This document shows positions 1-64,000 of a stretch of 64,000 nucleotides of DNA, one piece after another. Numbering within the stretch: the stretch's first letter is position 1; every line of letters starts with the position of its first letter. Both the position numbers and the translations under genes were made by a program. Origin of the DNA: a virus (taxonomy: Duplodnaviria; Caudoviricetes); IMG/VR virus record IMGVR_UViG_3300025601_000007; one strand, 5' to 3'. The notes below the pieces were generated by a model that was not told the origin of the DNA, ran no database searches, and saw nothing but the letters and a program-made list of their open reading frames with translations.

Positions 1-149
1 TGAATGCTAATAGTGTATTGAGTTTTTTCATTGTTGCTTTGCTTTGTTATACCCTCAATGAGTTCAAAGGGAGAGTTGGGATGAAAAATAAACAGCGGAA
101 GTGCCATCTTCCTCCACGTCGGGCTGTGGCGGTTTTAATTTGTAACTGA

Positions 150-224
150 TTATTTCATTCCGTTCCGAAAGAACCAACCGAATTTGCGGTTGAACCATTC
201 TTCTATCCTCTTTAATGTTTTCAT
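150..224 (-). CDS. 24-aa microprotein MKTLKRIEEWFNRKFGWFFRNGMK
   Basis: ATG exactly 7 nt after motif 232-258; below the ORF-track cutoff. Confidence 0.65.
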   Translation of the reverse strand: MKTLKRIEEWFNRKFGWFFRNGMK

Positions 225-264
225 GATTTCAATGAGTGCGCTAGGGTGAATAGGATGAGATTTC

Positions 265-558
265 TCAAATCCCATTCAGCTTCCTAGCTAGTTTTATTTC
301 TTGTGGTGTCAGTCCCGCTCTTTGCAAGCTCGACAACCATCTGGTTTTCATTTGTGAGGGAGAGATTTCTCCATCGCAAGCGTAGTTCTCTGGAGCCTCT
401 GATGGCTCCATAATCACATACACTTGATTCTCTGTTAGCTTGGGTCTAAATCCCATCGCTACCAATTCATCCATTTGCTCTTGTTGGTGTGCTTTGTCGT
501 AAGCCTTCCAATCAATCTTGCCCGTGATAGGGTCTTTAAAGTCGTTCGTATCTGCCAT
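265..558 (-). CDS. hypothetical early protein
   Basis: ATG 7 nt after motif 566-592. Confidence 0.8.
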   Translation of the reverse strand: MADTNDFKDPITGKIDWKAYDKAHQQEQMDELVAMGFRPKLTENQVYVIMEPSEAPENYACDGEISPSQMKTRWLSSLQRAGLTPQEIKLARKLNGI

Positions 559-593
559 GCCCCTTATGAGTCACAAGGGAGAGTTAGGATGAA

Positions 594-914
594 TTAACTA
601 CCAAGCATTTTACGTACTGCATCCCATGATGCAATGTATTTATCTGTGTTCTGCTTTTGAACCACGTTGAGGTTGTAACCCAAGTTTTCCATCTCTGCTT
701 TCAAATCGGAATACTCCGCTTCTGTTGCTGGTCTTGAGTCAGCAATGCAGCCAACGTAATTTGCTGAACTATGTTGCCCTACGTGCTGGTAACTTGTAAC
801 GTGTCCGTTGCGGTCATCGACTTCGTGCGGCAGCATGGCAAATACTACATCTTTGAAATCTCCTGATTTGTCTGCTCTGAATACTACGTCTGTTACTGGG
901 TTATCTTGTTCCAT
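594..914 (-). CDS. conserved phage hypothetical protein (TSYQHVGQH...EY..L..E...GY pattern)
   Basis: ATG 7 nt after motif 922-948. Confidence 0.8.
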   Translation of the reverse strand: MEQDNPVTDVVFRADKSGDFKDVVFAMLPHEVDDRNGHVTSYQHVGQHSSANYVGCIADSRPATEAEYSDLKAEMENLGYNLNVVQKQNTDKYIASWDAVRKMLGS

Positions 915-951
915 GCTTCTTATGAGTTCAAAGGGAGAGTTAGGATGAAAT

Positions 952-1407
952 TTAATTACACAAAGTTCTATACTTTCCGTCTACAACTTCAACTGCTGTG
1001 TGCAGTGGATTCCCTCGCATGGACAAAAGCTCTTCATCTGGCAATGTAAATGTGATTGCGTGATACAAATGATTCGCTTCTTTTGCTTCAAACTCGAATC
1101 TCTTTTCATCGAATCCTCCCATTGCCCCAAATGGATGAAAGTTCATTTCAACTTTCTTGTCTAATCCATCACCAATCTGAACGGGCATTGTATCGTCTGA
1201 CATATATACTCCATTGATTCCGAATACAAAGTCTCCATTGAGGAAAAAGCATAAGTTGACTGCGTGGTTGTCGCATTCTCCTTCTATTCGGTCAAACTCG
1301 AAGAGGTTTTGAAGAATCCCCATCTTGAGAAAGAATTCTTGAACCGCTTCGAATCCTTGCTCGAAGTCTAGTTGTAATGCGTTGAGAAATATACCGTCTT
1401 GTTTCAT
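952..1407 (-). CDS. hypothetical early protein (start corrected to MKQDG)
   Basis: The track ORF starts at 1476 but runs through motif 1415-1441; ATG at 1407 is 7 nt after the motif. Confidence 0.8.
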   Translation of the reverse strand: MKQDGIFLNALQLDFEQGFEAVQEFFLKMGILQNLFEFDRIEGECDNHAVNLCFFLNGDFVFGINGVYMSDDTMPVQIGDGLDKKVEMNFHPFGAMGGFDEKRFEFEAKEANHLYHAITFTLPDEELLSMRGNPLHTAVEVVDGKYRTLCN

Positions 1408-1442
1408 GCTCTTTATGAGTTCGTTTTGTTTACTGGGATGAA

Positions 1443-1694
1443 TTAATCCATAACATTTTCTTCCATCCATTCCCAATCCACAATATCCACAAGCGACTGA
1501 ACCGAATTCATTAGAAACGAATTACCAAATGGCAAGTTGATTACGATTGCATCTCCTGCGGGCTTAACCGATTCAATGATTATTTGTCTTTGGTTGATTG
1601 GTGCATCGTCAGTCAACGTCAAGAGGTTTCCCGCTTTTTGTACGTGTGCTAACTTGCTTCCGAATCTTACTGATGTGTCTGTTGCTGCTTCCAT
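1443..1694 (-). CDS. hypothetical early protein
   Basis: ATG 7 nt after motif 1702-1728. Confidence 0.8.
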   Translation of the reverse strand: MEAATDTSVRFGSKLAHVQKAGNLLTLTDDAPINQRQIIIESVKPAGDAIVINLPFGNSFLMNSVQSLVDIVDWEWMEENVMD

Positions 1695-1735
1695 GCCCTT
1701 TATGAGTTGGTTATCTTCTTTGGGATGAAAAAACT

Positions 1736-1963
1736 TTAATCATTATTCAACCATTCATAATAAATCTCGTCATAACCCACACTTAATAGGTTTGCTAGTT
1801 TAGTGAAAACTCTTTCTCTTACAAGTGAATCACTCACACCCAAACAATCGTAAACGTTTGGTAGATTCTCTTTCAAATCTTCAAAGGTTACTGTTGGGTT
1901 GATTTCCGCACCCAATTCATCTGTTGGGAATTCTTCTTGATACCATTCTTTTATTTCCGCCAT
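1736..1963 (-). CDS. acidic hypothetical early protein (start corrected to MAEIKEW)
   Basis: ATG at 1963 is 7 nt after motif 1971-1997. Confidence 0.8.
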   Translation of the reverse strand: MAEIKEWYQEEFPTDELGAEINPTVTFEDLKENLPNVYDCLGVSDSLVRERVFTKLANLLSVGYDEIYYEWLNND

Positions 1964-2074
1964 GCCTTCTATGAGTTCAAAGGGAGAGTTGGGATGAATT
2001 ACAACGGTGGAATTTTGTCTTTTATTTGTTGTTCGGTTTCTCATCCCAACCCGCCAATTGCACTCATACCTTAT

Positions 2075-2150
2075 GGAAAACCATGCCAACGAGGGAGAGG
2101 TAGCCAAAAAGGAACGAGCCATTTCTAGCCCGTTCCTTGCACTATTTTTT
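2075..2150 (+). ncRNA. putative short RNA starting GGAAAACC and ending at a hairpin
   Basis: Motif 2041-2067 points here; predicted +1 is G2075, not an ATG; hairpin AAGGAACG..CGTTCCTT then a T-run. Confidence 0.4.
2109..2150. terminator. stem-loop between convergent units
   Basis: aaggaacg(2109-2116)/cgttcctt(2131-2138) flanked by A- and T-runs. Confidence 0.6.
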
Positions 2151-2161
2151 GTTAGGGAAGC

Positions 2162-2824
2162 TTACCCCTCGATGATGTAGCTTTCGCCACCTAATCGCGC
2201 TCCAATAATGTTCTCGATTTGAACGGTGCGAAACATAAACTCTAACTTTTGAAACTCTTCAAGGTTTGCTATGGCGTTTGCTTTCGTTCGTAATTCGTTA
2301 GCAAGTTCGGTGTTTCCTTCGTTTTCGGCTATTGCCGATTGCTTTAATGCGTGGTTGAACATGGAATTTTGTGCGGCTTTTTTGTCGTTTTGCGTCAATC
2401 CAGAATTGGTTATGTAGTCAGCGTTCCAAACATCTTTACGTTCAACGGGCTGACCGTTGCTAAACAATTGCGTTTGCGGCTTGCTGTGTGCCTCGGATAC
2501 AAAGCAAAGGTATTGAATATCAGGATTTTTATCTTTGTGGACAATGCAACGATTTTTGTCGTTTGCGTCATACGAACGCCCCGTCATTTTATTTGGTGTC
2601 CAATCGAAATTTAACCCCTTCTCAGTTAAGATACGGTCGATTTTAGCTTGATAAATGCTATTAAGCGTTGCTACGGTATTTACCGTTTTTTGAAGTGCTT
2701 TCTTCTTGTTAATAGTTCGTGACTTGCTTTCGTCTACGTGATATGTTAAGCCCGAAAAAGTTGCGCCTTTTTGCGATTTCATCATTTCGATGAATTGTGC
2801 TTTAGTGATTTTTTTTGCTTCCAT
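2162..2824 (-). CDS. conserved jumbo-phage hypothetical protein, copy 1
   Basis: 220 aa, identical to 3544..4206; ATG 7 nt after motif. Confidence 0.9.
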   Translation of the reverse strand: MEAKKITKAQFIEMMKSQKGATFSGLTYHVDESKSRTINKKKALQKTVNTVATLNSIYQAKIDRILTEKGLNFDWTPNKMTGRSYDANDKNRCIVHKDKNPDIQYLCFVSEAHSKPQTQLFSNGQPVERKDVWNADYITNSGLTQNDKKAAQNSMFNHALKQSAIAENEGNTELANELRTKANAIANLEEFQKLEFMFRTVQIENIIGARLGGESYIIEG

Positions 2825-2901
2825 GCTTATTATGAGTTGACTTGTTTTGTTAGGACGAAAAAACTTTGGTTTAATTGAAGAAACTTATGGTTTCTTTATA
2901 A

Positions 2902-2929
2902 TATACGTGAAAACGCCCGTTTGGTTTCA
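2902..2929 (-). promoter_or_regulatory. ECF-type promoter TGAAAC-N16-CGTATA
   Basis: Exact spacing; duplicated at 4284-4311. Confidence 0.65.
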
Positions 2930-2935
2930 TGCTTA

Positions 2936-3145
2936 TTATGAGTTGACTTTCGTGACACTCTTATATCCTGAGTGGTATGAATCACCCCATAAAGACGTTC
3001 CCATAAATCCGCCATACGATATAAACGTTTTGCTTACAGTCCGCATCGCTCCATTGTGGATAACTGTGTCACCAAATCGAATGGTATCAATGTGAACTTG
3101 CTCCGTTCCGAATTTCTCAATCATTTGTTGCTCGTCTGTCGTCAT
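2936..3145 (-). CDS. hypothetical early protein; stop codon lies inside an ACTCATAA half-site
   Basis: ATG 7 nt after motif 3153-3179. Confidence 0.75.
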   Translation of the reverse strand: MTTDEQQMIEKFGTEQVHIDTIRFGDTVIHNGAMRTVSKTFISYGGFMGTSLWGDSYHSGYKSVTKVNS

Positions 3146-3180
3146 ACCATCTATGAGTCAGGGAGAGCTAGTAGGATGAA

Positions 3181-3345
3181 TTATCTGACTGGATTATTTG
3201 CCCTCCAATCTTTGACGGCATATTTGATAGAACACATAAGGTATTTGTGACCCTCTATGTTGATAGTGCCGTTGGAATATTTGTAAGCAAATATCCCGTT
3301 TCTTATTTTCGTCTTGGAAAGTGGTGTAGAGAATAAATCAATCAT
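3181..3345 (-). CDS. 54-aa protein MIDLFSTPLSKTKIRNG...
   Basis: Lies between two identical motifs (3153, 3353); ATG 7 nt after motif; not in track. Confidence 0.75.
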   Translation of the reverse strand: MIDLFSTPLSKTKIRNGIFAYKYSNGTINIEGHKYLMCSIKYAVKDWRANNPVR

Positions 3346-3456
3346 ACCATCTATGAGTCAGGGAGAGCTAGTAGGATGAATTACATCAATGGAAATTTGT
3401 CTTTTATTTGTTGTTCGGTTTCTCATCCCAACCCGCCAATTGCACTCATACCTTAT

Positions 3457-3532
3457 GGAAAACCATGCCAACGAGGGAGAGGTAGCCAAAAAGGAACGAG
3501 CCATTTCTAGCCCGTTCCTTGCACTATTTTTT
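3457..3532 (+). ncRNA. second copy of putative GGAAAACC short RNA
   Basis: Duplicate of 2075-2150. Confidence 0.4.
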
Positions 3533-3543
3533 GTTAGGGAAGC

Positions 3544-4206
3544 TTACCCCTCGATGATGTAGCTTTCGCCACCTAATCGCGCTCCAATAATGTTCTCGAT
3601 TTGAACGGTGCGAAACATAAACTCTAACTTTTGAAACTCTTCAAGGTTTGCTATGGCGTTTGCTTTCGTTCGTAATTCGTTAGCAAGTTCGGTGTTTCCT
3701 TCGTTTTCGGCTATTGCCGATTGCTTTAATGCGTGGTTGAACATGGAATTTTGTGCGGCTTTTTTGTCGTTTTGCGTCAATCCAGAATTGGTTATGTAGT
3801 CAGCGTTCCAAACATCTTTACGTTCAACGGGCTGACCGTTGCTAAACAATTGCGTTTGCGGCTTGCTGTGTGCCTCGGATACAAAGCAAAGGTATTGAAT
3901 ATCAGGATTTTTATCTTTGTGGACAATGCAACGATTTTTGTCGTTTGCGTCATACGAACGCCCCGTCATTTTATTTGGTGTCCAATCGAAATTTAACCCC
4001 TTCTCAGTTAAGATACGGTCGATTTTAGCTTGATAAATGCTATTAAGCGTTGCTACGGTATTTACCGTTTTTTGAAGTGCTTTCTTCTTGTTAATAGTTC
4101 GTGACTTGCTTTCGTCTACGTGATATGTTAAGCCCGAAAAAGTTGCGCCTTTTTGCGATTTCATCATTTCGATGAATTGTGCTTTAGTGATTTTTTTTGC
4201 TTCCAT
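3544..4206 (-). CDS. conserved jumbo-phage hypothetical protein, copy 2
   Basis: Identical protein to 2162..2824. Confidence 0.9.
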   Translation of the reverse strand: MEAKKITKAQFIEMMKSQKGATFSGLTYHVDESKSRTINKKKALQKTVNTVATLNSIYQAKIDRILTEKGLNFDWTPNKMTGRSYDANDKNRCIVHKDKNPDIQYLCFVSEAHSKPQTQLFSNGQPVERKDVWNADYITNSGLTQNDKKAAQNSMFNHALKQSAIAENEGNTELANELRTKANAIANLEEFQKLEFMFRTVQIENIIGARLGGESYIIEG

Positions 4207-4477
4207 GCCTTCTATGAGTTGACTTGTTTTGTTAGGACGAAAAAACTTTGGTTTAATTGAAGAAACTTATGGTTTCTTTATAATATACGTGAAAACGCCC
4301 GTTTGGTTTCATGCTTATTATGAGTTAACTTTCGATAGTAGGATGAAAAAAAAGAAACAAATAAACAAGCCAAGTAAAGCGGTTTTCCACAAGGAATGAG
4401 TCGAATCCCCGAACCAGGATGAGAAACAAAGAATTTTCTTTTTTCATCCCAGACTTAATTCCGAACTCATTAAAAGC

Positions 4478-4771
4478 ATGGACATGAACAAAGCAATAGA
4501 AGAGTATGTATCTAAAGGGTTTAAACTTACATACCAAGACAAACAAAGGTATGCTAGTCTATACAAAAATGTAGACGTAGAGAATGTAAAAGTAGAAGGC
4601 TCAGATAGAGTTATTAGCGGTGAAACTATGGAAATTACCCAAGAAAAGATAACACAACATAATTCTTATAAATGCGGCTGGCTATGGGCAAGCAGCGCAG
4701 AAATAGTTTCAAGAAAAGGAAATGTGTATTTAAGTGGAAAGTCAGAAATAGTAAAAACGTTTTCGTCCTAA
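4478..4771 (+). CDS. hypothetical early protein
   Basis: ATG 7 nt after motif 4444-4470. Confidence 0.8.
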   Translation: MDMNKAIEEYVSKGFKLTYQDKQRYASLYKNVDVENVKVEGSDRVISGETMEITQEKITQHNSYKCGWLWASSAEIVSRKGNVYLSGKSEIVKTFSS

Positions 4772-4796
4772 TCCACAAAACCAACTCATAGAGGTT

Positions 4797-5141
4797 ATGG
4801 CATTTAACAGTGAACACTACAGAAAAGTATTTAGCGCACGCTCAGGAAATCGTGACGAATTATACTGCTTCGCCCTACGCAGAAAAATGGGCAAAAATGG
4901 AAGAGTAGAAGAGCATCCTTTGTATGGTCAGAAATTCAAAAAAAAGAACAGTAACAAAATTTATACGGTAAATTCAGTAAACATCCATTTTTGGGACGGT
5001 GGTTATTATTGGTTTGTTGTTTTTGAAGATGAAAAAGGAAGTTCAGCCCCACGACATTGGGAAAATATAAATTCAACATCTAAGTTAACGCTTGAATGTA
5101 TAAAAGAAACACAGGAAGATTTTACACTTTTTACATCCTAA
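4797..5141 (+). CDS. hypothetical early protein
   Basis: ATG 7 nt after motif 4763-4789. Confidence 0.8.
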   Translation: MAFNSEHYRKVFSARSGNRDELYCFALRRKMGKNGRVEEHPLYGQKFKKKNSNKIYTVNSVNIHFWDGGYYWFVVFEDEKGSSAPRHWENINSTSKLTLECIKETQEDFTLFTS

Positions 5142-5183
5142 AGGATTGACTTGACTCATGAAAAGAGAACAAAGCAACGCAAC

Positions 5184-5336
5184 ATGGAATACAACTACAG
5201 AAGTAAGAACGTAGGCAAAGATTTAATCTTTGCCACAAGATTAAGGCTCGCAGAAAAAAAAGGATTACAACTTAAAAAAGTTGGTGTTAAAATGTATAGC
5301 TATCTTATGAATGCAGAGTTAGGCATTATCCTTTAA
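5184..5336 (+). CDS. small basic protein (start corrected to MEYNYRS)
   Basis: Follows motif 5133-5159 and a short A/C-rich leader. Confidence 0.7.
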   Translation: MEYNYRSKNVGKDLIFATRLRLAEKKGLQLKKVGVKMYSYLMNAELGIIL

Positions 5337-5379
5337 TAGTATTTTTCATCCCAACCCACCAAGCCAACTCATAAAAAGT

Positions 5380-5607
5380 ATGAATAAAGGACGATTTATT
5401 ACCGCAAAGTTCACAAGCAAGTGTGCTGAATTAAACACTCAAGTCAAAAAAGGAACAGAAGTTTTTTATGACGCATCTGAACGAAAAGTATATAGTGCAA
5501 ATTCAGCACGTTTCAAAAGCGAAAGTGAATCAAAGTCTTTGGGAAATTTTATTCAAGCCCAAGATGATGCTTTTTATGACAACTTTTGTCAAAACAATAA
5601 CATTTAA
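5380..5607 (+). CDS. hypothetical early protein
   Basis: ATG 7 nt after motif 5346-5372. Confidence 0.8.
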   Translation: MNKGRFITAKFTSKCAELNTQVKKGTEVFYDASERKVYSANSARFKSESESKSLGNFIQAQDDAFYDNFCQNNNI

Positions 5608-5629
5608 AAAAAAGGGTCATTCCCTTTTT
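5606..5629. terminator. bidirectional hairpin AAAAAAAAGGG-TCATT-CCCTTTTT
   Basis: Short stem with A/T tails between convergent units. Confidence 0.55.
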
Positions 5630-5760
5630 GCTTTGACTCTTTTTGCAAAACACATTTCCATAACGTATGAGTCGAATTTCCGAACCAAGATGAGAAATAA
5701 AGGTTTTTTCTTTTTTCATCCCATAAGTCTCTATTGACTCATAAGGTAAAACGAAGCAAC

Positions 5761-6153
5761 ATGACACAAACAAATCACGAAATTATCAGCGCAAGACTTC
5801 AAGCCTTGCGCCCAGAAGGTAAGTATCAAAAACAGTCGCTCGAAGCAATGAAAAAAATGTACTTCGTTGACGATGCAAACCAAATAGCTTCTACTGAAAA
5901 AAGTTTGCTTTTAGGGTACGATTTTCAGAGCGAAATGCTACGTGGGGAAAAGCGACTGAAACGAGTTGAGAACATTGAAAGCGCAGTAGTAAAATTAGAG
6001 CGTCACGCCTATGCACCCGAAATGAATTGCCTACACTTCAAAAACGGTAAAACGCTTCAAGCAGAAGGGTTTACTGAGCTTAAAACCGCAATAAAGTTTG
6101 CGGCTATTTCACTTTCAGAGGAACAAATTAATGATTATATCGGTGCTGAATAA
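5761..6153 (+). CDS. hypothetical early protein (start corrected to MTQTNHE)
   Basis: Follows motif 5716-5742 with an 11-nt leader. Confidence 0.8.
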   Translation: MTQTNHEIISARLQALRPEGKYQKQSLEAMKKMYFVDDANQIASTEKSLLLGYDFQSEMLRGEKRLKRVENIESAVVKLERHAYAPEMNCLHFKNGKTLQAEGFTELKTAIKFAAISLSEEQINDYIGAE

Positions 6154-6201
6154 AGCATTGATATTTTTCATCCTGAAACGAAAACTCAACTCATAAGAAG
6201 C

Positions 6202-6669
6202 ATGGAAGCAACAAACGGAAATATCTTAGCAATTAAAATTAGCAACATCCTTAAAAACAATCTTCCTAAATCAGTTTGGAAGGAGGTTGCAGAGCGAACA
6301 AATATGTTCAAAGAGCCTTACATTAGAATAATGTTTGCCGCCAATGACCATGCAATAAATGGTGTAAGAGGGCAATTTCCTCAATGCGTGTCTTTATTGT
6401 TAAGTGTAAACAGTTTAGAACTGCAAACACAAGTGTACGGGGGAAATGGTGGTGGAGTTATCTACAGAAAACCAAACATGGAAGACCGAAAAGAAAAGTA
6501 TTTGGCAATGAAAAACGTAAAAATACCATTTAGAAAACCATTAAAAACAGAAGAAGCGGTACTTAAGGCGATTCAACGCTTTTGCCAAAAATGGGTCGAA
6601 ACACTCAAAGAACACAGAAACGTTTTGAAGTACACAGATATTGTTGACTATGACAAATTGTTGTCGTAG
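6202..6669 (+). CDS. hypothetical early protein (MEATNGN start)
   Basis: ATG 7 nt after motif 6168-6194. Confidence 0.85.
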   Translation: MEATNGNILAIKISNILKNNLPKSVWKEVAERTNMFKEPYIRIMFAANDHAINGVRGQFPQCVSLLLSVNSLELQTQVYGGNGGGVIYRKPNMEDRKEKYLAMKNVKIPFRKPLKTEEAVLKAIQRFCQKWVETLKEHRNVLKYTDIVDYDKLLS

Positions 6670-6707
6670 TTTTTCATCCCAACCCACCAAGCCAACTCAT
6701 AATAGTC

Positions 6708-7103
6708 ATGGAAGCAACAAACGGAAACATGATAGAGAAAATCAAAGGGAACATAATGGGAACAAAAAGCATTATTGCTAAATTCCCAAAAATGCGCAAG
6801 TCGCAGAGTTTTATTGTTTACCCCATTGCCAAAGATGGCAATGCCAAATTGATTAAAATTCAATCTGACACCCGAATGGGGCAAATTGATACCGAAACGG
6901 GAAAAGTGACTATTACAAAACCTTATCCTAATGGTGCATATTTTCACCACTTGCAAGGAGAAACACAGTCTTTCATTCTTTCAGGTGTAGACCTTCAAAG
7001 CTTGCGAATGGAAATATTCGCTTCTTCAAACTCAGAAGCTGGGAAAAAAGAAAATGGCGTAATTCAAACCGACAATTCAGGAGCAATAAATATCTTAGGG
7101 TAA
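6708..7103 (+). CDS. hypothetical early protein (MEATNGN start)
   Basis: ATG 7 nt after motif 6674-6700. Confidence 0.85.
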   Translation: MEATNGNMIEKIKGNIMGTKSIIAKFPKMRKSQSFIVYPIAKDGNAKLIKIQSDTRMGQIDTETGKVTITKPYPNGAYFHHLQGETQSFILSGVDLQSLRMEIFASSNSEAGKKENGVIQTDNSGAINILG

Positions 7104-7154
7104 ATCCATCCTATTCCACCAATGGAACTCATAAAGGGTAACAAACACAAAGAC

Positions 7155-7370
7155 ATGAAAATCACCAACACCAACACAACTCCAAACTTAGTCGCATTTT
7201 TAATAACAATAGCAGGCGGTGTAGGCTTTATCTACCAATTAGGTAGGCTATGCAAGCCTGAAAATGAAGCTTTTGGATTAGATGTGTGCATATTCGTGTT
7301 TTTTCTATCAATGTTCTTTACGGGGGTCAAAGCGTTGCTTGCTTGTACAACTGGTAAATTTTCAAACTAG
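7155..7370 (+). CDS. small 2-TM membrane protein (start MKITNTN)
   Basis: Two hydrophobic segments; follows motif 7106-7132. Confidence 0.75.
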   Translation: MKITNTNTTPNLVAFLITIAGGVGFIYQLGRLCKPENEAFGLDVCIFVFFLSMFFTGVKALLACTTGKFSN

Positions 7371-7416
7371 CAAAGAAATTTTTCATCCCAACCCACCAAG
7401 CCAACTCATAAAGGTT

Positions 7417-7572
7417 ATGAAGAAAGGAAATGTAGTATATTTAGATGGTGTGGTCAAATGCACTATCGAACACACAAATGGAATACTTTACGTTGTGACA
7501 AACGGAGAGCAAACACTTAGCGTATTCGCTTCAAGAATAAAAACCGAAAAACACCTAATTTGTTTTGATTGA
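7417..7572 (+). CDS. 51-aa protein (start corrected to MKKGNVV)
   Basis: ATG 7 nt after motif 7383-7409. Confidence 0.75.
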   Translation: MKKGNVVYLDGVVKCTIEHTNGILYVVTNGEQTLSVFASRIKTEKHLICFD

Positions 7573-7611
7573 TTTTTTCATCCCAATCTATTAAGTTAAC
7601 TCATAATAAGC

Positions 7612-7830
7612 ATGAAACAACTACTAATTATTTTCGTAGCAATCCTAATGGCTTGCTCGTTCGCCTCTTGCTCGTCACAACGAAGCAAAACAAAAGGCTT
7701 TAACTATCAGTCACACTCGAAAAGTAACGCTAAATCTTCGCGTTCAAACGCCAAAAAGTTCAAAGCAGCAGGCGGAGATTACACGAAGATGAAGTGTAAA
7801 AGACGTAAAAGTAAAAACCGTCGTAGATAA
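7612..7830 (+). CDS. predicted basic lipoprotein
   Basis: Signal peptide MKQLLIIFVAILMACSFAS-C lipobox; Lys/Arg-rich mature part. Confidence 0.75.
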   Translation: MKQLLIIFVAILMACSFASCSSQRSKTKGFNYQSHSKSNAKSSRSNAKKFKAAGGDYTKMKCKRRKSKNRRR

Positions 7831-7894
7831 TATTGTTTTTTCATCCCAGACCCGCAAACCAACTCATAAAATAAGAACAGCAAAACAATACGAT

Positions 7895-8089
7895 ATGGAT
7901 TTTTCAGGTTTCTATGACGCACTAACAAAAGCAGTATACCGCTCTACAACAGTACCATTCTCAGCTTTCAATAAAACAGATGCAAAGCAAATTTTGCAAA
8001 AGAATTTTGAAAGCATCCTTGATATGCACGAACAAAAAGTAACCATCTTAAAAGCTTTGAAAAGACTGGAGGATTTGCCTACCCATTAA
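7895..8089 (+). CDS. hypothetical early protein
   Basis: Follows motif 7841-7867. Confidence 0.75.
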   Translation: MDFSGFYDALTKAVYRSTTVPFSAFNKTDAKQILQKNFESILDMHEQKVTILKALKRLEDLPTH

Positions 8090-8099
8090 TTCGCTCAAA

Positions 8100-8520
8100 T
8101 CATAAAGCGGGAGAGCCACAATCGAAGTTAGCCACAATAGACTAATCAAGCCCCTATTTAGACCTTTAGAGAGACTATCTCCTAAATAAGACCCTAGGAG
8201 TCTATATAGGGGTTAAGGGCTTAAATAGGGGCTTAAATAGGCGTATCATTAATAAGGGGCTAAACAAGGGGTTGCCCAAAAACCCGCCCCGACCACTCTA
8301 AAATTTTTTACTATAATTTTTCAAAGTAAATCACACCCCCTAAAACAAATCATTCCCAGTAAGTGAGCCCTCAAAAACCTTTTAAATGTTTTTAAAACCT
8401 TTTAGATGTTTTTAGATGTTTTTAGATGTACATAAATTATATGCATTCGCGTATCGTTGGCATCAAAAATTTTTTTTAAGAATTTTTCAAAAATCAAATC
8501 AGCTACTTTAGAGTTATATT
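8100..8520. repeat. non-coding repeat-rich region (possible origin, att region or genome junction)
   Basis: 13-bp inverted repeat aagcccctattta 8148-8160 / taaataggggctt 8222-8234; gggcttaaatagg x2; agccacaat x2; TTTAGATGTT x3 at 8401-8430. Confidence 0.6.
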
Positions 8521-8550
8521 GTATCTTTGAGTTATAAATTTAAAAACACT

Positions 8551-9822
8551 ATGGCTTCTTTAAACCCATTAACCCAGATAAACTTAAAAAACCTTCCAGG
8601 GAATCCTAAAAAAGCGATTCAAATCTCTTTGAATGCAGGATTTAAAGAGGTCGATGTGGACACAGACGAGGTCAAACACAGGAGTATCAGGCTGTTAACG
8701 GGGAAGCAGATTCTCCCTCAGCACTGGGACAAGAAGGGCAAGTGTCCATCCTTAGAGTATTGTAAAGAGTTTGGGAACGAATTAAGTGATTTCATAAAGG
8801 AGTTAGAAACACAAATGGTTAATGCTTATTGGCAAGTTAAGTCTGAGCACTACAAAACCACACCTGAACTAGTCGTGAGTAGATACAGGAGGCTTATAGG
8901 GGATGACAAAAGCGGAAAACCATTAAATGGGATGGTGTTGTTCATTCAAAAGCACATTGAGACGTCAGATTTGGCCGATACGACGAAAGCGGGTTATGTA
9001 GTAGTTTTTAATAGATTAAAAGAGTTTGAAAAAACCAGAGAGAAGAAATTATACTGGGAAAAATACACATATGATGTATTTTGCGATTTTTTTGACTGGC
9101 TCGCGAATAATTTCAATTTATCCAACAACACCTTATGGAGTCATGAAAAAGCGATGATTCGTTTTAGGAACGTAGCAGACTCTAAGGGGTTATTGGTTGA
9201 TAAATCAAAGTGGAGTCGTTTAATTCGTTATCAGCAGGAGAAGAAGGAGTATTTGAGTTGGAAACAGCTAAAAGTGTTAATTGATTACCAGCCTAAGACG
9301 AAGAGATTAAAGAACGCGAAGAGCGCATTATTGATTATGGCTTTCACAGGTATTAGAATTGGCGACCTTGACAATTTTTTCAACAACATCAAGAAAGGCG
9401 ATAATTATCGATACGCCAATTTCAAGACAAACAAATTACCGCACAACGAAGTTTACATTCCGATACTGGCTCCTATTGTGGAAATTATAGATTCACCAAT
9501 AAGAGTAACAAGGAATGCTGCTTTGACTGGCAGTATAAAAGATTTAGGAAAAGAGTTGGGGTATGATAATATATCAGCTCACACTGGAAGGAGGAGTTTT
9601 ATAACAAACTTAGTTCCTCTGGTACAGGAAAACATATTGAGAAAAATATGTGGTTTTTCGTGTTCTTCTTCTATTCACATTTATGACCAGCTACCTCTGG
9701 ATAGAGTCGCAGATATGTTCCATAAACATATTCAAGCAGCGCCTTTAACAAAAACTGAAGGTATTAAATTAATTGAAAAAGAAAAATGGTACAAAAGGAT
9801 TTTAAAAAAATTCATTCCTTGA
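8551..9822 (+). CDS. tyrosine recombinase / integrase (Bacteroidetes arm-binding + SAM-like + catalytic type)
   Basis: FTGIRIGDL (R), SAHTGRRSF (HxxR), HIYDQ (Y); N-terminal TG..I....WD arm-domain pattern; TATCTTTG host -7 box at 8522. Confidence 0.88.
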   Translation: MASLNPLTQINLKNLPGNPKKAIQISLNAGFKEVDVDTDEVKHRSIRLLTGKQILPQHWDKKGKCPSLEYCKEFGNELSDFIKELETQMVNAYWQVKSEHYKTTPELVVSRYRRLIGDDKSGKPLNGMVLFIQKHIETSDLADTTKAGYVVVFNRLKEFEKTREKKLYWEKYTYDVFCDFFDWLANNFNLSNNTLWSHEKAMIRFRNVADSKGLLVDKSKWSRLIRYQQEKKEYLSWKQLKVLIDYQPKTKRLKNAKSALLIMAFTGIRIGDLDNFFNNIKKGDNYRYANFKTNKLPHNEVYIPILAPIVEIIDSPIRVTRNAALTGSIKDLGKELGYDNISAHTGRRSFITNLVPLVQENILRKICGFSCSSSIHIYDQLPLDRVADMFHKHIQAAPLTKTEGIKLIEKEKWYKRILKKFIP

Positions 9823-9866
9823 TTTAGAGGTAAATATAATTCTTTTCCAATATTTATGATAGCAAC

Positions 9867-10181
9867 ATGTTGTTGCACAGAAAAAACAAACACATGCTAT
9901 CTTTCACACCTTCACAATTGGCTTTATTAGGATTTTATTTTTTAGATGAAACAGAGGACAATCTAGCTACTTACACCAAAATATCGAACGCTGTTTCGGA
10001 TATTATTGCCATCGGCGACCCTTATGATGCCGAGTTGATTAATTCTTTTGTACAGTCAATCCTTAATAAGGACGACATTCTGGGTAAATTAGAGTCTGAA
10101 AAAGATTTAAGTTACTTTGTAGCAAAAGCAATATTTTGGGCTGAAAAGGCTGTTGCGCCAGTTCCGACCCCGACCCGATAA
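9867..10181 (+). CDS. hypothetical protein
   Basis: ORF preceded by ATATTTAT at 9850. Confidence 0.7.
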   Translation: MLLHRKNKHMLSFTPSQLALLGFYFLDETEDNLATYTKISNAVSDIIAIGDPYDAELINSFVQSILNKDDILGKLESEKDLSYFVAKAIFWAEKAVAPVPTPTR

Positions 10182-10200
10182 TCAGTTTCATATTTTTAAA

Positions 10201-10234
10201 AAAAAGGAATCAGGATATCTTGGTTCCTTTTTTT
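10201..10234. terminator. bidirectional rho-independent terminator
   Basis: aaaaaggaatcagg-atat-cttggttccttttttt between convergent genes. Confidence 0.8.
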
Positions 10235-10305
10235 GTTAGATTACCTGTGCCGCAGATGTTTTTCTCCTCCTGCATCAGCTTTAGTGTTTCATTCTCATAT
10301 CGATA

Positions 10306-10875
10306 TCATGTGAATATTATTCTGGCCTTCAAACCGTTTTGTCTGGTTTCTTGAATAGCTCGACACATTGAAGGTGATTTTTCAGCGTTTTTTACGAGTT
10401 TAAATTTCTCTTCATCTTTGGGATTATAGGGATTGTAAAGAGGGTTTATGCGTCCATGAAACTCGTTTTCTCCTATAGAGCAGGTGTGCCAGAAAGGAGA
10501 CCAGCCTGTATCCGAAGACCATATTCCCGCTTCCAATCTAAATGACGACAAAATAGCACCAGCGTACCCCGCCGCAATGAATTTTAGTCCTTCTTTCATT
10601 TTAAAGGCACGTCTATAAGACCAGTTGGCACCGCTTGAGTTGTACTCTTGGTCCCAGTGCAGCTTGTATTCCACAATGATGAACTCCCACAGCTCTCCTT
10701 TTGGTTTCCTATATACCTCAGCTGGGTTTGTCAGATTCCAGAACCAAGGGCGGTTGCTGCGGCCTTCGCTTCCCCATTTCTTTTTTTCGATTCCTCTTCT
10801 TTTAAACAAAGAGAATCCTTGGGCCTCTAAATACTCTCTTACCTCAATAGGGTCTTGTGATATTTTAAATTTCAT
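10306..10875 (-). CDS. hypothetical protein (MKFK start)
   Basis: Long ORF in co-directional run. Confidence 0.75.
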   Translation of the reverse strand: MKFKISQDPIEVREYLEAQGFSLFKRRGIEKKKWGSEGRSNRPWFWNLTNPAEVYRKPKGELWEFIIVEYKLHWDQEYNSSGANWSYRRAFKMKEGLKFIAAGYAGAILSSFRLEAGIWSSDTGWSPFWHTCSIGENEFHGRINPLYNPYNPKDEEKFKLVKNAEKSPSMCRAIQETRQNGLKARIIFT

Positions 10876-11026
10876 AATGGTCGAAAAAATCTTTTATCTG
10901 TTGGTATTAGCAGCCGATACGGCCCGAATCCGCCAGTCCATAACTCCCACCCTTCTCCTTGGGCATCTGGTCGCACCTGGCCAAACTCCACTCGGAGAAC
11001 GCTTGGACCCACTGCGAATGTCGCTG

Positions 11027-11341
11027 TCAGCACCAAAAAAAACTATCGTTCAGCAAGCAAGGTAAATTGTATCCTGCTTTGCCCCATTCTAATTTACCGT
11101 AAGCAATATCACCGTCTCTATTGAGCACAAACTCTTTAATTGGCTTCGCATATATGACAATCTCTATTGGCACTTCTCCATTTTGGAGCCTTGTGAAGCA
11201 ATCGTAACAAACAAACTCGCCTTTGTACCCATTGATGTCCAAAAAACAATTATCTGTGGATTCCCACTCATCCGTCTTGGGGTTGAACACAGAAAAATCG
11301 TTGACTACTTGAACTGGGTCTCGGTTGGTTTTTAGTCGCAT
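11027..11341 (-). CDS. hypothetical protein (start MRLKTNRDP)
   Basis: Internal ATG fits the M[RK][LF]K pattern of its neighbours. Confidence 0.7.
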   Translation of the reverse strand: MRLKTNRDPVQVVNDFSVFNPKTDEWESTDNCFLDINGYKGEFVCYDCFTRLQNGEVPIEIVIYAKPIKEFVLNRDGDIAYGKLEWGKAGYNLPCLLNDSFFWC

Positions 11342-11526
11342 TTTTTGATATTTAAGCGGCTGAACAAAAACAAACAATTAAAGGACTTTTTGTCTGGATA
11401 GAATTTTACATCAAACACATTTTTGTCGTGACTTCCTGGCTGAGTTATAGGCAGCAAAAACATCGTATCTCTGACTTCCCCAGATAGGCTTTGAAATGCT
11501 TTCATGAATGGTTCCTTTAGTCTCAC
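11332..11526 (-). CDS. hypothetical protein (MRLKEP)
   Basis: GTG start overlapping the upstream stop. Confidence 0.6.
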   Translation of the reverse strand: MRLKEPFMKAFQSLSGEVRDTMFLLPITQPGSHDKNVFDVKFYPDKKSFNCLFLFSRLNIKKCD

Positions 11527-11801
11527 ACCAAAATCAATTTGAAAGCGTGGTCAGCTTTATTTTGGTTGAGTTTTTCTATACTAGCCACTCCTATCCATCG
11601 TTGATGCTCAGCTCTGCTCCCAGAACTGCTCTGGGTTCTAAAAAACCTTTTTTTTCCTTCTTCGAGAAGAGATATATCAAACAGGCTGACTCTTCCTGGG
11701 ACCAAGTCGAACAAAGATTTGTAATCAATCTCCTGTATACACTTGAATCCACACGCAAGCATGTGCCCAGGCAGGTCTTTATGGGTTGTTTTTAATTGCA
11801 T
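11523..11801 (-). CDS. hypothetical protein (start corrected to MQLKTTH)
   Basis: ECF-type promoter at 11808-11835 directly upstream. Confidence 0.7.
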   Translation of the reverse strand: MQLKTTHKDLPGHMLACGFKCIQEIDYKSLFDLVPGRVSLFDISLLEEGKKRFFRTQSSSGSRAEHQRWIGVASIEKLNQNKADHAFKLILV

Positions 11802-11832
11802 AACCAATATACGTGGGGAATCTAAATTGGTT

Positions 11833-12105
11833 TCATTTTCTTCTCTTGGGTATTTTTCCACTTGCAAACCATTGCAAAGAAAACACGTGGTTAAGATTCA
11901 GTCTTGGTCTTCCGCGCCAGTCTTTACCGACCACATTCCTATGCACTCGGTATCTGTGTTGTTTGTCATCCAATTTCAGTTGCTCAGGTGTTCCTTTTTT
12001 GTGGAAAACTGCCATACTTGAGCCACCTACCACCATCACTTCCAAACCGTTTCTAACCAGCGCCGTATACACGGTATTCTTATTGATTCCTTTCTTTGCT
12101 TTCAT
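11833..12105 (-). CDS. basic hypothetical protein
   Basis: ORF in co-directional run. Confidence 0.65.
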   Translation of the reverse strand: MKAKKGINKNTVYTALVRNGLEVMVVGGSSMAVFHKKGTPEQLKLDDKQHRYRVHRNVVGKDWRGRPRLNLNHVFSLQWFASGKIPKRRK

Positions 12106-12412
12106 TGCCTATGATAGCAAGAAAGTTTCTAAAAATCAAGCTCTTGGTGTGAGTTTAAAACGATAATCCATACGGTCAATATGGTATCGGCCAAATAGGT
12201 TTTGAATCTCATAACTGGACCCACTCAGGCTCCAGGTTGGCGCGAAGAGCCAAGAGGGGATTGGTTTTATAACGCATTCCTCAAATATAATGAAAAACGG
12301 AGGTTTGGGAACCACAACTATAGAAAAGATTCAAAAAAAATTTGCGTGAACCGACTTTTTTTTGAATGTTAATATTGTTTTTAATTCTTCTGGGTTTTTT
12401 TTAACAGCATGC

Positions 12413-13084
12413 CTAGTGGGCGTAGTGGGCGGAGTGCACATCTTTGGTGAGACCGTAATCCACCATAACAATCTCTGTGTCTCCATCTCTTTGCACGATT
12501 CCCCAGCTAGATAACCTCTGCAAGTCTCTTGTGGGTACTGCAAAGTTTCCGATGTAATCGAATACTCCGTAGGTGAATTCGTTCTCCCACATATCTTCAT
12601 AAATCGAGGGGTCCAAATCAGACTCGTTGTGGTATTCTCCTTTTCTACCATTTACTTTGAATCCATAATCATGCAAGGCTTTCTGGAAATCTGTCCAAAG
12701 GTAGCCTGTGATTGCTTTGAATTTTTTCTCGGTGAGTCTGGAAGCTAATTCCATTTCCACCCAAGTAAATTCACGACTGTGTTCTTTGATGTTCGCAGTG
12801 AGACCATATGTCTGTAAGGAGGAGTCTTCTGCCGCTGTGACTTCTGCTTCGTTTTGCGCCAGACCCTTTACGTTTCTAGCGAGTTTCAAAACCAGCTCGT
12901 CATCTATTTGATACACAATCCTTGAGGAACCGCTTGATATTCTCTTCAATCTGGCTTGGGAATAGTTTATCCTTGCGTTAAACGAACGCAGCATTTTGAA
13001 CTCGTCCATATTGAACGATGCTGGGTAGTCTTCCTCGATGAATTGCTCCCAGAGGATATTGCGGATGTATTTACGAATGTGCAC
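12413..13084 (-). CDS. protein-kinase-like fold protein
   Basis: SGSSRIVY Gly-loop, VLK, NEAE alphaC, DLQRLSSWG, VDYG; N-terminal IRKYIRNILWE; CTATTTAG upstream. Confidence 0.7.
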   Translation of the reverse strand: MHIRKYIRNILWEQFIEEDYPASFNMDEFKMLRSFNARINYSQARLKRISSGSSRIVYQIDDELVLKLARNVKGLAQNEAEVTAAEDSSLQTYGLTANIKEHSREFTWVEMELASRLTEKKFKAITGYLWTDFQKALHDYGFKVNGRKGEYHNESDLDPSIYEDMWENEFTYGVFDYIGNFAVPTRDLQRLSSWGIVQRDGDTEIVMVDYGLTKDVHSAHYAH

Positions 13085-13220
13085 ATATCTAAATAGGGTG
13101 GATTGTTTTAAATCACAGAATGATAAAAGGGGGCGTCCCAGGAGCGAACATTGCCCTAAGGGGCTGTGACAGGTGTTTCCGTGCCCAACATTAGCCAGAA
13201 TGGGGTCAGTCTTTAGTCGC

Positions 13221-13487
13221 CTATTTTAGTTCTAAACTAAACAGCAGGGCCTCGCCTGCTAAATTTCCCTCACGGCCCATTTGTCGGGCTATAAACTCAA
13301 TAGAGTCACTAATCGTGTGATAGGTTATGTCTAAGGTTTTTGATTCTAAAAACAAGTTTCCTGCGGAGTCCTCGAATGAGTCTATTTTATGTTCGAACTT
13401 GTCTTTCAGCGCCAAATGCACTTCGAACATTAACTTTTGCCTGAAAAAATCTTTTGGGTCGGGTGGGTTTGGGAGTTTCAAACGCAT
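13221..13487 (-). CDS. hypothetical protein (MRLKLP)
   Basis: ORF in run. Confidence 0.7.
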   Translation of the reverse strand: MRLKLPNPPDPKDFFRQKLMFEVHLALKDKFEHKIDSFEDSAGNLFLESKTLDITYHTISDSIEFIARQMGREGNLAGEALLFSLELK

Positions 13488-13798
13488 GGGCGCAGAGTTA
13501 TTTTGCCATCACTAAATGGCCCCACAGTAAAGCCTTTCGGGTCCCAAGCAATGATTAAATCGCCGTTGTGTATGCTTAAAAAAAGCTTATCTAGCTGTAC
13601 CCAGGAAAGCATAAAATTGGAATCGGTCACACCAGGAAGGTTGGCTAGGTCGACAAGGCGCATAGGTTTCTTTAGCTTCATTTGAATACGAGTTTCATGT
13701 GCTCCGAAGGCATTATTCCTGTGATGTACGATTGTATGATTTGTGTTTATTAGATTCATTGTAAAACATGGGTAGAGTTTCTGAAAAGGTTTCAGCAT
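13478..13798 (-). CDS. hypothetical protein (start uncertain; internal MKLKKP possible)
   Basis: ORF in run. Confidence 0.55.
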   Translation of the reverse strand: MLKPFQKLYPCFTMNLINTNHTIVHHRNNAFGAHETRIQMKLKKPMRLVDLANLPGVTDSNFMLSWVQLDKLFLSIHNGDLIIAWDPKGFTVGPFSDGKITLRPCV

Positions 13799-14065
13799 TT
13801 ATTTAAAGCCCTTCCACACTAGAGTGATTAATGTGTTTTGCGCGGTACGTCTTTGCCGCGCATTCTTATTATTTTTGAGTATAAAATTTTGATTTGTAAT
13901 ATGGATAAAAAGTTTATCATTCTTTGCTTGAGAAATTATTTCATATCCCCACAACATTAGAGATGTGAAACCACTCCCCCAACGAGGTGTGCTTCTCAGA
14001 CTGCAGAGACGCAAACGTTTTTGTATCCCCAGCGGGGTTATATCGACATTGGCTTTGAACCGCAT
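13799..14065 (-). CDS. hypothetical protein (MRFKAN)
   Basis: ORF in run. Confidence 0.6.
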   Translation of the reverse strand: MRFKANVDITPLGIQKRLRLCSLRSTPRWGSGFTSLMLWGYEIISQAKNDKLFIHITNQNFILKNNKNARQRRTAQNTLITLVWKGFK

Positions 14066-14268
14066 AGTTTTATTAGAAAAATTGGGTCTTCATTTGGAAA
14101 TTCTTTTGTATGTGGAACTGCTTTTGCGATATACCAAAGAGGAGCTCTAACGCTTTCTACACACATCACCCATCCAGAATCCGTCCCATTCCAACGAGAA
14201 GCATATTTGGACATTTCAGAATATCTATTGCTTTCTGCATAAATCCGAACAGGAACTTTTAGTCTCAT
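14038..14268 (-). CDS. hypothetical protein (MRLKVP)
   Basis: ATGA overlap with upstream gene. Confidence 0.65.
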   Translation of the reverse strand: MRLKVPVRIYAESNRYSEMSKYASRWNGTDSGWVMCVESVRAPLWYIAKAVPHTKEFPNEDPIFLIKLCGSKPMSI

Positions 14269-14486
14269 TTACACGTTAATTGAACGAGAAAACTAGACTT
14301 ACTTCTGGTTTCTCTGTTTTTTAAATGCACCACTTTCTTTTCACTTCTTGCATTTAACAATGAGACAGACGCGGATATCTTGTTTATGGTTAGAGGAAAT
14401 TTCCAATACTCACTAACTCCATAACGGTCGTCTTTTTTTCCCAAAATTTCTTCCAAACTTTTCTCTACGTCAATAAACCCTTTCAT
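14265..14486 (-). CDS. hypothetical protein
   Basis: Downstream of ECF promoter 14522. Confidence 0.65.
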   Translation of the reverse strand: MKGFIDVEKSLEEILGKKDDRYGVSEYWKFPLTINKISASVSLLNARSEKKVVHLKNRETRSKSSFLVQLTCK

Positions 14487-14617
14487 TATATTTGCTATTA
14501 AACTTTTTATATCCTGGGTATTATACGTAGAGTAAGTAAAAAAGTTTCATCGTCTAATAAAATCTGGACATTCAATCCCTTTCGGGGGTTCTGTTTGTAT
14601 TTATCCCAATGCTAGCT

Positions 14618-14851
14618 TCACTGTTTTAGCTTTAGTTGAATATGGTATTGGCTCTGGTCCATAAGCGCTAAGAAAATCCAGTTATTATCAGCTCTTATAT
14701 CTAATCTAGCACCATCGTTGCTCAACAGCACCCCTGTTGTCTCGCAACTGCTCACTAAAAACATATAATCCCTTAGTTTATACGTCTCATGCCTGAAGTG
14801 ATTAGCTTGTTTAGCTAGCTCCTCAAATGTATTTTCTGACTTCAGATTCAT
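14618..14851 (-). CDS. hypothetical protein (MNLKSE)
   Basis: ATGA overlap. Confidence 0.65.
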   Translation of the reverse strand: MNLKSENTFEELAKQANHFRHETYKLRDYMFLVSSCETTGVLLSNDGARLDIRADNNWIFLALMDQSQYHIQLKLKQ

Positions 14852-15240
14852 CTTAAAAAACTTAAAATATCTTTGATTTTACTAGGAGCTGATTCAGGAG
14901 CTTGTGCAGAAATTTGAAGTGGCATGATATCTATAGAGTTGTTTAACTTAGGCTCTGGGCCTCTAGGCGATAATAAGAAAGTTACAACATTATTGTGTTG
15001 ATTTACGTGTCCCCATGTTGAGCTGAAGAAGTGGAATTGGTTGCATGCAACCAATTCCACTTCTGCATGTTTAGGGCCTTCTAAGGGTTTAACTAAAAAG
15101 AAGTGCGTTCCTGATTTGTGCCAAAAATACCTACTTCTTTCATCAAAAACCCGATACTCTTTTAGGGTTTCAAAATGCTCTATAATATCATCATAAAAGA
15201 CTAGTTTGGATAGAGCTGAATGTTGTTTTGTAAAATTCAT
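14848..15240 (-). CDS. hypothetical protein
   Basis: ORF in run. Confidence 0.65.
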   Translation of the reverse strand: MNFTKQHSALSKLVFYDDIIEHFETLKEYRVFDERSRYFWHKSGTHFFLVKPLEGPKHAEVELVACNQFHFFSSTWGHVNQHNNVVTFLLSPRGPEPKLNNSIDIMPLQISAQAPESAPSKIKDILSFLR

Positions 15241-15246
15241 GTAAAA

Positions 15247-15549
15247 TTATTTATGCCTCAAGATAGGCGTATTAGGAACGTTTAATAGATAGCCAACTAA
15301 AAAGAGGGATTGTTTCACGTTGAAGTCTGAATCCAGAATAACAGGGCAATACACAATTTTCATCTTCATGTACCTAGTATCTCTAGTTGCTTTTTTAAGT
15401 TCAATTCTAAAATTGCCAGAGTAATGATAGAAGATTGATACGGGGGCTTTTCTTTCAAGTTGAAAACTAGAGTGATGGCGCAGGTTTTTAATATAGTCTT
15501 CATAGAAAACTGATATGAAACATTTGCTAATGCTTTTGTTAAGTTTCAC
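15247..15549 (-). CDS. hypothetical protein
   Basis: ORF in run. Confidence 0.6.
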   Translation of the reverse strand: MKLNKSISKCFISVFYEDYIKNLRHHSSFQLERKAPVSIFYHYSGNFRIELKKATRDTRYMKMKIVYCPVILDSDFNVKQSLFLVGYLLNVPNTPILRHK

Positions 15550-16001
15550 TATTTAGATGCTGAGGGGTTTTCAACTTCAGAGCGAAGGGCCATGTCTTTA
15601 ATGTACGCGTCAAACTTCATTGCCCACCCAGATACTTCTTCCATGTCGACTTTTGCCGAAGCTAGGGTTTCTTTTTTATCTGAACTATAAAAACCTCCAT
15701 CGATGGAATAATGATAAATCAAACTAGAGGGGGAACACGAGCTATCTGCAACTAGACATTTCTGGTATGAATTTGGCTCGAAGTTTTTATAATAAATGCA
15801 GTAGCAGAATATCTCTTCTTCTGCCTTTACAATTATTCGCTCAACTTTATTATGTTGATAAATATTATTGGTAGAGACCGAGTAAAAAATGTCTCCTGTT
15901 GGCATGTTTGTAAAACACGGCATAGGATACTCTAGGCTTGTTTGTGCTTGTAGTCCAATTGCAAAAAAACCTAGCAATAGCGTAGTAATAATATTTTTCA
16001 T
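15549..16001 (-). CDS. secreted hypothetical protein
   Basis: Signal peptide MKNIITTLLLGFFAIGLQA; TATCTTTG upstream. Confidence 0.75.
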   Translation of the reverse strand: MKNIITTLLLGFFAIGLQAQTSLEYPMPCFTNMPTGDIFYSVSTNNIYQHNKVERIIVKAEEEIFCYCIYYKNFEPNSYQKCLVADSSCSPSSLIYHYSIDGGFYSSDKKETLASAKVDMEEVSGWAMKFDAYIKDMALRSEVENPSASK

Positions 16002-16043
16002 GTTTTATCGATTATATTCGTAAACAAAGATATGCTTTTTCTC

Positions 16044-16373
16044 TCATGCTAACATGGATGCTGGAAACACTGGGCTCGTGTTATACTTAATTTTTTTACC
16101 AAACTCCTCGACTTTTACGGAAAACCACACGTAGTGAATATCGCCTTTTAACACATTAGAGCCAACAATTGATTTTTTGTTTTCGTCTCCAGGAACGGCT
16201 AGCATAAAGACACCGTCATGAGTTTTAGTGCACATCCATTCGGGGCGATAAAGCTGATTAGATTCATTATTAAACCCAGCTCTAGACAGTCCATTTTTAA
16301 AGTCTTCCCACGTTAAAACTTTCTTTATTTTTTTTGTTAAAATTTTCATTTTGTCTCTACATGTGTTATACAA
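16044..16373 (-). CDS. hypothetical protein
   Basis: ORF in run; start may be MKILTKK. Confidence 0.65.
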   Translation of the reverse strand: MYNTCRDKMKILTKKIKKVLTWEDFKNGLSRAGFNNESNQLYRPEWMCTKTHDGVFMLAVPGDENKKSIVGSNVLKGDIHYVWFSVKVEEFGKKIKYNTSPVFPASMLA

Positions 16374-16804
16374 GCTCCTTCTGTTGTGTATTTTGTTGGA
16401 AACGCCGAATATACAAAAAAACTCTGTGATGGTTCAATAATCCAGATATTTTCATAAACATATTCGAAAGCAATAACACTATCGGGGGGGTTGTTTATGT
16501 CGATTCTTCTGTAGTCAATAATGGTTTTTATGCTGTGAGTTTTTTTGTTATGAAAGAATGTATTCCCTTGTTGTTTCCAAGAATAATCTATCTTAACTTT
16601 TTCTATTTGTTTAATGCAAATAGGCTCGCTAAAGTTAAAAATAGTCTCTTGAAGAAAGAAGGGCGCAATCCCAACAAAAGCCGTTATAAAAAACGTTGTA
16701 ACACTTAACGGGTGGTCAGTTCCTGATTTTGCTACTTTAGCAGTAAAAATAAAAATAGAAACTGAAAAAATAAATAAAATTAGATGAAAGAGATAGTAAT
16801 TCAT
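16346..16804 (-). CDS. 2-TM membrane protein, paralogue family
   Basis: Two N-terminal hydrophobic helices plus ~100-aa soluble domain. Confidence 0.75.
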   Translation of the reverse strand: MNYYLFHLILFIFSVSIFIFTAKVAKSGTDHPLSVTTFFITAFVGIAPFFLQETIFNFSEPICIKQIEKVKIDYSWKQQGNTFFHNKKTHSIKTIIDYRRIDINNPPDSVIAFEYVYENIWIIEPSQSFFVYSAFPTKYTTEGACITHVETK

Positions 16805-16808
16805 TTTT

Positions 16809-17024
16809 TTAATTTTTAGTTTTTAACTCGATTTCCTCAACTATTTTTAAACCACGACTAATTTCCTCGGTCATGCATAAGGAAAAAATATAATCATCAT
16901 CGTAATAAGCTTCAATAAATCCCCATATTGGGGTTCGCACTTTTTTATATATACTGACTCCGCCTTTAACAGCTGCTGAATCACTATAATAGCCTTGCAT
17001 CGACTGGCATGTCTCGACCATCAA
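16809..17024 (-). CDS. hypothetical protein
   Basis: ORF in run. Confidence 0.5.
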   Translation of the reverse strand: MMVETCQSMQGYYSDSAAVKGGVSIYKKVRTPIWGFIEAYYDDDYIFSLCMTEEISRGLKIVEEIELKTKN

Positions 17025-17301
17025 AGTTTATTGTGTATTGATTAAGTCCATATACGTATCCAGGATAAACCTTGTCAACCACCTTTAGGCTCCTAACGAC
17101 TTCGTACTTAGGAGTTTTTTTCTCCATCTTAAAGATATAAAGTACTAAGATGCTGATAATCGCAGGGGCAATGAGTACAAGTATAAATTTATTTATGTAT
17201 TTAATGCCCTCATTGCTATTAAACGTAAAACAGCTAGCGATAAATGCCCCAATCACTATTGCTGCTCCAAGGCCAATTAATTCAATTACTATCTCTTTCA
17301 T
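16984..17301 (-). CDS. 2-TM membrane protein
   Basis: Hydrophobic helices. Confidence 0.7.
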   Translation of the reverse strand: MKEIVIELIGLGAAIVIGAFIASCFTFNSNEGIKYINKFILVLIAPAIISILVLYIFKMEKKTPKYEVVRSLKVVDKVYPGYVYGLNQYTINFDGRDMPVDARLL

Positions 17302-17668
17302 CTAGGTCATCTTTGGTTCTGACGCTTTTGATTATCTCGTCTAAGGTCCCAGTAAATATTTCGTTTATTTTTTTCTTAGCAACAAACAAAGCTCCCTCTT
17401 CTCCATCGGTAGGATGAAGTAAATCTCGTTTCTGCTCTGCAATTTTTTGTTCTTTGCTGTATTTGTTGTGGAGTATTAGAGCAAGTATGCTAACGGCTAT
17501 GATAATTGAAGAACCTAAAATCACTGGTTCGGAGGAAACCGCAATAAGCATTGCAAAAAATACAGATATGATAATCACCACCATCGCAACTAAAGATATT
17601 GACTTTACCATCTTTGTTTGCTCTGCATTAATTATCGCCCTAACATACTCTTCTAATCTATTTTTCAT
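17282..17668 (-). CDS. 2-TM membrane protein
   Basis: Hydrophobic helices. Confidence 0.7.
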   Translation of the reverse strand: MKNRLEEYVRAIINAEQTKMVKSISLVAMVVIIISVFFAMLIAVSSEPVILGSSIIIAVSILALILHNKYSKEQKIAEQKRDLLHPTDGEEGALFVAKKKINEIFTGTLDEIIKSVRTKDDLDERDSN

Positions 17669-18411
17669 GCCAGTATTGATTTAAAAACCTCATAATTACT
17701 TCCATGTGAGTTGTGGTCATTAATTATTGGAAACACCACTTCATCAAATAGCGTTGCGTAGCTTTCATCCATCAAAACCTCTTTAAACATTCTAGCCATG
17801 TCTTCAGGGTTATTTTTAAATACTCCACACCCCCAAGCTCCAAGTATCATACACTTGACATCAAAGTTTTTTGCAGAAATAAGCATCGCTCTTATTTTCG
17901 CTTTTGTGATGGTTTCATATCCTGAAGGCTTTCCCTCGATGCAATCTACCCAACTCTCAGCTAAGGGGTCGTAGTATGATTTGCTATTTAAGTTGATAGC
18001 GGGAACCGACACAACATCAGATGTTACCCACGGGATATTTTTATAGTGAAAATCTTTCACGAAAGTTACATCGTTGGAATAAAGGAATTCTCCTGACTGA
18101 AGAGGATACATTGGCTTCAGCATGGTTTTAAAGAGGTTTGAACAGCGAAACAAAGCTTCCTCTTGAGCCTGGGCTCCATTTTCAACTCCACCTCCAGGCT
18201 TTCTGTAGGAGGCCATGTTTAAGGCGCAGGAGCGTTTGTTGTTTTCTGAGGCCTCAATAATTGCTGATACGGTGTCTGTATTCTCAACTCTAATCACTGA
18301 GTTTTTTAAAACATCAAGACCAACAACTCTAGTTTCAGCTAGACATGGAACACCGTTAAACTGATTCTTTGTGTCTTTGTAAACCGATATTAGTTCTGAA
18401 TTATTTTTCAC
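17665..18411 (-). CDS. microbial PARG / TIGR02452 (DUF2263) macrodomain ADP-ribosyl glycohydrolase
   Basis: LNMASYRKPGGG...AQEEAL.R.S.L signature; ILGAWGCGVFKN. Confidence 0.88.
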   Translation of the reverse strand: MKNNSELISVYKDTKNQFNGVPCLAETRVVGLDVLKNSVIRVENTDTVSAIIEASENNKRSCALNMASYRKPGGGVENGAQAQEEALFRCSNLFKTMLKPMYPLQSGEFLYSNDVTFVKDFHYKNIPWVTSDVVSVPAINLNSKSYYDPLAESWVDCIEGKPSGYETITKAKIRAMLISAKNFDVKCMILGAWGCGVFKNNPEDMARMFKEVLMDESYATLFDEVVFPIINDHNSHGSNYEVFKSILA

Positions 18412-18881
18412 TTTACTTCAATTGTTTTCATTTCTCTTGAAATAAGAAGAATGTCTTCTGATTGTCGATACTCGAACTTATTGCCCCACCAATCTGCGCT
18501 GAAAAGCCCCCACACCTGAGGTTTGAATACTTGATAAACCATGCAAGAATCGTAATCGCTGTTTTTCTGCACCATTCTTTCGTCAAAAAAATCTATAAAC
18601 ACTTCTGCTGATTTCCAGTTCGAATCATGTTTAAAGAAATAAGCTTGTTGAGACTTGCTCCATTCCAGAGGGAGTTTTTCGACAAGTTCAAACTGTTGCG
18701 AATTATAATTCGCAACAGCACTCCAACGAGATGATAGTGCTACAAAAGTAAAAAGCGATGTTACAGCTAGTAACCAGCCAGCGATAATTATTATTTTTCT
18801 ATTTGTAGAATTGAACCCAATTTTCATGCCGATAATCACACAAAAAGTAAGCACTAATAAGGGTATAAAGATATCTATCAT
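18408..18881 (-). CDS. 2-TM membrane protein, paralogue family
   Basis: Same architecture as 16346, 20157, 20705. Confidence 0.75.
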   Translation of the reverse strand: MIDIFIPLLVLTFCVIIGMKIGFNSTNRKIIIIAGWLLAVTSLFTFVALSSRWSAVANYNSQQFELVEKLPLEWSKSQQAYFFKHDSNWKSAEVFIDFFDERMVQKNSDYDSCMVYQVFKPQVWGLFSADWWGNKFEYRQSEDILLISREMKTIEVK

Positions 18882-18952
18882 TTTTATATTTTTAATTACG
18901 CTCTATGTTGATTGCGCATTCAATTAGTATACGTTTGATTGCTAAAAAGGTT

Positions 18953-19678
18953 TCAATAAATATCGTAAGACTCCCCTGGTTTTAAAGCTTTTAAAATCAA
19001 TTCTTTTTCACTGCTTCTTCGAGCATTTAAGGTTAACTCAAGCAAGTCGTTTCCAGTTCCAGATTGAGCTGTTCTAGAGATGTATGTAATACGAAAGAGG
19101 TCATCATTTATCCCTACATAATCTCCTTGTTTTATTTTTCTGGATATTTCTTTATCGCAATTGCAGCACGCCACTATTGGCAAACTGTCTGGACGCATGG
19201 AGAACTTAGTGATTTGAGCTTTTCCTTTGGATTCAAAAAAGTTTTCCTGGGGAGTGCTGTCGAGTGCTTCTTGAATCTTGTCTTGGGTGTCGCGCTCTCG
19301 ACACTTTATCTCATGTGTTAAATGCTGGTAAGGTTTGTCATTTAAAAGAGCATCATCAACCTGTTGTTCAGTTACTTCTTTCTGAGTGTTATTGTATTCG
19401 GTTTCAATATTTTTCTTTATTTGCATGGCTAAGTCTCCGCCTAATGAGCCTTTAATTGATTTCAAAGTCACAGCGACAGCATCTGCCGCAGCTATTTCTA
19501 CTCTTAAAGCGTTTCCGTTCTTAAAGACTGACTCAATCTCTCTTCGCACGCGTCTTCTAATCATTCCAATACAGTTGTGAACATGAGACGCATCCATATT
19601 TATAAGCTTAATAAGCGCCCCATCTGCGGTCTTCCAGGTGTGGTCTCGACCCTCATCTGCTGTCTCTTTTTTGTTCAT
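18953..19678 (-). CDS. hypothetical protein
   Basis: 241-aa ORF. Confidence 0.75.
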   Translation of the reverse strand: MNKKETADEGRDHTWKTADGALIKLINMDASHVHNCIGMIRRRVRREIESVFKNGNALRVEIAAADAVAVTLKSIKGSLGGDLAMQIKKNIETEYNNTQKEVTEQQVDDALLNDKPYQHLTHEIKCRERDTQDKIQEALDSTPQENFFESKGKAQITKFSMRPDSLPIVACCNCDKEISRKIKQGDYVGINDDLFRITYISRTAQSGTGNDLLELTLNARRSSEKELILKALKPGESYDIY

Positions 19679-20194
19679 CTATTTTGGCGTTTTTACTTTA
19701 TTCTTTTCTTTAAATTTAGAGTACGCATTCACTCCCATCTCAGTAGCTGCTTTTCCAACAGTGAAAGCTATGTCTGACTTTTCTTTGATGTCTTTAACTT
19801 TTTGGTAAGGTCGAGAGACCATCCAGAAACTAAACCATCCGTATGCCACAGCTATGAAGAAAGCTAGTTTGATAACTCCCCAAGCAAGAGGGAACACAAT
19901 CAACCCTTCCATGCCTATGACTGCCATGACGCTGCTGTAGACTCCGTAACCGAACAACGCTGTCATGATTCCGAACACCCACATCCCTACTTTATAGGTT
20001 ATACCGAGAACTCTGAATACTCCTCGAAGAAACCAGGAGATACCATTACCCACTGCTTTAAGAGTTTTTATTGAGAACAGAAATCTGAAGAAATCTTTTA
20101 TTCCTCCCCAAATTGCTTTACCTGTTGACTTTTTGGGTTGTGAAGTGTTTGTCATGTCAATGATTTTCGTTATCTGTGGAGTCTTTTCTTGCAA
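19679..20194 (-). CDS. multi-TM membrane protein
   Basis: Central hydrophobic helices. Confidence 0.75.
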   Translation of the reverse strand: MQEKTPQITKIIDMTNTSQPKKSTGKAIWGGIKDFFRFLFSIKTLKAVGNGISWFLRGVFRVLGITYKVGMWVFGIMTALFGYGVYSSVMAVIGMEGLIVFPLAWGVIKLAFFIAVAYGWFSFWMVSRPYQKVKDIKEKSDIAFTVGKAATEMGVNAYSKFKEKNKVKTPK

Positions 20195-20708
20195 TAAATC
20201 CTCCTGCAGGGTTTATATCCAGCATTATTTTGTCGTTAACGGCTTGAAGAGAGTCAATCAAGAAAATGTTTTGTCGCTTTTTTAAGACTATGTAGCTGTC
20301 TGTGCCCCAAGACATTTTTGCTCCTATTGTTTCATAGTGGTAGATAAACAATGTGTCGTCTTTTGCTACAAACTCGGAGGTTAGTTGGGAAACCTTAGTG
20401 TATGCTTCGTTTTTAAATACGTACAATTTGTTGTTTTCAGAGCGAAACTCCACAGGAAAAGTTTCTATCCGCATGATTGGGCGTTTTTTTATTTCAACCT
20501 TTTTTGAAGCTGAGTGTATGCACTCAGCTACGCCGACTATTCCTATTAAAAAGGAAACAACTGGTATAAACTTCCACATTGATTTAAACGAGGAAGGAAA
20601 AGGATTATCTGAAAAATAAATAATAGCTCCCACTATTATTAGAATAGTGGATATAATCAAAACAGCAGGGCCGTATAGAATTTCTTCTGTTATTTTTTCG
20701 AGTATCAT
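20157..20708 (-). CDS. 2-TM membrane protein, paralogue family
   Basis: See 16346. Confidence 0.75.
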   Translation of the reverse strand: MILEKITEEILYGPAVLIISTILIIVGAIIYFSDNPFPSSFKSMWKFIPVVSFLIGIVGVAECIHSASKKVEIKKRPIMRIETFPVEFRSENNKLYVFKNEAYTKVSQLTSEFVAKDDTLFIYHYETIGAKMSWGTDSYIVLKKRQNIFLIDSLQAVNDKIMLDINPAGGFIARKDSTDNENH

Positions 20709-21166
20709 TTTATTTCTACTTTTATTGATTGGTTGATTCTTGCATCTGCTCCATGAACAAAGTGAGTTTTGGGCTCATTAGATAAAATTAATCCCCACTG
20801 ACTTATGTAAGTTTTTTCATAGACACTGACATATGGAATGTCTTTGATTCTGTCTTTTGAGATGTAGTCTCCAACCTGCTCAGGGCAGGCGTCTCTAAGC
20901 CTGATGGGTTGACCTAAATGGTTGATGTAGTATTCCGAATCTGCTTGATTCCATGTAATTTTAAGTTCTCCGCTTAGTTTATATCTGGCGCTGGACTCTA
21001 GCATTGGGTGCACAAATATGCTCATCAGGCCCAGTAATAATATTGAGCCCAAAGATACAACCGCACAAATAATTGATTTCTTCTTAGATTTATCTTCAAA
21101 AAAAGAATAAATCAAGGAAGATAATAGAATCATAATAAGCAGGACAAATGGGATGTAATAATTCAT
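20705..21166 (-). CDS. 2-TM membrane protein, paralogue family
   Basis: See 16346; downstream of ECF promoter 21185. Confidence 0.75.
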   Translation of the reverse strand: MNYYIPFVLLIMILLSSLIYSFFEDKSKKKSIICAVVSLGSILLLGLMSIFVHPMLESSARYKLSGELKITWNQADSEYYINHLGQPIRLRDACPEQVGDYISKDRIKDIPYVSVYEKTYISQWGLILSNEPKTHFVHGADARINQSIKVEIK

Positions 21167-21230
21167 TCTAGGTTTTTATAACAATATACGGTGATAAACG
21201 AAAAAAGTTTCTTCGCTTGAGTGTATGCTT

Positions 21231-21572
21231 TTATGAGAATTTAAAGTTGGCGAAATTGCCCACATCTGTCAGGATGCGTAAATTCATAGGTTTTCCGCAG
21301 ATGTCGTAGAAGACTGCTGCCCCATAACTTTTTCCGTCTTTGTACTGGCGTTCCTCTAAGAGTCTGCCATTTGAAAAAGTTTGCACGGTTCCGTGAAATT
21401 TACCGTGGTCATTCATTGGGATTTTAGCCCTTATTTGGTCTCCAACAGAGTCCCACTCGTTTTCGGTGGTGCTATATTGGTTTGGCATAACATTGATAAT
21501 CGGGAATGCGTTTTTTTTAAATATCATCGGAGGCGAATTAGATGCCAAAGCGGTATGAAAACTAAGGGCCAA
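21231..21572 (-). CDS. MORN-variant repeat protein
   Basis: GKFHG...F.NGRLLEERQYKDGK..G...FY pattern. Confidence 0.6.
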   Translation of the reverse strand: MALSFHTALASNSPPMIFKKNAFPIINVMPNQYSTTENEWDSVGDQIRAKIPMNDHGKFHGTVQTFSNGRLLEERQYKDGKSYGAAVFYDICGKPMNLRILTDVGNFANFKFS

Positions 21573-21790
21573 ACGACTACACCGCCCACGGCTATTGTGG
21601 ATGATATAACTATTTTTAGAAGAATTTCTCCGTCTGGGGTTTCTGAGTGCACTCTAGCACTTTTTTTTATAATGTCCTGGACTGATAGGTACTTTTCAGG
21701 CTTGTTCTTGCTCATTCTGTCGAAGAACTTAAAAAAAACAAAACTAACAACCACTCCAACAATCAACCATAAAAGCAATGGCTTAATCAA
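21524..21790 (-). CDS. small membrane protein
   Basis: Two hydrophobic segments. Confidence 0.65.
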   Translation of the reverse strand: MIKPLLLWLIVGVVVSFVFFKFFDRMSKNKPEKYLSVQDIIKKSARVHSETPDGEILLKIVISSTIAVGGVVVWPLVFIPLWHLIRLR

Positions 21791-22152
21791 TTGGGTTCAT
21801 CATCTTTGTTGTAAGCATTTTTCTCGCCAGTATACTTACCATCTTCGTCAGTAAACTTTTTAAAAATCTCACTAAATTCTCTAGAAATTCCTCTTGCTCC
21901 TTTTTCAGTGTATTTCTTGCTGTCTTTCAAGATATCTCCGATTTTGTCTCCAGCTTTAACTGCAACTCTACCCAGTCTTCGTGCGGCCACCCCACCCATC
22001 TGATTGTTACACCAGTCTGTGATATCGACTTTGGCATCATCGGATGTGTTTTCAAATATGGATTTAATAATTCCAATTCTAGTCTCTTCGGGCATATCAG
22101 AAGTCATTTTAGAAATGATTTCTATTTTTGCTTTTTTCTCTTGTGAATCCAT
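21787..22152 (-). CDS. hypothetical protein
   Basis: Downstream of ECF promoter 22172. Confidence 0.75.
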   Translation of the reverse strand: MDSQEKKAKIEIISKMTSDMPEETRIGIIKSIFENTSDDAKVDITDWCNNQMGGVAARRLGRVAVKAGDKIGDILKDSKKYTEKGARGISREFSEIFKKFTDEDGKYTGEKNAYNKDDEPN

Positions 22153-22183
22153 TTAGGCTCTTTTTTGAGAATATACGTAGAAT

Positions 22184-22528
22184 TTAGCTTTTTGTTTCGC
22201 TTAAAGTAAATTTCTTTTCAAAGTCTTTTTTGTCTCTCGTGTATAATTCTCCATCCTTCAAAGACTTATAGTTAACACACTTTTGCCACGCGCCGCATTC
22301 TGGGTTTTTCATTTTGCCTTCAGATATTACCTCATAGGAGTTGCCTTTGTAGTGTCTAATTTCAGGCTTCACTTCAGGACTTAACATCTCCATTACCGCA
22401 TCTATTGCATCGTAAAGATTTGTCTGCTCATTAACCGCTGTTGTAATTCTAGAGGCTGTGTCACGTATTGATTCCATTAATATATAAGTTGGTACGCTGC
22501 AAAAATAGTTATTATAAGTTTTAATCAA
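22184..22528 (-). CDS. DUF1653-like domain protein
   Basis: RHYKGNSYEV...V.YKSL.DGELYTR...F. Confidence 0.7.
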   Translation of the reverse strand: MIKTYNNYFCSVPTYILMESIRDTASRITTAVNEQTNLYDAIDAVMEMLSPEVKPEIRHYKGNSYEVISEGKMKNPECGAWQKCVNYKSLKDGELYTRDKKDFEKKFTLSETKS

Positions 22529-22643
22529 AACTATAATTGCTTATCTTTGTTGATGGAGTGAAGATATAGATATTTGGAGCTATTTGCGAAACGTGCAAGC
22601 AAGAGACACGGAGAGGATAGATTTACTTTTAAAAAATAAAAAA

Positions 22644-23210
22644 ATGCAAAATATTATATTATTAGGGATGCCAGGCTCAGGAAAAGGAACAATGGGTAAG
22701 ATGCTTGTTGAAGAGTTTGGGTTTATACATTTATCTACTGGAGACCTAATTAGAGCTGAGCAGGAAAAGAAAAGCAAAATAGGTCTACTGGCTGACAGAC
22801 TAATCGACCAGGGAAATTTTCTTCCAGACCAAGTTGTTATTCAAATGTTCCAGAAGTTTATTTATGACAACCCAACAAGTATAGGGTATGTTTTTGATGG
22901 GTACCCAAGAACAAAAGACCAGGCCAAGAATCTTCACGCGTTTCTACTGAAATCTAAAATGCCTTTGACTGCTGCTGTGTACTTAGAATTAGAGAAAATG
23001 GAGGCGGTAGAGCGAATTTTAAAGCGAGCAAAGATAGAAGGCCGAAAAGACGATAAGAAGCCTGTTATTGAAAATCGAGTTGAATTATATAAAAAAATGA
23101 CTTTGCCTTTAGTGAAGTTTTTTGACGACATGAAAAAGCTCGTTCGAGTTGATTCAAGCGGGACGGCTGCTGAACATTACATAAAGCTTAAAACTGCGTT
23201 GGGAATATGA
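22644..23210 (+). CDS. adk: adenylate kinase
   Basis: NIILLGMPGSGKGT, HLSTGDLIR, FDGYPRT, GRKDD. Confidence 0.95.
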   Translation: MQNIILLGMPGSGKGTMGKMLVEEFGFIHLSTGDLIRAEQEKKSKIGLLADRLIDQGNFLPDQVVIQMFQKFIYDNPTSIGYVFDGYPRTKDQAKNLHAFLLKSKMPLTAAVYLELEKMEAVERILKRAKIEGRKDDKKPVIENRVELYKKMTLPLVKFFDDMKKLVRVDSSGTAAEHYIKLKTALGI

Positions 23211-23821
23211 AAAGAACATGCTCAATGATAATGGCTTGCGGCTATAATGGCGAGCTTGGGTTTTTAAACGATTTACTTTGGGAGCTTCCAAGAGATATGA
23301 AGCACTTTGTTAAGACCACAAGAGGGGCAAATGTGTTCATGGGCAGAAAGACATACGAAAGTCTGCCAAAAGAGCTTGCAGCGCTTCCTGGTAGGTCTAA
23401 TTTTGTTATCTCATCTAATCCTGGCAAAGTAAAACAGGAGTATGATTCAAGAGCATTAGAAAATATTGCTCAGCTAAAAAGCGAGCAGAGTCAAAAAGTT
23501 AAGCATTTATTTAATGCAGAGCGTTCTTTAGAAAGAGCGATTACAAAAGCTGTCTCAGAAGCAGATAACCCTGATTATTTCGACAAGAAAAACATTATCA
23601 TTGGAGGAGGAAGTGTTTATGAGTACGCTCTAAGCAAGAGTCTTGTAAAAACTATACACAGGACTGTCGTCCATGATAGCTTTCATAAGGCAGATGTAAG
23701 GCTGTTAAACATGAACTTGGAAGACTATGGGTTTGTAATAGCTAAAAGCCAGCACTTCGCACCAGACGACGAAAATAAAATTGGAATGAGCATTGAGGAA
23801 TGGATTCACAGCTCTCTATAA
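23207..23821 (+). CDS. dfr: dihydrofolate reductase
   Basis: G.LG..N.L.W.LPRDMKHF..T, MGRKTYESLP, LPGRSNFVIS, IIGGGSVY. Confidence 0.93.
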   Translation: MKRTCSMIMACGYNGELGFLNDLLWELPRDMKHFVKTTRGANVFMGRKTYESLPKELAALPGRSNFVISSNPGKVKQEYDSRALENIAQLKSEQSQKVKHLFNAERSLERAITKAVSEADNPDYFDKKNIIIGGGSVYEYALSKSLVKTIHRTVVHDSFHKADVRLLNMNLEDYGFVIAKSQHFAPDDENKIGMSIEEWIHSSL

Positions 23822-23942
23822 TAATGTAATATCAATACATTGAGTGTGAACGTTGGAGACATAAGAAGCACTGACTTATTCAGTGATTTAGACATCCCGT
23901 TGATAAGTGAGCAAAATCTGCTTAGGAAGCATAAAAAAGGTT

Positions 23943-24401
23943 TTACGCTAATTTTTCAAGCTCTTCGTATACGGTTTTTATTTCAGACATTGCATGTGGA
24001 AGTCGAGACTCAACGCTTGCAAGTTGAGCCTTATCGACTTCATCCAAAGTCTCTTCTTTCGCTTTATACTCAAAAAATGCCTTGATTATAGAAAAAGGCA
24101 TTCTAAGTCGCTCTATAGGATTGAATCCAGCTTGGTTTTCATAATATTTAAGAAGCTCTCTAATGAATCCAGGGCTCCATTTTGAGTCTTCTTCTGAGAA
24201 CTGGTAGGCACTATCATAGACCTTCTTCAGCTTGCTTACTATTGATTCCAATTGCTCATCGTTGCTTGATTTTTGGATGGCTGATGCTGTTTCTATTTTC
24301 TCCTCTTTTGTGAGGTGATATTCTGTATATATATCAAGAGTTGCTGCCATTTGCTTGTTTGATAATAACAGTGCTTGAATTATTTCTTTTGGATTTTCCA
24401 T
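23943..24401 (-). CDS. hypothetical protein
   Basis: 152-aa ORF. Confidence 0.75.
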   Translation of the reverse strand: MENPKEIIQALLLSNKQMAATLDIYTEYHLTKEEKIETASAIQKSSNDEQLESIVSKLKKVYDSAYQFSEEDSKWSPGFIRELLKYYENQAGFNPIERLRMPFSIIKAFFEYKAKEETLDEVDKAQLASVESRLPHAMSEIKTVYEELEKLA

Positions 24402-24899
24402 TTATCTTAATAATAACAGGATTAAAAGTACTCCTCCTCCAATTATGGCGGACCACTTCATAAATTTTTGCCTTCTAATTTCTTTTTTTTGCAAAGTTAT
24501 CATAGAGTCTTTGGTGTCCATTAATCCTTGATTATTGTTGGCCCGTTCCAGCTCTGCTTCATAGCTTAGCATTGCAGCTTCATAATTTTGAATCAACCTG
24601 AGGTTGGTAGCTTCTAACTCGCTTACTGTTCTGACGTTTAAAGAATCAGTTTCTTCAAGCTCTCTAATAGTGATTAGCGCTGTTGAGTCTATAGCAGCGG
24701 AGCTTGATATCCCTATTAATTGATTATACGTTAGCACATATGCTGTCTTGTTAAACAGGACGACTTTATAGGGAAACGACTCAGAAGGGTCAATGTGAAT
24801 TGTTACTGGTATTTTACCATTCACAAGTGTGTCTAAGGTGTATTGTGACTTAGCCGTGAAGCTTAGTAGCACAACAACTATCATAATTATCTGTTTCAT
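24402..24899 (-). CDS. signal-peptide + coiled-coil + C-terminal TM protein (spanin-like?)
   Basis: N-terminal signal, C-terminal hydrophobic tail. Confidence 0.6.
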   Translation of the reverse strand: MKQIIMIVVVLLSFTAKSQYTLDTLVNGKIPVTIHIDPSESFPYKVVLFNKTAYVLTYNQLIGISSSAAIDSTALITIRELEETDSLNVRTVSELEATNLRLIQNYEAAMLSYEAELERANNNQGLMDTKDSMITLQKKEIRRQKFMKWSAIIGGGVLLILLLLR

Positions 24900-25327
24900 T
24901 CTTTTATTCCTCTTGACTTAAGAAAATTTCTCACCCAATCCAGGAGCTCATCTTCTCCCATGTCTTCGAATTGTTCGTCTATGGCTCTCATTTCCTCTTT
25001 GAGTTCTTCTACTTTTTTACGACGCTCGTATGTCTGTTTTTTAAGTTTACCAATCTCCTCTATATTTGCAATGATTTCAGCATTATTGTTTTCGATGATA
25101 CCCATATAGTTTGCAATTTTTGACTCAAGCTCTTTGTTGGCATCTTCCACTTCTCTCATTTCTGTTTTGTGCTGTTTCTTTAGAAGACTCAGCTCCAAAG
25201 CATTCGAACCTGGTTTGCTTGTGTTGAAAAGCAAAAACGCTCCAACCATAACCACCAGGAGTAGAATCAAGATTGTCTTGAGGTCTATTCCCTTTAGGAA
25301 TGCTTTTAAAAAATCAAATGCTGTCAT
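24896..25327 (-). CDS. N-terminal TM + coiled-coil protein (i-spanin-like?)
   Basis: TM followed by heptad-rich helix. Confidence 0.6.
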   Translation of the reverse strand: MTAFDFLKAFLKGIDLKTILILLLVVMVGAFLLFNTSKPGSNALELSLLKKQHKTEMREVEDANKELESKIANYMGIIENNNAEIIANIEEIGKLKKQTYERRKKVEELKEEMRAIDEQFEDMGEDELLDWVRNFLKSRGIKE

Positions 25328-25348
25328 CGTGTTAAAATAAAAAGGTTA

Positions 25349-25504
25349 TTAATCCAGTCTCCACCAGTTGTACTGTTGAGCTGTTTTTCTTGTATGACAA
25401 TTTGCACAAACTGGTTCACATTTCTTTATTTCTTCCATTACTTTTTTCCATTTATAGCTCTTTATCATATAGGAGATATCATGTTTTTTAATTTTAAGTA
25501 GGGA
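25349..25504 (-). pseudogene. HNH endonuclease C-terminal remnant
   Basis: Open frame ...HDISYM...EEIKKCEPVCANCHTRKT; N-terminal half missing. Confidence 0.65.
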
Positions 25505-25583
25505 CTAAAATTAAAACCAAGAATTTGCCGTCCTGCCGCTATTCTCTCGCGCACCTAACCGTGTTTTTGTAAATAACTTTTAA

Positions 25584-26651
25584 TTATTCCCAGTCGATAA
25601 GACGTCTGGATTCCATCAAAAGTTGGTTTACGTGTTCCGCATCAATACTATCTGGCAAGTCGCAGTCAGCAAAGGCTTGTCGCATCTTGTCGATTCCCGC
25701 TTCGGCTTGGGTTAGAATTTCTTCCAAATCCACTTCCCCTTTTCGGATAGAAATAAGGTATTCAGCGTTTGGCCGTTTGATATTGATTGTCTTTTGTTCT
25801 GCAATCTCTACAGCTTCATCAATAAGCCTCATGCAGTGAAGCATGTTTTTCCCATCAATCTTTTGACCATGATTTTTAAGGTCAACGTATCTTTGGGTGT
25901 TGCGTTCTTTCAACCAAACTTCATACGATTTGTAATCAGTTGAGTGTTGCATGAACCCATCCTTGTTGTAGTGAACCATTGTAGCTGGGATTTCTCCCTT
26001 GGGCACACTGCTTAATTTCAAAGCATAGTTCTTCCCTTCTATTCCTCGATAAACCAAATCTGGGTTCTCGGAATAGTACATATTGTATCCGTCTCTGAAG
26101 TGAGGAAGATTAACCAGGCCGCACTTGTCTGGGTCCATTCCCATAGAACTTAGGTATTCCAACAGTGGAATTGATTTACCGCCATCATATGCATAGCAGA
26201 AGTCAATCAAAGACTTCTTTGAGACTCTATCTCGTTCCCAGTTCATCTTTTTCTCTAAGCCACGCGCTTTTTTGATTTGTTGGATTGCATATCCAGCAAA
26301 GCTATGACGACATGCTTTTGTTAGAAAAGCATCTCGATTATCAATAAGATGTTGGAATGCAGGGTGTACGTGTTTCACACAGTCCTCAGGCATCCACAGC
26401 AATTCAATCACTGTAGGATTTGCCGATTGGGCTAGTTGTACGAATCTTTTAAGCTCAAAGTACTCTTCGTCTTTGCTCACTCGCTTTTGCTCTCGATACC
26501 CAAAACTCATTAAGTCTTCTGGGTGCTGAGCATAAACTCCCTTCATATCAACATCGGAGCCCTCAACAGCTGTGCCGTAGGCTTGACTACCAATAATTGT
26601 TTCGAATAAGAGTTGCTCTCTTGAGTTCATTTTGCTGTGCTTTATATACAC
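25584..26651 (-). CDS. Pol-beta-family nucleotidyltransferase (PF10127/RlaP-like)
   Basis: IGSQAYG....SDVDMKGVY; KNMLHCMRL. Confidence 0.85.
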   Translation of the reverse strand: MYIKHSKMNSREQLLFETIIGSQAYGTAVEGSDVDMKGVYAQHPEDLMSFGYREQKRVSKDEEYFELKRFVQLAQSANPTVIELLWMPEDCVKHVHPAFQHLIDNRDAFLTKACRHSFAGYAIQQIKKARGLEKKMNWERDRVSKKSLIDFCYAYDGGKSIPLLEYLSSMGMDPDKCGLVNLPHFRDGYNMYYSENPDLVYRGIEGKNYALKLSSVPKGEIPATMVHYNKDGFMQHSTDYKSYEVWLKERNTQRYVDLKNHGQKIDGKNMLHCMRLIDEAVEIAEQKTINIKRPNAEYLISIRKGEVDLEEILTQAEAGIDKMRQAFADCDLPDSIDAEHVNQLLMESRRLIDWE

Positions 26652-26706
26652 TCACAGCAAATATAATCATAATTCTTATTAAATCAAACTCTGCTTTGGA
26701 GGTAAA

Positions 26707-26973
26707 TTATTTAGCGCTCCCTCTTGTATCAATCGCTGATTTTGGAGGCAGGCCTAGCGGTCCTTTTTTAGATTGCAATGGGCATTCACAGAACGCTACT
26801 CCCTTTTTGTATTCCAACAGTGTAATTGAGGTTACCGATAAATTGTGTTCCATAACTTCTTTGGCAAAACTGTTTTTAGATTTGACATTCATCTTGTGTT
26901 CAATTGCAGCTCTCACCACTCCTTGACAAGTTTGGCATGTGCTCATTTTTACTTTTACATCTTCTGTACTCAT
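26707..26973 (-). CDS. small Cys-containing protein
   Basis: CxxC and CxC. Confidence 0.6.
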   Translation of the reverse strand: MSTEDVKVKMSTCQTCQGVVRAAIEHKMNVKSKNSFAKEVMEHNLSVTSITLLEYKKGVAFCECPLQSKKGPLGLPPKSAIDTRGSAK

Positions 26974-27020
26974 TCTGCTACTTTTTCTTCAAGCCATAAA
27001 AAGTCATGGCTCACTTTTGT

Positions 27021-27182
27021 TTAATTTAGTGTTTGGAGAAAAGGGCAGTATCCGTCTGCGCATCCATTGTGAAACCAACATGAGGTGTGGTTCTCAACGT
27101 TTTTGCATTCTTCATCAAAGTCCGAGCAGCGTTTTGCTGTTGATGCTGGAGCTTGAGTTGGGTATTTAAGTTCTTTTGGCAT
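27021..27182 (-). CDS. small Cys-rich protein (start MPKELK)
   Basis: ATG overlaps upstream gene end. Confidence 0.5.
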   Translation of the reverse strand: MPKELKYPTQAPASTAKRCSDFDEECKNVENHTSCWFHNGCADGYCPFLQTLN

Positions 27183-28323
27183 CGGGCGTAATGTATTTAA
27201 CAACATAAGCCTCCGATGGGCTGGGAACTTCTAGGCCCCTCAAATATCCTTTGATAGTAGATTCTGGTACCTTGTATTCTCTATCGCTGTTTTGCTGTAA
27301 TAGTGTTTTGTAATCTGGCTCAATGTAGACAATCTTCACTTTGTATTTGTAAGTGACAGCCATGTCTATCAACTTGCCTCTGTCGTTCCTTGTGATGTTT
27401 GTGGCATCCCAAATAAAGGGCGTGCTTTTTCTCAAGTAAGTCTTGGCAAGTTCTTTTACGTGCTGAAGCATCTGGCCTTCCGCCTTCTTATCTCCACGCT
27501 TTATTTTCCTTTCCCTTCGAATGGCATCCATAGACACAACAGGAGCACTCCCGTGTCTATCTTTGATGTAGGTTGATTTTCCAGCCCCAGGCAAACCGCA
27601 GAGGATTGTGACCTCGCCTACGTAGTCATCGTATGGCTCGTAGTCTGGGTATGTTTTGTCTTCATCGTAGAAGTATAGGAATTGTCCGAGTTCGCTTTTG
27701 AATTCATACGGCTCGTCCCACACGCTATGGTCCTTACATATCTCTTCAAATATTTCAATCCTCAATAAAAGACTGTCTAGGTCTGCGCAGCTTCTTCCTA
27801 TTGCATCTGCTTTGGCAAACATCCCTAACCATCGGTTTTTGATGTGAAGGCTAGAATCTATTACTGTCTTTGTTGGGTCTTTTTTATCCATTGCCCAAAG
27901 CGGGACTCCGTGCCACCTAACCATCTTGCATATCTTCTCTCGAATCTCAAATGGGCAGTCGAATTCTCTGTAAAGAATGTCTCTGGCGGTGTATTCGCCT
28001 TTCTTGGCGTGTCTTGGGGCCCCAACAACCTCTCTTTTCTCTTCTTCGCTCCACTCTCTGATAGTGGTGCTACGCTTTTCAACGTCGTGAAGTAAGGCTG
28101 ACGCAAATAGGATATGTCGGTCTTGTTCTGATTCCAGATGGAACTCAGGAAGACGCAGGAGTGCTTGCGTAACCATTCTAGTGTGGATGTTCACATTCCC
28201 TTCGGCATGCCAAATAGAGTCTTGTTCCACATCCACCATGTCTTTTACCCACGGGAATGCAGCAGTGATTTCGTCCCACTTGAGGTCGTCTGCGTTATCG
28301 GTATAGAATGGAAATTTAAACAT
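27166..28323 (-). CDS. HD-domain phosphoesterase fused to P-loop (polynucleotide-kinase-like) domain
   Basis: WHAEGNV..HT, LLHDVEK, RHAKKG; LCGLPGAGKST, WDATN. Confidence 0.88.
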   Translation of the reverse strand: MFKFPFYTDNADDLKWDEITAAFPWVKDMVDVEQDSIWHAEGNVNIHTRMVTQALLRLPEFHLESEQDRHILFASALLHDVEKRSTTIREWSEEEKREVVGAPRHAKKGEYTARDILYREFDCPFEIREKICKMVRWHGVPLWAMDKKDPTKTVIDSSLHIKNRWLGMFAKADAIGRSCADLDSLLLRIEIFEEICKDHSVWDEPYEFKSELGQFLYFYDEDKTYPDYEPYDDYVGEVTILCGLPGAGKSTYIKDRHGSAPVVSMDAIRRERKIKRGDKKAEGQMLQHVKELAKTYLRKSTPFIWDATNITRNDRGKLIDMAVTYKYKVKIVYIEPDYKTLLQQNSDREYKVPESTIKGYLRGLEVPSPSEAYVVKYITPDAKRT

Positions 28324-28329
28324 TGCTTT

Positions 28330-28608
28330 TTAACAGGAACGAAGAAGGCTAGAGCCTTGCTTTGTTTTCCCTTTGGTTTCTTCTGTAAATTGAGCGGACA
28401 ACATTGTCCTAATTTCTTTGGTCGATGGCTCCCCTAGGGCTCCAAAGTTGAGTGATAAGAAATCCCTTATCGTCTCTATGAAAACGCTTGTCTCGGTTAC
28501 AAGCTCCAAATGCTTCTTTATCAAAGCGGTTTGGTTGGCTGTCAGTGAATTGGATTCACTAATTTCAAAAAACCCTTGCAACCAATATTCAAAATTCTCT
28601 GCTTTCAT
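28330..28608 (-). CDS. conserved phage hypothetical protein (F.YWLQGFFEI)
   Basis: Downstream of ECF promoter 28614. Confidence 0.75.
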   Translation of the reverse strand: MKAENFEYWLQGFFEISESNSLTANQTALIKKHLELVTETSVFIETIRDFLSLNFGALGEPSTKEIRTMLSAQFTEETKGKTKQGSSLLRSC

Positions 28609-28638
28609 TCTAATGTACGTTTAGATTATACTTTGGTT

Positions 28639-29181
28639 TCATCGTGAGAATGGCCACAAGCCAGTCTTTTCTTTCTCTTGGCGCTCTCCAGCTATCTTTT
28701 CCCACTTTTTATTCTTTATCAACACCATAGTGTTGATATCGTCAAATGATAGACCGAATTCTTTCGCAATAAGAATCGCATCCGTCAAGATTCCTGCTGT
28801 GCTGGAACAGCCTATGCGGTCTGGAGATAGTTCTGTAGTTTTTTTGAAGACCGATATCAACAGCTCAGAGAGAGTCCTGTTGTGTTTCATTGGGATGTTG
28901 ATGTGCTCTAGAACTTTTTCACAATCTTGTGTTTTTATACTAGATGAGTCTAGCCATGAATAAACGCATTGAACTACGTCTGCTAATTCTTCATGGACGC
29001 GGGCGTTTAGCTCCTCTTCAGTTTCTTTAGCCACTTTTCTCCCCAGTCTCTTATTGACCAACTGAGCTAGTTCACCCATCTCCTCCAAGACTTTGCATAA
29101 TCTTAATTCAGGCGTAACAGGGTCCAGAGTGTTAATTCTGCGAACGTCTAAGAAAGCTTCTTTGTATAATTTCGTATTCAT
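28639..29181 (-). CDS. MazG-like NTP pyrophosphatase
   Basis: KVLEEMGELAQ...EELADVVQ. Confidence 0.8.
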   Translation of the reverse strand: MNTKLYKEAFLDVRRINTLDPVTPELRLCKVLEEMGELAQLVNKRLGRKVAKETEEELNARVHEELADVVQCVYSWLDSSSIKTQDCEKVLEHINIPMKHNRTLSELLISVFKKTTELSPDRIGCSSTAGILTDAILIAKEFGLSFDDINTMVLIKNKKWEKIAGERQEKEKTGLWPFSR

Positions 29182-29230
29182 GCAAAGGTAGTTTAAAGTT
29201 TAAACATAAAGTTTTTTTATAAAACAACAA

Positions 29231-29749
29231 TCAGAATCCATACCAGACCATTTTGCTATTTTCCCAATCGAATGTCTTAAAAATGCGGACCAGTTCAAAT
29301 ATAGAATATTCGTACCTCCAACTCGAAACAATCTCGTCTTTATCTTCATCTTCATCTAGACTGTATGGGGGATTGCCTTTTTCCCACTCCCCAATAATGA
29401 GCCCGATGTGTATGGTTGTGGCTTGCGTATCTCTGATTAAAAGGCTTTTGTAATACGCTAAGATTTTAGCTCTATGCCACTCAATAATTTCCAGATATCC
29501 TTCTTTAGATATTAGATGAAAATCGCAATCCTCGTATATGTTTTCGTTGTTTGTGTAAAATTTCTCCAAGTGCTTTTCAATGCCAAGCTCGCGGTATTTT
29601 CCAAAACAATGGAGCTTTTTAAATTCCTCCAGGTCCCGCGCCGAGAAGAAGTCTTCCCCGTATAGTTTTTCAGACTCTTCTTGTGTGAGGTCTTTTCCTT
29701 CTTCGTATTTCTCATTGGGAATGCTCCCTATGTAATTTCTATATCCCAT
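29231..29749 (-). CDS. hypothetical protein
   Basis: 172-aa ORF. Confidence 0.75.
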   Translation of the reverse strand: MGYRNYIGSIPNEKYEEGKDLTQEESEKLYGEDFFSARDLEEFKKLHCFGKYRELGIEKHLEKFYTNNENIYEDCDFHLISKEGYLEIIEWHRAKILAYYKSLLIRDTQATTIHIGLIIGEWEKGNPPYSLDEDEDKDEIVSSWRYEYSIFELVRIFKTFDWENSKMVWYGF

Positions 29750-30092
29750 TATTCAGCTTTTTTAATAACTTGACTATCTCTTTTGAGGAGACTTCTTTTG
29801 CGCCAGATAACAATGCGGAATCAAATTCCTTTCCCGATTTTATATCGTAGTGTGGCCTGCCTTTTCCTTTTTTGTTTTCATACCGACTTCTAGATATGGT
29901 TAAGAATTTTGCAAACAGATGCAGCTTCTCTGGGTTCTCACAAATCATGTGTGACCACTTCCCACTCTTTGTCTCATACTTTCTGGGCGTATCGATGTAT
30001 ATATCAGAATCCAACAATTTGTACAGGTATTCCTTTTTTTTTGGCTCTTTGGATTGTGTCTGCTGTCCCGCTGGAACCATTTGTGAACGCAA
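29739..30092 (-). CDS. DUF4031-like protein (true start probably a CTG/TTG near 30005-30017)
   Basis: IYID...SHM......LH.FA......PHYDI. Confidence 0.7.
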   Translation of the reverse strand: MRSQMVPAGQQTQSKEPKKKEYLYKLLDSDIYIDTPRKYETKSGKWSHMICENPEKLHLFAKFLTISRSRYENKKGKGRPHYDIKSGKEFDSALLSGAKEVSSKEIVKLLKKLNNGI

Positions 30093-30414
30093 TGATGAAA
30101 TTAGAGTTGTCCACTATGGTTTGGTTCCGACTGAACCCCGCCAGAGCGTTGTATGGCTTGCCAAATTTGTTGTATTTAATCTTGCAAGGTTCGGTTGTTA
30201 AGTCATCCCAGTCGGGCTCAAATTCATCGAACGGGATTCCTTTTTCCTTTGCATAATCTATACCAAGTGTATCGGCACCAGCTGCCCCACCAGACACGAT
30301 GTGGCCAATATTGTATTGACTCAAAATGCCTGAAAGCAACTGGTAATCTAGGAACTCCCTAGACCCTACCACGCCAAATCTTAATCTTCCACTTTGTTGC
30401 TTATTGCTGTTCAC
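30004..30414 (-). CDS. SLOG-superfamily (DUF2493/YspA-like) protein
   Basis: VVGSREF...IVSGGAAGADTLG..YA; RNQTIVDNS; SSGTADTI. Confidence 0.85.
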   Translation of the reverse strand: MNSNKQQSGRLRFGVVGSREFLDYQLLSGILSQYNIGHIVSGGAAGADTLGIDYAKEKGIPFDEFEPDWDDLTTEPCKIKYNKFGKPYNALAGFSRNQTIVDNSNFIIAFTNGSSGTADTIQRAKKKGIPVQIVGF

Positions 30415-30424
30415 TGTAATCTCT

Positions 30425-30763
30425 TTATCCTGGCCAAGGGCACGTGCCCTCAAGCCCACATTCTTCGCAGCCTATCCCACCCCAAGTTTTCATTTGATTT
30501 CCTTCGCAGGTTTTGCAGGTGGATGTTTTCTTAATCCACTCACGTAGTTCATCCAGCTCCTTTTTTGCCCGTTTTCTGCCTCCTTCTGCAACGTCCATAT
30601 CGAGTCTTACGCTCTCAATCTCGTGGCCAGTGCCTCGGCAGGCTGCGCACCTCCATTTTTCATCTTTAAACTTGGAGGCTTCATCATTAAGTATCGAATA
30701 TCCTTTTCCTTTGCATCTAGTGCATGCAAACTTCCCGTCTTCTGTTAGCAGTTCTTCTGACAT
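30425..30763 (-). CDS. DnaJ-type zinc-finger protein
   Basis: Four CxxCxGxG-type repeats. Confidence 0.7.
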   Translation of the reverse strand: MSEELLTEDGKFACTRCKGKGYSILNDEASKFKDEKWRCAACRGTGHEIESVRLDMDVAEGGRKRAKKELDELREWIKKTSTCKTCEGNQMKTWGGIGCEECGLEGTCPWPG

Positions 30764-30768
30764 CGTTG

Positions 30769-31614
30769 TTATCTAAATTCAGATACGCTGCACACTGGGA
30801 TAGAGTCCATTTTATGTCTATTCGCATTGTGTCTTTGCTCGAATATCTCCAAAACCTCTATTTGACGCTCACTTAGGTGTGCTCTTGCGTTTCCAGCAGG
30901 TTCATCATCCAAGTAGGCCATTGCCCACTCTAGTTCGTCGTATGCGGCTCCAATCTGGTCCTCGTCGCTTCTTGTATCATCCCAGAGACCATCAGAAGGA
31001 ACTGCGTTGAGGATGTTCTCAGAAACCCCCATCACTCTAGCCATCTCTCTAACTTCGCTTTTGAGCAAGTCAGCGATTGGGGACAAATCAACTTGACCAT
31101 CCCCTCCGACCGTGAAGAAGCCAACGCCAAAATCTTCAACTTTATTTCCAGTTCCGCAAACCAGCCCACTTAATCTGTTTGAATAGTAATACAATCCAAT
31201 CATTCTAAGCCGACTTCTAACGTTTGCTAAAGCAAGTTCATCAGTGGATTCATCAACTTCAAAAGGAATCTGAGAAGCACCTCTTTCAAAGTCTGAGACC
31301 ATTGTGTCGAAAGTGGGAGTGAGTTCAAGTTTTATAGAGTCTACGTCGTCATAGTTTTTTTTAAGCCAAGTAATTTGTTCGTTAGCTCTTGATACATGTT
31401 CATCATTTTGATGAATTGGCATCCTTACACAAAAAAGAGGATAATTTGTTTCTGCGCAAAGAGCGGATGCTAACGCTGAGTCCACACCGCCAGATACGCC
31501 AAGTATCCATATTTTTTGACCACTCTTTTCCATGTAATCATTCATCCATTGGACGATATGATTCTTGGCGCTTTTGATATCAAGAGTGCTATTGGTTTTG
31601 ACCGCAGTTTCCAT
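30769..31614 (-). CDS. nadE: NH3-dependent NAD+ synthetase
   Basis: GVSGGVDS, NVRSRLRM, GTGNKVED, DLSPIADLLKSEV; no glutaminase domain. Confidence 0.95.
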   Translation of the reverse strand: METAVKTNSTLDIKSAKNHIVQWMNDYMEKSGQKIWILGVSGGVDSALASALCAETNYPLFCVRMPIHQNDEHVSRANEQITWLKKNYDDVDSIKLELTPTFDTMVSDFERGASQIPFEVDESTDELALANVRSRLRMIGLYYYSNRLSGLVCGTGNKVEDFGVGFFTVGGDGQVDLSPIADLLKSEVREMARVMGVSENILNAVPSDGLWDDTRSDEDQIGAAYDELEWAMAYLDDEPAGNARAHLSERQIEVLEIFEQRHNANRHKMDSIPVCSVSEFR

Positions 31615-31707
31615 AGTGTGATTCCTTTTTACGAATATACGCAAACAAGCTACTAAAGTTACGATGATGGTGTCTTTTTTTCAAACTATTTACTAAAAAA
31701 ATACACC

Positions 31708-31803
31708 ATGAGCAAAGTGAGTATTTATGAATTAATTGACCCCTTGACGCAAAAACCGAGATATGTGGGGAAAACAAAAAATAGATTATCGAAGAGAATT
31801 TAA
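31708..31803 (+). pseudogene. GIY-YIG homing endonuclease N-terminal remnant
   Basis: MSKVSIYELIDPLTQKPRYVGKTKNRLSKRI*; CTATTTAC upstream. Confidence 0.7.
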
Positions 31804-31833
31804 GAACTCCTTATTTTCATGGTGCGCCATGTC

Positions 31834-32478
31834 TCATTTTTTCACAAAGTCGTATGCACCGTGCTCTTCAATGTAATCTACAACAGATTTTGGTGCCATG
31901 TCATCGATAGAGTTCCCATCGCGTATTGCATCTCTTATTGCTGTGGAAGATGCTTCCGTTGTAATGGCATCTAGATAGTAAGAGTTGCTGTGCAAGATTT
32001 CATTTGTAGCAGGCTTGTGTTTTCCGTCTCTCGGAAATACCCAAAACTTAAACGTCTTGTGAATCCATTTCCCACTTCTCCAAATTTGAATCTTGTGGTG
32101 AGTATCTGTTCCACACACAATAAACAGCTGGGCATCAGGGTTATCTTCCTGCAGCTCTTGTAGAGTGTGGTGAGTGAAGCTTGGTTTTGTTTCCTGGAAG
32201 AACTCGACGTTGGTCGCATGAACATTTGGGTTTCCCAATTCTTCGATTGCTTTTTCAACCATATCCCAACGATGGTTCTCCAGAGCCAATAAGCCCTTCT
32301 TCCATTTGTGTGGGTTGTGTGGTGAAACACAAAACCATAATTCATCCAACGAGACACCATCTGACTTAGCTTCAACAGAAGCAACTCCAACGTGGATATG
32401 TCCAGATGTTATAGGATTAAAACTTCCAAAAAAGATTCCGATGTTTCCTGTTTTGCCTACTGGTTTTATTTTATTCAT
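31834..32478 (-). CDS. nadD: nicotinate-nucleotide adenylyltransferase
   Basis: FFGSFNPITSGH, SPHNPHK, CGTD, ASSTAIR. Confidence 0.92.
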   Translation of the reverse strand: MNKIKPVGKTGNIGIFFGSFNPITSGHIHVGVASVEAKSDGVSLDELWFCVSPHNPHKWKKGLLALENHRWDMVEKAIEELGNPNVHATNVEFFQETKPSFTHHTLQELQEDNPDAQLFIVCGTDTHHKIQIWRSGKWIHKTFKFWVFPRDGKHKPATNEILHSNSYYLDAITTEASSTAIRDAIRDGNSIDDMAPKSVVDYIEEHGAYDFVKK

Positions 32479-32956
32479 GGATAACTTGTGGTTCTGGGAT
32501 TGTGCATTTTCTCTCGTCAATTTCTTTTTTAATCCTCTTTCTTACGATGTGATGAATTTTCTTGCTTGTTCCATCTTCATTAACTCTGACAAACGTTGTT
32601 GTGGCAGTTCCAACTGGAGATACATCGCCATTTTCCACATCTACTTTAAAGATATCCATTTCAAGAGTGATAGATGTGTTTCCGATGTTGATTACCTCTC
32701 CAAAGAAATGAATTACATCACCAGCATTCACCTTTGATATAAATCCAGTTTCTGTGTGAACAGTTCTAAGGAGCTTAGTTTCAGATTTCTCCATAAGATG
32801 CATAGCTGCGGCTTTATCCACCCACGCCATCATCTCTCCTCCGAAAAGGGCGTCTCCGAAACCAAGTTCTTTCTGGAGACATAGCTGCTTCCAGATTCTT
32901 GTTTTAGTGTAGTCTTCAGGGAGTTTTCCTTGCGGTATTTTTCGTCTCTCTCTCAT
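32471..32956 (-). CDS. HotDog-fold acyl-CoA thioesterase (YciA-like)
   Basis: LFGGEMMAWVDKAAA; F...V..GD; IGNTSITL. Confidence 0.85.
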   Translation of the reverse strand: MRERRKIPQGKLPEDYTKTRIWKQLCLQKELGFGDALFGGEMMAWVDKAAAMHLMEKSETKLLRTVHTETGFISKVNAGDVIHFFGEVINIGNTSITLEMDIFKVDVENGDVSPVGTATTTFVRVNEDGTSKKIHHIVRKRIKKEIDERKCTIPEPQVIHE

Positions 32957-34188
32957 GTTATAATTGGTTTTTGTTGTGGAATTTTAAGAGTCAACTTAGC
33001 AAGCTTAATCTCATGCTTATCCCCTATCTCTTTACCGACACCATCGGCTATCTTAATCACGTATACCCAATCGCTATATCGATTCACAGACATACTTGTC
33101 ATTTTCATGACTTGATTCATTGGTTTCACTTCTGGGATATCACAAGTAAACCATGTTCCTATTCCTAAAGAAAAAGAAATTTTTAAATTCTTTGAGTGGT
33201 CTCGCATCTCTTCGCACAGCTTCATTGAGTTAATTCCATCGCTGTAAACATAATTCTTCGATGTCGGGTCTATTCCGAGTTCTTTGTATTTGTTGTAGAA
33301 CTTTAGAGTCCACGCTTTCCAGTCTCCACTGTCTTGACGAGCGCCGTCGTAAAGGCGTCCGTAATAAGTGTCAAATGACGCAAGGAAAGAATCTGTTGTG
33401 AATGTGTCTGGTAAGACGATTCCCATTCGCCCCTGGTATACGCTGTTCCAATTCTCCATCGCACGGTAATTCGCCATCTTGTAGCCATAAACACCTGCGT
33501 GAAACTGATGCCATTCGTGACCAGTTGTGCCAATCATTTTGAGATTGTGCTTCATCGCAATGTGCATGTTTGAGGTTCCGATAAAAGCATTACCAATTGC
33601 ACGGCTTAAAGCTTTAGTGACTTGTTCGTGAATTTGGTAGCTATGTCGTCTGCGGCTTCCGAAGTCAACGTGAGGGATAACTTTCATGTTTAGGTGAGTC
33701 CCTTTCTCTGCTGCAACAGTTGTTGCCTTTTGGACATTAATATCATCTAGCCCGTTTCCAGTCATTTCGTGAAACAATTCAGAAACAGTAGATAGGACAG
33801 GAATTTCCCATCGCATTGCGCTTACGGTTGGACCCTCAGCTTTTATGCGAAGTGTATTTTCTTTTTCGTCGTGAAATATTTGTAGCTCTGCTGGATTGTA
33901 CCTAAAATTGATTAGGTAATCGATTGCCGCCAAAGGCAAGTGAGGAGCATTGTCAAGAAGGTATTTCTCTGCGTTATCTGGAGCTCGAAGCTCTCCGTAT
34001 TGGTTGAAAAGATACTGGAGCGCTGCGCCAAATCCTTTTGGCCACTGAACATCGCTTCTAAGAGTGTATTCAAAACTGCAACGTGAATCAGGGAACTTCA
34101 TCATGTATGCCCATTGCATATTAATTTTGTAAAAATCGCAGTCAAATGTGCTCTGCGTATACTTTCCTTGATTAATCTTTGGTTTCAT
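32953..34188 (-). CDS. pncB: nicotinate phosphoribosyltransferase
   Basis: DFYKINM, DFGSRRRHS, GTTGHEW, DTF, RQDSGD, YSDG, GIGT (PncB-type, not Nampt-type). Confidence 0.93.
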   Translation of the reverse strand: MKPKINQGKYTQSTFDCDFYKINMQWAYMMKFPDSRCSFEYTLRSDVQWPKGFGAALQYLFNQYGELRAPDNAEKYLLDNAPHLPLAAIDYLINFRYNPAELQIFHDEKENTLRIKAEGPTVSAMRWEIPVLSTVSELFHEMTGNGLDDINVQKATTVAAEKGTHLNMKVIPHVDFGSRRRHSYQIHEQVTKALSRAIGNAFIGTSNMHIAMKHNLKMIGTTGHEWHQFHAGVYGYKMANYRAMENWNSVYQGRMGIVLPDTFTTDSFLASFDTYYGRLYDGARQDSGDWKAWTLKFYNKYKELGIDPTSKNYVYSDGINSMKLCEEMRDHSKNLKISFSLGIGTWFTCDIPEVKPMNQVMKMTSMSVNRYSDWVYVIKIADGVGKEIGDKHEIKLAKLTLKIPQQKPIIT

Positions 34189-34243
34189 ATGCTAAGATTT
34201 GTGGTTATACAAATGTACGCATATTCGCCCAAAAAGTTACGTT

Positions 34244-34837
34244 TTATCGGTTGTTAATCATTTTCACTATTTCATCCTCGTCTATGCTTTTAAGACTGGT
34301 GTATTCGTGTTTTGGTTGGTCTTGAGAAGATATACACTCAATAACTTTGAGGTATTCTCCTTTTGTCACACCAAGCTTTACGTAAGAAGGCATTTGCCTA
34401 TCCCCACCTGCCATGAATATAAGGTTCTTATCATTGAGTTGAACGATATCCCAGTTTTCATAATCCAGGGATTCAGTTTCTCCTTCTTTATTTTTGGCGA
34501 ATGTCTTTCCAGAGTATTCGATTTCATAGAAGTCGATTTCCTGCACAATCTCCTTTCCGTCGTCATCTTCGTCTTTTTCACAGAAGTTAGAATTAAACAA
34601 AGCTTTTAACAAGCCTGAGTCAACGAACTCTACTTGCTCGGTGTGTTTTGCTACTGAATCCTTTATCTCTTCTATGTTGGAGATGGAATCAAAGACAAAT
34701 TTTACTACTTTTCCGCTTCGCTTGACTGCTTCAACGACATCTTGAAGAGATTTGATTCCTTCTGGTTTTGTACCAGTTTCAACCTCAAGCTGCTTCAATA
34801 GTGAGTCCACTTGAGACTCAAGACTGTATTTATTCAT
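34244..34837 (-). CDS. acidic hypothetical protein (start corrected to MNKYSLE)
   Basis: ECF promoter 34858-34885 upstream. Confidence 0.75.
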   Translation of the reverse strand: MNKYSLESQVDSLLKQLEVETGTKPEGIKSLQDVVEAVKRSGKVVKFVFDSISNIEEIKDSVAKHTEQVEFVDSGLLKALFNSNFCEKDEDDDGKEIVQEIDFYEIEYSGKTFAKNKEGETESLDYENWDIVQLNDKNLIFMAGGDRQMPSYVKLGVTKGEYLKVIECISSQDQPKHEYTSLKSIDEDEIVKMINNR

Positions 34838-34920
34838 GATTTGCTGTTGTTGCGCAATATACGGTGAAACGAAAAAAAGGTTACAAAAAAGGAAAGACCT
34901 AGTCAGACTAGGCCTCACCT

Positions 34921-35976
34921 TTAATTCAGTACCTCGTTGGCGACTCCTGGCATGTTTGCCTCGTCTCCCCACGCTGTTACGTTGAGCCATCCGCCGTTTA
35001 CTTTGGCCTGGATGATTGGGTCATCATCTCTAAACCATTTATCGACAGCTGGTGCTTCAACTCGAAATCCTTCTGGGACAACTCTAAACTTTTGGTCAAT
35101 CTCAAACCCTTCAAGCTTTAGCATGTGCTTTGGCGCGATGATTTTGAGTTCAATCTTGTGTTCGGTCATTCCCTTTTGCAGGCGAGCGACAGCTTCAATT
35201 AGAACTGGGTGCATACCCAAGCTTTCTTTGGCAATGGCGCCTTCTTTTTTAGCGAATCCCATAACATCTGAGTTATTTATAAATTTGTGTGCGTGTAGCA
35301 CTTTAAATGCAGACAAGAACATTTCTGCGTACTTGTCTAGTACTTTCTTGTTAAGCTTTCCGCCTTCGTGCTCCAAAATACCCGTCATTCCCTCAGTGGA
35401 CCGACTTCCTGCGCTTCTTTGGTAAGACTCCCATTTTGCAATTACAGTCTTAATTGGTTCCCAAGCGGCTTTCTTGGTGAGCTTTTTGTTTCCATAGGCT
35501 TTTGCGAAGTCCCATGTTCTATTTTCACCATCAACCTTGATAGAGAACTCAGTCACGTCTAGTGATTCCATAAAAAGGCTTTCCAAGAATGGTTTAACTT
35601 TTTCATCTCTAGAGAATGCTATCAAATCCTTTTGATTCTTGACAGGGATGCTGTCAATGTATATGTTCACGGGGGCTTGTACGAGGCCGAACTTTTTACA
35701 CAACTCAAAAACTGCGTCCTCGGTCATGAATTTATAGTTGAAAGCTATCTCTCGATACTTGGTAATGATGGCTTGCAATTCTTTTACTCTCTCCAGTTCT
35801 TTTGGCTCAAGTTGACGAGCTTGCTTGAAACTGGTGAACCCAAGAGATTTGAGTTCCTCTACACTTTCAATCACTTTTGTGTCTTGAGCATCTGAGAGAA
35901 TTTGCTTGGCATTTTCCAAGAGTTTCATTTCGGCTGTAGAAGCCTCGTAGTGAATTTGTTCTATGATGCTGTTCAT
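34921..35976 (-). CDS. hypothetical protein (start corrected to MNSIIEQ)
   Basis: Long ORF; DPI...V.GGW..V.AWGDEA C-terminus. Confidence 0.8.
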   Translation of the reverse strand: MNSIIEQIHYEASTAEMKLLENAKQILSDAQDTKVIESVEELKSLGFTSFKQARQLEPKELERVKELQAIITKYREIAFNYKFMTEDAVFELCKKFGLVQAPVNIYIDSIPVKNQKDLIAFSRDEKVKPFLESLFMESLDVTEFSIKVDGENRTWDFAKAYGNKKLTKKAAWEPIKTVIAKWESYQRSAGSRSTEGMTGILEHEGGKLNKKVLDKYAEMFLSAFKVLHAHKFINNSDVMGFAKKEGAIAKESLGMHPVLIEAVARLQKGMTEHKIELKIIAPKHMLKLEGFEIDQKFRVVPEGFRVEAPAVDKWFRDDDPIIQAKVNGGWLNVTAWGDEANMPGVANEVLN

Positions 35977-36067
35977 GGTGTTGTTTTTTATAACTAATAC
36001 ATAAAAGTACAAAAAAAGGGACTCATTCCGAAGAAAAGTCCCTCTTATTTTCGATAAATCAATCTTA

Positions 36068-36952
36068 TTAAAGAATCTTAGGGAAATTCTCATCGCGTCT
36101 AAAATTTAAACGCTCAATTCTCTTTCCTTCACGAGCGAAATTCCAGGCTTTCCCGATAATTGCGCACTTATGAAAAACAGTGAATGTGTTTAATTTATCA
36201 CCGTGCATACGAATCAATCTGTTTCTCAAGTGAAACGCTGGCGAGTCTGTTTCCATGCCTGTTCCAATCGCTACGCTTTGCATGAAAGTGCGAGTCTGGG
36301 ATGTGTGTTTTCTGTAAAACATGTAATACATGCCACAAAAGATGCGACCTGAAACAAATCGCTGAGGCATTGATTGCCAGATTTTATGAGCTTCCCCAAT
36401 CACGTCTACGAAGTCTGTTCTAGATTTCACAAAGTTGAGAACATCCAAATTGTCGTAGCGAGAGCTTTTCATGCTACCCGTTGCTACTCCTTTTAATCCT
36501 GACTCCAATGACATAACCATTTTAGCAGCAGCGGATACGACAGATGCGTTCTTATAGCCTTGAGAACTCAAGACATCTGCACTGTTCCTGCCTTTGCCAG
36601 TATCAATTGTGTGAAATGTGTCTCGGTGGATTCCGAAAGTCACATTAGACTGCAGTTCTTTCCCTGTTATAACAACCGCTTCTAATCGATGTTGGCCATC
36701 AAGCAAGTTGCCATACTCATCAAAAACAATGGTGTCTCCATTAAGCTTCCATTTGCCATCCTTAATTTGATGGACCAGAAAATCCAGGTTTTGTTTTGCA
36801 ACGTTTCGATTGCTTACGTTGGTTTTTAACCATTCACGAGCAAGTGAAGGGGTAATTGTTAATTCAAAAGTCTCTCCCACTTTGATTGTGTCGGAATTCT
36901 TCCCATCAATCATTGTAGATATAATTCCGATAGGCAAACTAATCTTATTCAT
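36068..36952 (-). CDS. ParB-like (DGQHR) domain protein
   Basis: NRNV, LLDGQHRLEAV, IDTGKGR. Confidence 0.8.
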   Translation of the reverse strand: MNKISLPIGIISTMIDGKNSDTIKVGETFELTITPSLAREWLKTNVSNRNVAKQNLDFLVHQIKDGKWKLNGDTIVFDEYGNLLDGQHRLEAVVITGKELQSNVTFGIHRDTFHTIDTGKGRNSADVLSSQGYKNASVVSAAAKMVMSLESGLKGVATGSMKSSRYDNLDVLNFVKSRTDFVDVIGEAHKIWQSMPQRFVSGRIFCGMYYMFYRKHTSQTRTFMQSVAIGTGMETDSPAFHLRNRLIRMHGDKLNTFTVFHKCAIIGKAWNFAREGKRIERLNFRRDENFPKIL

Positions 36953-37105
36953 ACGCTGTGTTTTAATAAATTACTGTATTAGTGTCCAATATACGTGGAC
37001 AAAGTGAAAAGGTTTCATTATAAGCAAAAACACTGCTTTTGTTTTTAATCACAATCATCTCTATTTATGGTAACCTATTCAGGGGCTTAACGTACATTAT
37101 AGTAA

Positions 37106-38596
37106 TTGAAAGAGAGCAAGATAAATAAAGCTTATAAGAATTTCCGCGACGCAGGACGTGCTGCATTGGATGTGTTAAAAAACGAAGGACCAGAAACAGT
37201 ACACGCTGTTAAATTGCTGTTGAAGCTGGGAGTAGGAAAAAAACTAGAGAAAAGTGAAATGCAGTTTCTAAAAGCGCAGTCTGTTGATATAGGGAAAATG
37301 GTTGCGTTATTTGGTTTGTTTATTATCCCAGGCGGGTCGTTAATTACTTTAATCGCTGCTGAGGGTCTAAAAAAAATAGGAATCAACCCTTACCCTTCAA
37401 ACCAATCACATTTAAGAGAAAACGAAATGATTAGGAAGCAAATACGTAAGATACTAGCTGAACAAATGCTTGGGAAGCAGGAAATAAGGATGCCTTTTGA
37501 CATGTCAATCCCAGAGGACATTTGGGAGCTTAAAAAATACTTTGATGCAGCAGGTAAGAAGCTATATGTGGTCGGCGGTGCCGTGCGTGATGTTTTAACT
37601 GCTAAACAGATAAAGGATTACGATTTGGCGACTGATGCCACTCCAGAAGAGATGATTAAATTTATCCCAAAACACATCTATACAATATTAGAGGCTGGTA
37701 ATATTTTTCCTGTTGTTCACTTGGTTACTCCAGAAAATGGGAGATACGAGATTGCCACTTTCCGTGTTGATGTCGGAACGGACCACCGTAAACCAGAAAC
37801 TCAGTTCTCTACAATCGACCAGGACGTTAAACGTCGTGACTTGACAATGAATGCGTTGTTCTACGATTTAGACACAAAGGAAATTGTTGACCTGGTGGGC
37901 GGAATCGCTGATATCCAGGCTGGAAGGGTTCGGACAGTGGGAGACCCAACTCAAAGATTTGCCGAGAACCAGATAAGAAAGCTTCGAGCATTAAGATTCA
38001 CAGCTAGAATTGGAAGCAAACTGGACCAGAGCATTCAAGACTCTTTGCTTGCCAACCCTTCTTTGGATGAGGAGGCTCCTGAGGCTATTATGGCAGAGGT
38101 GTTAAAAGGTATTGAGCAAGCTAAAAGTGTAAAGCACTTTATGAGCATGGTATTCAAATTTGGTTTAGACAAGTTTGTTTTTAAGGGGATTAAGACAAAC
38201 CCAAGAGGAATTATTGAGGAAAGGGACCCGACTTTGCTGTATGCTTCTCTCTTTAGAAACTCAGACCCAGGAAAATTGAGAGATGCGATTAAATCAAGGT
38301 TGAAATATTCTGATGACTTTGCAAAGCGCGTTATGTTTTTTGTAAAATTTATAGACTTTGAGCCAGGAAGAATTATGGAGTTCTACAAGCTTAATCAAGC
38401 TACAGCACATGTGTCTGAGGAAGATTTGGTGAGAGCAGGGGAGATTCTTGGATACGATAGCAAAATGGTTTCGGCGTTCTTTGAGTTCGCCCCAATTGCT
38501 GACGCAGATGAGCTGATGGCTCAAGGCTTTAAAGGCCAGGAGCTAGGGAAAGCAATGAAGGCGGTTGAGGTGAAACACTTCCTAAACCTATTATAG
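37106..38596 (+). CDS. cca: CCA-adding tRNA nucleotidyltransferase with N-terminal LETM1-like hydrophobic module
   Basis: YVVGGAVRD, DYDLATDA, EIATFR, RRDLTMNA, DLVGGIADI, ENQIRKLRALRF; N-terminal ~105 aa with D.GK.V..F..FIIPGGS. Confidence 0.88.
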   Translation: MKESKINKAYKNFRDAGRAALDVLKNEGPETVHAVKLLLKLGVGKKLEKSEMQFLKAQSVDIGKMVALFGLFIIPGGSLITLIAAEGLKKIGINPYPSNQSHLRENEMIRKQIRKILAEQMLGKQEIRMPFDMSIPEDIWELKKYFDAAGKKLYVVGGAVRDVLTAKQIKDYDLATDATPEEMIKFIPKHIYTILEAGNIFPVVHLVTPENGRYEIATFRVDVGTDHRKPETQFSTIDQDVKRRDLTMNALFYDLDTKEIVDLVGGIADIQAGRVRTVGDPTQRFAENQIRKLRALRFTARIGSKLDQSIQDSLLANPSLDEEAPEAIMAEVLKGIEQAKSVKHFMSMVFKFGLDKFVFKGIKTNPRGIIEERDPTLLYASLFRNSDPGKLRDAIKSRLKYSDDFAKRVMFFVKFIDFEPGRIMEFYKLNQATAHVSEEDLVRAGEILGYDSKMVSAFFEFAPIADADELMAQGFKGQELGKAMKAVEVKHFLNLL

Positions 38597-38647
38597 TGTT
38601 GGTTGTGAAACAAGCAAATTGTTTTCTATTTATAAGAAACACTTAAC

Positions 38648-38929
38648 ATGTACGCAACCAATGCTTTTGCTATCAGAAAAATCGTTCGTGAGATACTTAT
38701 AGAAAAGCATTTTTATGAAGGATTTGGCTTCGACCACAACATTGATGGGAAAAATGTTCCTGATTTAGAATCGTGGATGCTAAACGTTACTGATAAGCTG
38801 CGCTCAGCCACAGATATCTATAAAGACATCCAGGCGAGTGTTGAGCAGAGAGGTGCATTGGTTAAAAGTCATCAAAATTCGTCACAAACACTGGAGTCCC
38901 CTCCGACAACCCCAGGCCTAGAGTGTTAA
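38648..38929 (+). CDS. hypothetical late protein (IRKIVREILIE)
   Basis: CTATTTAT at 38626; overlaps convergent gene. Confidence 0.6.
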   Translation: MYATNAFAIRKIVREILIEKHFYEGFGFDHNIDGKNVPDLESWMLNVTDKLRSATDIYKDIQASVEQRGALVKSHQNSSQTLESPPTTPGLEC

Positions 38930-39128
38930 AATAAAAGTAGTCTAAAGCGTCTTCTCGTGTCATCCCCTGGGACTTAAATATTTTTATTACTTTCTCTTTG
39001 TCGTATACTGCTTGAGTTTCTTGTCCAAACTGTTCTGCGTATCCTATTAGTGCGGCAGCTATATCTGGAAATATAACCATGTCTTCTCTTACATCGGTAA
39101 GGGCTTCCATTTTATCTTGTTCTGTCAT
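38862..39128 (-). CDS. conserved phage hypothetical protein
   Basis: A.IG......AVYD..K.I......GM..EDA.DYF.FN..G..L...TP.FV. Confidence 0.75.
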   Translation of the reverse strand: MTEQDKMEALTDVREDMVIFPDIAAALIGYAEQFGQETQAVYDKEKVIKIFKSQGMTREDALDYFYFNTLGLGLSEGTPVFVTNFDDF

Positions 39129-39243
39129 CCTGCTTCGTTAGTTGTATCGTCGTAAATATACAACCTATTTCCAAATGACTAGCATTTGTTAAAAACTTAC
39201 TTTTTCTTTCTATTTATTAGAGCATAAGCACAACAAAACGCCC

Positions 39244-39654
39244 ATGACTAAAGAAGAATTTAAGAGATATGTTCTAGCTGAAGCTAAGAAGCAATTAGCG
39301 AAAGAACAGAATTCTGCGCCTAATACACAGGTTATAAACGAAGGGGCTGATGGGGAATACATTGACTCGGATGCTATTTTTAAACTAGCTCAAGAGATGA
39401 AGTCTATCAACAAATCACTTGCAATGGATAATCCTTTGATTTATGAAGGGAACATTGTCGATGACATTGTTGGAAAAAGTGAAGTTCGTAAGCTCACCAC
39501 TCCAGTTGGAAGAGAATACAATATCGACTTGAAAGACAGTATTAGTGAGACAATGACGAATTACAATGACCAAAAGAAGGTTATCAACAAAGATTCTACG
39601 TCGGAAGACAAATGGAATCATCTTGTAAATTATAAAAGACTAGGAAAAGACTAA
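39244..39654 (+). CDS. putative head-associated protein
   Basis: CTATTTAT at 39210; multiple I/L-x-E sites. Confidence 0.7.
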   Translation: MTKEEFKRYVLAEAKKQLAKEQNSAPNTQVINEGADGEYIDSDAIFKLAQEMKSINKSLAMDNPLIYEGNIVDDIVGKSEVRKLTTPVGREYNIDLKDSISETMTNYNDQKKVINKDSTSEDKWNHLVNYKRLGKD

Positions 39655-39662
39655 ATACTTAT

Positions 39663-39703
39663 AAGCACAAAAAAAGGAGCGATTCGCTCCTTTTTTTGTG
39701 CTT
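39663..39703. terminator. perfect 19-bp-stem bidirectional hairpin
   Basis: aagcacaaaaaaaggagcg-att-cgctcctttttttgtgctt. Confidence 0.85.
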
Positions 39704-39727
39704 ATTTATTAAAAATGTTTCTGTAAA

Positions 39728-40042
39728 ATGAGTTATCAATCTATTCGAAACCTAGTCAACCAGGTTATAAAAGAGCATTTATCCCCAGACGTCGTAAAAG
39801 ACTTGGAAACTATTAATGGTAGCGTAGGAGAACTTTCAGAAGCTGAGTTAAACATTGCTAAGGAGGCTTTTTCTAATATCCCACATCTTCAGTCTGAGTC
39901 GGATGACCAATACGCCGATTTCCAAGGAAAAAATGTGCAATTAAATTCTCCATCAAAAGGGGAGCAGCGTGACTACATGGCGTATATCCAAAAAGAAGGA
40001 AAAACCGTTAAAGTTCATTTTGACGCGAAAAGTGTATCATAA
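39728..40042 (+). CDS. putative head-associated protein (IRNLVNQVIKE)
   Basis: TTATTTAT upstream. Confidence 0.7.
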   Translation: MSYQSIRNLVNQVIKEHLSPDVVKDLETINGSVGELSEAELNIAKEAFSNIPHLQSESDDQYADFQGKNVQLNSPSKGEQRDYMAYIQKEGKTVKVHFDAKSVS

Positions 40043-40144
40043 AAGAAACTAGTTAAAGAGATAATATCGGTTTATGCTAGTTTTTTGTGGTTATAATTTG
40101 GTTTACAGATTATAATTATACATATTTCCTTAAATTAACATTTA

Positions 40145-40696
40145 ATGGACGTTCAAATGACAGGCGCCTACAACTACCAGTTGGACAAGAGTAGTGGGGA
40201 CAAAGGAGAGAAGACGATTATTAAATTTCTAGAAAAGCAGTTTAATCTTAAATATGTTCGGAGCAGTGAGTTTAGAGAAGGGGAAACCCCTTCGGACTAT
40301 GATATGCTTTTCAAGGACATTTATGATAAAAATGTCACTTACGAAGTTAAAACTGACTTGTATTGCAAACCTGGCAGAGACACTGGGAACATTGCGATTG
40401 AGCACAGGAGAAAAGGGTATAAAGACGAAACTTTAATTGAAAAAACGGGCATTAGAAAATCTAAGTCTCACTACTACATTTATTATTTTTGGAATCTGAA
40501 TGAGCTCTGGATGATTAAGACCCCAGAACTGAGAAAACTTATTCGTAGCATGGTTAATAGTCGAGAGATTGGTGAACCAGGGTCCAAAAAACATAAATGG
40601 ATGGGCGATGGATTAAGGTCGCTTTCATATTTAATCCCTCGCGAGCAGCACAGGAATCATTTTTTAGTTTATAGCTTTAAGAGAGACGAATTATAA
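40145..40696 (+). CDS. PD-(D/E)XK nuclease-like protein
   Basis: YDMLF...YEVKTD...TGNIAIE. Confidence 0.7.
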   Translation: MDVQMTGAYNYQLDKSSGDKGEKTIIKFLEKQFNLKYVRSSEFREGETPSDYDMLFKDIYDKNVTYEVKTDLYCKPGRDTGNIAIEHRRKGYKDETLIEKTGIRKSKSHYYIYYFWNLNELWMIKTPELRKLIRSMVNSREIGEPGSKKHKWMGDGLRSLSYLIPREQHRNHFLVYSFKRDEL

Positions 40697-40710
40697 AATA
40701 AACAACCCTT

Positions 40711-41412
40711 ATGGCTCAAATTAGAGGTGTAGACTGTGGCTTGAACAACTGGGATGTTGACTTTCCTTTCGGAAAAGAAAGAGAAGCAATGACAGTCAAA
40801 TTTCTACAGCAGAAATTTGGGATGGCTTTTATTGACTATGAAGACTCTAAAACACACGATTTAGAAATGGTTGAGCCTAAGTTCGGCAGCACGCTGTGGA
40901 TTGAAGTGAAAAGAGACCGTTACGAATCTGGCAATATGGTTGTCGAATACTCAGGAAAGTGGGGCCCGTCTGGAATAAGTACAACTCTTTCTCATTTTTG
41001 GGTTCAATTCTTCGAAGACACACAGGAATATTGGATAATAGAAACAAATAAATTAAGAAGGCTTCTCAACAGTCAGCGACAGAAAAAGAACGTTTTTTGG
41101 AGAGGAAGAGGTGGAGACCACGGAGCTACCTGGATGTATTTCCTAAAGAGAGCTTGTTTTCATGGTCAATTTAAGATATATAAGAAGATTGACAGTGAAT
41201 TTATGAGAGTTTATTGGTCAACCCCTACAGGAGCAAAAGCGCAGACTATTTATCACAAAGAGCTTTTTTGTGAAAAATTATACTCAGAACGAAACCCCGC
41301 GCAACCTTACGCAATCTACCCGCCATTCATTAGGAGCCCAGAACTCAAAGGGTGCCGTAAGGTATTCGGCCCCAGCTCGCCTACGCAAGACTTTGGGAGA
41401 AGTAGAGATTGA
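40711..41412 (+). CDS. PD-(D/E)XK nuclease-like protein (paralogue)
   Basis: HDLEM...IEVKRD..SGNMVVE..SGISTT. Confidence 0.7.
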   Translation: MAQIRGVDCGLNNWDVDFPFGKEREAMTVKFLQQKFGMAFIDYEDSKTHDLEMVEPKFGSTLWIEVKRDRYESGNMVVEYSGKWGPSGISTTLSHFWVQFFEDTQEYWIIETNKLRRLLNSQRQKKNVFWRGRGGDHGATWMYFLKRACFHGQFKIYKKIDSEFMRVYWSTPTGAKAQTIYHKELFCEKLYSERNPAQPYAIYPPFIRSPELKGCRKVFGPSSPTQDFGRSRD

Positions 41413-42661
41413 CCAAGTAGAGTTTGATTCTGATGTCATTAAAGCAACTTTGTCCCCAAGCATGTGGGAGAGCGGAAAGCTTAAACCAGAAGTAAGAAAA
41501 AAACTTCTCAAAGCAGCAAAAGCATATTACGACTACTTAGACATTGAGCCAGTAAAGCTTAAAGATATTACAATCACAGGCTCAATGGCAAACTACAATT
41601 ACCACGACCTATCAGACATCGATGTCCATTTAATTCTAGATTATGCTGATGTCGATGATAATGTAGAGTTTGTAGGTGAGTTTTTCGCTGCCAAGAAAGC
41701 TTTTTGGGAAATCAAGCACGACATTAAAATAAAAGGACACGACCTAGAGTTTTATGCCCAGGACTCTGACCAAGAGCATCATTCTACTGGTGTTTTTTCA
41801 CTGGTCAAAAACGAATGGAATCTCAAGCCTAATCGTCAGGACTCTTTAAAGGTGGATGCGGAACAAGTTCGAAAAAAAGCTGCAGACATGATGACCAAGA
41901 TAGACCACATTGTCGACATGTCTCCTTCTCAGGTTCAGATTGAAACAATCAGAGCTATGAAGGAGAAGTTGAAAACACTGCGCCAGGCGGGACTCAATTC
42001 ATCGGCGCAGGAGTTTTCTGTAGAGAACATTGTGTTTAAGATACTTAGAAACACTGGCTATCTTCAAAAGTTGTCTGATGCCAAATTGTACGCGACAGAC
42101 TCTGAACTGTCTTTAGATGAGAAACGCACAAACGAACACGGTTTACCTGGGGAATTAAATCCAAGAATTGCGGATGCCGCAACCACCAGCACCAGCACGC
42201 AGTTTGGTGAGATTCCAGTTTCAACACGAGAAGGAGCAGAAGGTGGAAAAGACATAAACACTCTGATGGTCCAAGATGGTATCGAAGATATGTCTGATGA
42301 TAAAATCAACATAATTAAGGACTTTATCTCTTTTACCAGAGACAAGCTAGGGCTTAAGGCACCAGTTAAGGTTGGACTTAGAAAAGGAAGAGACGAGTAC
42401 ATTAAGACTACGGCATCGTATTTACCGTTTGAGAACGAGAACTACGTTCGTTGCGAAGGTAGAGCCCTTGTTGATATCCTTAGAAGCATAGGGCACGAGC
42501 TTACGCACAATAGACAACGAGAGATAGGCATATTTGACCCAGGCGATAATGTGCAAAACATTGGAGGCCATATTGAGGACCAAGCAAATTCTATTGCTGG
42601 AATCTTGATTAAAGACTTTGTCGATAATCATGGATACGAACACATTCACGAAATGTACTAA
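41270..42661 (+). CDS. Pol-beta nucleotidyltransferase fused to C-terminal HExxH metallopeptidase-like domain
   Basis: ITGSMANYNY..LSDIDVHL; SIGHELTH; CTATTTAT at 41246. Confidence 0.82.
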   Translation: MKNYTQNETPRNLTQSTRHSLGAQNSKGAVRYSAPARLRKTLGEVEIDQVEFDSDVIKATLSPSMWESGKLKPEVRKKLLKAAKAYYDYLDIEPVKLKDITITGSMANYNYHDLSDIDVHLILDYADVDDNVEFVGEFFAAKKAFWEIKHDIKIKGHDLEFYAQDSDQEHHSTGVFSLVKNEWNLKPNRQDSLKVDAEQVRKKAADMMTKIDHIVDMSPSQVQIETIRAMKEKLKTLRQAGLNSSAQEFSVENIVFKILRNTGYLQKLSDAKLYATDSELSLDEKRTNEHGLPGELNPRIADAATTSTSTQFGEIPVSTREGAEGGKDINTLMVQDGIEDMSDDKINIIKDFISFTRDKLGLKAPVKVGLRKGRDEYIKTTASYLPFENENYVRCEGRALVDILRSIGHELTHNRQREIGIFDPGDNVQNIGGHIEDQANSIAGILIKDFVDNHGYEHIHEMY

Positions 42662-42691
42662 GTTTTTTACTAAGTATTTAAAAAAACCACC

Positions 42692-42784
42692 ATGGCAGAA
42701 AAAGTAGAGGGGTTTAAAGTTGAGACTATTAAGAAGCGATGTTATCGGCTATTTATAGAAAAGCATCACTATGAAGTCATTTAA
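42692..42784 (+). pseudogene. 30-aa ORF resembling the N-terminus of Mom-like acetyltransferases
   Basis: FKVETI...Y..FIEKHHY; resemblance by eye only. Confidence 0.35.
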
Positions 42785-43211
42785 ACGTTTATTGCTAGCA
42801 CTCTTATTTACAATTGGGATTTTACTCGATTCTCATGCACAGCAGCAAGTTATTTTGACACCTCAGTGGCAGCAAATCGGGGAGAAGTGCACTGATTGTG
42901 GCTCTGCTTTCTTTATGATTTACAGAAGCCTTATTCCAAGTGCTTCGGGGCAATATGAGGCTTACGTATATGCCTGGAGCAACAGTTTTGATGGTTATGG
43001 AAATTCAGTAACCACATACATTAGTAGACCAATAATTTATGGAGTTGATGCTTATGGGAGAAAAATATTAAACCCTATAATCACGATGGAGTATCATTTA
43101 GCAAGCCCTGAGACACCTTCTTTTAATGGTTGGAGCCTAATGTTTTATCTATATAGCCCAAATCCTAATCAAAACTACCTTTTAGAATTTGATTATCTTG
43201 ACAATTATTAG
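42771..43211 (+). CDS. secreted hypothetical protein
   Basis: Signal peptide; CTATTTAT at 42749. Confidence 0.8.
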   Translation: MKSFKRLLLALLFTIGILLDSHAQQQVILTPQWQQIGEKCTDCGSAFFMIYRSLIPSASGQYEAYVYAWSNSFDGYGNSVTTYISRPIIYGVDAYGRKILNPIITMEYHLASPETPSFNGWSLMFYLYSPNPNQNYLLEFDYLDNY

Positions 43212-43272
43212 CACTTCAAAACCACAATGATTATAACTATATTTTTGAATACAAAACACTAGAACAACTATA

Positions 43273-43671
43273 ATGGCAGACAATGAAGGAGTGATAGGGA
43301 ATACAGCTCTAAGCGAAGACACAGTGGTAAAAACTAACGTGAAGACTTTGTTATGGGTTTCTATCGGGTTGTTTAGCTTGTTGATGTCAATGTTCACCGT
43401 TTTTTACTTTGACATGCGCTCCAGAGATGCTGCGACCAATGATAAAATGAAAGAGACTGCTGAGCTTCTAGAAGAAGAAGTTGAAGAAACTGTTTCTGAG
43501 AAGCTTGAAAAGTTTGAAGAAAGGCAACAAGCTATTAAAGACGATATTGGGACCATCAGGGGAGATATAAAAGTCATCCTGGATAGAACAAGAAGGTCAG
43601 GAAACAACGCTAGTACTTCTACTATAAATGATGCCACTCCCCCTCCTTCTAGCTCAGTTCCTCCTGGCTAA
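43273..43671 (+). CDS. single-TM coiled-coil protein (holin-like?)
   Basis: One TM then coiled coil. Confidence 0.65.
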   Translation: MADNEGVIGNTALSEDTVVKTNVKTLLWVSIGLFSLLMSMFTVFYFDMRSRDAATNDKMKETAELLEEEVEETVSEKLEKFEERQQAIKDDIGTIRGDIKVILDRTRRSGNNASTSTINDATPPPSSSVPPG

Positions 43672-45028
43672 TCGGGTGCTTCTGTGAAAAAATCTGTGAA
43701 TCTCTTTTTTTAAGGAAATCCACCACCTCTTGAATACTTGATACTTTGTGAGACATCTCTTTCCCTTTAGACCCTAGATACCAATATCCTTCTGCGTGTC
43801 CTGTGATATGAAACCCCTCCATGCCTACATTCATCGCTGGCTCAATATCTCTTGTATAAGAATCTCCAACCATCACATAGTGGTGAGCTGGATATCTGTG
43901 CTTTAGGTTTCGGTAGATTGTTTCATCTTTGAAATCATAAATCTCGAAGTCGTAATCCGATAGCCCCAAAGACGCAATCTTCTTAACCTGCTCCAAGCGT
44001 TCTCCCATCGTGTAGATAACAACCTTGCCGTGTTTGCTGAGTTCCTCAAGTTCTTTGATTCTTCCTGGAATTTCTGCGTACTGATGGTCGTAGACTCCAT
44101 TGCCTAGTTCCACAACTTCCAGACACAGATTTTCGTATTCGTCATCTGACATTGGGGTCATAAACTGTCTGAAGTCCCCAAGCACCATAAGCAGGCTTTT
44201 TGCAAAGCTGTTAAGGCTAAAGTGTGTGGTAAAATGAGCCCCATTGTGTTTGTTTACAAAATCAGAGAACATCACTCCCAACACTTTGTCTGGAATTGGT
44301 TCCGACAACTGACTTTTGATAAGAGCCTTCACGCTATTTGCTTGGATGGTGTAATACTCATTACACTTACAAATGGTATTATCGAGGTCAGTAAATATAA
44401 CCCTGTTTTCTTTGTTTTTTGAAACGATATTTCTGACAATGTCACGGCACTCTATTACCGCTTTTATCTCATCTCCAAAATCATTGAATATGGTGTAGGC
44501 AAATATTCTTCCTGAGTCCAGTTCAGTTTCAGAAGAGTGACCAGCTAGTATTGCTCGTTTTTCAGCATCTCCTCCAGATTCTCTGTCAAGGGCTTGCTTG
44601 TTTCTTTTTGGAGAAATAACGTTGATGTTTGTCCCTCCAAGATTTTCAATAAAATCAAACTCATTCTTGAAACGCATATCTGTGATAATGATTCTTTTTA
44701 TGCCTCTAAAAGCATGCATAATCATCCACTCTTTGGCATTGTTAATCCAGACGTCTTTCCCAAACACATCTCTCCCTTCTTCTGTTCCTACGGTTTGGAG
44801 TGTCCTTCTTGTTTTTTCGTCTTTCTTAATCCAGCACTTATTTCTGTCAAGGCCTTTTTTGTAAATCCCATCTATTTTTATTTGGTCGGCGAAGCATAGG
44901 AATACCGTTGGTTTTGGTTCAAGCATCTTGCTGAACACTTTTTCTGCCAAATAATTTTTACCGCTACCTAACTTTCCTGCGAAGCCGTATATTTCAACAC
45001 CGTTTAAAATTGTTTCGTCTAATTGCAT
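43649..45028 (-). CDS. deoxynucleoside-monophosphate kinase fused to HAD hydrolase
   Basis: GFAGKLGSGKN, RRTLQTVGTE.GR, ITDMRFKNE; FTDLDNT and VMVGDS..RDI. Confidence 0.85.
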   Translation of the reverse strand: MQLDETILNGVEIYGFAGKLGSGKNYLAEKVFSKMLEPKPTVFLCFADQIKIDGIYKKGLDRNKCWIKKDEKTRRTLQTVGTEEGRDVFGKDVWINNAKEWMIMHAFRGIKRIIITDMRFKNEFDFIENLGGTNINVISPKRNKQALDRESGGDAEKRAILAGHSSETELDSGRIFAYTIFNDFGDEIKAVIECRDIVRNIVSKNKENRVIFTDLDNTICKCNEYYTIQANSVKALIKSQLSEPIPDKVLGVMFSDFVNKHNGAHFTTHFSLNSFAKSLLMVLGDFRQFMTPMSDDEYENLCLEVVELGNGVYDHQYAEIPGRIKELEELSKHGKVVIYTMGERLEQVKKIASLGLSDYDFEIYDFKDETIYRNLKHRYPAHHYVMVGDSYTRDIEPAMNVGMEGFHITGHAEGYWYLGSKGKEMSHKVSSIQEVVDFLKKRDSQIFSQKHPISQEELS

Positions 45029-45089
45029 TGTTTTTTATATTTTACCATGGGTGTCCTTCAGAGAGTGGTTAAAATAACTCATTTTTCTG

Positions 45090-45593
45090 CTAGGACCATG
45101 TTTGATGTGGCTCTGATACGCTTTCAAATCCATCATAATCATCAACAATGTATACTGTGATTGGAATTTCGAGCACTTTTAGTTTAGCACAACTCCCAGA
45201 TGCTTTATCGGACCCAAGAGTCTCAACCATCTCCACAAGCAACTCGTCGTGTCTTTTTATTATTCTGAAATCATGATGCACTTTTTTGTGCTGTTCATTG
45301 CGAGCAGCTTTTTCTTCGGTGTTTGCAGCGCCCCAATCAAAACTCATAAACTTGTTGTACTCTTTAGCTGTCTTGATGGTGGTGGCATTCCATATAAAGC
45401 TGTCTTTTACTTTGTTTGTGGTCACTTTTTTATACTTCCGCTTTGCGTCCCCATAAGGAAGATAGTTCCCATCTTCATCTTCTAAGTTTTCGACATAAAA
45501 ATGGCAAGGAACACCTCGTTTTTCAGCCATCCATTTGACAGCTTCTGGTGAGAGGCTGAATCCTCCGTAACATGCGTTTATTACTACTTTCAT
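45090..45593 (-). CDS. conserved phage hypothetical protein
   Basis: KVVINACYGGFSLS...RHD..LV..VE.LG...YDG.E. Confidence 0.8.
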   Translation of the reverse strand: MKVVINACYGGFSLSPEAVKWMAEKRGVPCHFYVENLEDEDGNYLPYGDAKRKYKKVTTNKVKDSFIWNATTIKTAKEYNKFMSFDWGAANTEEKAARNEQHKKVHHDFRIIKRHDELLVEMVETLGSDKASGSCAKLKVLEIPITVYIVDDYDGFESVSEPHQTWS

Positions 45594-45676
45594 TGAAATA
45601 TATAAATTTGACTTGGTCGCAGATAAGGTTCAGAGCCATTTTCTTCTACATGTATGCAGCTTTATAATTGTGCTTT

Positions 45677-46804
45677 TCACACTGCTATCGGCGCTTTAAT
45701 CGCTGGTAGCGGGTTGTAGTTTTTCACTTTGATGTCATCCAGAGTGAAGTCGTATATAGACTTGATGTTAGGATTCAATTCCAACGTTGGAAGCCTGGGT
45801 CCTTCGTATTTGCCAATCCTATTTTTTGCTGATTGGCGGTCTATAAAGTAGTCATCTCCAAGAATTGGCTCTTTGAAATCTTTCACCTCCATCATTTTAT
45901 CGACATCCTCTTGGTTCAAGTGGGTGCGATTCAAATATGAGTTCACTTGGTCTCTGTGGTTCACATAAAGATGTGCATCTCCAAAAGTGTGTGTGAACAC
46001 TCCTGGGAGCATTCCAGTGACCTGGGCAATCATGTGTGTGAACACAGCATATGACGCGATGTTAAAGGGCACTCCGAGGAATACGTCGGCACTTCTCTGA
46101 TAGAGTTGGCAATCAAGCCTCTTTGTTGGGAGGCTTTCTCGGTCGTAGCCTAGCTCGATTGCTTTTTCTATTTCTTCATAGCTCAAATCTACAACGTTAA
46201 ACTGGTACATACAGTGACACGGAGATAAAGCCATGTCTGGTAAATCATCTACATTCCAAGAGTTTACGATGTGCCGTCTTGAGTCTGGATTGTTCTTTAA
46301 GCCCTCAATAAGACTCTCAAGCTGATTGGAGGTGCCATTTTTAATTCCAACCCACTTTACCCACTGCTTACCATAGACAGGGCCTAACTCTCCCCATTTA
46401 AGCACCCAAGAGTCATTGTGTGGTCGGCGCTTAATCTCACTTATAAACTCAGCCTGTGTTAAAGGTCTTGTACAGTTGTTTTGAGGGTCTTCTGTATGGA
46501 ATTCATAGTCTGGCTCATCCAGGCTCTCTGCATGCGTTAGAAACGTCTTATATGCCCATTCATTCCAGATGTGAACTTTGTTGTCGACAAGATACTTTAT
46601 ATTGGTATCTCCTTTGATAAACCATAAGAGTTCAACAAATACTCCGCGAGTAAATGTTTTCTTGAGTCCCAGAAGTGGAAATCCGTCTAGAAGGTCGTAT
46701 TGGTTCTGGTATCCGAAGATAGAGTAGGTTCCAGTTCCAGTTCTGTCGCCTTTTAATCTTCCTTTCTCCAAGATGTGTGATACGAGGTCGTTAAACTGTT
46801 TCAT
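45677..46804 (-). CDS. thyA: thymidylate synthase
   Basis: DRTGTGT, ELLWFIKG, LGPVYG.QW, MALSPCH, YQRSADVFLGVPFNIASY, GDAHLY. Confidence 0.97.
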   Translation of the reverse strand: MKQFNDLVSHILEKGRLKGDRTGTGTYSIFGYQNQYDLLDGFPLLGLKKTFTRGVFVELLWFIKGDTNIKYLVDNKVHIWNEWAYKTFLTHAESLDEPDYEFHTEDPQNNCTRPLTQAEFISEIKRRPHNDSWVLKWGELGPVYGKQWVKWVGIKNGTSNQLESLIEGLKNNPDSRRHIVNSWNVDDLPDMALSPCHCMYQFNVVDLSYEEIEKAIELGYDRESLPTKRLDCQLYQRSADVFLGVPFNIASYAVFTHMIAQVTGMLPGVFTHTFGDAHLYVNHRDQVNSYLNRTHLNQEDVDKMMEVKDFKEPILGDDYFIDRQSAKNRIGKYEGPRLPTLELNPNIKSIYDFTLDDIKVKNYNPLPAIKAPIAV

Positions 46805-47352
46805 TAGTCCTTCTTTTCTAAGATTATCCGCTCTGCGTCGGTATCTCTGTTTATAGCTTTCTCACTGGAGAACTTTTTACCATAACGCTTAGTGAGTTTC
46901 TCGATGTTTCTATCCCAAATGGATTTGATGCTCCATTTATGGTTTCTAAACAAGATGGCTAGGTACCAAAAGATGTCACCTACTTCTTCTTTGGCGTTGA
47001 CCAAGTCAAATTCTTTCTGCTTCCACTTGTGATTGTACATCGCCTCTAGAAGTTCTCCTGCTTCTGTGCACACTCCTATGACAGCGTGCATATCTGATTC
47101 TTCTGCATCCACTGATGGTGTGAAGGCTTCGTTTAAACCTGCTGTTTGAACAGGAGTTTTAAATCCTTCAGGAAGGTCTTTGCCGTAATATTTGTGTTTC
47201 TTCATTATATCCAAATCCTCTGTTGCTTTGAGGAATTGTTCGATTGCTCCTTTGAGCTGAAGCTCTCTTTGGTACAATGGGTCTTCTGTGTCGTGGCCGA
47301 ATGACCCGCTAACAAAGGCCTCGCTTTTCTTGAGGTATTTTTTGAATTTCAT
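46804..47352 (-). CDS. MazG-like NTP pyrophosphatase
   Basis: HAVIGVCTEAGELL...KEEVGDIFWYLA...NIEKL..RY. Confidence 0.85.
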   Translation of the reverse strand: MKFKKYLKKSEAFVSGSFGHDTEDPLYQRELQLKGAIEQFLKATEDLDIMKKHKYYGKDLPEGFKTPVQTAGLNEAFTPSVDAEESDMHAVIGVCTEAGELLEAMYNHKWKQKEFDLVNAKEEVGDIFWYLAILFRNHKWSIKSIWDRNIEKLTKRYGKKFSSEKAINRDTDAERIILEKKD

Positions 47353-47378
47353 TCGAAAATGTTGTTGTGTTGCAAGCG

Positions 47379-47409
47379 CAAACATACAACAAGTTGTCTA
47401 TAATTCAAA
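47379..47409 (-). promoter_or_regulatory. Bacteroidetes sigma70 promoter TTTG-N19-TATGTTTG
   Basis: Matches the -33/-7 consensus; other TAnnTTTG boxes near 8522, 12282, 16025, 22542, 26668, 29183. Confidence 0.65.
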
Positions 47410-47479
47410 ATTAGATTATAAAATTGACCCCGAAAGAATGCAGGATAATACGCCGCCATCCCTTGAAAAATAAAACAAA

Positions 47480-47541
47480 ACCAGCTCGCTGTATATAATT
47501 AATGGCTAAAAAGCCACTAACCATATACAATTGTTGTGTGT
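47480..47541. repeat. attC-like site 1
   Basis: accagc-tcgc-tgtatat...atataca-att-gttgtgt. Confidence 0.65.
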
Positions 47542-47544
47542 AAT

Positions 47545-47832
47545 TTAATCTAAGTCTTCGCCCATTCTACAAAGTATATCTTTTAAATCCCATAAAACTA
47601 AATTGCACTTGTTCCATTGGCTAAATGTTTTGTCGTAATCATTCATAAGGTTCTTGCTCTTATACAAGTCTAAGTTTTCGCTCAATTTAGCTTTAAGGGT
47701 TTCTTCCTTTTTAATAAGTTCGTGAATAAAACTACGCCCAACATTGTATAAATACAATACTCGCTCTAGTGCCTCTTCACTACCTATTTCTAATCTTTGG
47801 TGTTGGTCTTTTATATTATCTATTTCTGTCAT
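47545..47832 (-). CDS. cassette hypothetical protein; first ~30 codons lie inside attC-like site 2
   Basis: ORF spans the GTT crossover at 47740-47742. Confidence 0.7.
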   Translation of the reverse strand: MTEIDNIKDQHQRLEIGSEEALERVLYLYNVGRSFIHELIKKEETLKAKLSENLDLYKSKNLMNDYDKTFSQWNKCNLVLWDLKDILCRMGEDLD

Positions 47833-47877
47833 TGTCGTACTGTCATTGTCGTACTGTTTTTATACTTACCGTTACCT
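47736..47877. repeat. attC-like site 2 (long, 142 bp)
   Basis: gcccaac-att-gtataa...ttatac-ttacc-gttacct; contains a 14-bp tandem duplication. Confidence 0.7.
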
Positions 47878-48127
47878 ACAATGGCTGATACTTTAGTTTA
47901 ACCTTATGTTTCGCCAAGTAATCGCATCTACAAACAGCAAGTGTTATATCATCATAGGCACTATCACAATCAGCGTGCGTAACGCTTGGAACCCATACGT
48001 GATAGTTTGGTTTTTGTTTAGTTCCTTCATTACTTACATAATAGCCATTTACATTATGTAATATTCCAAGCTTTACTTCTTCTTCTTCAGTTCCATTTGG
48101 CTCGTATTTATTTTTTATTTCAGTCAT
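47876..48127 (-). CDS. cassette hypothetical protein
   Basis: Stop codon overlaps the R box. Confidence 0.75.
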   Translation of the reverse strand: MTEIKNKYEPNGTEEEEVKLGILHNVNGYYVSNEGTKQKPNYHVWVPSVTHADCDSAYDDITLAVCRCDYLAKHKVKLKYQPL

Positions 48128-48162
48128 TTATCAAAGTTTTTAGTTTATAAAATCGCCACAGT

Positions 48163-48225
48163 AGGTAACAATGTATAAAATTAACCTACGGTCGCTATCG
48201 CTTAATCTTATACTAAACGTTATGC
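48163..48225. repeat. attC-like site 3
   Basis: aggtaac-aat-gtataa...ttatac-taaac-gttatgc. Confidence 0.8.
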
Positions 48226-48310
48226 TCCATGCCTTAGTTCAGTTCTTCGATTTAACATTTGTAATGAAAAACAAAAAGAATTTCGCCAACGCAAAACAAA
48301 GATAATAAAA

Positions 48311-48799
48311 TTATTTCAAATTAATACTATATTTTTGAATATTTTTACTTATATAATCTTTTGCTGATTGGTATTCGTTAATATCATATTCAAAACTTTC
48401 TTCAGATGCAAACTCTTTACCTGCATAATTATCTATCAAATATTTAGAGTTTGTTATGTCCCAATCAATAACTGGATTTATATCATAAAAATCTTCATAT
48501 AAATCTTTAAGTTTTCTAACACCTCTTGCATCAATTATAATATTATGGTTATTTGGATGATAGCAAAAGGCATGAACAAAATTGAAATTATATTCAGCAT
48601 CTTCATCAACATCTTCAAATTCATCGTTAATTACCGCTATTTGATATTGTGGAAATATTTCATTCAACGCAACACAAAATGGAATACATTCACCACTCAT
48701 CCATTGTTCAATATCATTTTCATTTATTGTGTGATTTTCATTCACAAACTGCTTAAAGTTCTTAACTTTATCAATTATTTTACGCATATCTTCACTCAT
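48311..48799 (-). CDS. cassette protein with papain/transglutaminase-like C-H-D pattern and capsid-targeting-like N-terminus
   Basis: GECIPFCVAL, HAFC, IIDARG; KNFKQFVNE; ATATTTAT upstream. Confidence 0.65.
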   Translation of the reverse strand: MSEDMRKIIDKVKNFKQFVNENHTINENDIEQWMSGECIPFCVALNEIFPQYQIAVINDEFEDVDEDAEYNFNFVHAFCYHPNNHNIIIDARGVRKLKDLYEDFYDINPVIDWDITNSKYLIDNYAGKEFASEESFEYDINEYQSAKDYISKNIQKYSINLK

Positions 48800-48907
48800 A
48801 GTTTCTTTATATATAAATATTCGGTTTTTAAAACTCCACTCTAAAATTCTTTTTATTTTTCTTTCGTGTTTCAAATCAACATTATCAGTTAATAAATCGG
48901 CACGAGA

Positions 48908-49001
48908 GCATAACAAGGTGTATAAGAAAGTTTGCTATCAGCATTTGTGGTAATTTGATAGTTTATCTAAGCAAACCTTCTCATACACCCAGCCGTTATG
49001 T
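48908..49001. repeat. attC-like site 4
   Basis: gcataac-aag-gtgtataag..gtttgc...gcaaac..ctcatacac-ccagcc-gttatgt. Confidence 0.85.
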
Positions 49002-49008
49002 GTAAGTG

Positions 49009-49449
49009 TTACATTAGTGATTCCAAATAACCTTTTTCTATAATATTTTCCAAACCATTAAATTCTAAATTAGTATCAATTTTAAAAACATTACCATTAG
49101 ATGGTTCAGAATAATAATCAGTATAACCTTCACCAACCACAATAACATCATTAATTAAAGTACTATTTAATAATGAATCAAAAACTCTATGATAACCATC
49201 AACTAAAAACAATAAATTATTATCAGTTCTCCAAACATTTAAAGGTTCTTTATTACTATGTGATTTTTTACCATCAATAAAATTATTAAAAACCCCCATT
49301 AAACTTCTTTTACTCAATATTAATTCATTTATGTTAATCTTTAATAAATCATAATATTCGTCACTTTCTTCATCATAATATTTATTCTCATTCAAGAACT
49401 TACCAAAGTTCTTAACCTTATTTATTTGTTCTCTCATTTCTTTACTCAT
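49009..49449 (-). CDS. cassette protein with ParB-like (DGYHR) motif and capsid-targeting-like N-terminus
   Basis: LFLVDGYHR; KNFGKFLNE. Confidence 0.7.
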   Translation of the reverse strand: MSKEMREQINKVKNFGKFLNENKYYDEESDEYYDLLKININELILSKRSLMGVFNNFIDGKKSHSNKEPLNVWRTDNNLLFLVDGYHRVFDSLLNSTLINDVIVVGEGYTDYYSEPSNGNVFKIDTNLEFNGLENIIEKGYLESLM

Positions 49450-49482
49450 AACATTTCTTTATATATACATTCCGCTGTGTGT
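49444..49482. repeat. collapsed attC-like site 5
   Basis: actcataac...gctgtgtgt with a very short arm; the ATG of 49009..49449 sits in the R box. Confidence 0.4.
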
Positions 49483-49486
49483 AATA

Positions 49487-49711
49487 CTAGCCCTCGTTTT
49501 CCCATTTATCTAATATTTCTTTGTAATACTTAGATTCTTTTAGGTTTTTGTGTGGGTTATTTTTCTTTAATCCATTCGGCAACGAACAACATAATCCATC
49601 ATGTCCTGTCATGCCATCACCTGTATGGCATCCACATTTACACTCCATTACAACTGCCCACTTATAAAACTCATAATTTACACAAAGAGTACACTTACAT
49701 GATTTTCCCAT
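49487..49711 (-). CDS. cassette Cys-rich small protein
   Basis: CxCxxC, CxCxC, CC. Confidence 0.7.
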   Translation of the reverse strand: MGKSCKCTLCVNYEFYKWAVVMECKCGCHTGDGMTGHDGLCCSLPNGLKKNNPHKNLKESKYYKEILDKWENEG

Positions 49712-49735
49712 ATTTGTAATTTAAATCCGTACTAA

Positions 49736-49796
49736 GCCTAATACTACCTATAATCCATTGCGAAAAGCAACGTATCATAGCCAAAACGCTAACTAC
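49736..49796. repeat. degenerate attC-like site 6
   Basis: gcctaat...tataatccattgc-gaaaa-gcaacgtatcatagcc-aaaac-gctaactac. Confidence 0.55.
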
Positions 49797-49880
49797 AAGC
49801 GGGTGTAGTGGCACGTATTTAATTTTCTGCGTAATCAGAAGAAAAAATAAAAGCCACCCGCTTTTGGTTTTACCAACCAA

Positions 49881-50384
49881 TTAGGTTCTCCACAATTGGA
49901 GTGTTTTTAGTTCATATGCTACAATTCTTCTAACAATTGCATCAAATGTTTTTTTACTGTATTTACCGTCAGGTAAATCACTACCTCTATTCCAGTCTTC
50001 ACCAACTCTGTTTTTTCTAGTTGATGCAATACAGCCTAGGTATCCACTACTTTTATCTGTTGGTTTATATCCAGAAATTGAGTAATAGTGGTCGTTTGTA
50101 TGTAATCTGCAAATAAACTTGTTTTTTCCTGCCTCTTTAGTGTCAAGGAAAATTAATGCTTGCGAGTCAACATTTCCATATCGCACAAGTTCTTTTAACC
50201 ATAAGGCAAACTCAGGAGCAATATCAATAAGTTCTTCGTACTTAATCAATGTTGAATTGTTTTTCTCACTCAACCTTCTTTTTAATTCTTGGTTGTATTC
50301 TTCATTTGTTTCTACTCTTTCCACTTGTGGATGAGCATCTGTTTTTTCGGGGGCATTTTTGCCCGACTTAACATCTTCTTTCAT
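49881..50384 (-). CDS. cassette hypothetical protein
   Basis: 167-aa ORF between sites 6 and 7. Confidence 0.8.
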   Translation of the reverse strand: MKEDVKSGKNAPEKTDAHPQVERVETNEEYNQELKRRLSEKNNSTLIKYEELIDIAPEFALWLKELVRYGNVDSQALIFLDTKEAGKNKFICRLHTNDHYYSISGYKPTDKSSGYLGCIASTRKNRVGEDWNRGSDLPDGKYSKKTFDAIVRRIVAYELKTLQLWRT

Positions 50385-50482
50385 CTTATTATTAATTTAT
50401 TTTTACCCACCCTTCTTTTTATTTTTTAGTGCTTCGTGCTTCGTGCTTCGTACTAGCGTTGGTGGGTCATTAATCCGCCAGT

Positions 50483-50541
50483 AGTTAACACTGTGTAAAT
50501 TGCATAGCGAAAAGCTACGCACCTTATACAAACCGTTATAT
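50483..50541. repeat. attC-like site 7
   Basis: agttaac-act-gtgtaa-attgcatagc..gctacgcacc-ttatac-aaacc-gttatat. Confidence 0.8.
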
Positions 50542-50599
50542 GCAATGCTACGTTTCTGCTTCGTATTAAGTTCTGTGTAAAAACCTTTTAAAAATTTCA

Positions 50600-50905
50600 C
50601 TACTCTTGATATAACACACCACTTTCAAAAGCAATTTCATTTTTTTCTAAATTAACAACACAATTAAATAATTTCCACACATTTGTTTCGTTACTTGGAA
50701 CAACAAAAATTGAATCATATTTTCCACTTACTAAATCATAACCATATTTAGATGTGAAATTAATTTTGAATGGATTCCATTTTTGATAACCAGTTAAAGA
50801 TTTTGAACCATCTTCATTTGTTTTTTCTTCTAAGTAAATTGAAGGGTTTTTTTCAAAACTTATTTGACATATTATGTCACCTAAAATAATCTTACCTGTT
50901 TTCAT
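50600..50905 (-). CDS. hypothetical protein (weak tail-tube gp19-like pattern)
   Basis: KWNPFKINF...W.L.NC; by eye only. Confidence 0.55.
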   Translation of the reverse strand: MKTGKIILGDIICQISFEKNPSIYLEEKTNEDGSKSLTGYQKWNPFKINFTSKYGYDLVSGKYDSIFVVPSNETNVWKLFNCVVNLEKNEIAFESGVLYQE

Positions 50906-50946
50906 TTTTCTTGTTTTATTTTTTCTTGTTTTATTTTACTCACACA

Positions 50947-51222
50947 CTATTTAGTTTCATAAAACATAGCACCTTTTTCCTTAGCGAAATTTTTTATGTA
51001 ATTTATCATTTGTGTTGAATAGTCATTCCCTCTAAATTCTCCATCAACACTAATCATCGCCAAATAAAACTCTTTTTCGAGATTTGGTAAATATTCTGAA
51101 AATTGACCACCGTCATAATAATATTCAATATACCCAATTTTATCATCACCATCTAACTTATATTGTGATTTTTCATTCAAATATTCACGTATAGTTGTTG
51201 CTATAAATTTTCGTATTTCCAT
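50947..51222 (-). CDS. truncated GNAT-like protein with capsid-targeting-like N-terminus
   Basis: ISVDGEFRGNDYS...AKEKG; IRKFIATTIREYLNE. Confidence 0.55.
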   Translation of the reverse strand: MEIRKFIATTIREYLNEKSQYKLDGDDKIGYIEYYYDGGQFSEYLPNLEKEFYLAMISVDGEFRGNDYSTQMINYIKNFAKEKGAMFYETK

Positions 51223-51250
51223 ATTATGATATAATTGATTTTATCACCCT

Positions 51251-52342
51251 TTACTCAGAAACGCTTCCAATGGCCAAGTGAATGTCGTATTCCATCAGTG
51301 TAATTTCTGTCTTATTGCTTTGATTCATCCACATTATTCGGTCATTAATCGAGTTGATTGACTTTTTAAAATACGCAGCTTTCTCGTATGCTTCTGTGTC
51401 TGCAGCTTCTAACATCTTCTCACTTAAATCATTTACAAGGCTCTTTGATTTCTCTAAAAGAAAATTTATAGGTATAGTTTTGTCTTTTAAATCAATCATT
51501 TCTTGCTTTATTTCGTTGCTCAACCTAATTAATTGACTAAAATGTCGAGGAGACTCCAGATTAATCGTGATGTAGTTAGCAAGATTTATATCAGCTGATA
51601 TCTCCAAAATAGACACCACTTTTTTGATAGAATATTTATCGTGGTCCACCGCTTCTTTTGTTTCAAATTGAAAAGTTGCCGTGTATAAGCAGTCTATGTC
51701 ATTAATAAATTCTTTATAATTTGACACACTCTCAAAATACAGCTCTTTCGTGTTTCCTCTGTCGATTCTTCTAAATTTCGCTCCTATTGGTTTAATAAAT
51801 CTTTTTCCAGCGTCTCCTTTTTTTGTGTAAAAATCTCCGTTGAGGTTATAAATAACATCTCCATCTTTGAGGAGCGCTCCTTCTAAGAAAAGGTAAAAGT
51901 ATAATTCAATTGTTTCTCCTACTGGTGGAATTCTAAATTTGCTCCCCAATGGCAATGTGGAGTGAGAGACATCTAATAGAAAATCTTCTTGTGATGTTGA
52001 TTCTTGAGCCATCTCATCTTCTACTTCCTGAGATATGGTGCTTAGCTCTTTTCGAATGGCTTCTTCCAGGCTTTTATTATAACTCATACCAGTTTCGTCA
52101 AGAGTGCTTCTAATCATCTTGTTGCTGACCTTCACACTTTTAGCGTTTTCGAATGTAAGGGGCTCTGTTTGAACAAACCCCATCCTTTTCAACAGCTTGC
52201 ACGCCCTAGCAAAAGAGGGTTGGTCCATAATTTCTGTATTAAGTGTAGGAGAGTTTGGTGAAGTTATGAAAATCATAGTTTCCCTTTCTTCTGAGAAAGG
52301 GTTCTTTATTATACAGTATCCAAGTTTAATATTGCTATTCAT
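51251..52342 (-). CDS. hypothetical protein with C-terminal UVR-like helix
   Basis: MLEAADTEAYEKAAYFK. Confidence 0.75.
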   Translation of the reverse strand: MNSNIKLGYCIIKNPFSEERETMIFITSPNSPTLNTEIMDQPSFARACKLLKRMGFVQTEPLTFENAKSVKVSNKMIRSTLDETGMSYNKSLEEAIRKELSTISQEVEDEMAQESTSQEDFLLDVSHSTLPLGSKFRIPPVGETIELYFYLFLEGALLKDGDVIYNLNGDFYTKKGDAGKRFIKPIGAKFRRIDRGNTKELYFESVSNYKEFINDIDCLYTATFQFETKEAVDHDKYSIKKVVSILEISADINLANYITINLESPRHFSQLIRLSNEIKQEMIDLKDKTIPINFLLEKSKSLVNDLSEKMLEAADTEAYEKAAYFKKSINSINDRIMWMNQSNKTEITLMEYDIHLAIGSVSE

Positions 52343-52350
52343 AATCCTTT

Positions 52351-52367
52351 CTATTTATGATAAATAG
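52351..52367. promoter_or_regulatory. palindromic bidirectional late-type promoter CTATTTAT-G-ATAAATAG
   Basis: Between divergent genes; single CTATTTAT copies at 37061, 38626, 39210, 41246, 42749, 54614 (+) and 55974, 59884, 63933 (-). Confidence 0.65.
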
Positions 52368-52398
52368 CATCAAATTGATAGGTAAACACTTTTAAATC

Positions 52399-53025
52399 AT
52401 GACAAAAACATTCACAGTGGCTAGTGGCAAGCACTATTTTAAAGGATTAAAATTCCAAGAATTATTTTACCCTATCCTTATGCTTGTGGTTACATTTGGA
52501 TTATCTATATCTTCTTTTGTTCAATCTACTTTCGTCTGGGGAGGATTAGGGGCTTCGTTGATATTATATGGATTTGCAAAATGGAAACTGTTAGACCTTG
52601 AGATATTGGCTAGATTCTCACCAGAGTGTCTTTACACTCTAGATACTAATTTTGACCAAATAAACAAGCTTTATGGCTTAGGGGAGGGTGTGCACCACAA
52701 AGATTCTGCAAGATTCGGCTGGAGATGTGTAGACGGTAAGAGTATCGAGATTATAGCTTACTGCTACGTTAGAGGCGAAAGACAAAGTAGAAAGCTTATG
52801 GATTGCTCCACTAATGAATGGTTAAAACTGGATTTGTACATTGAAAAAGGTAAGTATGTGTTTGTCGGCGAAAACGAAGACGGTGAGAAAGCCAGAGTTT
52901 CTATGCCAAGACGAACGGGTTTCTTCTTTGGTAGACTATTTACTTACAAACTGTTTCCTTACTTTGGAGGGTCTATTGGTGCTCCGCACCAGATGTCTAT
53001 AGAGGTGGTGGAAAAAGAAAAATAA
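52399..53025 (+). CDS. membrane-anchored beta-rich protein
   Basis: TM hairpin; INKLYG..H..SARFGWR...AY.Y..G.R. Confidence 0.7.
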   Translation: MTKTFTVASGKHYFKGLKFQELFYPILMLVVTFGLSISSFVQSTFVWGGLGASLILYGFAKWKLLDLEILARFSPECLYTLDTNFDQINKLYGLGEGVHHKDSARFGWRCVDGKSIEIIAYCYVRGERQSRKLMDCSTNEWLKLDLYIEKGKYVFVGENEDGEKARVSMPRRTGFFFGRLFTYKLFPYFGGSIGAPHQMSIEVVEKEK

Positions 53026-53028
53026 GAG

Positions 53029-53301
53029 ATGGAAAACAAAAAATCAAACCTAAGCGAAACTGAAGAAGAAGCTCTGAGAAATTACATTCGTGAGCTCATG
53101 GTCAAAGACTTGGGTGAACATGATGCTTTATACACTAAGCCTAAGCATTGGAAAGACGAAGTAGCAGACCTGAGGACTGATATGACTCAACTATTACAAC
53201 ATATTGAGGATGACGAGTACCAAGATGGAGTTGAAAATATTGACCGAGTAACTTCTAAATTGAAATCTTGGAAAAACAAAATAAAAAAATACCTGAACTA
53301 A
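53029..53301 (+). CDS. hypothetical protein
   Basis: LRNYIRELM motif. Confidence 0.7.
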   Translation: MENKKSNLSETEEEALRNYIRELMVKDLGEHDALYTKPKHWKDEVADLRTDMTQLLQHIEDDEYQDGVENIDRVTSKLKSWKNKIKKYLN

Positions 53302-54239
53302 TCACAGTGCTGGCTGTTGGAGGGAATGGCTGATATATGTGGAGGAAGCTCGAAATGAGGATGATGCTCCTGAATCTTGACTACGTTGTTTTCATCTAAT
53401 TGAGACAGGTCCACAAGGGCTTTGTAGTTTTTTAAATAATGTATTAACAGCAATTCTATTCCGTATGGAGTTAATTCCTTTATTCTCGCTCTCATTGCCA
53501 AATGTAGTTCTTCATAGTCAAAGTTTGCCATAAGCTTCACTAACTCGTACACGTCCGCATCTAAAAATATAACTGGGTCCATGTGTTCATACATCTGCGG
53601 TTGACTCTCTAATATAAACCTCCAGTCCGTTGTTTTAAGCGCTGATAAACTCACTAGGTGTATAAACACCTCTCCCGTTGCTGCAAGCAGCTCTCCTATT
53701 TGAAGATTGTTGAACTTCTGATACGGAACACTCATCACTACTTTTTTTTGAAACCCATATGCCTTTGCAATCTGAAACCCTTGGATGTAAGAGAAGTTGT
53801 ATTTGTGAATGTCTATTTTATCCAAAAAATACTTAAGTCCCATAAGCAGTAAGGAGTGGGCTTCTTCTTGATTGATGCTAGATATCTGAATCCCTAAAAA
53901 GCTTAGTAAATCTGGCCTTCGTTTTAAGATGTGCATAACATCGCCAACTCTAAGCCCTCTTTCTTTTAGCTTAATGTGGCTTTCAATAAACTCTGTTTCC
54001 TGATTGTCAATTAGCCTGACCACACAGCGAACTAATTTTCGTACAGGCATACTATTCCAGAGAACTTTGTCTCGAACATAAGAGCAATCACAAATAGTTT
54101 TATCACTCAACCTCTCAATATCTACTTTTGACATCAAGTGACTCATTTCGCCTTCTTCAAAGTATTCCCAACAGTTTTCTATGAAGTAGTATGTAAATGC
54201 CTCAGCTATGTGTCTGACTTTATCTTTTTTTGAAGACAT
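53298..54239 (-). CDS. hypothetical helical protein
   Basis: 313-aa ORF. Confidence 0.8.
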   Translation of the reverse strand: MSSKKDKVRHIAEAFTYYFIENCWEYFEEGEMSHLMSKVDIERLSDKTICDCSYVRDKVLWNSMPVRKLVRCVVRLIDNQETEFIESHIKLKERGLRVGDVMHILKRRPDLLSFLGIQISSINQEEAHSLLLMGLKYFLDKIDIHKYNFSYIQGFQIAKAYGFQKKVVMSVPYQKFNNLQIGELLAATGEVFIHLVSLSALKTTDWRFILESQPQMYEHMDPVIFLDADVYELVKLMANFDYEELHLAMRARIKELTPYGIELLLIHYLKNYKALVDLSQLDENNVVKIQEHHPHFELPPHISAIPSNSQHCD

Positions 54240-54269
54240 TTGATTTTCTCATTTTATTAAATTATTATA

Positions 54270-54578
54270 GTGGCACAACAAGAAAATGTAAAGATGGCAA
54301 AACAAGAGATAAATATAGAAGAACTGGTTGGGAAAATATATTTCCAAATTGCAACATGGCACGGTGAGACTTCAGAATATCAAGAAGAAGAAAACAAAAT
54401 TCGCTTGCAAGCCGCAAGCTTTAAAATCATCAAGACTGTTTTTTCTGAAATAGGGATAAATCTTCACGAAGAGGAAAAGAAAAATGTTAAAGGTACAGAA
54501 CAAGACGATAAAATGGAGGGAGTTCAATCCAAGTTGTCAGGCATCGCTGCAAGGCTTAAATCCGAAGGATTTATTTAG
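54270..54578 (+). CDS. hypothetical protein
   Basis: ORF. Confidence 0.7.
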   Translation: MAQQENVKMAKQEINIEELVGKIYFQIATWHGETSEYQEEENKIRLQAASFKIIKTVFSEIGINLHEEEKKNVKGTEQDDKMEGVQSKLSGIAARLKSEGFI

Positions 54579-54638
54579 CAATATAAACGCTTATTGATAG
54601 GTGTTTTTCTCGCCTATTTATAGGAAACAACAACGGCT

Positions 54639-54998
54639 ATGAATAAGTCAACCAAACAACGCAACATGGAGCTGCTCGGACTTTCCGAGGGGGTCAATCT
54701 AAAGTCGCTTCAAAACGATTCATTTAAGCATTTGAGTGAATCCTATGAGGAACAAAAGAGTGACGAAGCTAATAAAGAAGGGATGACTGTTGAAGATTTT
54801 GAGCAAAAAAGTTTTAAATCACGCGAAGAAGACTCCGTGCTTTATGACCTTACAAATGAAACATTTGAAATCATGGTTGTAGACGAACTAATTAGCGAGG
54901 GGCACAGTGAGTTTAAATCAAGTGATGACTACGAAAATATTTCAACGAAGAAAGCTAAGGGTTTAATTAGAAAATTTATCTCCTCCTTAGATACTTAG
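54639..54998 (+). CDS. acidic putative head-associated protein
   Basis: CTATTTAT at 54614; RNMELLGLSE. Confidence 0.7.
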   Translation: MNKSTKQRNMELLGLSEGVNLKSLQNDSFKHLSESYEEQKSDEANKEGMTVEDFEQKSFKSREEDSVLYDLTNETFEIMVVDELISEGHSEFKSSDDYENISTKKAKGLIRKFISSLDT

Positions 54999-55012
54999 TA
55001 GAGTAAAGAATT

Positions 55013-55192
55013 TTAATCAACTTTTAAGTCAGGCTCGCCAGAGTTCTGACTTTTTTTTGCTTCAGGAAGTGGCTGCGCCAGAAAGTCTATAGTGTTCGCG
55101 ATTTCTCTTGCTTCTCGAAGGGTGTAAGTCCCTCTGGATTGAGCCATCTCAAGGTAATTTACCAAGTTGATAATTGCGTCGTTTGCTGTCAT
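55013..55192 (-). CDS. 59-aa protein MTANDAIINLVNYLEMAQSRGTYTLREA...
   Basis: Fills a gap; just under the track cutoff. Confidence 0.7.
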   Translation of the reverse strand: MTANDAIINLVNYLEMAQSRGTYTLREAREIANTIDFLAQPLPEAKKSQNSGEPDLKVD

Positions 55193-55222
55193 GATTGTGT
55201 TTTACTAAAAATGATAAGAGAA

Positions 55223-55969
55223 TTACAGATTGTCAAGCTTAGTTTTCTTCCATCCTGTATTTGTTTTGATGTAGAAGAAAACATCATCCCAAGCAAATGT
55301 TCCGATTGGAGACTTGTCTTTTGACGTTGGAGTTGTTGAGTCTCTTAGACAAAGAAGAGGGCCTTCTCCGCTTAATGTTAGCTTGGCGCCTAGCTTATGA
55401 AAGGCTCCTATGCCGACACTGCCATCGCCTTTTACAACCAAGTGTGTGGTTGAATCTTGAAAAGCATTCTTTTTTTCTCCTGCTTTTGATTGTATTACTA
55501 AACTGTGATATGCAGGCGTATCTTTTTTCGGAGCTATTCTAAGCCTTGTTTTCTGGTAAGGTCCAGTTGTGAACTCGTGTTCTACCCCTAAAGTAACAGC
55601 AGCGTGCTCTTTGTTGTAATTTAGAGTTCCATCGATGGAAAGCTCTTTCGAATCAGACTTAATCAAGCCCGCCTCTATTGAGGAAGTCTTTAATAGAAGT
55701 GAATCAATTTTTTTAAAACTAGCTTCATCTCCTTCTATGTTAGTTATATTAAGCTTGTGGTTCAGTTTTAAACCATAAGTAAGACTCTCTCCTTTTGGCT
55801 CAGAAACCACGAAGTTATCATCTTCACACTTTAGCTTAGAAGCATTAGAATCTAGCTCTTTTAGCAGAGATTTGAAAGCAAAAGTAAGTTGTGTGAAATT
55901 GCCATCAATATTAGCTTTAAGTTCGTGTGGAGGTAATCTCCAATCTATTTTTTTTAATTTGAGTTCCAT
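55223..55969 (-). CDS. tail-fibre-like virion protein
   Basis: N-terminal L...E...N.DGNF; GDGSVGIG; C-terminal WD..FFYIKT..GWKK. Confidence 0.65.
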   Translation of the reverse strand: MELKLKKIDWRLPPHELKANIDGNFTQLTFAFKSLLKELDSNASKLKCEDDNFVVSEPKGESLTYGLKLNHKLNITNIEGDEASFKKIDSLLLKTSSIEAGLIKSDSKELSIDGTLNYNKEHAAVTLGVEHEFTTGPYQKTRLRIAPKKDTPAYHSLVIQSKAGEKKNAFQDSTTHLVVKGDGSVGIGAFHKLGAKLTLSGEGPLLCLRDSTTPTSKDKSPIGTFAWDDVFFYIKTNTGWKKTKLDNL

Positions 55970-55983
55970 ATCTATAAATAGTG

Positions 55984-57522
55984 TTAGCTTGTTAAACCGC
56001 TCATTATAATGGTCCAAGATTTTCCCGTTAAACTTTGATAATGACTAAACCCATTAATGCCACCACTAGATGTATCATACCCACTTGTTGTGCCTGACAT
56101 AGATAAAGAACCTCCAGTCCACCCGAAGTTATCAAGGTCGTGAAGTATGTGATTTGACACTGTTTCATCCCAATTCGAGTTGTCATCAAACTGGAGAGTA
56201 ATATCGTTGCTTGAACTTCCTGATATTGGCTTCATATCTAAATATCCATGCTCAGGGCAGTTATATAATTCGAGGTTTGTCACTGTGTTTGCTATGGTAG
56301 GAAGTGTTGTGGCAGTTAAGGAGGCGTTTGAATGAAGCCTGATAAACCCTCTTAACCCAGTAACGTTAGAAATGTCTAAGGTTGCTAAAAGAGGGTTTGA
56401 GAACACTTGAAATAAAGAAATACTGTTGCTCCAACCTCCTAATGTCATCCCAGATAAGACACTGTTGTTGTTAATCCTAAAATCAGTATTAACATTACTG
56501 AGCATAGAGAAATCTAAATCTTGTAAATTTGAGTTACTATTTAAAGACATTAAAACAATAGACCTAGAGGATGGTCCAAATAATACACTTCCGTTTGACT
56601 GGTTTCTAATGGTTATACTTCCTGCTATCCCACTCATAGGGCTTAGGTCGACTGTGTCAGTGGCATTATATCCGTTTGATTGCATAAACACTGTGCTTAC
56701 ACTATTTGAACAGCTCGGAAAAGTTACTGCGGTGAGTGACGTATTTCCAAATAAGTTGATAGAGCCGCCAAAATTGGGTCCCATTACGCTCATGTCTAAA
56801 TCGGTTAACTTTGTAGACTGAAATTGCCAAACCCCTGTAGCTGCGCTGATTATATTCGTTGGAAATGTTATTGCAGATAGTGTCGACAGCGGATATGCAT
56901 CAAGCGCTGTAAGAGCGGAAAAGGGGCTTAAATTTTCATTTGTTAACATTGTATCACGTATAGATAAAGAAACGCGGTAAATTGTGCTTGGCCATGTGAC
57001 AGCGGTTAAATTAAAATTTGTCCTAACTCTAACAAAGCTATTGTCTGAGTCTTCACCTATATTGTGAAAACCAGATATGTCTAAGTTTCTCAAATCGTTT
57101 GCAAAAACAGAAAAAGTTGTTATTGCACTATTTGATTTATCTACTGGATTTACATCACTAGGAAAAATTATCTTTGTAAGATTATGGTGTCCAGCAATTT
57201 GAACACTACCCCTTAGTTGTGATTGAGAAGATAAATCAAAAGTTCCGATTAAGCTATCTGTTGCTCCAGTTGTAGTCCAAAAAATATCTTGCATCATGTT
57301 GTCTCTGTCAAACACGATTGCTCCTGTGTATCCAGTTGTTGTGGGTCGGAGGTCTACATCGTCCCCAGCAACGGCATATCCCAGTGTTGAAAACTCTGTT
57401 CTACTTCTTCTGTTTGTAGAAAACAAATTGTTATTAACCCTGTAATATATTGCCTCACCTGAATAAGTGAAGCCAATACGTTTAGACGACTGTCCTTGTG
57501 AAAATGAAAAGCTATTGAACAT
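55984..57522 (-). CDS. leucine-rich-repeat fibre/adhesin-like protein
   Basis: Repeated N..L..LD(L/I)S / T.VT(F/W/L)P units. Confidence 0.7.
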   Translation of the reverse strand: MFNSFSFSQGQSSKRIGFTYSGEAIYYRVNNNLFSTNRRSRTEFSTLGYAVAGDDVDLRPTTTGYTGAIVFDRDNMMQDIFWTTTGATDSLIGTFDLSSQSQLRGSVQIAGHHNLTKIIFPSDVNPVDKSNSAITTFSVFANDLRNLDISGFHNIGEDSDNSFVRVRTNFNLTAVTWPSTIYRVSLSIRDTMLTNENLSPFSALTALDAYPLSTLSAITFPTNIISAATGVWQFQSTKLTDLDMSVMGPNFGGSINLFGNTSLTAVTFPSCSNSVSTVFMQSNGYNATDTVDLSPMSGIAGSITIRNQSNGSVLFGPSSRSIVLMSLNSNSNLQDLDFSMLSNVNTDFRINNNSVLSGMTLGGWSNSISLFQVFSNPLLATLDISNVTGLRGFIRLHSNASLTATTLPTIANTVTNLELYNCPEHGYLDMKPISGSSSNDITLQFDDNSNWDETVSNHILHDLDNFGWTGGSLSMSGTTSGYDTSSGGINGFSHYQSLTGKSWTIIMSGLTS

Positions 57523-57528
57523 GTGTTA

Positions 57529-58968
57529 TTAAGTATAATCTCCACCTATGGTCCAGTAGTATTTGGTTCCTGTGTAGTAGAATGTAACAATATCTTCACT
57601 ACCGCTATTTGAAGTGATGTTAAGCAACCCTCCTGCTCCATTAACAACAGCTGAGCTCCCTGGAGGAGCTAAGGCGTGTCCGCCTGAAGCATCTTGCTTC
57701 ACTAGAAGGGTGCCGTAGTCTCCTGCAGATACGTTACTTACATTTAAAGTGGTATCTGCAGTAAGGATTAAGAAAGCATTATGTCCGAACTCTAAATTCC
57801 AAATAGTGGTCGTGTTGAATGCAAGAGTCTGTGGTGCTCCACCTGTGTTTCCTGTTAATTGAGATACTAGCGCTATTGTCCCAGAAGCATCTGGAAGACT
57901 CCAGTTTCTATCAGCTGTGAGTAATGAACTAAAGTCGAGCCCAGCCATTCGTGTTCCATTGTAAGCTGATATAAAACCATTTCCGTTTGTTTGACTTCCT
58001 GATTTAAAGAATACGCCATCTTCTCTAAGGATGTCAAGTGTTTTCCCAACATATCTAAGAGCTCCATAAGTATCTCCTGTAATCATGAAGATGTCGTCTG
58101 AATCAGCGCGAACGCACCAATCACGGGCGCCAGAAGATGTTCTAAAAGTTAGGGATTCGCCAGAAATTGTTGGAGAGCCCTCAGTTACTATGTTGTTTTG
58201 AATAATGGTTTCTTGCCAGCTTTTATTTCCACCTCCTGATGTGAGCCCAGTCCATGCTCCATTTATATATTGAAAAAGGCCTGTGTTTGCAGAATACGCT
58301 ATGGCTCCGTCAGAAGTGTTTGTTGAGGGAAGCGTTGCTCCAGAAAATCCTCGCATTTGAATCATACCTTCCCAAGTGATTGCCGCAGCGTTGGCTCGTT
58401 CGCCCGCTCCTGTTCCTCCCCCAAGAATCATCCCGTAGTCAGTTGCTGTAAAAGAATTAGTCCCTTGTGGCTGCGCATATCGGCCAATAACCACTTGAGA
58501 GTTTCCAGAGGCTGTGTTTGAGAGTCCTCCAGCTGATGAGTATAAGGCTGAAGCAGTATTCCCACTACCTCCACCCACAAATGAATATGGGCTTGTTGCT
58601 GTATTATCTCCCTGGATTGTTAGCAACGATGTGGCTGTGGACCCAGATTTCCAATATGCAGACTCAACACTTGTAAAGTTTGTTTGCCCTGTGTAATCAT
58701 ATAGCGTTAACTGCGCCCAATCACTTGAAGTGTAGTCCCAGGGCGTCGAATTAAGTCTATAATACATTCGGACACCATTAGAAATGGTTCCAGCAATCAT
58801 ACCAGCTCTACGTCTTTGAACTGTAATTCCAGAGAGGACAGAACTGTCTCCTGAGAAATTTCTTAATCCATCAACGCCATAAATTGTGTCGGTTACTGGA
58901 TAAGTATCCTCACTGTCCGTAGGGGCTATAAACCCTGTTACTCTAACACTTCCTGGTATTGCTCCCAT
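57529..58968 (-). CDS. tail-fibre / virion structural protein
   Basis: Gly/Ser/Thr-rich; VGGGSGNTAS repeats; LPDASGTIAL; QDASGGH. Confidence 0.7.
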   Translation of the reverse strand: MGAIPGSVRVTGFIAPTDSEDTYPVTDTIYGVDGLRNFSGDSSVLSGITVQRRRAGMIAGTISNGVRMYYRLNSTPWDYTSSDWAQLTLYDYTGQTNFTSVESAYWKSGSTATSLLTIQGDNTATSPYSFVGGGSGNTASALYSSAGGLSNTASGNSQVVIGRYAQPQGTNSFTATDYGMILGGGTGAGERANAAAITWEGMIQMRGFSGATLPSTNTSDGAIAYSANTGLFQYINGAWTGLTSGGGNKSWQETIIQNNIVTEGSPTISGESLTFRTSSGARDWCVRADSDDIFMITGDTYGALRYVGKTLDILREDGVFFKSGSQTNGNGFISAYNGTRMAGLDFSSLLTADRNWSLPDASGTIALVSQLTGNTGGAPQTLAFNTTTIWNLEFGHNAFLILTADTTLNVSNVSAGDYGTLLVKQDASGGHALAPPGSSAVVNGAGGLLNITSNSGSEDIVTFYYTGTKYYWTIGGDYT

Positions 58969-59867
58969 TATGTAATCGTTATATCAATTGCCGCGCCTAG
59001 AATATTCTTAGTCCTATATATCCTGTAATTTGTTGTTTGAGAGTTCCCGTTAGTCACGGATACGGTTTTATAGTGGAATCCATTTTCAGAACTTGCATAC
59101 CCCTCTGCTGTGCCTGCCATTACCAAGTTGAACCCTGTTTGGTCATCTTTGATTGTGTTTATTGCATCAAATGAGTCAGGTACACAGAAGTATTTATATC
59201 CACCAGCAGCAAGTGTCCATGTGCCAGCAATTGAAACAACTAAAGAATCCTCTGAAAGAGCTTCAATTTGCGTTTCGTTTAAAGCTGTGTTTGTTGAGGT
59301 TCCGTAATACATCTTCCATCTCCACTCCATTGTAAATGTTTTTGAAAAATCTACACTCTCTGAATCTGTTCCTTTTATTGTCCATTCGTGAGACCCAGGA
59401 GTTGTTTTCTGAATCGTTGCTCCTAGTGCCAAGTTTTCTGTGCTGTCATCAGCTAAAGATGAACCAAGTGTGGCTGTGTTGGTTGTGTCCACGATTAATA
59501 ACGTATTTCCTAGTACGTTAGCAGAGTTAGTTGTGGTCCAAGTGAATGTTTTTGTTCCTGATATAGACACTCCCGCCTCTACAACCACCGCTTGGCTATC
59601 TATTTCAAATGCTGAAAAAGCAGGATGTTGAAAGGGGTACAACAGAAGGTCGAACATTTGTTGAACATCGAAATTTCCCCCGAATGTTGTTCCTGCATCA
59701 ATACCACCTGCATCAATCGTTGTGGGGTCTGAGTTAGTGAAAAAACTACCTGAAAACCCAGTAACACTTCCTGTGGCCAGGCACATAAAATTGTCGTTAA
59801 TTTTATTCCTTCCTTCGTTAGGCGTGTCTTGTGGGTATATGTTGTATATGGTGCAGCCAGATGGCAT
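58968..59867 (-). CDS. virion structural protein
   Basis: DT.NEGR.KINDNF N-terminus; Thr-rich; CTATTTAT upstream. Confidence 0.7.
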   Translation of the reverse strand: MPSGCTIYNIYPQDTPNEGRNKINDNFMCLATGSVTGFSGSFFTNSDPTTIDAGGIDAGTTFGGNFDVQQMFDLLLYPFQHPAFSAFEIDSQAVVVEAGVSISGTKTFTWTTTNSANVLGNTLLIVDTTNTATLGSSLADDSTENLALGATIQKTTPGSHEWTIKGTDSESVDFSKTFTMEWRWKMYYGTSTNTALNETQIEALSEDSLVVSIAGTWTLAAGGYKYFCVPDSFDAINTIKDDQTGFNLVMAGTAEGYASSENGFHYKTVSVTNGNSQTTNYRIYRTKNILGAAIDITIT

Positions 59868-59955
59868 TTTTTAGAGCTTTATCATAAATAGCTCAAGAGA
59901 AGAAATTGCTAAACATTAATTCTATATTCTATCAAACAGGATTTTTGCTAGTTCA

Positions 59956-60753
59956 TCAGAAGTATTGTTTGTTCATGAAGCTCATTGTTTCATCGGAGTA
60001 AAAATCAGAAGCAAATAAAACGAACTCTTGTATCATCTCTAGATAGTGTGGACTAGGCATTCTTGAACCTTCATGCATTTTTCCTTGACACTGAGCCACC
60101 ATTCCACTAATGGAAACACCATTATTTTTTCTTAGTAAAATTTCAGTTGTAACGTGTGGCTTGTTGTTTTTATCTCGAAGAGACACAATGATTGAGTGGT
60201 CATTTTTTATTTTTTGCTGGTATCCCATAGCACCAACACAGTGTCCCATGTGGGTTCCTTCAAACTTCAGCTCTCTTGGGTCTAGTATGTAAAAAAAATG
60301 CTCTTGGTTTTTGCATCTATACACAATTCTTTCAGGGTCTAGGTCTGGGCTATCTATCTTCTCAATCTGCATCCGCATAGCAATTTCTTGATGCCATGCC
60401 TCTTGTGCAAGAAACGCCTGTTTAAAGTTATACTTAAATGCGTCAATTTTTTCGTCAATCATCCAGTCCATAATAGATTGAAATTCCAGTTCCTTATCTA
60501 AAATATCTAAGTTTAATGGCTGGTCTTGTTTAAAGAGCTGTTTAAGGTGGTCTTTTACTATTTTAGCTATCCACGTGTCATATTTATGTTCGCGTCGATT
60601 GTCGTCGCCTTGATTGCCTATAAAACCAATTCTGGACCCAAGCTCACTGATGCGTTCTATAATAACAACAGCTTCCTCTTCTTTGTAGTATTTTGGGAAG
60701 AAAAAAGACAGATTATACTTCTGCCTCTTTGTTAGGTTTTGACTCTTGGACAT
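59956..60753 (-). CDS. PcfJ-like domain protein
   Basis: L..EG..MGHCVG...Y...I......SLRD...KPHVT.E...Q..GK. Confidence 0.78.
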   Translation of the reverse strand: MSKSQNLTKRQKYNLSFFFPKYYKEEEAVVIIERISELGSRIGFIGNQGDDNRREHKYDTWIAKIVKDHLKQLFKQDQPLNLDILDKELEFQSIMDWMIDEKIDAFKYNFKQAFLAQEAWHQEIAMRMQIEKIDSPDLDPERIVYRCKNQEHFFYILDPRELKFEGTHMGHCVGAMGYQQKIKNDHSIIVSLRDKNNKPHVTTEILLRKNNGVSISGMVAQCQGKMHEGSRMPSPHYLEMIQEFVLFASDFYSDETMSFMNKQYF

Positions 60754-61003
60754 AAACAGTTATTTTCATCTTATCGTTCTCTAAAACCTCTTCTTCCCAA
60801 ATTGCTTCCATTAAGACTTTGCTTTCCAGCTTTATACCACCTATTTTATATACTTTTTTAAACGTTCCGACATTGTTGACTTCGTCAAGTTCTATGTTTT
60901 TCACGTACCAGCATTTAGTGACTTTAGTAAAGAGGTCTTTGAAAAATCTCCACTTGCAGCTGATGTACTTAAGGCGATGGACTTCTTGAGAAAGAGAAAG
61001 CAT
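60713..61003 (-). CDS. hypothetical protein
   Basis: ORF in run. Confidence 0.65.
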   Translation of the reverse strand: MLSLSQEVHRLKYISCKWRFFKDLFTKVTKCWYVKNIELDEVNNVGTFKKVYKIGGIKLESKVLMEAIWEEEVLENDKMKITVYVQESKPNKEAEV

Positions 61004-61524
61004 TATCTTTTTCTCTTAATTTTCAAAGCCTCAGCTTTCTTACTTACGCTTTTTTCTCCTCGATTAAGTTTTTCCGCCACATACTTAGCTCCATTTTTTG
61101 GATAATGTTTTTTGAGATAAGAAAGTTCTTCTTCGTCCCATTTTCCAGTCTTTAAATCGCTTTTGGTATACTCCTCTACTTTTTGTGATGCTTTACCAAG
61201 AATTGATGATATAGACGTTTCGTTAGGCTTGGGTTTTTCCTGAGCTTCTATAGCAACGTGGTCTTGTTTTAGTTTTTCGGTTTTATCTCCAATGGTATAC
61301 GGAGTCAGAAATGTCATCCCTATTTTTCCATCGTCTTGAGTAATTTTGATTAATGCTTTTCGTTGATAAACTCGAAGGGAAGACGTCATTGCGTTTGACT
61401 CGGTCCAAAACTCCTGGTTAGGGGCTAAGTTTATTGTTTCAACATCTTTAGACCCATACTTTATCATTACCTGAATAGGATATGTTGCGTCATTGTTATT
61501 TGTGTGTGTGATACAAAGTGCCAT
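61003..61524 (-). CDS. protein with C-terminal Myb/SANT-like HTH
   Basis: WDEEELSYLKKHY...VAEKLNR...SV..KA..L. Confidence 0.75.
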   Translation of the reverse strand: MALCITHTNNNDATYPIQVMIKYGSKDVETINLAPNQEFWTESNAMTSSLRVYQRKALIKITQDDGKIGMTFLTPYTIGDKTEKLKQDHVAIEAQEKPKPNETSISSILGKASQKVEEYTKSDLKTGKWDEEELSYLKKHYPKNGAKYVAEKLNRGEKSVSKKAEALKIKRKR

Positions 61525-61566
61525 TATAATTTATTTTGATAATAATAATCAGATTTATCCATAAAA

Positions 61567-61603
61567 CAAAAAAAACGCCGCCTATTGGCAGCGTTTTTTT
61601 TGT
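61567..61603 (-). terminator. rho-independent terminator
   Basis: aaaaaaacgccgcc-tatt-ggcagcgttttttt. Confidence 0.75.
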
Positions 61604-61618
61604 TCTTAATTTCGTTTA

Positions 61619-63916
61619 TTAAATTTTGAACCCTGGGTTGTTTACAAGCATTCCAGTATTAAAATCCCAAAGGAAAGCTTTCCCTGTGTTCTCATAATCC
61701 TCTTTGAATACTTTGTAATAAACAGGTGCTAAGCACATTGGTTTTTCAATCTCAATTACTAGTTTTCCGTCAACTGATTCTCCTTCTTCGATTCCACCGT
61801 CTCTTGATAGAGAGTTTAGGCCTTCGACTGATTCAGTGATTCCTCTTTTTGGTAAAAAAATTTCTTTTGAATCAGGTATTACGCTTTCAGCTGCATGAAT
61901 AGTTTCTGCATCTTTCATTGTGGCAAGGCGCTTCCATCTTTCATTTAATTCAGTCTGAGTCGTAAGCCCAACTCTCGTGTATCGCTTAGAAACGGATTCA
62001 TTTACAGACTCTTGATGAATCTGATGAACACCTACTAGCATTGCATGATATCCTCCGTTTTCCATTAGCTCAAGAACTTGAGGAACCTCCATTACCTTAT
62101 ACCCGTTAGCCTCTACTTCTGGGCTTGCTGGGTTTGCGTTTTCATACACAATGAATGTTTTTGATTCGGCAATTTCATTTACCACAACTGGAGTTTGAGC
62201 GTTTTTCAAATAAGTCCAAGCTGTGTATTTTTGACGAGCTCTGTCTTCGCTTTCTTTCAAATCGTGCTTATGAGATTTTCCACCTGGGTACTTTTGAACT
62301 CCTCCAGAATTATACTCTTCTTCTTCGTCAGAATTTACTTCTATACCTTCGGCGCCTGGGGCACCCATAATGTGGTTTTTTTTGTAACCGTCTAACGTCT
62401 CTTGAGGGACAACTTGCCAGAATCCGTCAGTCCCTTCAGGGATGATGCGGGTATGGTTTGTTGGTCTGCGATTCTCACGAAGACTTCGTGCGTAAGGAGT
62501 GTTGTTGAAGCGCTTTTGTGATTCTGTCATTTGTTCTCCAGCACTGGTTTGGCTTTTAAGGAAATCGTCAATCTGCCTCATGCAGTCTTTAACTGTATCT
62601 CCTTCTCCAGCTCCATATTGCCCTGTGTCGGGAGCATAGTCATAGTAATCAGTGTGCATCCATTTGTATCCAGGTATTCTATCGAGAGGTTCGATTTTTG
62701 CACCTTTATACATAACCGTGTCGCTTTTTCCTTCGTTTACTGGCTGGTCGAAAGGTGCTGATGAAGCAATGTTTCTTTTTCTTGTAGCGTTGATGGGAGC
62801 ATCATAAGCAAATCCTCCTGCTCCGCCAGCACCTCCAGCAGATGTGATTTCTGAAACTTCTTCTTCACCATAAGCAGATGGAATTTCTTCACCAGACTCA
62901 GAGTACATAGGTTCACCTTCCCAGTGAGCTTCTCCTTTTACAATCCACTCCATCGTGTCTTCGTGGTCCCAATCTAAAGCTTCGCTTGGAGATAAAACAT
63001 TTCCATAATTGGTTACAAAAAACGTGCTTTGAGCGTATGGGGTGTTAAGCGTGTTTTTTACCTGTTCAGCTGAATACGGCTCGCCTTCGGATTCATTCAT
63101 TTTGTCACCCAAAATGAGGTCATCTTTTTCTTCTCTTTGTTCAGCTTGCGGGTACTCAGCAGGCTCTTGCTTCACTTTTACACGTGGTTTCCCGTTTGCT
63201 CTAGTGTTTCCTTCGGTATCTTGATGATACTCAGCAGGCTCTTGCTTCACAATTGGACGCGGTTTTGTCTCATCTATGTTAAAGCTTTCTGTAATCTTTT
63301 TTTCTGTTGATTCGAAATCATCAGAAAAGAGGCTTGACAGTGTAAATCCTTCAACCACAGATGCAGTTGACTTTTCAATGCCGTCTTCGTTTCCAAGTTT
63401 TGTCATGGTTATAAATCCTATTTCTTTTTCAGAAAACTCTTTGAGCTTCTTTGTCATTTCTTTTTTAAACTTATCCATATTGGCGCAATTCATAATTATT
63501 TTCTCGTTAATCATGTATCCGCCTTTTCCTTCTTGAAATCCACGAAACGCAGCGTCTTCTGTGTTTTTGTAATGCATTTCAACAGTCATAGTTGCAGGGT
63601 GGATGGTCATATGCATTTCAACGACAATTCTTTTTCCGCCAAGAGAAAGTCTTTTTTCGAGGTACGAGTCAGTTTTGGAACCAACTTTTACATTGTACGC
63701 ACCTTCATCTACGCCATATCCATAAGCGTTTCCGTCGCCGTAAAATCCAGCAGGTGCAGCTTTTTGATTATAGCCAAGAGTGTTGAAAGCAAACTCTGCA
63801 GTCTCTTCCATTGTGTTTTTTAGGAAATTATAGACTTCTCCTCGCATCTTCTGTGCCTCTCTAAAGTCTTTGTTTCTAGGGACGACTCCCTTTGGGTAAA
63901 TTATACCTTCAGCCAT
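61619..63916 (-). CDS. large acidic putative prohead-core / internal head protein
   Basis: 765 aa; many (I/L/V/M)-x-E sites; VKQEPAEY x2; CTATTTAT upstream. Confidence 0.65.
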   Translation of the reverse strand: MAEGIIYPKGVVPRNKDFREAQKMRGEVYNFLKNTMEETAEFAFNTLGYNQKAAPAGFYGDGNAYGYGVDEGAYNVKVGSKTDSYLEKRLSLGGKRIVVEMHMTIHPATMTVEMHYKNTEDAAFRGFQEGKGGYMINEKIIMNCANMDKFKKEMTKKLKEFSEKEIGFITMTKLGNEDGIEKSTASVVEGFTLSSLFSDDFESTEKKITESFNIDETKPRPIVKQEPAEYHQDTEGNTRANGKPRVKVKQEPAEYPQAEQREEKDDLILGDKMNESEGEPYSAEQVKNTLNTPYAQSTFFVTNYGNVLSPSEALDWDHEDTMEWIVKGEAHWEGEPMYSESGEEIPSAYGEEEVSEITSAGGAGGAGGFAYDAPINATRKRNIASSAPFDQPVNEGKSDTVMYKGAKIEPLDRIPGYKWMHTDYYDYAPDTGQYGAGEGDTVKDCMRQIDDFLKSQTSAGEQMTESQKRFNNTPYARSLRENRRPTNHTRIIPEGTDGFWQVVPQETLDGYKKNHIMGAPGAEGIEVNSDEEEEYNSGGVQKYPGGKSHKHDLKESEDRARQKYTAWTYLKNAQTPVVVNEIAESKTFIVYENANPASPEVEANGYKVMEVPQVLELMENGGYHAMLVGVHQIHQESVNESVSKRYTRVGLTTQTELNERWKRLATMKDAETIHAAESVIPDSKEIFLPKRGITESVEGLNSLSRDGGIEEGESVDGKLVIEIEKPMCLAPVYYKVFKEDYENTGKAFLWDFNTGMLVNNPGFKI

Positions 63917-64000
63917 TTATACTGGTTTTGTAATAAATAGCTACAAAAACAACTTATTTCTTATTCCATCGCTCTGCGTAGGGGTGTTTTGCGTCATCCT

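Follow-up and report, generated by a model that had tools for sequence, protein, structure and literature searches.

Which signal precedes the small genes at the start of this phage DNA, and what reads it? The stretch that was analysed (64 kb, hereafter the window) belongs to an uncultivated jumbo phage and carries a dense block of ORFans behind copies of a 27-bp element, TCATCC-N15-ACTCAT (hereafter E). From its sequence, E most probably represents a promoter type that is new and specific to the phage, with the two-box architecture of sigma-dependent promoters. The overall explanation that we favor, and regard as likely, is that E serves as promoter for a transcription class of the phage's own, combined with a transcription cascade and cassette shuffling.

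A divergent array that continues beyond the window

The window contains 21 exact copies of E and six copies with one mismatch (TCGTCC at 2832, 4214 and 4763; ACATCC at 5133; TCATCT at 5667; CCATCC at 7106), which reproduces the 27 full copies counted in an earlier, sequence-only reading. These copies span positions 58-7867, with a chance expectation of 0 (no match in 100 dinucleotide shuffles), and two-mismatch matches elsewhere in the window are scattered and noise-like. By strand, 14 copies are minus and 13 plus, mostly co-oriented with a downstream ORF; copies 2041 (+), 3423 (+) and 5667 (-) oppose their own arm. The divergent layout described earlier was recovered, with genes running leftward from 4422 and rightward from 4444, and the centre consists of 21 bp between two back-to-back E copies, with no other promoter there. 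The intergenic gap frequently equals the motif plus 8 nt, the stop codon of the preceding gene lying 1 nt upstream. The claim of one element per gene holds for about 22 units; it fails for the copies of a GGAAAAC subclass, which front no sizeable ORF, and for copy 4320, which stands in tandem with copy 4214 and a box of a second, ECF-type class (M, TGAAAC-N16-CGTATA), all before one gene. The features are listed below; E and M promoters are putative.

Left arm and centre
1-8089: window part of the E-promoter gene array; left arm minus, from 4422 to 1 and beyond; right arm plus, 4444-8089
58-84, minus: E promoter; 26-nt A/C-rich stretch, then ATG; gene (134 aa in haplotype L112) leaves the window start
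232-258, minus: E promoter; ATG at position 8 after ACTCAT; small ORF of 24 aa (150-224) or 44 aa (64-198)
566-592, minus: E promoter; 97-aa gene 265-558, predicted leaderless
922-948, minus: E promoter; 106-aa gene 594-914, predicted leaderless
1415-1441, minus: E promoter; 151-aa gene 952-1407, predicted leaderless
1702-1728, minus: E promoter; 83-aa gene 1443-1694, predicted leaderless
1971-1997, minus: E promoter; 75-aa gene 1736-1963, predicted leaderless; haplotype junction at 2001, 4 nt upstream of the promoter
2041-2067, plus: GGAAAAC-subclass E copy, counter-oriented; GGAAAAC begins at the position-8 purine; possible 35-aa ORF 2073-2180
2832-2858, minus: E promoter, TCGTCC variant; 220-aa gene 2162-2824, predicted leaderless; duplicated gene, copy 1
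2902-2929, minus: ECF-type M promoter (TGAAAC-N16-CGTATA); tandem, upstream of the 220-aa gene
2938-2964, minus: half E element; ACTCAT and downstream part present, with the 3' end of the 69-aa gene in place of the -35 box
3153-3179, minus: E promoter; 69-aa gene 2936-3145 (PHROG 3623, function unknown), predicted leaderless
3353-3379, minus: E promoter; 54-aa gene 3181-3345, predicted leaderless; 42 nt identical to the 3153 copy
3423-3449, plus: GGAAAAC-subclass E copy, counter-oriented; duplicate of 2041
4214-4240, minus: E promoter, TCGTCC variant; 220-aa gene 3544-4206, predicted leaderless; copy 2
4284-4311, minus: ECF-type M promoter between two E promoters
4320-4346, minus: E promoter, tandem; position-8 ATG shares bases with the M-promoter box TGAAAC and opens a 19-aa ORF only
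4396-4422, minus: GGAAAAC-subclass E copy; divergent centre, same orientation as the left arm

Right arm
4444-4470, plus: first right-arm E promoter; 97-aa gene 4478-4771, predicted leaderless
4763-4789, plus: E promoter, TCGTCC variant; 114-aa gene 4797-5141, predicted leaderless
5133-5159, plus: E promoter, ACATCC variant; ATG 24 nt after ACTCAT; 50-aa gene 5184-5336
5346-5372, plus: E promoter; 75-aa gene 5380-5607, predicted leaderless
5667-5693, minus: GGAAA-subclass E copy, TCATCT variant, counter-oriented; back to back with the 5716 copy
5716-5742, plus: E promoter; ATG 18 nt after ACTCAT; 130-aa gene 5761-6153
6168-6194, plus: E promoter; 155-aa gene 6202-6669, predicted leaderless
6674-6700, plus: E promoter; 131-aa gene 6708-7103, predicted leaderless
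7106-7132, plus: E promoter, CCATCC variant; ATG 22 nt after ACTCAT; 71-aa gene 7155-7370
7383-7409, plus: E promoter; 51-aa gene 7417-7572, predicted leaderless
7578-7604, plus: E promoter; 72-aa gene 7612-7830, predicted leaderless
7841-7867, plus: last right-arm E promoter; ATG 27 nt after ACTCAT; 64-aa gene 7895-8089

The array does not begin at position 58, as had been supposed, since overlapping contigs of the same phage (99-100% identical) take it approximately 45 kb beyond the window start. The window is one tip of the E regulon: it takes in all of the right arm (3.6 kb) but, of the left arm (approximately 49 kb), only the first 4.4 kb. The whole E block covers approximately 53 kb with at least 107 copies; statistics on 107 copies refer to a 56-kb composite of this phage. 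All 20 public runs holding the sequence are DNA. The only hint of a role in host takeover is the ORFan content of the array. The host is probably a member of the Bacteroidota, judging from integrase type, sigma homologues and leader style.

Predicted start site and putative reader of E

The extended consensus reads T-W-W-T, TCATCC, Y, A, 12 variable nt, R, ACTCAT, A, 5 variable nt and a Y-R step. Spacer length is rigid: among exact copies in the composite it is 15 nt in 79 and 16 nt in one, with no copies at 10-14 or 17-21 nt. Position 7 after ACTCAT is a pyrimidine in 96 of the 107 copies and position 8 a purine in 102, and an ATG starts exactly at position 8 in 60 (18 of the 27 window copies). 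When unique copies are considered, 46 of 103 have the ATG exactly 7 nt after ACTCAT; in the remainder the distance is 17-55 nt and never 8-16 nt. The 57 unique copies without a position-8 ATG retain C/T at position 7 (44 copies) and A/G at position 8 (52 copies), followed by an A-rich stretch, and gene-fronting copies of this kind mostly have a predicted leader of 10-28 nt that is A/C-rich and unstructured. The Y-R step and the bimodal ATG distance would together fit a fixed start site yielding leaderless or short-leader mRNAs, and over half of the array genes appear to be made without an mRNA leader. These sequence statistics agree with the start 8 nt downstream of ACTCAT that had been predicted earlier.

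The same ATG distance, fixed in over half of the copies, could also be read as a sign that E acts in RNA, either as a site where long transcripts are processed or as a module for initiating translation within them. E copies are G-poor and unstructured like Bacteroidota translation start regions, and terminators between array genes are few, so that read-through RNA would include the motif. This explanation is nevertheless very improbable: the divergent centre and three other back-to-back pairs leave no space for another promoter, the Y-R step persists in the 57 copies without an ATG at the fixed distance, and counter-oriented copies front no gene. Moreover, no RNA structure was found at E copies (mean MFE -4.35 kcal/mol versus -8.11 in control segments; z approximately 0 versus shuffles), nor any Rfam match for the element.

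As a promoter, E stands apart from known classes. It was said not to be the Bacteroidota promoter, and it is indeed unlike the sigma-A consensus (TTTG/TAnnTTTG); no enrichment of sigma-70-like or TAnnTTTG matches was found, and the TCATCC and ACTCAT boxes are not known to match any promoter class. A collection of 185,579 species genomes yielded single matches and no E regulon, and 301 Bacteroidia genomes showed no excess (at most three matches per genome, similar to a reversed-pattern control). The motif is conserved in six related phage contigs, the boxes being invariant and the spacer variable at an orthologous site; phage contigs with a 60-77% identical sigma carry it. The absence of a sigma-A match and of a regulon in the cellular genomes searched, together with this conservation, supports a distinct promoter class.

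Such a profile, unlike any host promoter and absent from cellular genomes, would also suit a virion-delivered non-sigma phage RNA polymerase (RNAP) of the N4, phiKZ/AR9 or crAss-like type, reading E independently of the host. N4 virion RNAP (vRNAP) promoters are hairpins. In phiKZ/AR9-type jumbo phages, injected RNAPs serve early genes (PMC5312081, PMC8244752), and the AR9 vRNAP promoter is a single contiguous AT-rich block, AAATATATATTAT-N6-G (PMC5312081). Against this, known vRNAP promoters are contiguous blocks of this kind or hairpins rather than two boxes with a free spacer, there is no hairpin at E, and the window and approximately 56 kb of array, Pfam annotations included, revealed no RNAP-like gene and no second sigma gene. 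We consider a virion RNAP quite unlikely.

Under the favored promoter reading, E would be recognized by an RNA polymerase whose core is of bacterial type and which carries a sigma-like specificity factor other than the host primary sigma. This factor would take TCATCC as a -35-like and ACTCAT as a -10-like element, and transcription would start at the purine 8 nt after ACTCAT; where this purine is the A of the start codon, the mRNA would have no leader. The long (left) E arm encodes an ECF sigma. The M class, with ten copies in the window, has the classical make-up of an ECF-type promoter such as those of B. subtilis SigW. M sits directly after the sigma gene, before later-function genes, and further into the window precedes nucleotide and NAD metabolism genes. 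The phage ECF sigma probably reads M, and since it is encoded in the E arm, E would act before M.

An alternative assignment has the phage ECF sigma reading E instead of M, its gene being auto-regulated and kick-started, for example, by virion-packaged sigma, with M left to a host ECF sigma or other factor. ECF sigma genes are usually auto-regulated, this one lies within the E arm without an M box upstream, and an E-type motif occurs approximately 225-250 nt upstream of the sigma gene, inside the preceding ORF (L043/L105, L108 and L106). However, the relative L103 has no such internal motif (at most one mismatch), ACTCAT as a -10 element lacks the CGT core usual in ECF promoters, and the SigW-type character and placement of M argue for the opposite pairing. 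This assignment is therefore unlikely. For the preferred two-class cascade, one point against it is that the first E transcript is unexplained if the host holoenzyme cannot read E.

Spacers, duplication and cassette junctions

Verbatim spacer repeats had been reported and are present: CAACCCACCAAGCCA at 5346, 6674 and 7383, CAACTCTCCCTTTGA at 58 and 1971, and TACTAGCTCTCCCTG at 3153 and 3353. Their interpretation as products of copying or recombination is supported in part. A segmental duplication (1966-2952 equals 3348-4334, offset 1382 bp, about 98% identical) accounts for the identical spacers of 2041/3423 and 2832/4214. One of its ends lies at a -35 box and the other within an E spacer, and its junction is the half E element at 2938-2964, at the microhomology CGAAAGT. 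The premise of a free N15, in turn, does not hold throughout. About a third of E spacers share a CTCTCCC core at shifting registers, which a plain two-box model does not explain, and the GGAAAAC subclass (2041+, 3423+, 5667- and 4396-) has a conserved spacer; the spacer TGGTTCGGGGATTCG of copy 4396 and the bases predicted to be transcribed first are retained in paralogues and in L103. Spacer identity thus partly reflects constraint or shared origin, not recent copying alone.

Three strain haplotypes co-occur, namely W, L113 (also L048 and L051) and L112 (also L055). They are 98-100% identical in shared genes and differ by whole cassettes between W1708 and W3334; the 83-aa gene (1443-1694) has another spacer and discriminator in L112. 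Every haplotype junction lies inside a motif or at most 4 nt from one. In different copies and strains, the upstream flank of the 3353 copy is followed by one or another of three units of spacer plus gene, and L106 carries a 4.3-kb insertion between E-promoter direct repeats of approximately 45 nt. Gene gain, loss and duplication junctions in near-identical strains thus fall at E copies, in line with the PeSL-like (promoter-early stem-loop) role proposed earlier, and gene content of relatives does not vary independently of motif positions. These junctions suggest that E repeats also serve as crossover points for gene swapping: the 27-45-bp promoter units, as sole intergenic DNA, would provide the homology for cassette duplication, loss and replacement. 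Because intergenic DNA consists of the motif only, any viable rearrangement must break at a motif, and where a junction falls cannot by itself show that recombination is driven by E. One duplication junction, moreover, used microhomology in the spacer rather than the conserved boxes.

Next to the array lies a tyrosine recombinase gene (8551-9822), and cassettes vary between strains, which raises the question of whether E copies are sites of this recombinase in an integron-like cassette platform. The motif has no dyad symmetry, and most of the 53 kb that it spans is remote from the recombinase; in related contigs with the motif, the called genes include no integrase. Junctions vary in place, in or beside the motif and including the spacer microhomology, with no single cleavage point. 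Each cassette, furthermore, has its own expression signal, and orientation is divergent. A role as recombinase sites is thus highly improbable.

Comparison with known systems

A close analogue of E as promoter and crossover repeat is the PeSL of the T4-type phages RB49/phi1, where a hyperplastic region contains ORFans, each directly preceded by one of dozens of near-identical early-promoter units (Arbiol et al. 2010, PMC2839356; Comeau et al. 2014, PMC4122927). In both systems, closely related genomes have ORFan cassettes inserted, deleted or replaced, with junctions in promoter units; some E crossovers lie downstream of the -10 box but ahead of the ATG, the arrangement seen in PeSL mini-circles, and one insertion here is flanked by promoter direct repeats. 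Unlike PeSL, E has no sigma-70-like or host-type consensus, stem-loop terminator or Shine-Dalgarno site, its units measure 27-45 bp instead of about 100 bp and are mostly predicted to yield leaderless mRNAs, and at least 107 copies form one contiguous 53-kb block, whereas PeSL occur in several regions.

With the early vRNAP promoters of phiKZ/AR9 (PMC8244752, PMC5312081), E shares a phage-specific class unrelated to that of the host, tens of copies in a jumbo phage and a start, here predicted, at a constant distance (6-7 nt) downstream of the conserved element. Multisubunit phage RNAPs read the phiKZ/AR9 promoters, each of them one uninterrupted AT-rich block, whereas E has two GC-containing boxes with a rigid 15-nt spacer and no RNAP gene was found in the window and array. 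No leaderless phiKZ transcript was detected (PMC8244752), while predicted leaderless starts dominate in the E array. Some genes here have tandem promoters of two classes, like the continuously expressed genes of AR9.

In architecture, E resembles promoters of group 3/4 alternative sigmas, with two short boxes, fixed spacing and a start few nt after the second box. Phage sigma cascades are exemplified by SPO1, in which gp28 is followed by gp33/34; likewise, the sigma gene here belongs to the class that would act earlier, and M, the probable target of its product, precedes later genes. Among the differences from the alternative-sigma, SPO1 and SigW systems is the probable Bacteroidota-type host, with a primary sigma that reads TTTG/TAnnTTTG.

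Copies, spacing and extent of the E element

The 27 copies of the element TCATCC-N15-ACTCAT (E, 27 bp) claimed in a sequence-only reading were recovered as 21 exact copies in the 64-kb window and six with one mismatch in the twelve fixed bases, and the verbatim spacer recurrences listed there are all exact. The exact matches all fall within 58-7867, and none was obtained in 100 shuffles of the window. Conservation reaches flanking positions outside the search pattern: the extended consensus has T-W-W-T before TCATCC and Y-A after it, R before ACTCAT and A after it, and includes a pyrimidine-purine step at positions 7/8 after ACTCAT, position n being the nth nucleotide downstream of this second box.

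The array had been delimited to 58-8089. The copies in this interval are real, but the array does not end at the window, as its left arm continues for ~45 kb past the window start. Array proteins were looked up in public assemblies and overlapping metagenome contigs (L112, L114, L117, L119 and L105) were then walked, which are 99-100% identical in the overlaps to the window or to each other. The resulting composite path of 56,169 nt holds 107 E copies, 79 of them exact, from position 734 to 53,696 with a median spacing of 421 nt. The spacer is N15 in the 79 exact copies and N16 in one extra site, and no site with N10-14 or N17-21 was detected in the composite. Contigs L039, L043, L053, L066, L069 and L105, considered as distant relatives with unrelated genes, turned out by contig walking to be other parts of the same phage.

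The two gene arms of the window diverge, one heading left from 4422 and the other right from 4444, and the motif is often the entire intergenic DNA, with a stop codon 1 nt before it and the following ATG 8 nt beyond it. Eighteen of the 27 window copies have an ATG starting at position 8 after ACTCAT; in five others (58, 5133, 5716, 7106 and 7841) an A/C-rich stretch intervenes and the ATG is 18-27 nt from ACTCAT. Pfam gave a single, marginal hit (E 0.009) and no credible domain for the 22 array proteins; PHROG families of unknown function are matched strongly by one of them (PHROG 3623) and weakly by two.

Several local peculiarities were noted. A CTCTCCC(T) core occurs in 33 of the 107 spacers of the composite array (e.g. 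window 58, 566, 922, 1971, 3153 and 3353) in a register that shifts by 1-3 nt, also at orthologous promoters of relatives; it is not explained by a plain two-box model and may represent either the site of a regulator or a trace of shared ancestry. At L114 15407-15456, tandem 23-nt repeats (ACTCATCC) place the ACTCAT of one unit over the TCATCC of the next, so both boxes have a common TCAT core, 23 nt apart. In one assembly of the phage (L119 17343-17861), an HTH gene is preceded by an inserted TnpB/Cas12f-like fragment of 172 aa on the opposite strand, which another assembly (L105 about 6200-6340) lacks. Two ORF-free blocks are dense in short direct repeats. One (8090-8520) borders the array beside the integrase; the other, of similar make-up (L114 17380-17585), is part of the long arm and immediately precedes an E copy with no ORF behind it. 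An antisense mini-ORF was also considered, the reverse complement ATGAGT-N15-GGATGA being in frame, but 15 stops among 255 spacer codons represent no depletion.

Probable promoter architecture and predicted start site

E is not the Bacteroidota TTTG/TAnnTTTG promoter, as had been stated: its boxes match neither this class nor TTGACA/TATAAT, and the motif has no TAnnTTTG at -7 and no TTTG near -33. TAnnTTTG (67 found vs 77 expected) is not enriched in the window, nor are sigma-70-like matches enriched (17 found vs 22.7 expected). Canonical TAnnTTTG examples do occur elsewhere, namely before the integrase at 8522 and at L114 17720. In the 56-kb arm, the latter (L114 17720-18021, TTTG-N18-TATCTTTG) is the one host-type promoter of canonical Bacteroidota form that was found; it precedes two tiny ORFs of 34 and 45 aa, the second of which looks by eye like a ribbon-helix-helix DNA-binding protein.

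Among the known virion-RNAP promoters, some are hairpins. The N4-type promoter hairpin with a 5-7-bp stem was not found in E, whose boxes are not inverted repeats. Others are contiguous AT-rich blocks (PMC5312081, PMC8244752), and E differs from the phiKZ/AR9 type in being bipartite and containing GC. Nor does the array resemble an integron, whose promoterless cassettes are flanked by attC-type imperfect inverted repeats and adjoin an IntI integrase: the motif is without dyad symmetry, every cassette comes with an expression signal of its own, and the two arms point away from each other. Two boxes with a spacing fixed within 1 nt are found, as in promoters of alternative sigma factors. Together with a start 7 nt after the second box, this rigid architecture would correspond to a promoter of the sigma-70-family type, in which starts fall 5-9 nt after the -10 box, typically at a purine preceded by a pyrimidine. 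The box sequences appear to match no promoter class.

The position of the start codons predicts where transcription begins. Of 103 unique copies, pooled from the phage and its relatives, 46 have an ATG exactly 7 nt after ACTCAT, and nearly all other gene-fronting copies have it at 17-55 nt, with none at 8-16 nt. This bimodal distribution is the one predicted for a fixed start at position 8, where the AUG is either the 5' end itself or follows a ribosome-loading leader. In the 57 unique copies without a position-8 ATG, a pyrimidine at 7 (44 copies) and a purine at 8 (52 copies) are followed by an A-rich stretch, so the step is not a by-product of the start codon; across the composite, position 7 is Y in 96 of 107 copies and position 8 is R in 102 of 107. 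At the divergent centre and in three other back-to-back pairs, outward-facing copies are 21-43 bp apart, which leaves no space for other promoters. The mean minimum free energy of the motif region is -4.35 kcal/mol vs -8.11 kcal/mol in control segments of the same DNA, with a folding z of about 0. We infer that E is a promoter with a fixed start site; the start and the timing are predictions from sequence. With this start, ~56% of the array would be leaderless. Twenty salt-lake metagenome runs, each from a different study, contain the phage DNA, and none of them is RNA.

One subclass, marked GGAAAAC, has a common spacer and downstream sequence. Its copies are:
2041-2067 (+), E copy in the window
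3423-3449 (+), E copy in the window
4396-4422 (-), E copy in the window
5667-5693 (-), E copy in the window
L114 18844, further copy
L105 15014, further copy
L103 15719, further copy

The four window copies are followed by YCCTTRTGGAAAAC and by no sizeable ORF. The conserved spacer TGGTTCGGGGRTTCG and the conserved predicted first transcribed bases GGAAAACCGC are kept in a relative, and the copies are placed at block boundaries or point against genes. The subclass may drive a small RNA; it has no Rfam match, nor has window 1-9000.

Cassette junctions at the elements

Three haplotypes co-occur, namely that of the window and two others, with shared flanks that are 98-100% identical. The replacements and their junctions are:
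2002-2945, replaced in haplotype L113 (also L048 and L051) by 776 nt with two other genes
1709-3333, replaced in haplotype L112 (also L055) by 244 nt
2001, junction 4 nt upstream of a -35 box
at the -35 box, junction joining one upstream flank to three different spacer-plus-gene units
-10/discriminator region, junction at which an 83-aa gene has two different promoters
about 2946-2953, duplication junction inside a spacer, with 7-nt microhomology

In addition, identical 33-42-nt promoter units stand ahead of unrelated genes in the window, and relative L106 carries a 4.3-kb block of small repeat-protein genes between ~45-nt direct repeats of the E promoter. This block (L106 5713-9984) consists of ~17 head-to-tail overlapping ORFs of ~90 aa with faint MORN-repeat hits, between two E copies. 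The proposal that gene content changes at the motifs is supported by the junctions of the three haplotypes and by the L106 insertion flanked by promoter repeats. The junctions match the model of PeSL, the promoter-early stem-loop cassettes of T4-type phages, down to some crossovers that fall between the -10 box and the ATG. As no intergenic DNA other than the motif exists here, selection to keep genes intact would be enough to leave surviving junctions at it. PeSL units also exchange with one another to release mini-circles. For E, assembled contigs of DNA runs were examined, and loose ends of their contig graph at 58, 84, 88 and 1971 were considered as variants and rejected: they match other identical promoter copies in the same genome (L114 17556-17640 and 15155), and are therefore branches of the assembly graph rather than evidence of rearrangement.

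The M class, possible readers of E and known systems

A second class, TGAAAC-N16-CGTATA (M), has 10 copies in the window vs 0.24 expected, between 2902 and 37017 and all on the minus strand. Every related contig also has it, and many M copies stand next to E in tandem. The features of this system are:
2902 and 4284 (-), M copies inside the array that form tandems with E copies upstream of a 220-aa gene present twice
11.8-37 kb (-), eight further M copies preceding nucleotide, NAD and RNA-repair genes
L043 6770-7393, intact ECF sigma gene in the left arm (Pfam Sigma70_r2, Sigma70_r4_2, Sigma70_ECF)

A conserved M-plus-E tandem lies directly 3' of the ECF sigma gene, the single sigma gene in ~110 kb examined; no second sigma or RNAP gene was found by Pfam in the window or in the ORFs scanned in the 56-kb arm. 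The duplicated 220-aa gene was considered as a hidden sigma and discarded, with no similarity to the ECF sigma of this phage and no informative atlas hit. In L105 (10001-10622) the ECF sigma is split into ORFs of 153 and 41 aa vs an intact 207 aa in L043, at 98% identity, a difference due either to a frameshift variant or to an error of assembly.

By its boxes, M appears to be an ECF/SigW-like class, and we take it to be a textbook ECF-type promoter. The simplest cascade is then one in which the E-driven genes would include the ECF sigma, which would in turn read M, and M is the more likely target of this sigma. That the ECF sigma itself reads E and auto-regulates is a minority alternative. 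The factor that reads E may be encoded by the host or by another part of the phage genome, or may arrive with the virion. We consider it rather unlikely that this factor enters with the phage DNA, as a packaged sigma-like protein (possibly the ECF sigma) or an unrecognised polymerase, such that ~20% of a Bacteroidota jumbo-phage genome would bypass the host primary sigma and leader-dependent translation initiation, with the repeats as a cassette-exchange platform. If true, such a bypass system would express over 100 single-gene units, most of them leaderless.

E appears to be specific to one phage lineage in the collections searched. A 17-base version of the E motif gave only single hits across 185,579 prokaryotic species (one genome each), and the 12-base pattern gave ≤ 3 hits per genome in 301 Bacteroidia genomes, about equal to a reversed-pattern control; this tally includes the unpublished genome G185 (single hit), on which the result does not depend. 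A motif scan of IMG/VR returned only single chance hits, a 765-aa protein had no relative in IMG/VR, and megablast and tblastn against 50,697 phage records gave nothing close. The nearest records, megaphages LR745206 and LR756502 (635-642 kb), encode an ECF sigma homologue with 32-33% identity; they show no E excess, with a single exact match in their combined 1.28 Mb (LR745206 has none), and lack M. Unrelated multi-hit metagenome loci (L026, L040 and L045) are CRISPR arrays whose repeat, GGTTCATCCCCRC...GGGGAACTC, happens to fit the pattern. True relatives (L103/L104, L106/L107 and L108-L111) come from other samples, have a sigma that is 60-77% identical and show E and M copies in equivalent positions. 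Six sequences compared at the orthologous site 3' of the sigma gene agree completely in the two E boxes and differ at more than half of the spacer positions.

Three features point to a Bacteroidota host. The tyrosine recombinase gene bordering the array has a canonical TAnnTTTG box, and its product, itself a weak Phage_integrase match, has relatives with Bacteroidota-type integrase domains (arm and SAM). The nearest cellular homologues of the phage sigma are Bacteroidota ECF sigmas (~40-43% identity), and the leaders are A-rich and without Shine-Dalgarno sites. To our knowledge, transcription in Bacteroidota phages, and in uncultivated jumbo phages generally, is largely unmapped. A defined promoter class with a predicted start, in at least 107 copies in one phage and kept in relatives from several sampling sites, is directly usable to annotate early genes and to hunt for its cognate factor; in Bacteroidota it can also serve as an orthogonal part for expression.

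Bacteroidota mRNAs rarely have short leaders. In B. thetaiotaomicron, ~3.7% of mRNAs have a short leader (PMC7366714), whereas the leaderless share predicted here would, if confirmed, be an unusual translation strategy for the phylum. Distinctive of E are its new consensus, its scale (at least 107 units over ~53 kb) and this predicted leaderless predominance in a Bacteroidota-type system. As in PeSL, E units lie upstream of ORFans in a hyperplastic region that is cassette-variable between close relatives, and the crossovers between -10 box and ATG described for PeSL (PMC2839356) are likewise seen at E junctions. PeSL, however, use a strong host sigma-70-like early promoter, a type that is not enriched here, and carry a terminating stem-loop, whereas none is tied to the E motifs (12 terminator-like sites vs 7 expected) and the motif region is less structured than controls. 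In function, E would resemble the early-promoter regulon of a phage joined to an exchange platform of the PeSL kind, in which two features that define PeSL, the host-type promoter and the stem-loop, are missing. The three haplotypes provide a natural, non-T4 example of promoter-bounded cassette exchange, which carries the PeSL concept over to an unrelated phage lineage whose promoters differ in chemistry.

What the first reader, a model, noticed from the sequence alone, without database searches (positions are those of the whole stretch)
12413..54998. Shared capsid-targeting-like N-termini on unrelated enzymes
Seen, class A: IRKYIRNILWE (kinase 13084), IRKQIRKILAE (start of the CCA domain), IRKIVREILIE (38648), FKRYVLAE (39244), IRNLVNQVIKE (39728), IRKFIATTIREYLNE (51222), LRNYIRELM (53029). 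Class B: KNFKQFVNE (48799), KNFGKFLNE (49449), MKNYTQNE (41270). Most follow a late box. Established: T4 internal proteins use the CTS MKTYQEFIAE and gp21 cleaves after (I/L)-x-E. Inference: a portable address packages a kinase, a CCA enzyme, an NTase and other cargo in the head for injection with the DNA, giving pre-made counter-defence enzymes.
Basis: partly seen in the sequence, partly recalled or inferred. Interest (0 to 1): 0.7.

Follow-up and report, generated by a model that had tools for sequence, protein, structure and literature searches.

The report
Shared leader peptides on phage enzymes
Several unrelated proteins of an uncultivated giant salt-lake phage carry the same short helix ending in the cut site of T4-type head proteases, so they are probably loaded into the capsid and injected with the DNA as T4 does with its internal proteins, although neither packaging nor cutting has been shown.

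Summary
The core observation is real. Five unrelated window proteins carry an 11-residue peptide of the form I-R-K/N-x-I/V-x-x-h-I/L-x-E, against 0.003 expected. They are a kinase-fold protein, a CCA enzyme, a small GNAT-like protein and two unknowns. Their bodies share no similarity and their codons differ at synonymous sites, so selection acts on the peptide. Two AT-rich cassette genes share a second, T4-CTS-like leader. The CCA copy lies inside a 496-residue ORF, not at its start.

Just past the window the same tag heads an ART-PolyVal protein and a 195-residue protein, and sits between modules of a 591-residue protein. In related uncultivated T4-like phages, such leaders end in hydrophobic-x-Glu, sit exactly at the edge of the conserved body, are swapped between lineages, and occur on genes inside head operons next to a gp21-type protease.

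The best reading (about 0.6) is a lineage-specific version of the T4 capsid-targeting and protease-processed leader. This phage's own protease was not reached, and no virion data exist. Earlier notes of this scan describe the same phenomenon on other genomes.

The parts
12413..13084 (-). Kinase-fold protein (223 aa, GTG start). The class A tag is residues 3-13 (nt 13046-13078). A second I-E-E site ends at residue 18, and the conserved body starts at D-Y-P.
   Evidence: The family alignment shows a leader before the body. AF2 puts the tag in a separate low-confidence helix, and Foldseek hits APH, MTR-kinase and protein-kinase folds.
37106..38596 (+). 496-aa ORF. It consists of about 107 residues holding a hydrophobic, LETM1-like segment, then ATG 37427, then the class A tag at 37430-37462, then the CCA-adding enzyme.
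   Evidence: PolyA_pol head domain at 113.6 bits, and phrog_2244 starting at residue 43 of the short form. The CTATTTAT box at 37061 lies upstream of the TTG start, not of the internal ATG. Gene callers use the 496-aa form.
38648..38929 (+). 93-aa protein of unknown function. The class A tag is residues 9-19 (nt 38672-38704). A CTATTTAT box lies at 38626.
   Evidence: No Pfam or PHROG family.
39728..40042 (+). 104-aa protein of unknown function. The class A tag is residues 6-16 (nt 39743-39775). A box variant, CTTATTTAT, lies upstream.
50947..51222 (-). 91-aa GNAT-like protein. The class A tag is residues 3-13 (nt 51184-51216), followed by a second L-N-E site. No box lies upstream.
   Evidence: Acetyltransf_1 at 23.2 bits.
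48311..48799 (-). 162-aa cassette protein with the class B leader (residues 1-21, ending F-V-N-E).
   Evidence: A near-identical leader end sits on a CCA enzyme of another phage, L013.
49009..49449 (-). 146-aa cassette protein with the class B leader (residues 1-21, ending F-L-N-E).
39244..39654 (+). 136-aa protein with an N-terminus ending V-L-A-E then A, behind a CTATTTAT box. It is a possible leader, but not significant on its own.
53029..53301 (+). 90-aa protein with a weak class A-like stretch at residues 16-24. Not above chance.
   Evidence: 10.4 bits, equal to the null maximum.
41270..42661 (+). Nucleotidyltransferase-like protein (phrog_36119). The proposed GTG start follows a CTATTTAT box. 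Its N-terminus is not a class A or class B tag.
   Evidence: Gene callers start later, giving 422 aa.
37061..37068 (+). One of 11 CTATTTAT promoter-like boxes. The others are at 38626, 39210, 41246, 42749, 52351, 54614 (plus strand) and 52360, 55974, 59884, 63933 (minus strand).
   Evidence: 11 found against 4.1 expected, and none of 100 shuffles reached 11. Each lies upstream of an ORF start on the same strand.

Best explanation
The IRK-type tag is this phage lineage's version of the leader peptides of T4-type head proteins. It is a short amphipathic helix that docks a protein onto the scaffolding core while the prohead assembles. It ends in the (I/L)-x-Glu site that the gp21-family (Peptidase_S77) prohead protease cuts.

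Proteins that carry the tag at the N-terminus would be co-assembled into the prohead, trimmed, retained with the DNA and released into the host at infection. These are the kinase-fold protein, two small unknowns, the small GNAT-like protein and the neighbouring ART-PolyVal protein. Where the tag lies between modules (the CCA ORF and the 591-aa neighbour), the same cut would separate the modules.

The class B leader on the two AT-rich cassette genes is a second leader type, closer to the canonical T4 form, and was probably imported with its cargo.

Shown: a shared peptide under peptide-level selection on unrelated proteins; its position outside the folded body; its hydrophobic-x-Glu ending; and the occurrence of such leaders in head operons of relatives that have S77 proteases. 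Inferred: binding to the core, cleavage, packaging, ejection, and any counter-defence role.
For: 1. Five class A tags against 0.003 expected, on proteins with unrelated bodies and with different codons.

2. All five end in L/I-x-E. T4's own leaders, read from the T4 record, do the same: IPII and IPIII, gp24 (MAKINELLRE), gp22, gp67, gp68, gp21, and gp23 at its L-T-E site. The role of these leaders in capsid targeting and gp21 processing is established (PMC9026906, PMC5694885, PMC3012670).

3. Just past the window end, the tag heads a 737-aa ART-PolyVal protein (44.9 bits) and a 195-aa protein. It also lies at residue 353 of a 591-aa protein. Polyvalent ART and GNAT proteins are held to be injected with the DNA (PMC5512222, PMC7824862).

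4. In the kinase-like family, 116 homologs have leaders of 3-33 residues before the conserved body. At the boundary, P1 is Glu in 113 of 116 and P3 is L/I/M/V in 113 of 116. Leaders differ between lineages, some members have none, and some are fused behind other modules with a leader-like linker. AF2 shows the tag helix at pLDDT about 60, a linker below 50, and the body above 90.

5. The CCA homologs recovered from other phage contigs (about 30) each have an in-frame N-terminal extension, or an upstream fused ORF, before the body; in about 20 I read a hydrophobic-x-Glu ending by eye. In L012 a class A-like tag joins the CCA domain to a further module.

6. In metagenomic T4-like head operons, the order protease, scaffold, major capsid protein is followed at once by two or three genes that share one leader. 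One of these is a small GNAT. A conserved core-region protein begins with an IRK-type leader that ends exactly at its conserved body. In another phage the same body carries a different leader.

7. A class A DNA pattern found 10 IMG/VR sites, most of them directly after a start Met. One 37-kb contig carries two adjacent class A-tagged genes inside its structural block, together with an S77 protease, a scaffold and a capsid gene. One of those tagged proteins is 45% identical to a module of this phage's 591-aa protein.

8. Cultured phages that carry the kinase-like homolog (XacN1, Alishewanella Slickus01) encode S77 proteases. Slickus01 has six clustered genes with one shared leader ending h-x-E.
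Against: - No virion proteome, cleavage data or expression data exist for this phage.
- Its own prohead protease and head genes lie outside the sequence I could reach. An S77 protease in this genome rests only on an unchecked scan note.
- Hydrophobic-x-Glu is common by chance, so the ending alone is weak evidence.
- The residue after the Glu is Q, K, H, Y, D, I or R here. In the T4 leaders read here it is A, S, T or N.
- The conserved Glu at the edge of the kinase body could be structural rather than a cut site.
- The CCA tag follows a hydrophobic, membrane-like module, which is odd for head cargo.
- Gene 50947-51222 has no upstream box, and 'late' timing of the box is unproven.
- A zincin-like PhageMetallopep gene lies next to the ART-PolyVal gene and could process the multi-module proteins instead (PMC5512222).
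- The XacN1 paper and its supplement give no virion assignment for ORF170.
Confidence: 0.6

Rival explanations
1. The tag is a shared amphipathic helix with some other common role, unrelated to the capsid. It could dock many phage proteins onto one partner (a host or phage hub protein, a chaperone or a membrane surface), or drive self-association.
For: The tag is a predicted free helix on a flexible linker, which suits any docking role. The CCA copy follows a hydrophobic module. Nothing measured links the tag to virions.
Against: This does not explain the near-invariant hydrophobic-x-Glu ending at the exact edge of the cargo. It does not explain the use of the tag as an inter-module joint. It does not explain the placement of leader-bearing genes in head operons beside S77 proteases, or the likeness to T4 gp24 and gp22 propeptides.
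Confidence: 0.2
2. The tags are processing sites or linkers for a different protease, for example the zincin-like PhageMetallopep encoded beside the ART-PolyVal gene. They would serve to split multi-module proteins and would carry no capsid-targeting function.
For: The PhageMetallopep gene lies directly downstream of the ART-PolyVal gene (34.7 bits). Zincin-like peptidases are proposed to process polyvalent proteins (PMC5512222). Two of the eight strong tags are internal.
Against: Most tags sit at the N-terminus of single-domain proteins, where splitting serves no purpose. Tagged genes also occur on contigs and in clusters where no such peptidase was seen. Cutting after Glu behind a hydrophobic P3 is the gp21-family signature (PMC5694885).
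Confidence: 0.1
3. The similarity is chance, compositional bias at gene starts, or a nucleotide-level element such as a recombination site or translation enhancer.
Against: Five hits against 0.003 expected. Synonymous codons differ. The same tag is found in other phage lineages with 27-47% G+C.
Confidence: 0.03

Closest known systems
[quoted passage not shown]
   Same: A short N-terminal leader shared by otherwise unrelated proteins and ending in (L/I)-x-Glu. The cargo is diverse and includes an ADP-ribosyltransferase. Leaders are portable between cargoes.
   Different: The class A sequence is unlike MKTYQEFIAE. Tags start at residue 3-9 rather than at Met1. They also occur between modules. 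The cargo includes larger enzymes (CCA enzyme, kinase fold). Function is untested.
[quoted passage not shown]
   Same: The gp24 propeptide MAKINELLRE and the gp22 start share the same helix-then-L/I-x-E form. In relatives, leader-bearing genes sit beside the protease, scaffold and capsid genes.
   Different: Those are structural or core proteins. Here the bodies are enzymes and small unknowns encoded away from any head module seen.
Polyvalent proteins of phages and conjugative elements (Iyer et al. 2017, PMC5512222)
   Same: ART, GNAT, kinase-like and ParB-like modules are strung together and predicted to be delivered with the DNA. The neighbouring 737-aa protein has the ART-PolyVal domain.
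   Different: That work proposes processing by zincin-like peptidases. I did not find the shared N-terminal tag with a head-protease motif in the passages I searched of that paper.
Propeptides of ejection proteins in phiKZ-like giant phages such as SPN3US (PMC5694885)
   Same: Head-internal proteins carry propeptides removed after Glu by a related protease. Diverged paralogs share identical N-termini.
   Different: The motif there is A/S/G-x-E, the propeptides are often longer than 100 residues, and the phage lineage is different.

Membership tests
T4-type capsid-targeting / gp21-processed leader | The genome encodes a gp21-family (Peptidase_S77) prohead protease. | not tested
   No whole genome is held. 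The head module lies beyond the contigs I could fetch. An unchecked scan note places an intein-bearing protease about 102 kb past the window. The feature is met in relatives: G001, G003, XacN1, Slickus01 and G011.
T4-type capsid-targeting / gp21-processed leader | A short leader is shared by proteins that are otherwise unrelated. | tested here: met
   Five class A and two class B members with unrelated bodies.
T4-type capsid-targeting / gp21-processed leader | The leader ends in (L/I)-x-Glu. | tested here: met
   The endings are L-W-E, L-A-E, L-I-E, I-K-E and I-R-E, and V-N-E and L-N-E for class B. The T4 references were read directly from the T4 record.
T4-type capsid-targeting / gp21-processed leader | The leader lies outside the folded or conserved body of the cargo. 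| tested here: met
   Kinase family boundary statistics and leaderless members. AF2 confidence profile. The CCA profiles start at residues 43-46.
T4-type capsid-targeting / gp21-processed leader | Sequence likeness to the T4 IP capsid-targeting sequence. | tested here: not met
   Class A is unlike MKTYQEFIAE. Class B is only loosely alike. Closer copies such as MKNYSEFINE occur in other loci, not in this window.
T4-type capsid-targeting / gp21-processed leader | Expression at the time of head assembly. | tested here: inconclusive
   A CTATTTAT box precedes three of the five class A genes (one as a one-base variant; a further variant directly abuts the kinase start) and also precedes a fibre-like operon. 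Its timing is unknown.
T4-type capsid-targeting / gp21-processed leader | The protein is found in virions and is trimmed after the Glu. | not testable with these tools
   The phage is uncultivated. The XacN1 paper gives no assignment for the homologous ORF170.
Polyvalent proteins | Several unrelated effector domains in one chain, including ART-PolyVal. | tested here: met
   This holds for the neighbouring 737-aa gene outside the window: ART-PolyVal at 44.9 bits, above the 31.2 cut-off, plus a weak GNAT hit. It does not apply to the single-domain window genes.
Class II CCA-adding enzyme / PolyA_pol | Nucleotidyltransferase head domain. | tested here: met
   PF01743 at 113.6 bits and phrog_2244 at 173.9 bits.
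Protein-kinase-like fold | Bilobal kinase fold with a Gly-rich loop and a conserved Lys. | tested here: inconclusive
   The AF2 model has pLDDT 88.7. Foldseek's best hits are all APH, MTR kinase, choline kinase and protein kinases, with probability about 1 but TM-scores of only 0.27-0.38. There is no Pfam hit.

The most novel reading that the evidence does not exclude
T4-like phages share a degenerate but readable grammar: an amphipathic helix ending in hydrophobic-x-Glu, placed at the N-terminus or between modules. This grammar marks a large, sequence-predictable set of capsid-loaded, injected enzymes. In this phage the set would include a tRNA CCA-repair enzyme, a minimal kinase, acetyltransferases and an ADP-ribosyltransferase. 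Leaders would travel with their cargo between lineages, as the class B cassettes suggest. If so, the injected proteome of uncultivated phages could be read from sequence alone.
Probability: 0.4. Interest if true: 0.75.

Novelty: new variant of a known kind. Interest (0 to 1): 0.6.

Why it matters
T4's targeting sequence is the only well-studied address label for loading proteins into a phage head. It is known for a handful of small proteins and for Alt.

If the IRK-type and related leaders work the same way, giant uncultivated T4-like phages would pre-load whole enzyme sets: tRNA repair, a kinase, acetyltransferases and ADP-ribosyltransferases. The first minutes of infection could then be predicted from sequence.

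It would also give a simple rule for annotating many 'hypothetical' phage proteins. It would provide new tags for packaging foreign proteins into phage capsids. The claim can be tested directly in cultured relatives that carry the same cargo family.

Tried and rejected
- Close relatives. I found none by megablast or tblastn against cultured phages, by an exact 43-mer in IMG/VR, or by IMG/VR scans with the 765-aa and ART proteins.
- This phage's own head protease. No genome is held. Metagenome records could not be searched through their loci. My one metagenome scan returned 80 other T4-like head modules, not this phage's. A search for intein-bearing proteases gave 299 hits; the best candidate cluster sits on contigs of 33.6% G+C, so it is not this phage. 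A look-up by sequence among earlier scan findings found nothing. Extending by 20 kb beyond the window revealed no T4 core gene.
- PHROGs and Pfam. Both gave nothing for the small head-operon proteins or for the late-looking large ORFs.
- XacN1 virion proteomics. The paper does not list the homologous ORF170.
- DNA-level or duplication origin of the tags. Rejected on codon differences.
- Paralogy of the tagged proteins. Rejected by all-against-all BLASTP.
- Complex prediction. Not used, because no scaffold partner from this phage was available.

Full report
**What the window is.** The window has about 39% G+C, small genes on both strands and no tRNA genes. It encodes phage-type nucleotide and NAD metabolism genes: thymidylate synthase, a dNMP-kinase-like protein, NAPRTase and an HD/AAA_33 protein. 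The same sequence occurs in many assemblies of saline-lake metagenomes, on contigs of up to 0.2-1 Mb. It has no close relative among cultured phages or in IMG/VR. No whole genome is held for it.

**The observation.** A pattern written from the class A examples hits five times in the six-frame translation. Every hit is in the sense frame of a real ORF, against 0.003 expected from shuffles. Four hits lie within the first nine residues of the ORF. The fifth, in the CCA gene, lies at residue 109 of a 496-residue ORF, directly after an internal Met. A position matrix separates these five (22.6-31.2 bits) from the null (mean best 10.6, 95th percentile 13.9).

The five proteins share nothing else. 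Their tags use different codons for the same residues. The conserved object is therefore a peptide, not a DNA repeat, a promoter-linked element or a recent duplication. The two class B genes share a 33-residue N-terminus with several synonymous differences, and their bodies are unrelated. The third 'class B' example (41270) rests on a GTG start that gene callers do not use, and it does not fit the motif.

**Cargo.** The CCA enzyme is solid: PolyA_pol head domain at 113.6 bits and a tRNA nucleotidyltransferase PHROG. Both profiles begin 43-46 residues after the tag Met. The 'kinase' has no Pfam family. A confident AF2 model (pLDDT 88.7) matches only kinase-fold structures in Foldseek, though with low TM-scores, so I call it kinase-like. 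Gene 50947-51222 is a short GNAT-like protein. Genes 38648 and 39728 have no known family.

**Promoter-like box.** CTATTTAT occurs 11 times against 4.1 expected. In every case it lies upstream of an ORF start on the same strand, mostly by 5-47 nt. It precedes the long CCA ORF (not the internal ATG), 38648, 39244 and 41270. It also precedes large ORFs, one of which resembles phage fibre proteins, although that match is only a lead. One-base variants precede 39728 and 13084. That the box marks late genes is plausible but not shown.

**Beyond the window.** Using the last window gene as a handle, I fetched the next 20 kb.
- A 737-residue protein with an ART-PolyVal domain (44.9 bits) starts with a class A tag at residue 8.
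- A 195-residue protein has the tag at residue 9.
- A 591-residue protein has the tag at residue 353, between modules.
- A 155-residue protein has a shorter form.
- In some samples the 591-residue ORF is split. Its last 79 residues then form a separate small gene made of two tag-like repeats.

**Comparative evidence.**
- *CCA family.* The CCA homologs recovered from other phage contigs (about 30) each have an in-frame N-terminal extension, or an upstream fused ORF, before the body; in about 20 I read a hydrophobic-x-Glu ending by eye. Several are near copies of the T4 capsid-targeting sequence or of the window's class B leader. In two contigs the CCA domain is fused behind a long upstream ORF. 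In L012 a class A-like tag links the CCA domain to a further module, and another joins a HAD-like module to its neighbour.
- *Kinase-like family.* It has more than 200 metagenomic homologs. Leaders of 3-33 residues precede a sharply conserved body. At the boundary, P1 is Glu in 113 of 116 sequences and P3 is L, I, M or V in 113 of 116. Many leaders hold two or three such sites. Leaders fall into several unrelated types, including class A. A few members have no leader. Others are fused behind ParB-like, GNAT or other modules through leader-like linkers. AF2 places the window tag in a separate helix of low confidence on a disordered linker.
- *Cultured relatives.* Cultured phages with this family (XacN1, Xoo-sp13, Alishewanella Slickus01 and Slicko01) were found by tblastn. 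XacN1 and Slickus01 encode Peptidase_S77. In Slickus01, six clustered genes, including the kinase-like one, begin with one shared leader ending h-x-E.
- *Head operons.* In T4-like head operons recovered with the protease as bait, the order protease, scaffold, capsid protein is followed directly by two or three genes sharing one leader, and one of these is a small GNAT. Small genes after the protease share another leader. A conserved protein begins with an IRK-type leader that stops exactly at its conserved body, and in another phage the same body carries the other leader. Lysozyme-domain proteins carry IRK-type leaders as well.
- *Class A tags elsewhere.* A degenerate DNA pattern for the class A tag found ten IMG/VR sites, most of them directly after a start Met and one at a junction in a large protein. 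One 37-kb contig carries an S77 protease (112.5 bits), a scaffold gene, a capsid gene and a sheath-like gene. Inside that structural block are two adjacent class A-tagged genes. One is 45% identical to the first module of this phage's 591-residue protein.

**Comparison with T4.** I read these leaders from the T4 record itself. IPII and IPIII start MKTYQEFIAE then A. IPI has a 19-residue leader ending I-T-E. gp24 starts MAKINELLRE then S. gp22, gp67, gp68 and gp21 start with helices ending I-A-E, F-A-E, I-P-E and L-I-E. gp23 has its L-T-E site.

The reviews establish three points. These propeptides dock proteins onto the core. The ten-residue IP leader is sufficient to package foreign proteins. 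gp21 removes the leader after Glu (PMC9026906, PMC5694885, PMC3012670). They also state that T-even internal proteins are a diverse set united only by the targeting sequence. The principle is therefore known. What would be new here is the tag sequence, its use between modules, the number of tagged proteins and the enzymatic nature of the cargo. In a full-text search I found no paper that describes such leaders on enzymes of uncultivated T4-like phages.

**Weak points.**
- I could not reach this phage's own protease or head genes. Its T4-type status rests on relatives and on an unchecked scan note.
- Hydrophobic-x-Glu is frequent by chance.
- The residue after the Glu differs from that in the T4 leaders read here.
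- The Glu at the edge of the kinase body could be structural.
- The CCA tag follows a membrane-like module.
- A zincin-like peptidase gene next to the ART-PolyVal gene offers another way to process the multi-module proteins (PMC5512222).
- There are no proteomic data, and the XacN1 paper does not assign the homologous ORF170 to virions.

**Verdict.** The core observation is confirmed; three of the ten listed examples are not above chance and the CCA tag is internal. The capsid-targeting and protease-leader reading is the best-supported explanation (about 0.6), but it is still an inference. It is a new variant of a known kind. Earlier notes of this scan report the same kind of leader on other T4-like genomes. 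I treated those notes as leads, not as evidence.

Noticed in passing
window 37106-37426 (+): The 107 residues in frame ahead of the CCA tag contain a hydrophobic helix pair resembling a LETM1-like module. There is no Pfam hit and no homolog among the fetched loci. The promoter-like box lies ahead of this longer ORF, so a membrane-tethered precursor is possible.
   Followed up: partly
L138:11966-13741 versus L139:11993-13767 (about 68-70 kb on the window scale, minus strand): The 591-aa multi-module gene is split in some samples into 511 aa plus a 79-aa gene. The 79-aa gene consists of two tag-like repeats ending I-T-E and I-S-E.
   Followed up: partly
L138:4058-4624 (-), about 15 kb past the window end: The phage encodes a translation initiation factor IF3 homolog (precomputed Pfam IF3_N and IF3_C).
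   Followed up: no
window 2162-2824 and 3544-4206 (-): Two 220-aa ORFs with identical N-termini, each followed by the same short opposite-strand ORF. This looks like a tandem duplication of about 1.4 kb.
   Followed up: no
window 25584-34188 (-): A cluster of RNA-repair and NAD-salvage genes: a nucleotidyltransferase (phrog_388), an HD plus AAA_33 kinase-like protein, NAD synthase, a CTP_transf_like adenylyltransferase and NAPRTase.
   Followed up: partly
window 8527-9822 (+): A 431-aa ORF with weak tyrosine-integrase PHROG hits (phrog_216, E 1.3e-7) in what otherwise looks like a lytic giant phage.
   Followed up: no
window 48800-48830 and 49450-49480 (-): Both class B cassette genes are preceded by the same TATATATAAAGAAA stretch, about 4 nt ahead of the ATG. 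It differs from the CTATTTAT box. The region has only 30% G+C.
   Followed up: partly
proteins P0001-P0120: Inteins inserted just after the conserved G-E-L-x-H-P motif of gp21-type prohead proteases are common: 299 long forms were found in metagenomes.
   Followed up: partly
window 54639-54998 (+): The 119-aa protein behind a CTATTTAT box has L-I-R-K-F-I near its C-terminus, a partial class A-like string at the opposite end of the protein. It is not significant on its own.
   Followed up: no

Follow-up and report, generated by a model that had tools for sequence, protein, structure and literature searches.

NAD+ depletion is among the commonest bacterial means of aborting phage infection. Experiments have established three phage pathways for rebuilding NAD+, and the nicotinate route is widespread in large phages. 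The three, referred to as NARP1, NARP2 and NARP3, resynthesize NAD+ against NADase immunity; NARP1 consists of Adps and Namat, NARP2 of Nampt and Nmnat, and NARP3 of PnuC and NadR (PMC13464706). Like the operon described here, NARP2 and NARP3 are phage-encoded and start from a pyridine precursor. In contrast to it, they follow an amidated route via NMN with no NadE step, use other enzyme families, and have been demonstrated at the bench to overcome NADase defences, an effect that is only proposed for the nicotinate route.

Clusters of pncB, nadD and nadE have been described in the Bacteroidota "NAD-jumbo phages" Kuafu_71 and Kuafu_19 (Microbiome 2024; PMC11662467). There, as here, a large phage whose predicted hosts are Bacteroidota carries all three enzymes in one cluster. 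The same paper describes such phages as having many NAD-consuming enzymes, describes hosts with only a de novo route, and suggests, with no experiments, that the cluster may counter NAD+ depletion. Salt ponds are among the environments it lists, and the phage studied here is from a different, non-gut source. A thioesterase is not mentioned in the text of that paper, whereas the present phage carries a hotdog-fold thioesterase gene inside the cluster. A second arrangement, pncA-pncB-nadE-nadD(-NUDIX) in one co-directional cluster, occurs in MT835470.1, Sinorhizobium phage Phosso and many IMG/VR contigs. Clusters of this type have an isochorismatase-type nicotinamidase, usually a NUDIX gene and never a hotdog gene, while in the present operon the hotdog gene is present and no nicotinamidase was found. 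A literature search found no published experiment on a phage Preiss-Handler cluster.

Since pncB-nadD-nadE phage clusters are already known, novelty is limited to the conserved thioesterase gene inside the cluster, and the advance over known phage clusters is incremental. The locus is nevertheless a well-conserved, clonable Bacteroidota-phage example in which no nicotinamidase of its own was found, suited to asking whether the nicotinate route needs host PncA against NADases. A further question is what an acyl-CoA thioesterase co-expressed with the route would contribute.

The operon and its putative promoters

The window is a 64,000-nucleotide stretch of DNA from the IMG/VR virus record IMGVR_UViG_3300025601_000007. 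Its phage origin rests on PHROG matches and gene content, plus its IMG/VR relatives, one of which (the record that holds locus L096) is 106 kb long at 31% estimated completeness. pncB, nadD and nadE are all present and physically clustered, as in the Preiss-Handler clusters of the "NAD-jumbo phages". The features of the locus are as follows.

32953..34188, minus strand: pncB, ATP-dependent nicotinate phosphoribosyltransferase, 411 aa (PF04095 and PF17767; TIGR01514)
32471..32956, minus strand: predicted YciA-type hotdog acyl-CoA thioesterase, 161 aa (PF03061; YciA relatives in PDB)
31834..32478, minus strand: nadD, nicotinate-mononucleotide adenylyltransferase, 214 aa from the ATG at 32478 (TIGR00482)
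30769..31614, minus strand: nadE, NH3-dependent NAD+ synthetase, 281 aa from the ATG at 31614 (PF02540, TIGR00552, phrog_11189)
34216..34240, minus strand: ECF-like motif GTAAC-N16-CGTA, 28 nt upstream of the pncB ATG (motif enrichment and conservation)
31638..31662, minus strand: second ECF-like motif, 24 nt upstream of the nadE ATG (motif match; same motif before nadE in related locus L006)
30425-30763, minus strand: DnaJ-type zinc-finger protein, downstream and co-directional (PF00684, below its cut-off)
30004-30459, minus strand: SLOG/YAcAr protein, downstream and co-directional (PF10686 YAcAr, 38.5 bits against a cut-off of 28.2)

The operon thus comprises four intact genes on the minus strand, in the order pncB-hotdog-nadD-nadE. 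An initial annotation of this DNA had described a co-directional cluster of three genes; the three are indeed intact and share one strand, but the fourth, between pncB and nadD at 32471-32956, had been overlooked.

Family assignments given in that annotation are borne out by profile searches, in which each of the three pathway enzymes exceeds a curated cut-off. The PncB protein scores 324.7 bits against TIGR01514 (cut-off 269.55) and only 43 bits against the PHROG Nampt family, which makes it PncB-type rather than Nampt-type. In an alignment of 34 sequences it keeps 42 of 42 invariant columns, including His224 in GTTGHEW, which we take to be the phospho-histidine position. NadD reaches 116.1 bits against TIGR00482 (cut-off 112.45) and bears TSGH and SSTAIR, in agreement with the family motifs (H/T)xGH and SxTxxR; across 9 phage homologues, 40 columns are invariant. 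NadE matches PF02540 (151 bits), TIGR00552 (155.9 bits) and phrog_11189 (237 bits), and is a single-domain protein of 281-291 aa with an SGGVDS PP-loop. No nitrilase/glutaminase domain was found in it, which places it in the NH3 type. Two of the open reading frames extend past the likely starts, that of nadD from ATG 32478 to a TTG at 32520 and that of nadE from ATG 31614 to a TTG at 31644.

Reading frames are intact and equal in length to those of relatives. Estimates of dN/dS, with synonymous sites saturated, are 0.07-0.10 for pncB, 0.07 for hotdog, 0.09-0.17 for nadD and 0.08-0.11 for nadE, and indicate strong purifying selection on all four genes.

With PncB, NadD and NadE, the encoded route is the deamidated one and, as the initial annotation had it, neither NARP1 nor NARP2. 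No phosphoribosyl-pyrophosphate-synthetase-like (Adps) domain, as in NARP1, occurs among the window ORFs; the phosphoribosyltransferase matches PncB at equivalog level, and the genes after it encode NadD and NadE. Likewise, no Nampt, NadR or PnuC of the NARP2 and NARP3 kind is present in the window. The proposal of a third NAD-reconstitution strategy fares less evenly: its enzymology holds, while its novelty does not, with NARP3 (PnuC plus NadR) described and both the clusters and the counter-depletion idea published in 2024 (PMC11662467).

The locus is best explained, with a probability of about 0.75, as a functional phage operon for NAD+ supply through the deamidated Preiss-Handler route. 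From nicotinate, PncB would make NaMN at the expense of PRPP and ATP; NadD would adenylate NaMN, from PncB or from the host de novo pathway, to NaAD; and NadE would amidate NaAD to NAD+ with free ammonia. In an infected Bacteroidota cell, this would keep the NAD+ pool filled for the phage's NAD-consuming reactions, and the operon probably also offsets NAD+ loss from host NADase defences. The hotdog protein would be an ordinary YciA-type acyl-CoA thioesterase co-expressed with the pathway.

The ECF-type motifs noticed earlier before pncB and nadE hold up as well. GTAAC-N16-CGTA occurs at four sites in the window against 0.18 expected, two of them ahead of nadE and pncB at 24-28 nt from the start codon, and a broader form, G(A/T)AAC-N16-CGTA, occurs at 15 sites against 0.43 expected. 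The motif precedes pncB at an equal distance in four related loci (L001, L002, L005 and L006), where the flanking DNA does not align. These observations suggest two phage-specific ECF-like promoters, one for pncB-hotdog-nadD and one for nadE, both of which would be part of a larger regulon in the phage genome.

The motif is common to the pncB operon and further phage genes of metabolism, among them that for the CCA enzyme. Such shared control would suit simple metabolic provisioning unconnected with immunity, in which NAD+ is made for phage ADP-ribosyltransferases or an NAD-dependent ligase, or for hosts that lack nicotinate salvage. The NAD-consuming enzymes and the hosts limited to a de novo route described in PMC11662467 point the same way. 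On the other hand, Bacteroidota commonly have their own pncB, so host complementation is not obviously needed, and sequence data cannot separate provisioning from counter-defence. This account is a serious contender that falls a little short of even odds.

Downstream of nadE, the DnaJ-type and SLOG/YAcAr genes may be co-transcribed with the operon, which would not imply membership in the pathway; a YAcAr gene likewise lies downstream of nadE in L006. Neighbours fitting nucleotide-level conflict had been listed as SLOG, MazG and macrodomain genes. The SLOG assignment (YAcAr, 30004-30459) stands, the MazG-like match at 28639-29181 lies below the Pfam cut-off, and the macrodomain gene proved to encode a microbial PARG at 17665-18411, ~12 kb away.

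Distribution and origin

At least a dozen related phage contigs, from metagenomes and IMG/VR, share the order pncB-hotdog-nadD-nadE. This order is conserved in loci L001, L002, L003, L005, L006, L008 and L096/L097, and three more contigs, represented by gene tables only, keep it at PncB identities down to 44%. Loci L124 and L155 also retain it, but a homing endonuclease and a NUDIX gene have been inserted. In L001 and L006, a small gene lies between nadD and nadE; no remnant of it is found in the window. A single-protein scan of IMG/VR returned no close relative, so that alignment-based scans were needed, and megablast of the locus against a phage collection gave no match. Matches to pncB labelled "Acinetobacter phage MD-2021a" were discarded, as the contigs look bacterial.

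Prevalence in phages, a check called for in the initial annotation, proved considerable. IMG/VR holds 443 PncB matches, and among the best 80 of these loci, pncB is clustered with nadE, nadD, pncA or NUDIX in 71, and pncA is present in 52.

The closest bacterial PncB proteins share 36-40% identity with that of the phage, and the nearest cellular relatives are Bacteroidota. At the 80 nearest bacterial pncB loci, the gene stands alone in 76, lies beside nadE in none and beside a hotdog gene in none, and the order pncB-hotdog-nadD-nadE occurs in 0/80. Among the loci compared, clustering of this kind is specific to phages. A PncB family of bacterial origin with Bacteroidota as its nearest cellular relatives is what recent capture of a host gene set would give, as would a decaying, inactive passenger derived from one. 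Arguments against these two possibilities are the low identity, the absence of the gene order from those 80 loci, the intact frames, the lengths shared with relatives, dN/dS of 0.07-0.17 (with synonymous sites saturated) and the phage-type promoter motifs conserved upstream. Recent capture or decay is thus scarcely credible, and the cluster does not look host-like, which was part of the outcome that, according to the initial annotation, would overturn its reading.

A quick PncB tree placed hotdog-type modules in two clades, and two origins were considered. This claim was dropped, because a single clade is compatible with the AU test and the PncB tree constrained to a single hotdog-module clade has a higher likelihood than the unconstrained tree. 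The hotdog tree shows three NAD-linked clades, again with one clade not rejected (p-AU 0.116). Hotdog-type modules appear compatible with a single origin.

Nicotinate supply and possible counter-defence

The window shows no nicotinamidase, as previously noted: among ORFs of at least 100 aa there is no match to PF00857 (Isochorismatase/PncA). Isochorismatase was also not found in four related hotdog-type IMG/VR records, themselves 4-65% complete, in a search that matched a pncA-type control record at 19.8 bits. All five of the Bacteroidota genomes with a related PncB that were tested carry Isochorismatase-family genes, which makes host PncA a plausible source of nicotinate. Nicotinamide is a product of NADase defences. 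Because the phage DNA examined is without a nicotinamidase, any nicotinamide would need host PncA to be recycled; and because an operon of this composition cannot itself reuse nicotinamide, the defence-offsetting part of the preferred explanation is weakened.

The same considerations bear on a dedicated counter-defence function, in which the operon would be a fourth NAD+ reconstitution pathway that rebuilds NAD+ lost to SIR2, TIR or DSR systems, with host PncA giving nicotinate. NARP1, NARP2 and NARP3 are precedents, and most other viral pncB clusters add pncA (the 52 of the best 80 loci) and NUDIX, which fits recycling of both NADase products. The SLOG gene is close by on the downstream side, the window also contains the PARG gene, and the role has been proposed by the authors of PMC11662467. 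Against this, the literature search brought up the proposal and no experiment, pncA was found neither in the window nor in the four related viral records, the route takes more steps and more ATP than NARP2, and "conflict" neighbours are weak evidence in an accessory-rich jumbo phage. A dedicated role of this kind is possible, though it must be considered doubtful.

The embedded hotdog thioesterase

The hotdog gene has 4 nt in common with the end of pncB and 8 nt with the beginning of nadD. Its product matches PF03061 at 42 bits and, in PDB, 3d6l (1.5e-9) and H. influenzae YciA 1yli (3.6e-8). An LFGG...D signature is evident, with L37, F38, G39, G40 and D47 invariant in 13-15 homologues; the aspartate after LFGG is presumably the YciA catalytic residue. 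An alignment of homologues revealed no invariant Cys and no nicotinamidase-type metal ligands. To our knowledge, a thioesterase has no role in NAD+ metabolism.

In relatives of the operon, the hotdog gene always directly follows pncB, or follows the inserted homing endonuclease, and across ~70 viral pncB loci it never occurs together with pncA. Its fixed place, its overlap with both neighbours, the purifying selection on it and the lack of an Isochorismatase match in the four hotdog-type records (with the control matched) could all be taken to mean that the protein does a job in the route, whether as a non-canonical nicotinamidase or as a hydrolase of CoA- or ADP-ribose-linked metabolites, and that the module is self-sufficient. 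The sequence is, however, that of a normal YciA-type protein, and the records searched are incomplete to the extent given above. Mutual exclusion with pncA may reflect one historical event, given that a single origin is compatible with the trees. In addition, the family is common in phages without nearby NAD genes. A working part in the route is accordingly very unlikely, and it would be a long shot that, with hotdog as a true component, the four genes form a self-sufficient, previously unrecognized NAD+ reconstitution pathway that defeats NADase immunity.

A general association of phage hotdog genes with NAD genes was considered and rejected, since at 72 of the 80 best hotdog loci in IMG/VR, NAD genes are missing from the surrounding 6 kb. 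On the same grounds, the presence of the gene in the operon may be historical rather than functional. Co-folding of PncB, NadD and the hotdog protein gave a score of 0.00, which bears neither way on binding. A 170-aa gene after pncB in LR756501, a 735-kb phage, was examined as a diverged hotdog gene and dismissed, with no similarity by BLASTP and no match in Pfam.

Under the preferred reading of an ordinary co-expressed thioesterase, the best guess is that the protein manages the cofactor pool by freeing CoA. It has in common with the YciA thioesterases of H. influenzae (HI0827, PDB 1yli/3bjk) and C. jejuni (3d6l) the hotdog fold and the LFGG motif with its aspartate, and differs from them in being encoded by a phage, in its location in an NAD+ operon and in extensions of ~25 aa at each of the N- and C-termini.

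Four genes in the NAD+ operon

The observation made in the initial annotation is confirmed, and a fourth gene and the conservation of promoter-like boxes can be added to it. Four intact, co-directional reading frames occupy the minus strand at 30769-34188. Three of these are the pncB, nadD and nadE named earlier as a Preiss-Handler route; the fourth, which lies between pncB and nadD and encodes a hotdog-fold protein, had been missed.

Genes of the operon in the window
32953-34188, minus strand: pncB; product of 411 aa, both NAPRTase Pfam domains matched
32471-32956, minus strand: hotdog gene; product of 161 aa, PF03061
31834-32520 (ORF; probable ATG at 32478), minus strand: nadD; TIGR00482 score of 116.1 against a cut-off of 112.45
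30769-31644 (ORF; likely start at 31614), minus strand: nadE; NAD synthetase, one domain, SGGVDS PP-loop

The trio is identified by equivalog scores above their cut-offs and by retained motifs. For instance, the pncB product scores 324.7 bits against TIGR01514, the PncB equivalog (cut-off 269.55), and only 43 bits against the PHROG nicotinamide-PRTase family. A 34-sequence PncB alignment has 42 invariant columns, and the product retains every one of them, among them His224 within GTTGHEW, which we take to be the phospho-histidine position. NadD contains the TSGH and SSTAIR motifs, and its start is placed at the ATG at 32478 because homologues measure 210-217 aa. NadE, with its single domain and SGGVDS PP-loop, is therefore of the ammonia-dependent type. 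The predicted conversion of nicotinate to NAD+ by PncB, NadD and NadE is well supported at the sequence level. A longer NadE (452 aa) is encoded in the related contig L096 (10538-11896), where an N-terminal extension of ~180 aa has no Pfam match and is not a nitrilase/glutaminase domain.

A phage-type cluster and its precedents

PHROG and Pfam matches in the window are of the kind found in large phages (thymidylate synthase, a dNMP kinase-HAD fusion, a CCA-type nucleotidyltransferase, RlaP, PARG, DHFR and adenylate kinase), and numerous ORFs have no match. The PARG catalytic domain, at 17665-18411, is of the microbial type (77.6 bits). With it, the window encodes an enzyme that removes ADP-ribose in addition to the NAD+ operon.

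Six relatives of the window PncB share 62-73% identity with it and a further group (P0009-P0014) 41-48%, while bacterial PncB proteins, mostly from Bacteroidota, reach 36-40% and no higher. The order pncB-hotdog-nadD-nadE is kept in every relative with readable context, with occasional small genes inserted. Profiles for five gene families were run over the nearest 80 bacterial pncB loci and the best 80 of 443 IMG/VR PncB matches. In the bacterial set pncB stands alone at 76 of 80 loci, and neither nadE nor hotdog is a neighbor at any (0/80 each). In the viral set it is clustered with nadE, nadD, pncA (an Isochorismatase-type nicotinamidase) or NUDIX at 71 of 80 loci; pncA occurs at 52, pncA together with nadD and nadE at 21, and hotdog with nadD and nadE but without pncA at four. 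The initial annotation had allowed that the cluster might be host-like and inactive. Since the bacterial loci lack such clustering, and since dN/dS against relatives is 0.07-0.17 for all four window genes, a purifying range in which synonymous sites are saturated, the cluster is neither host-like nor decaying. One contig filed as a phage (L013; CAKLQH020000008.1, "Acinetobacter phage MD-2021a") has serB, dtd, psd, phoR and phoB around pncB and looks like a bacterial chromosome.

Among known phage NAD+ systems, neither NARP1 (Adps+Namat) nor NARP2 (Nampt+Nmnat) involves nicotinate, and PncB, NadD and NadE go unmentioned in the preprint that describes these two. The operon had accordingly been proposed as a third reconstitution strategy. 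That label is already taken by NARP3 (PnuC+NadR), published in 2026, and phage pncB-nadD-nadE clusters have been in print since 2024 (PMC11662467). "NAD-jumbo phages" were defined there, and clustered pncB, nadD and nadE were described in Kuafu_71 and Kuafu_19, with predicted Bacteroidota hosts and habitats that include salt ponds; counteraction of NAD+ depletion was proposed, and experimental verification called for (PMC11662467). The window operon is another cluster of this described type, although the paper mentions no thioesterase. The literature searched yielded no experiment on a Preiss-Handler route encoded by a phage.

Other phages carry related gene sets. The 735-kb uncultured phage LR756501.1/LR756503.1 was stated to carry nadD alone (PMC11662467), but tblastn and Pfam matches to pncB (430260-431426), a nearby nadE, and nadD (31118-31720) indicate that all three genes are present. 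Gut phage MT835470.1 has the order isochorismatase-like pncA, pncB, nadE, AAA ATPase, nadD, NUDIX. The cultured Sinorhizobium phage Phosso (469 kb) has nadE, pncB, a MutT-like gene, NMNAT, an isochorismatase-like "hydrolase" and a nucleoside deoxyribosyltransferase.

The thioesterase and the source of nicotinate

As noted in the initial annotation, the window has no visible nicotinamidase: an Isochorismatase domain is absent from all its ORFs ≥100 aa. None was found in four IMG/VR records with hotdog-type modules either, although these are 4-65% complete and the pncA-type control record was matched at just 19.8 bits. Isochorismatase-family genes, putatively nicotinamidases, occur in all five tested Bacteroidota genomes with a related PncB, and host PncA is a reasonable candidate supplier of nicotinate. 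The operon may plausibly serve NAD+ supply, possibly against NADase defenses by way of host PncA, a hypothesis that has already been published.

The conserved thioesterase is the sole unexplained element of the operon. Its gene shares 4 nt with the end of pncB and 8 nt with the beginning of nadD, and its closest solved structures are YciA-type acyl-CoA thioesterases (3d6l, 1.5e-9; Haemophilus influenzae YciA 1yli, 3.6e-8). A GIY-YIG/NUMOD homing endonuclease gene intervenes between pncB and hotdog in related contigs L124 (9273-9986) and L155 (9313-10023 and 7235-7924, one copy lying just upstream of pncB); because the separating gene is of this kind, pncB-hotdog adjacency is in effect universal. 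This adjacency, and the fact that hotdog and pncA never co-occur at viral pncB loci, would fit a hotdog protein that substitutes for PncA. Little weight is given to such a substitution, as the protein has a normal thioesterase signature (LFGG...D, invariant among homologues) without a conserved Cys or metal ligands, and phages often carry members of this family (at least 565 IMG/VR loci), with no NAD gene within 6 kb in 72 of the best 80. Moreover, AU tests did not reject a single clade for the PncBs of hotdog-type modules, for which the constrained tree scores better, or for the NAD-linked hotdog proteins. A single origin is thus compatible with the trees, and the exclusion may be one historical event. 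We conclude that the hotdog gene is real, selected and probably co-expressed, and that its product is a predicted acyl-CoA thioesterase whose connection with NAD+ lacks an explanation. Elsewhere, phages commonly carry YciA-like thioesterases as accessory genes, mostly distant from NAD genes (L177-L256), with annotated examples in Flavobacterium phage immuto and Xanthomonas phage XacN1.

ECF-like boxes

The promoter-like boxes previously reported before pncB and nadE are borne out. GTAAC-N16-CGTA lies 28 nt upstream of the pncB ATG and 24 nt upstream of that of nadE; the window has four exact copies (0.18 expected), of which the remaining two precede the gene upstream of pncB and the CCA-enzyme gene. 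The box before pncB is kept at the same distance in four related contigs whose surrounding DNA is unalignable. In its wider form, G(A/T)AAC-N16-CGTA, the motif is present 15 times (2904-48805; 0.43 expected), nearly always on the minus strand, and the copies checked sit immediately upstream of genes. Their "AAC ... CGT" layout resembles that of ECF-sigma promoters, from which we infer that they may act as promoters, and as a set they suggest a regulon specific to the phage. The window ORFs include no recognizable sigma factor gene.

Within the listed ORF 34244-34990, a terminator-like hairpin (34894-34916) is directly followed by an ECF-like box (34860-34884), and the gene upstream ends at 34921. 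The true start of the listed gene is probably downstream of 34860.
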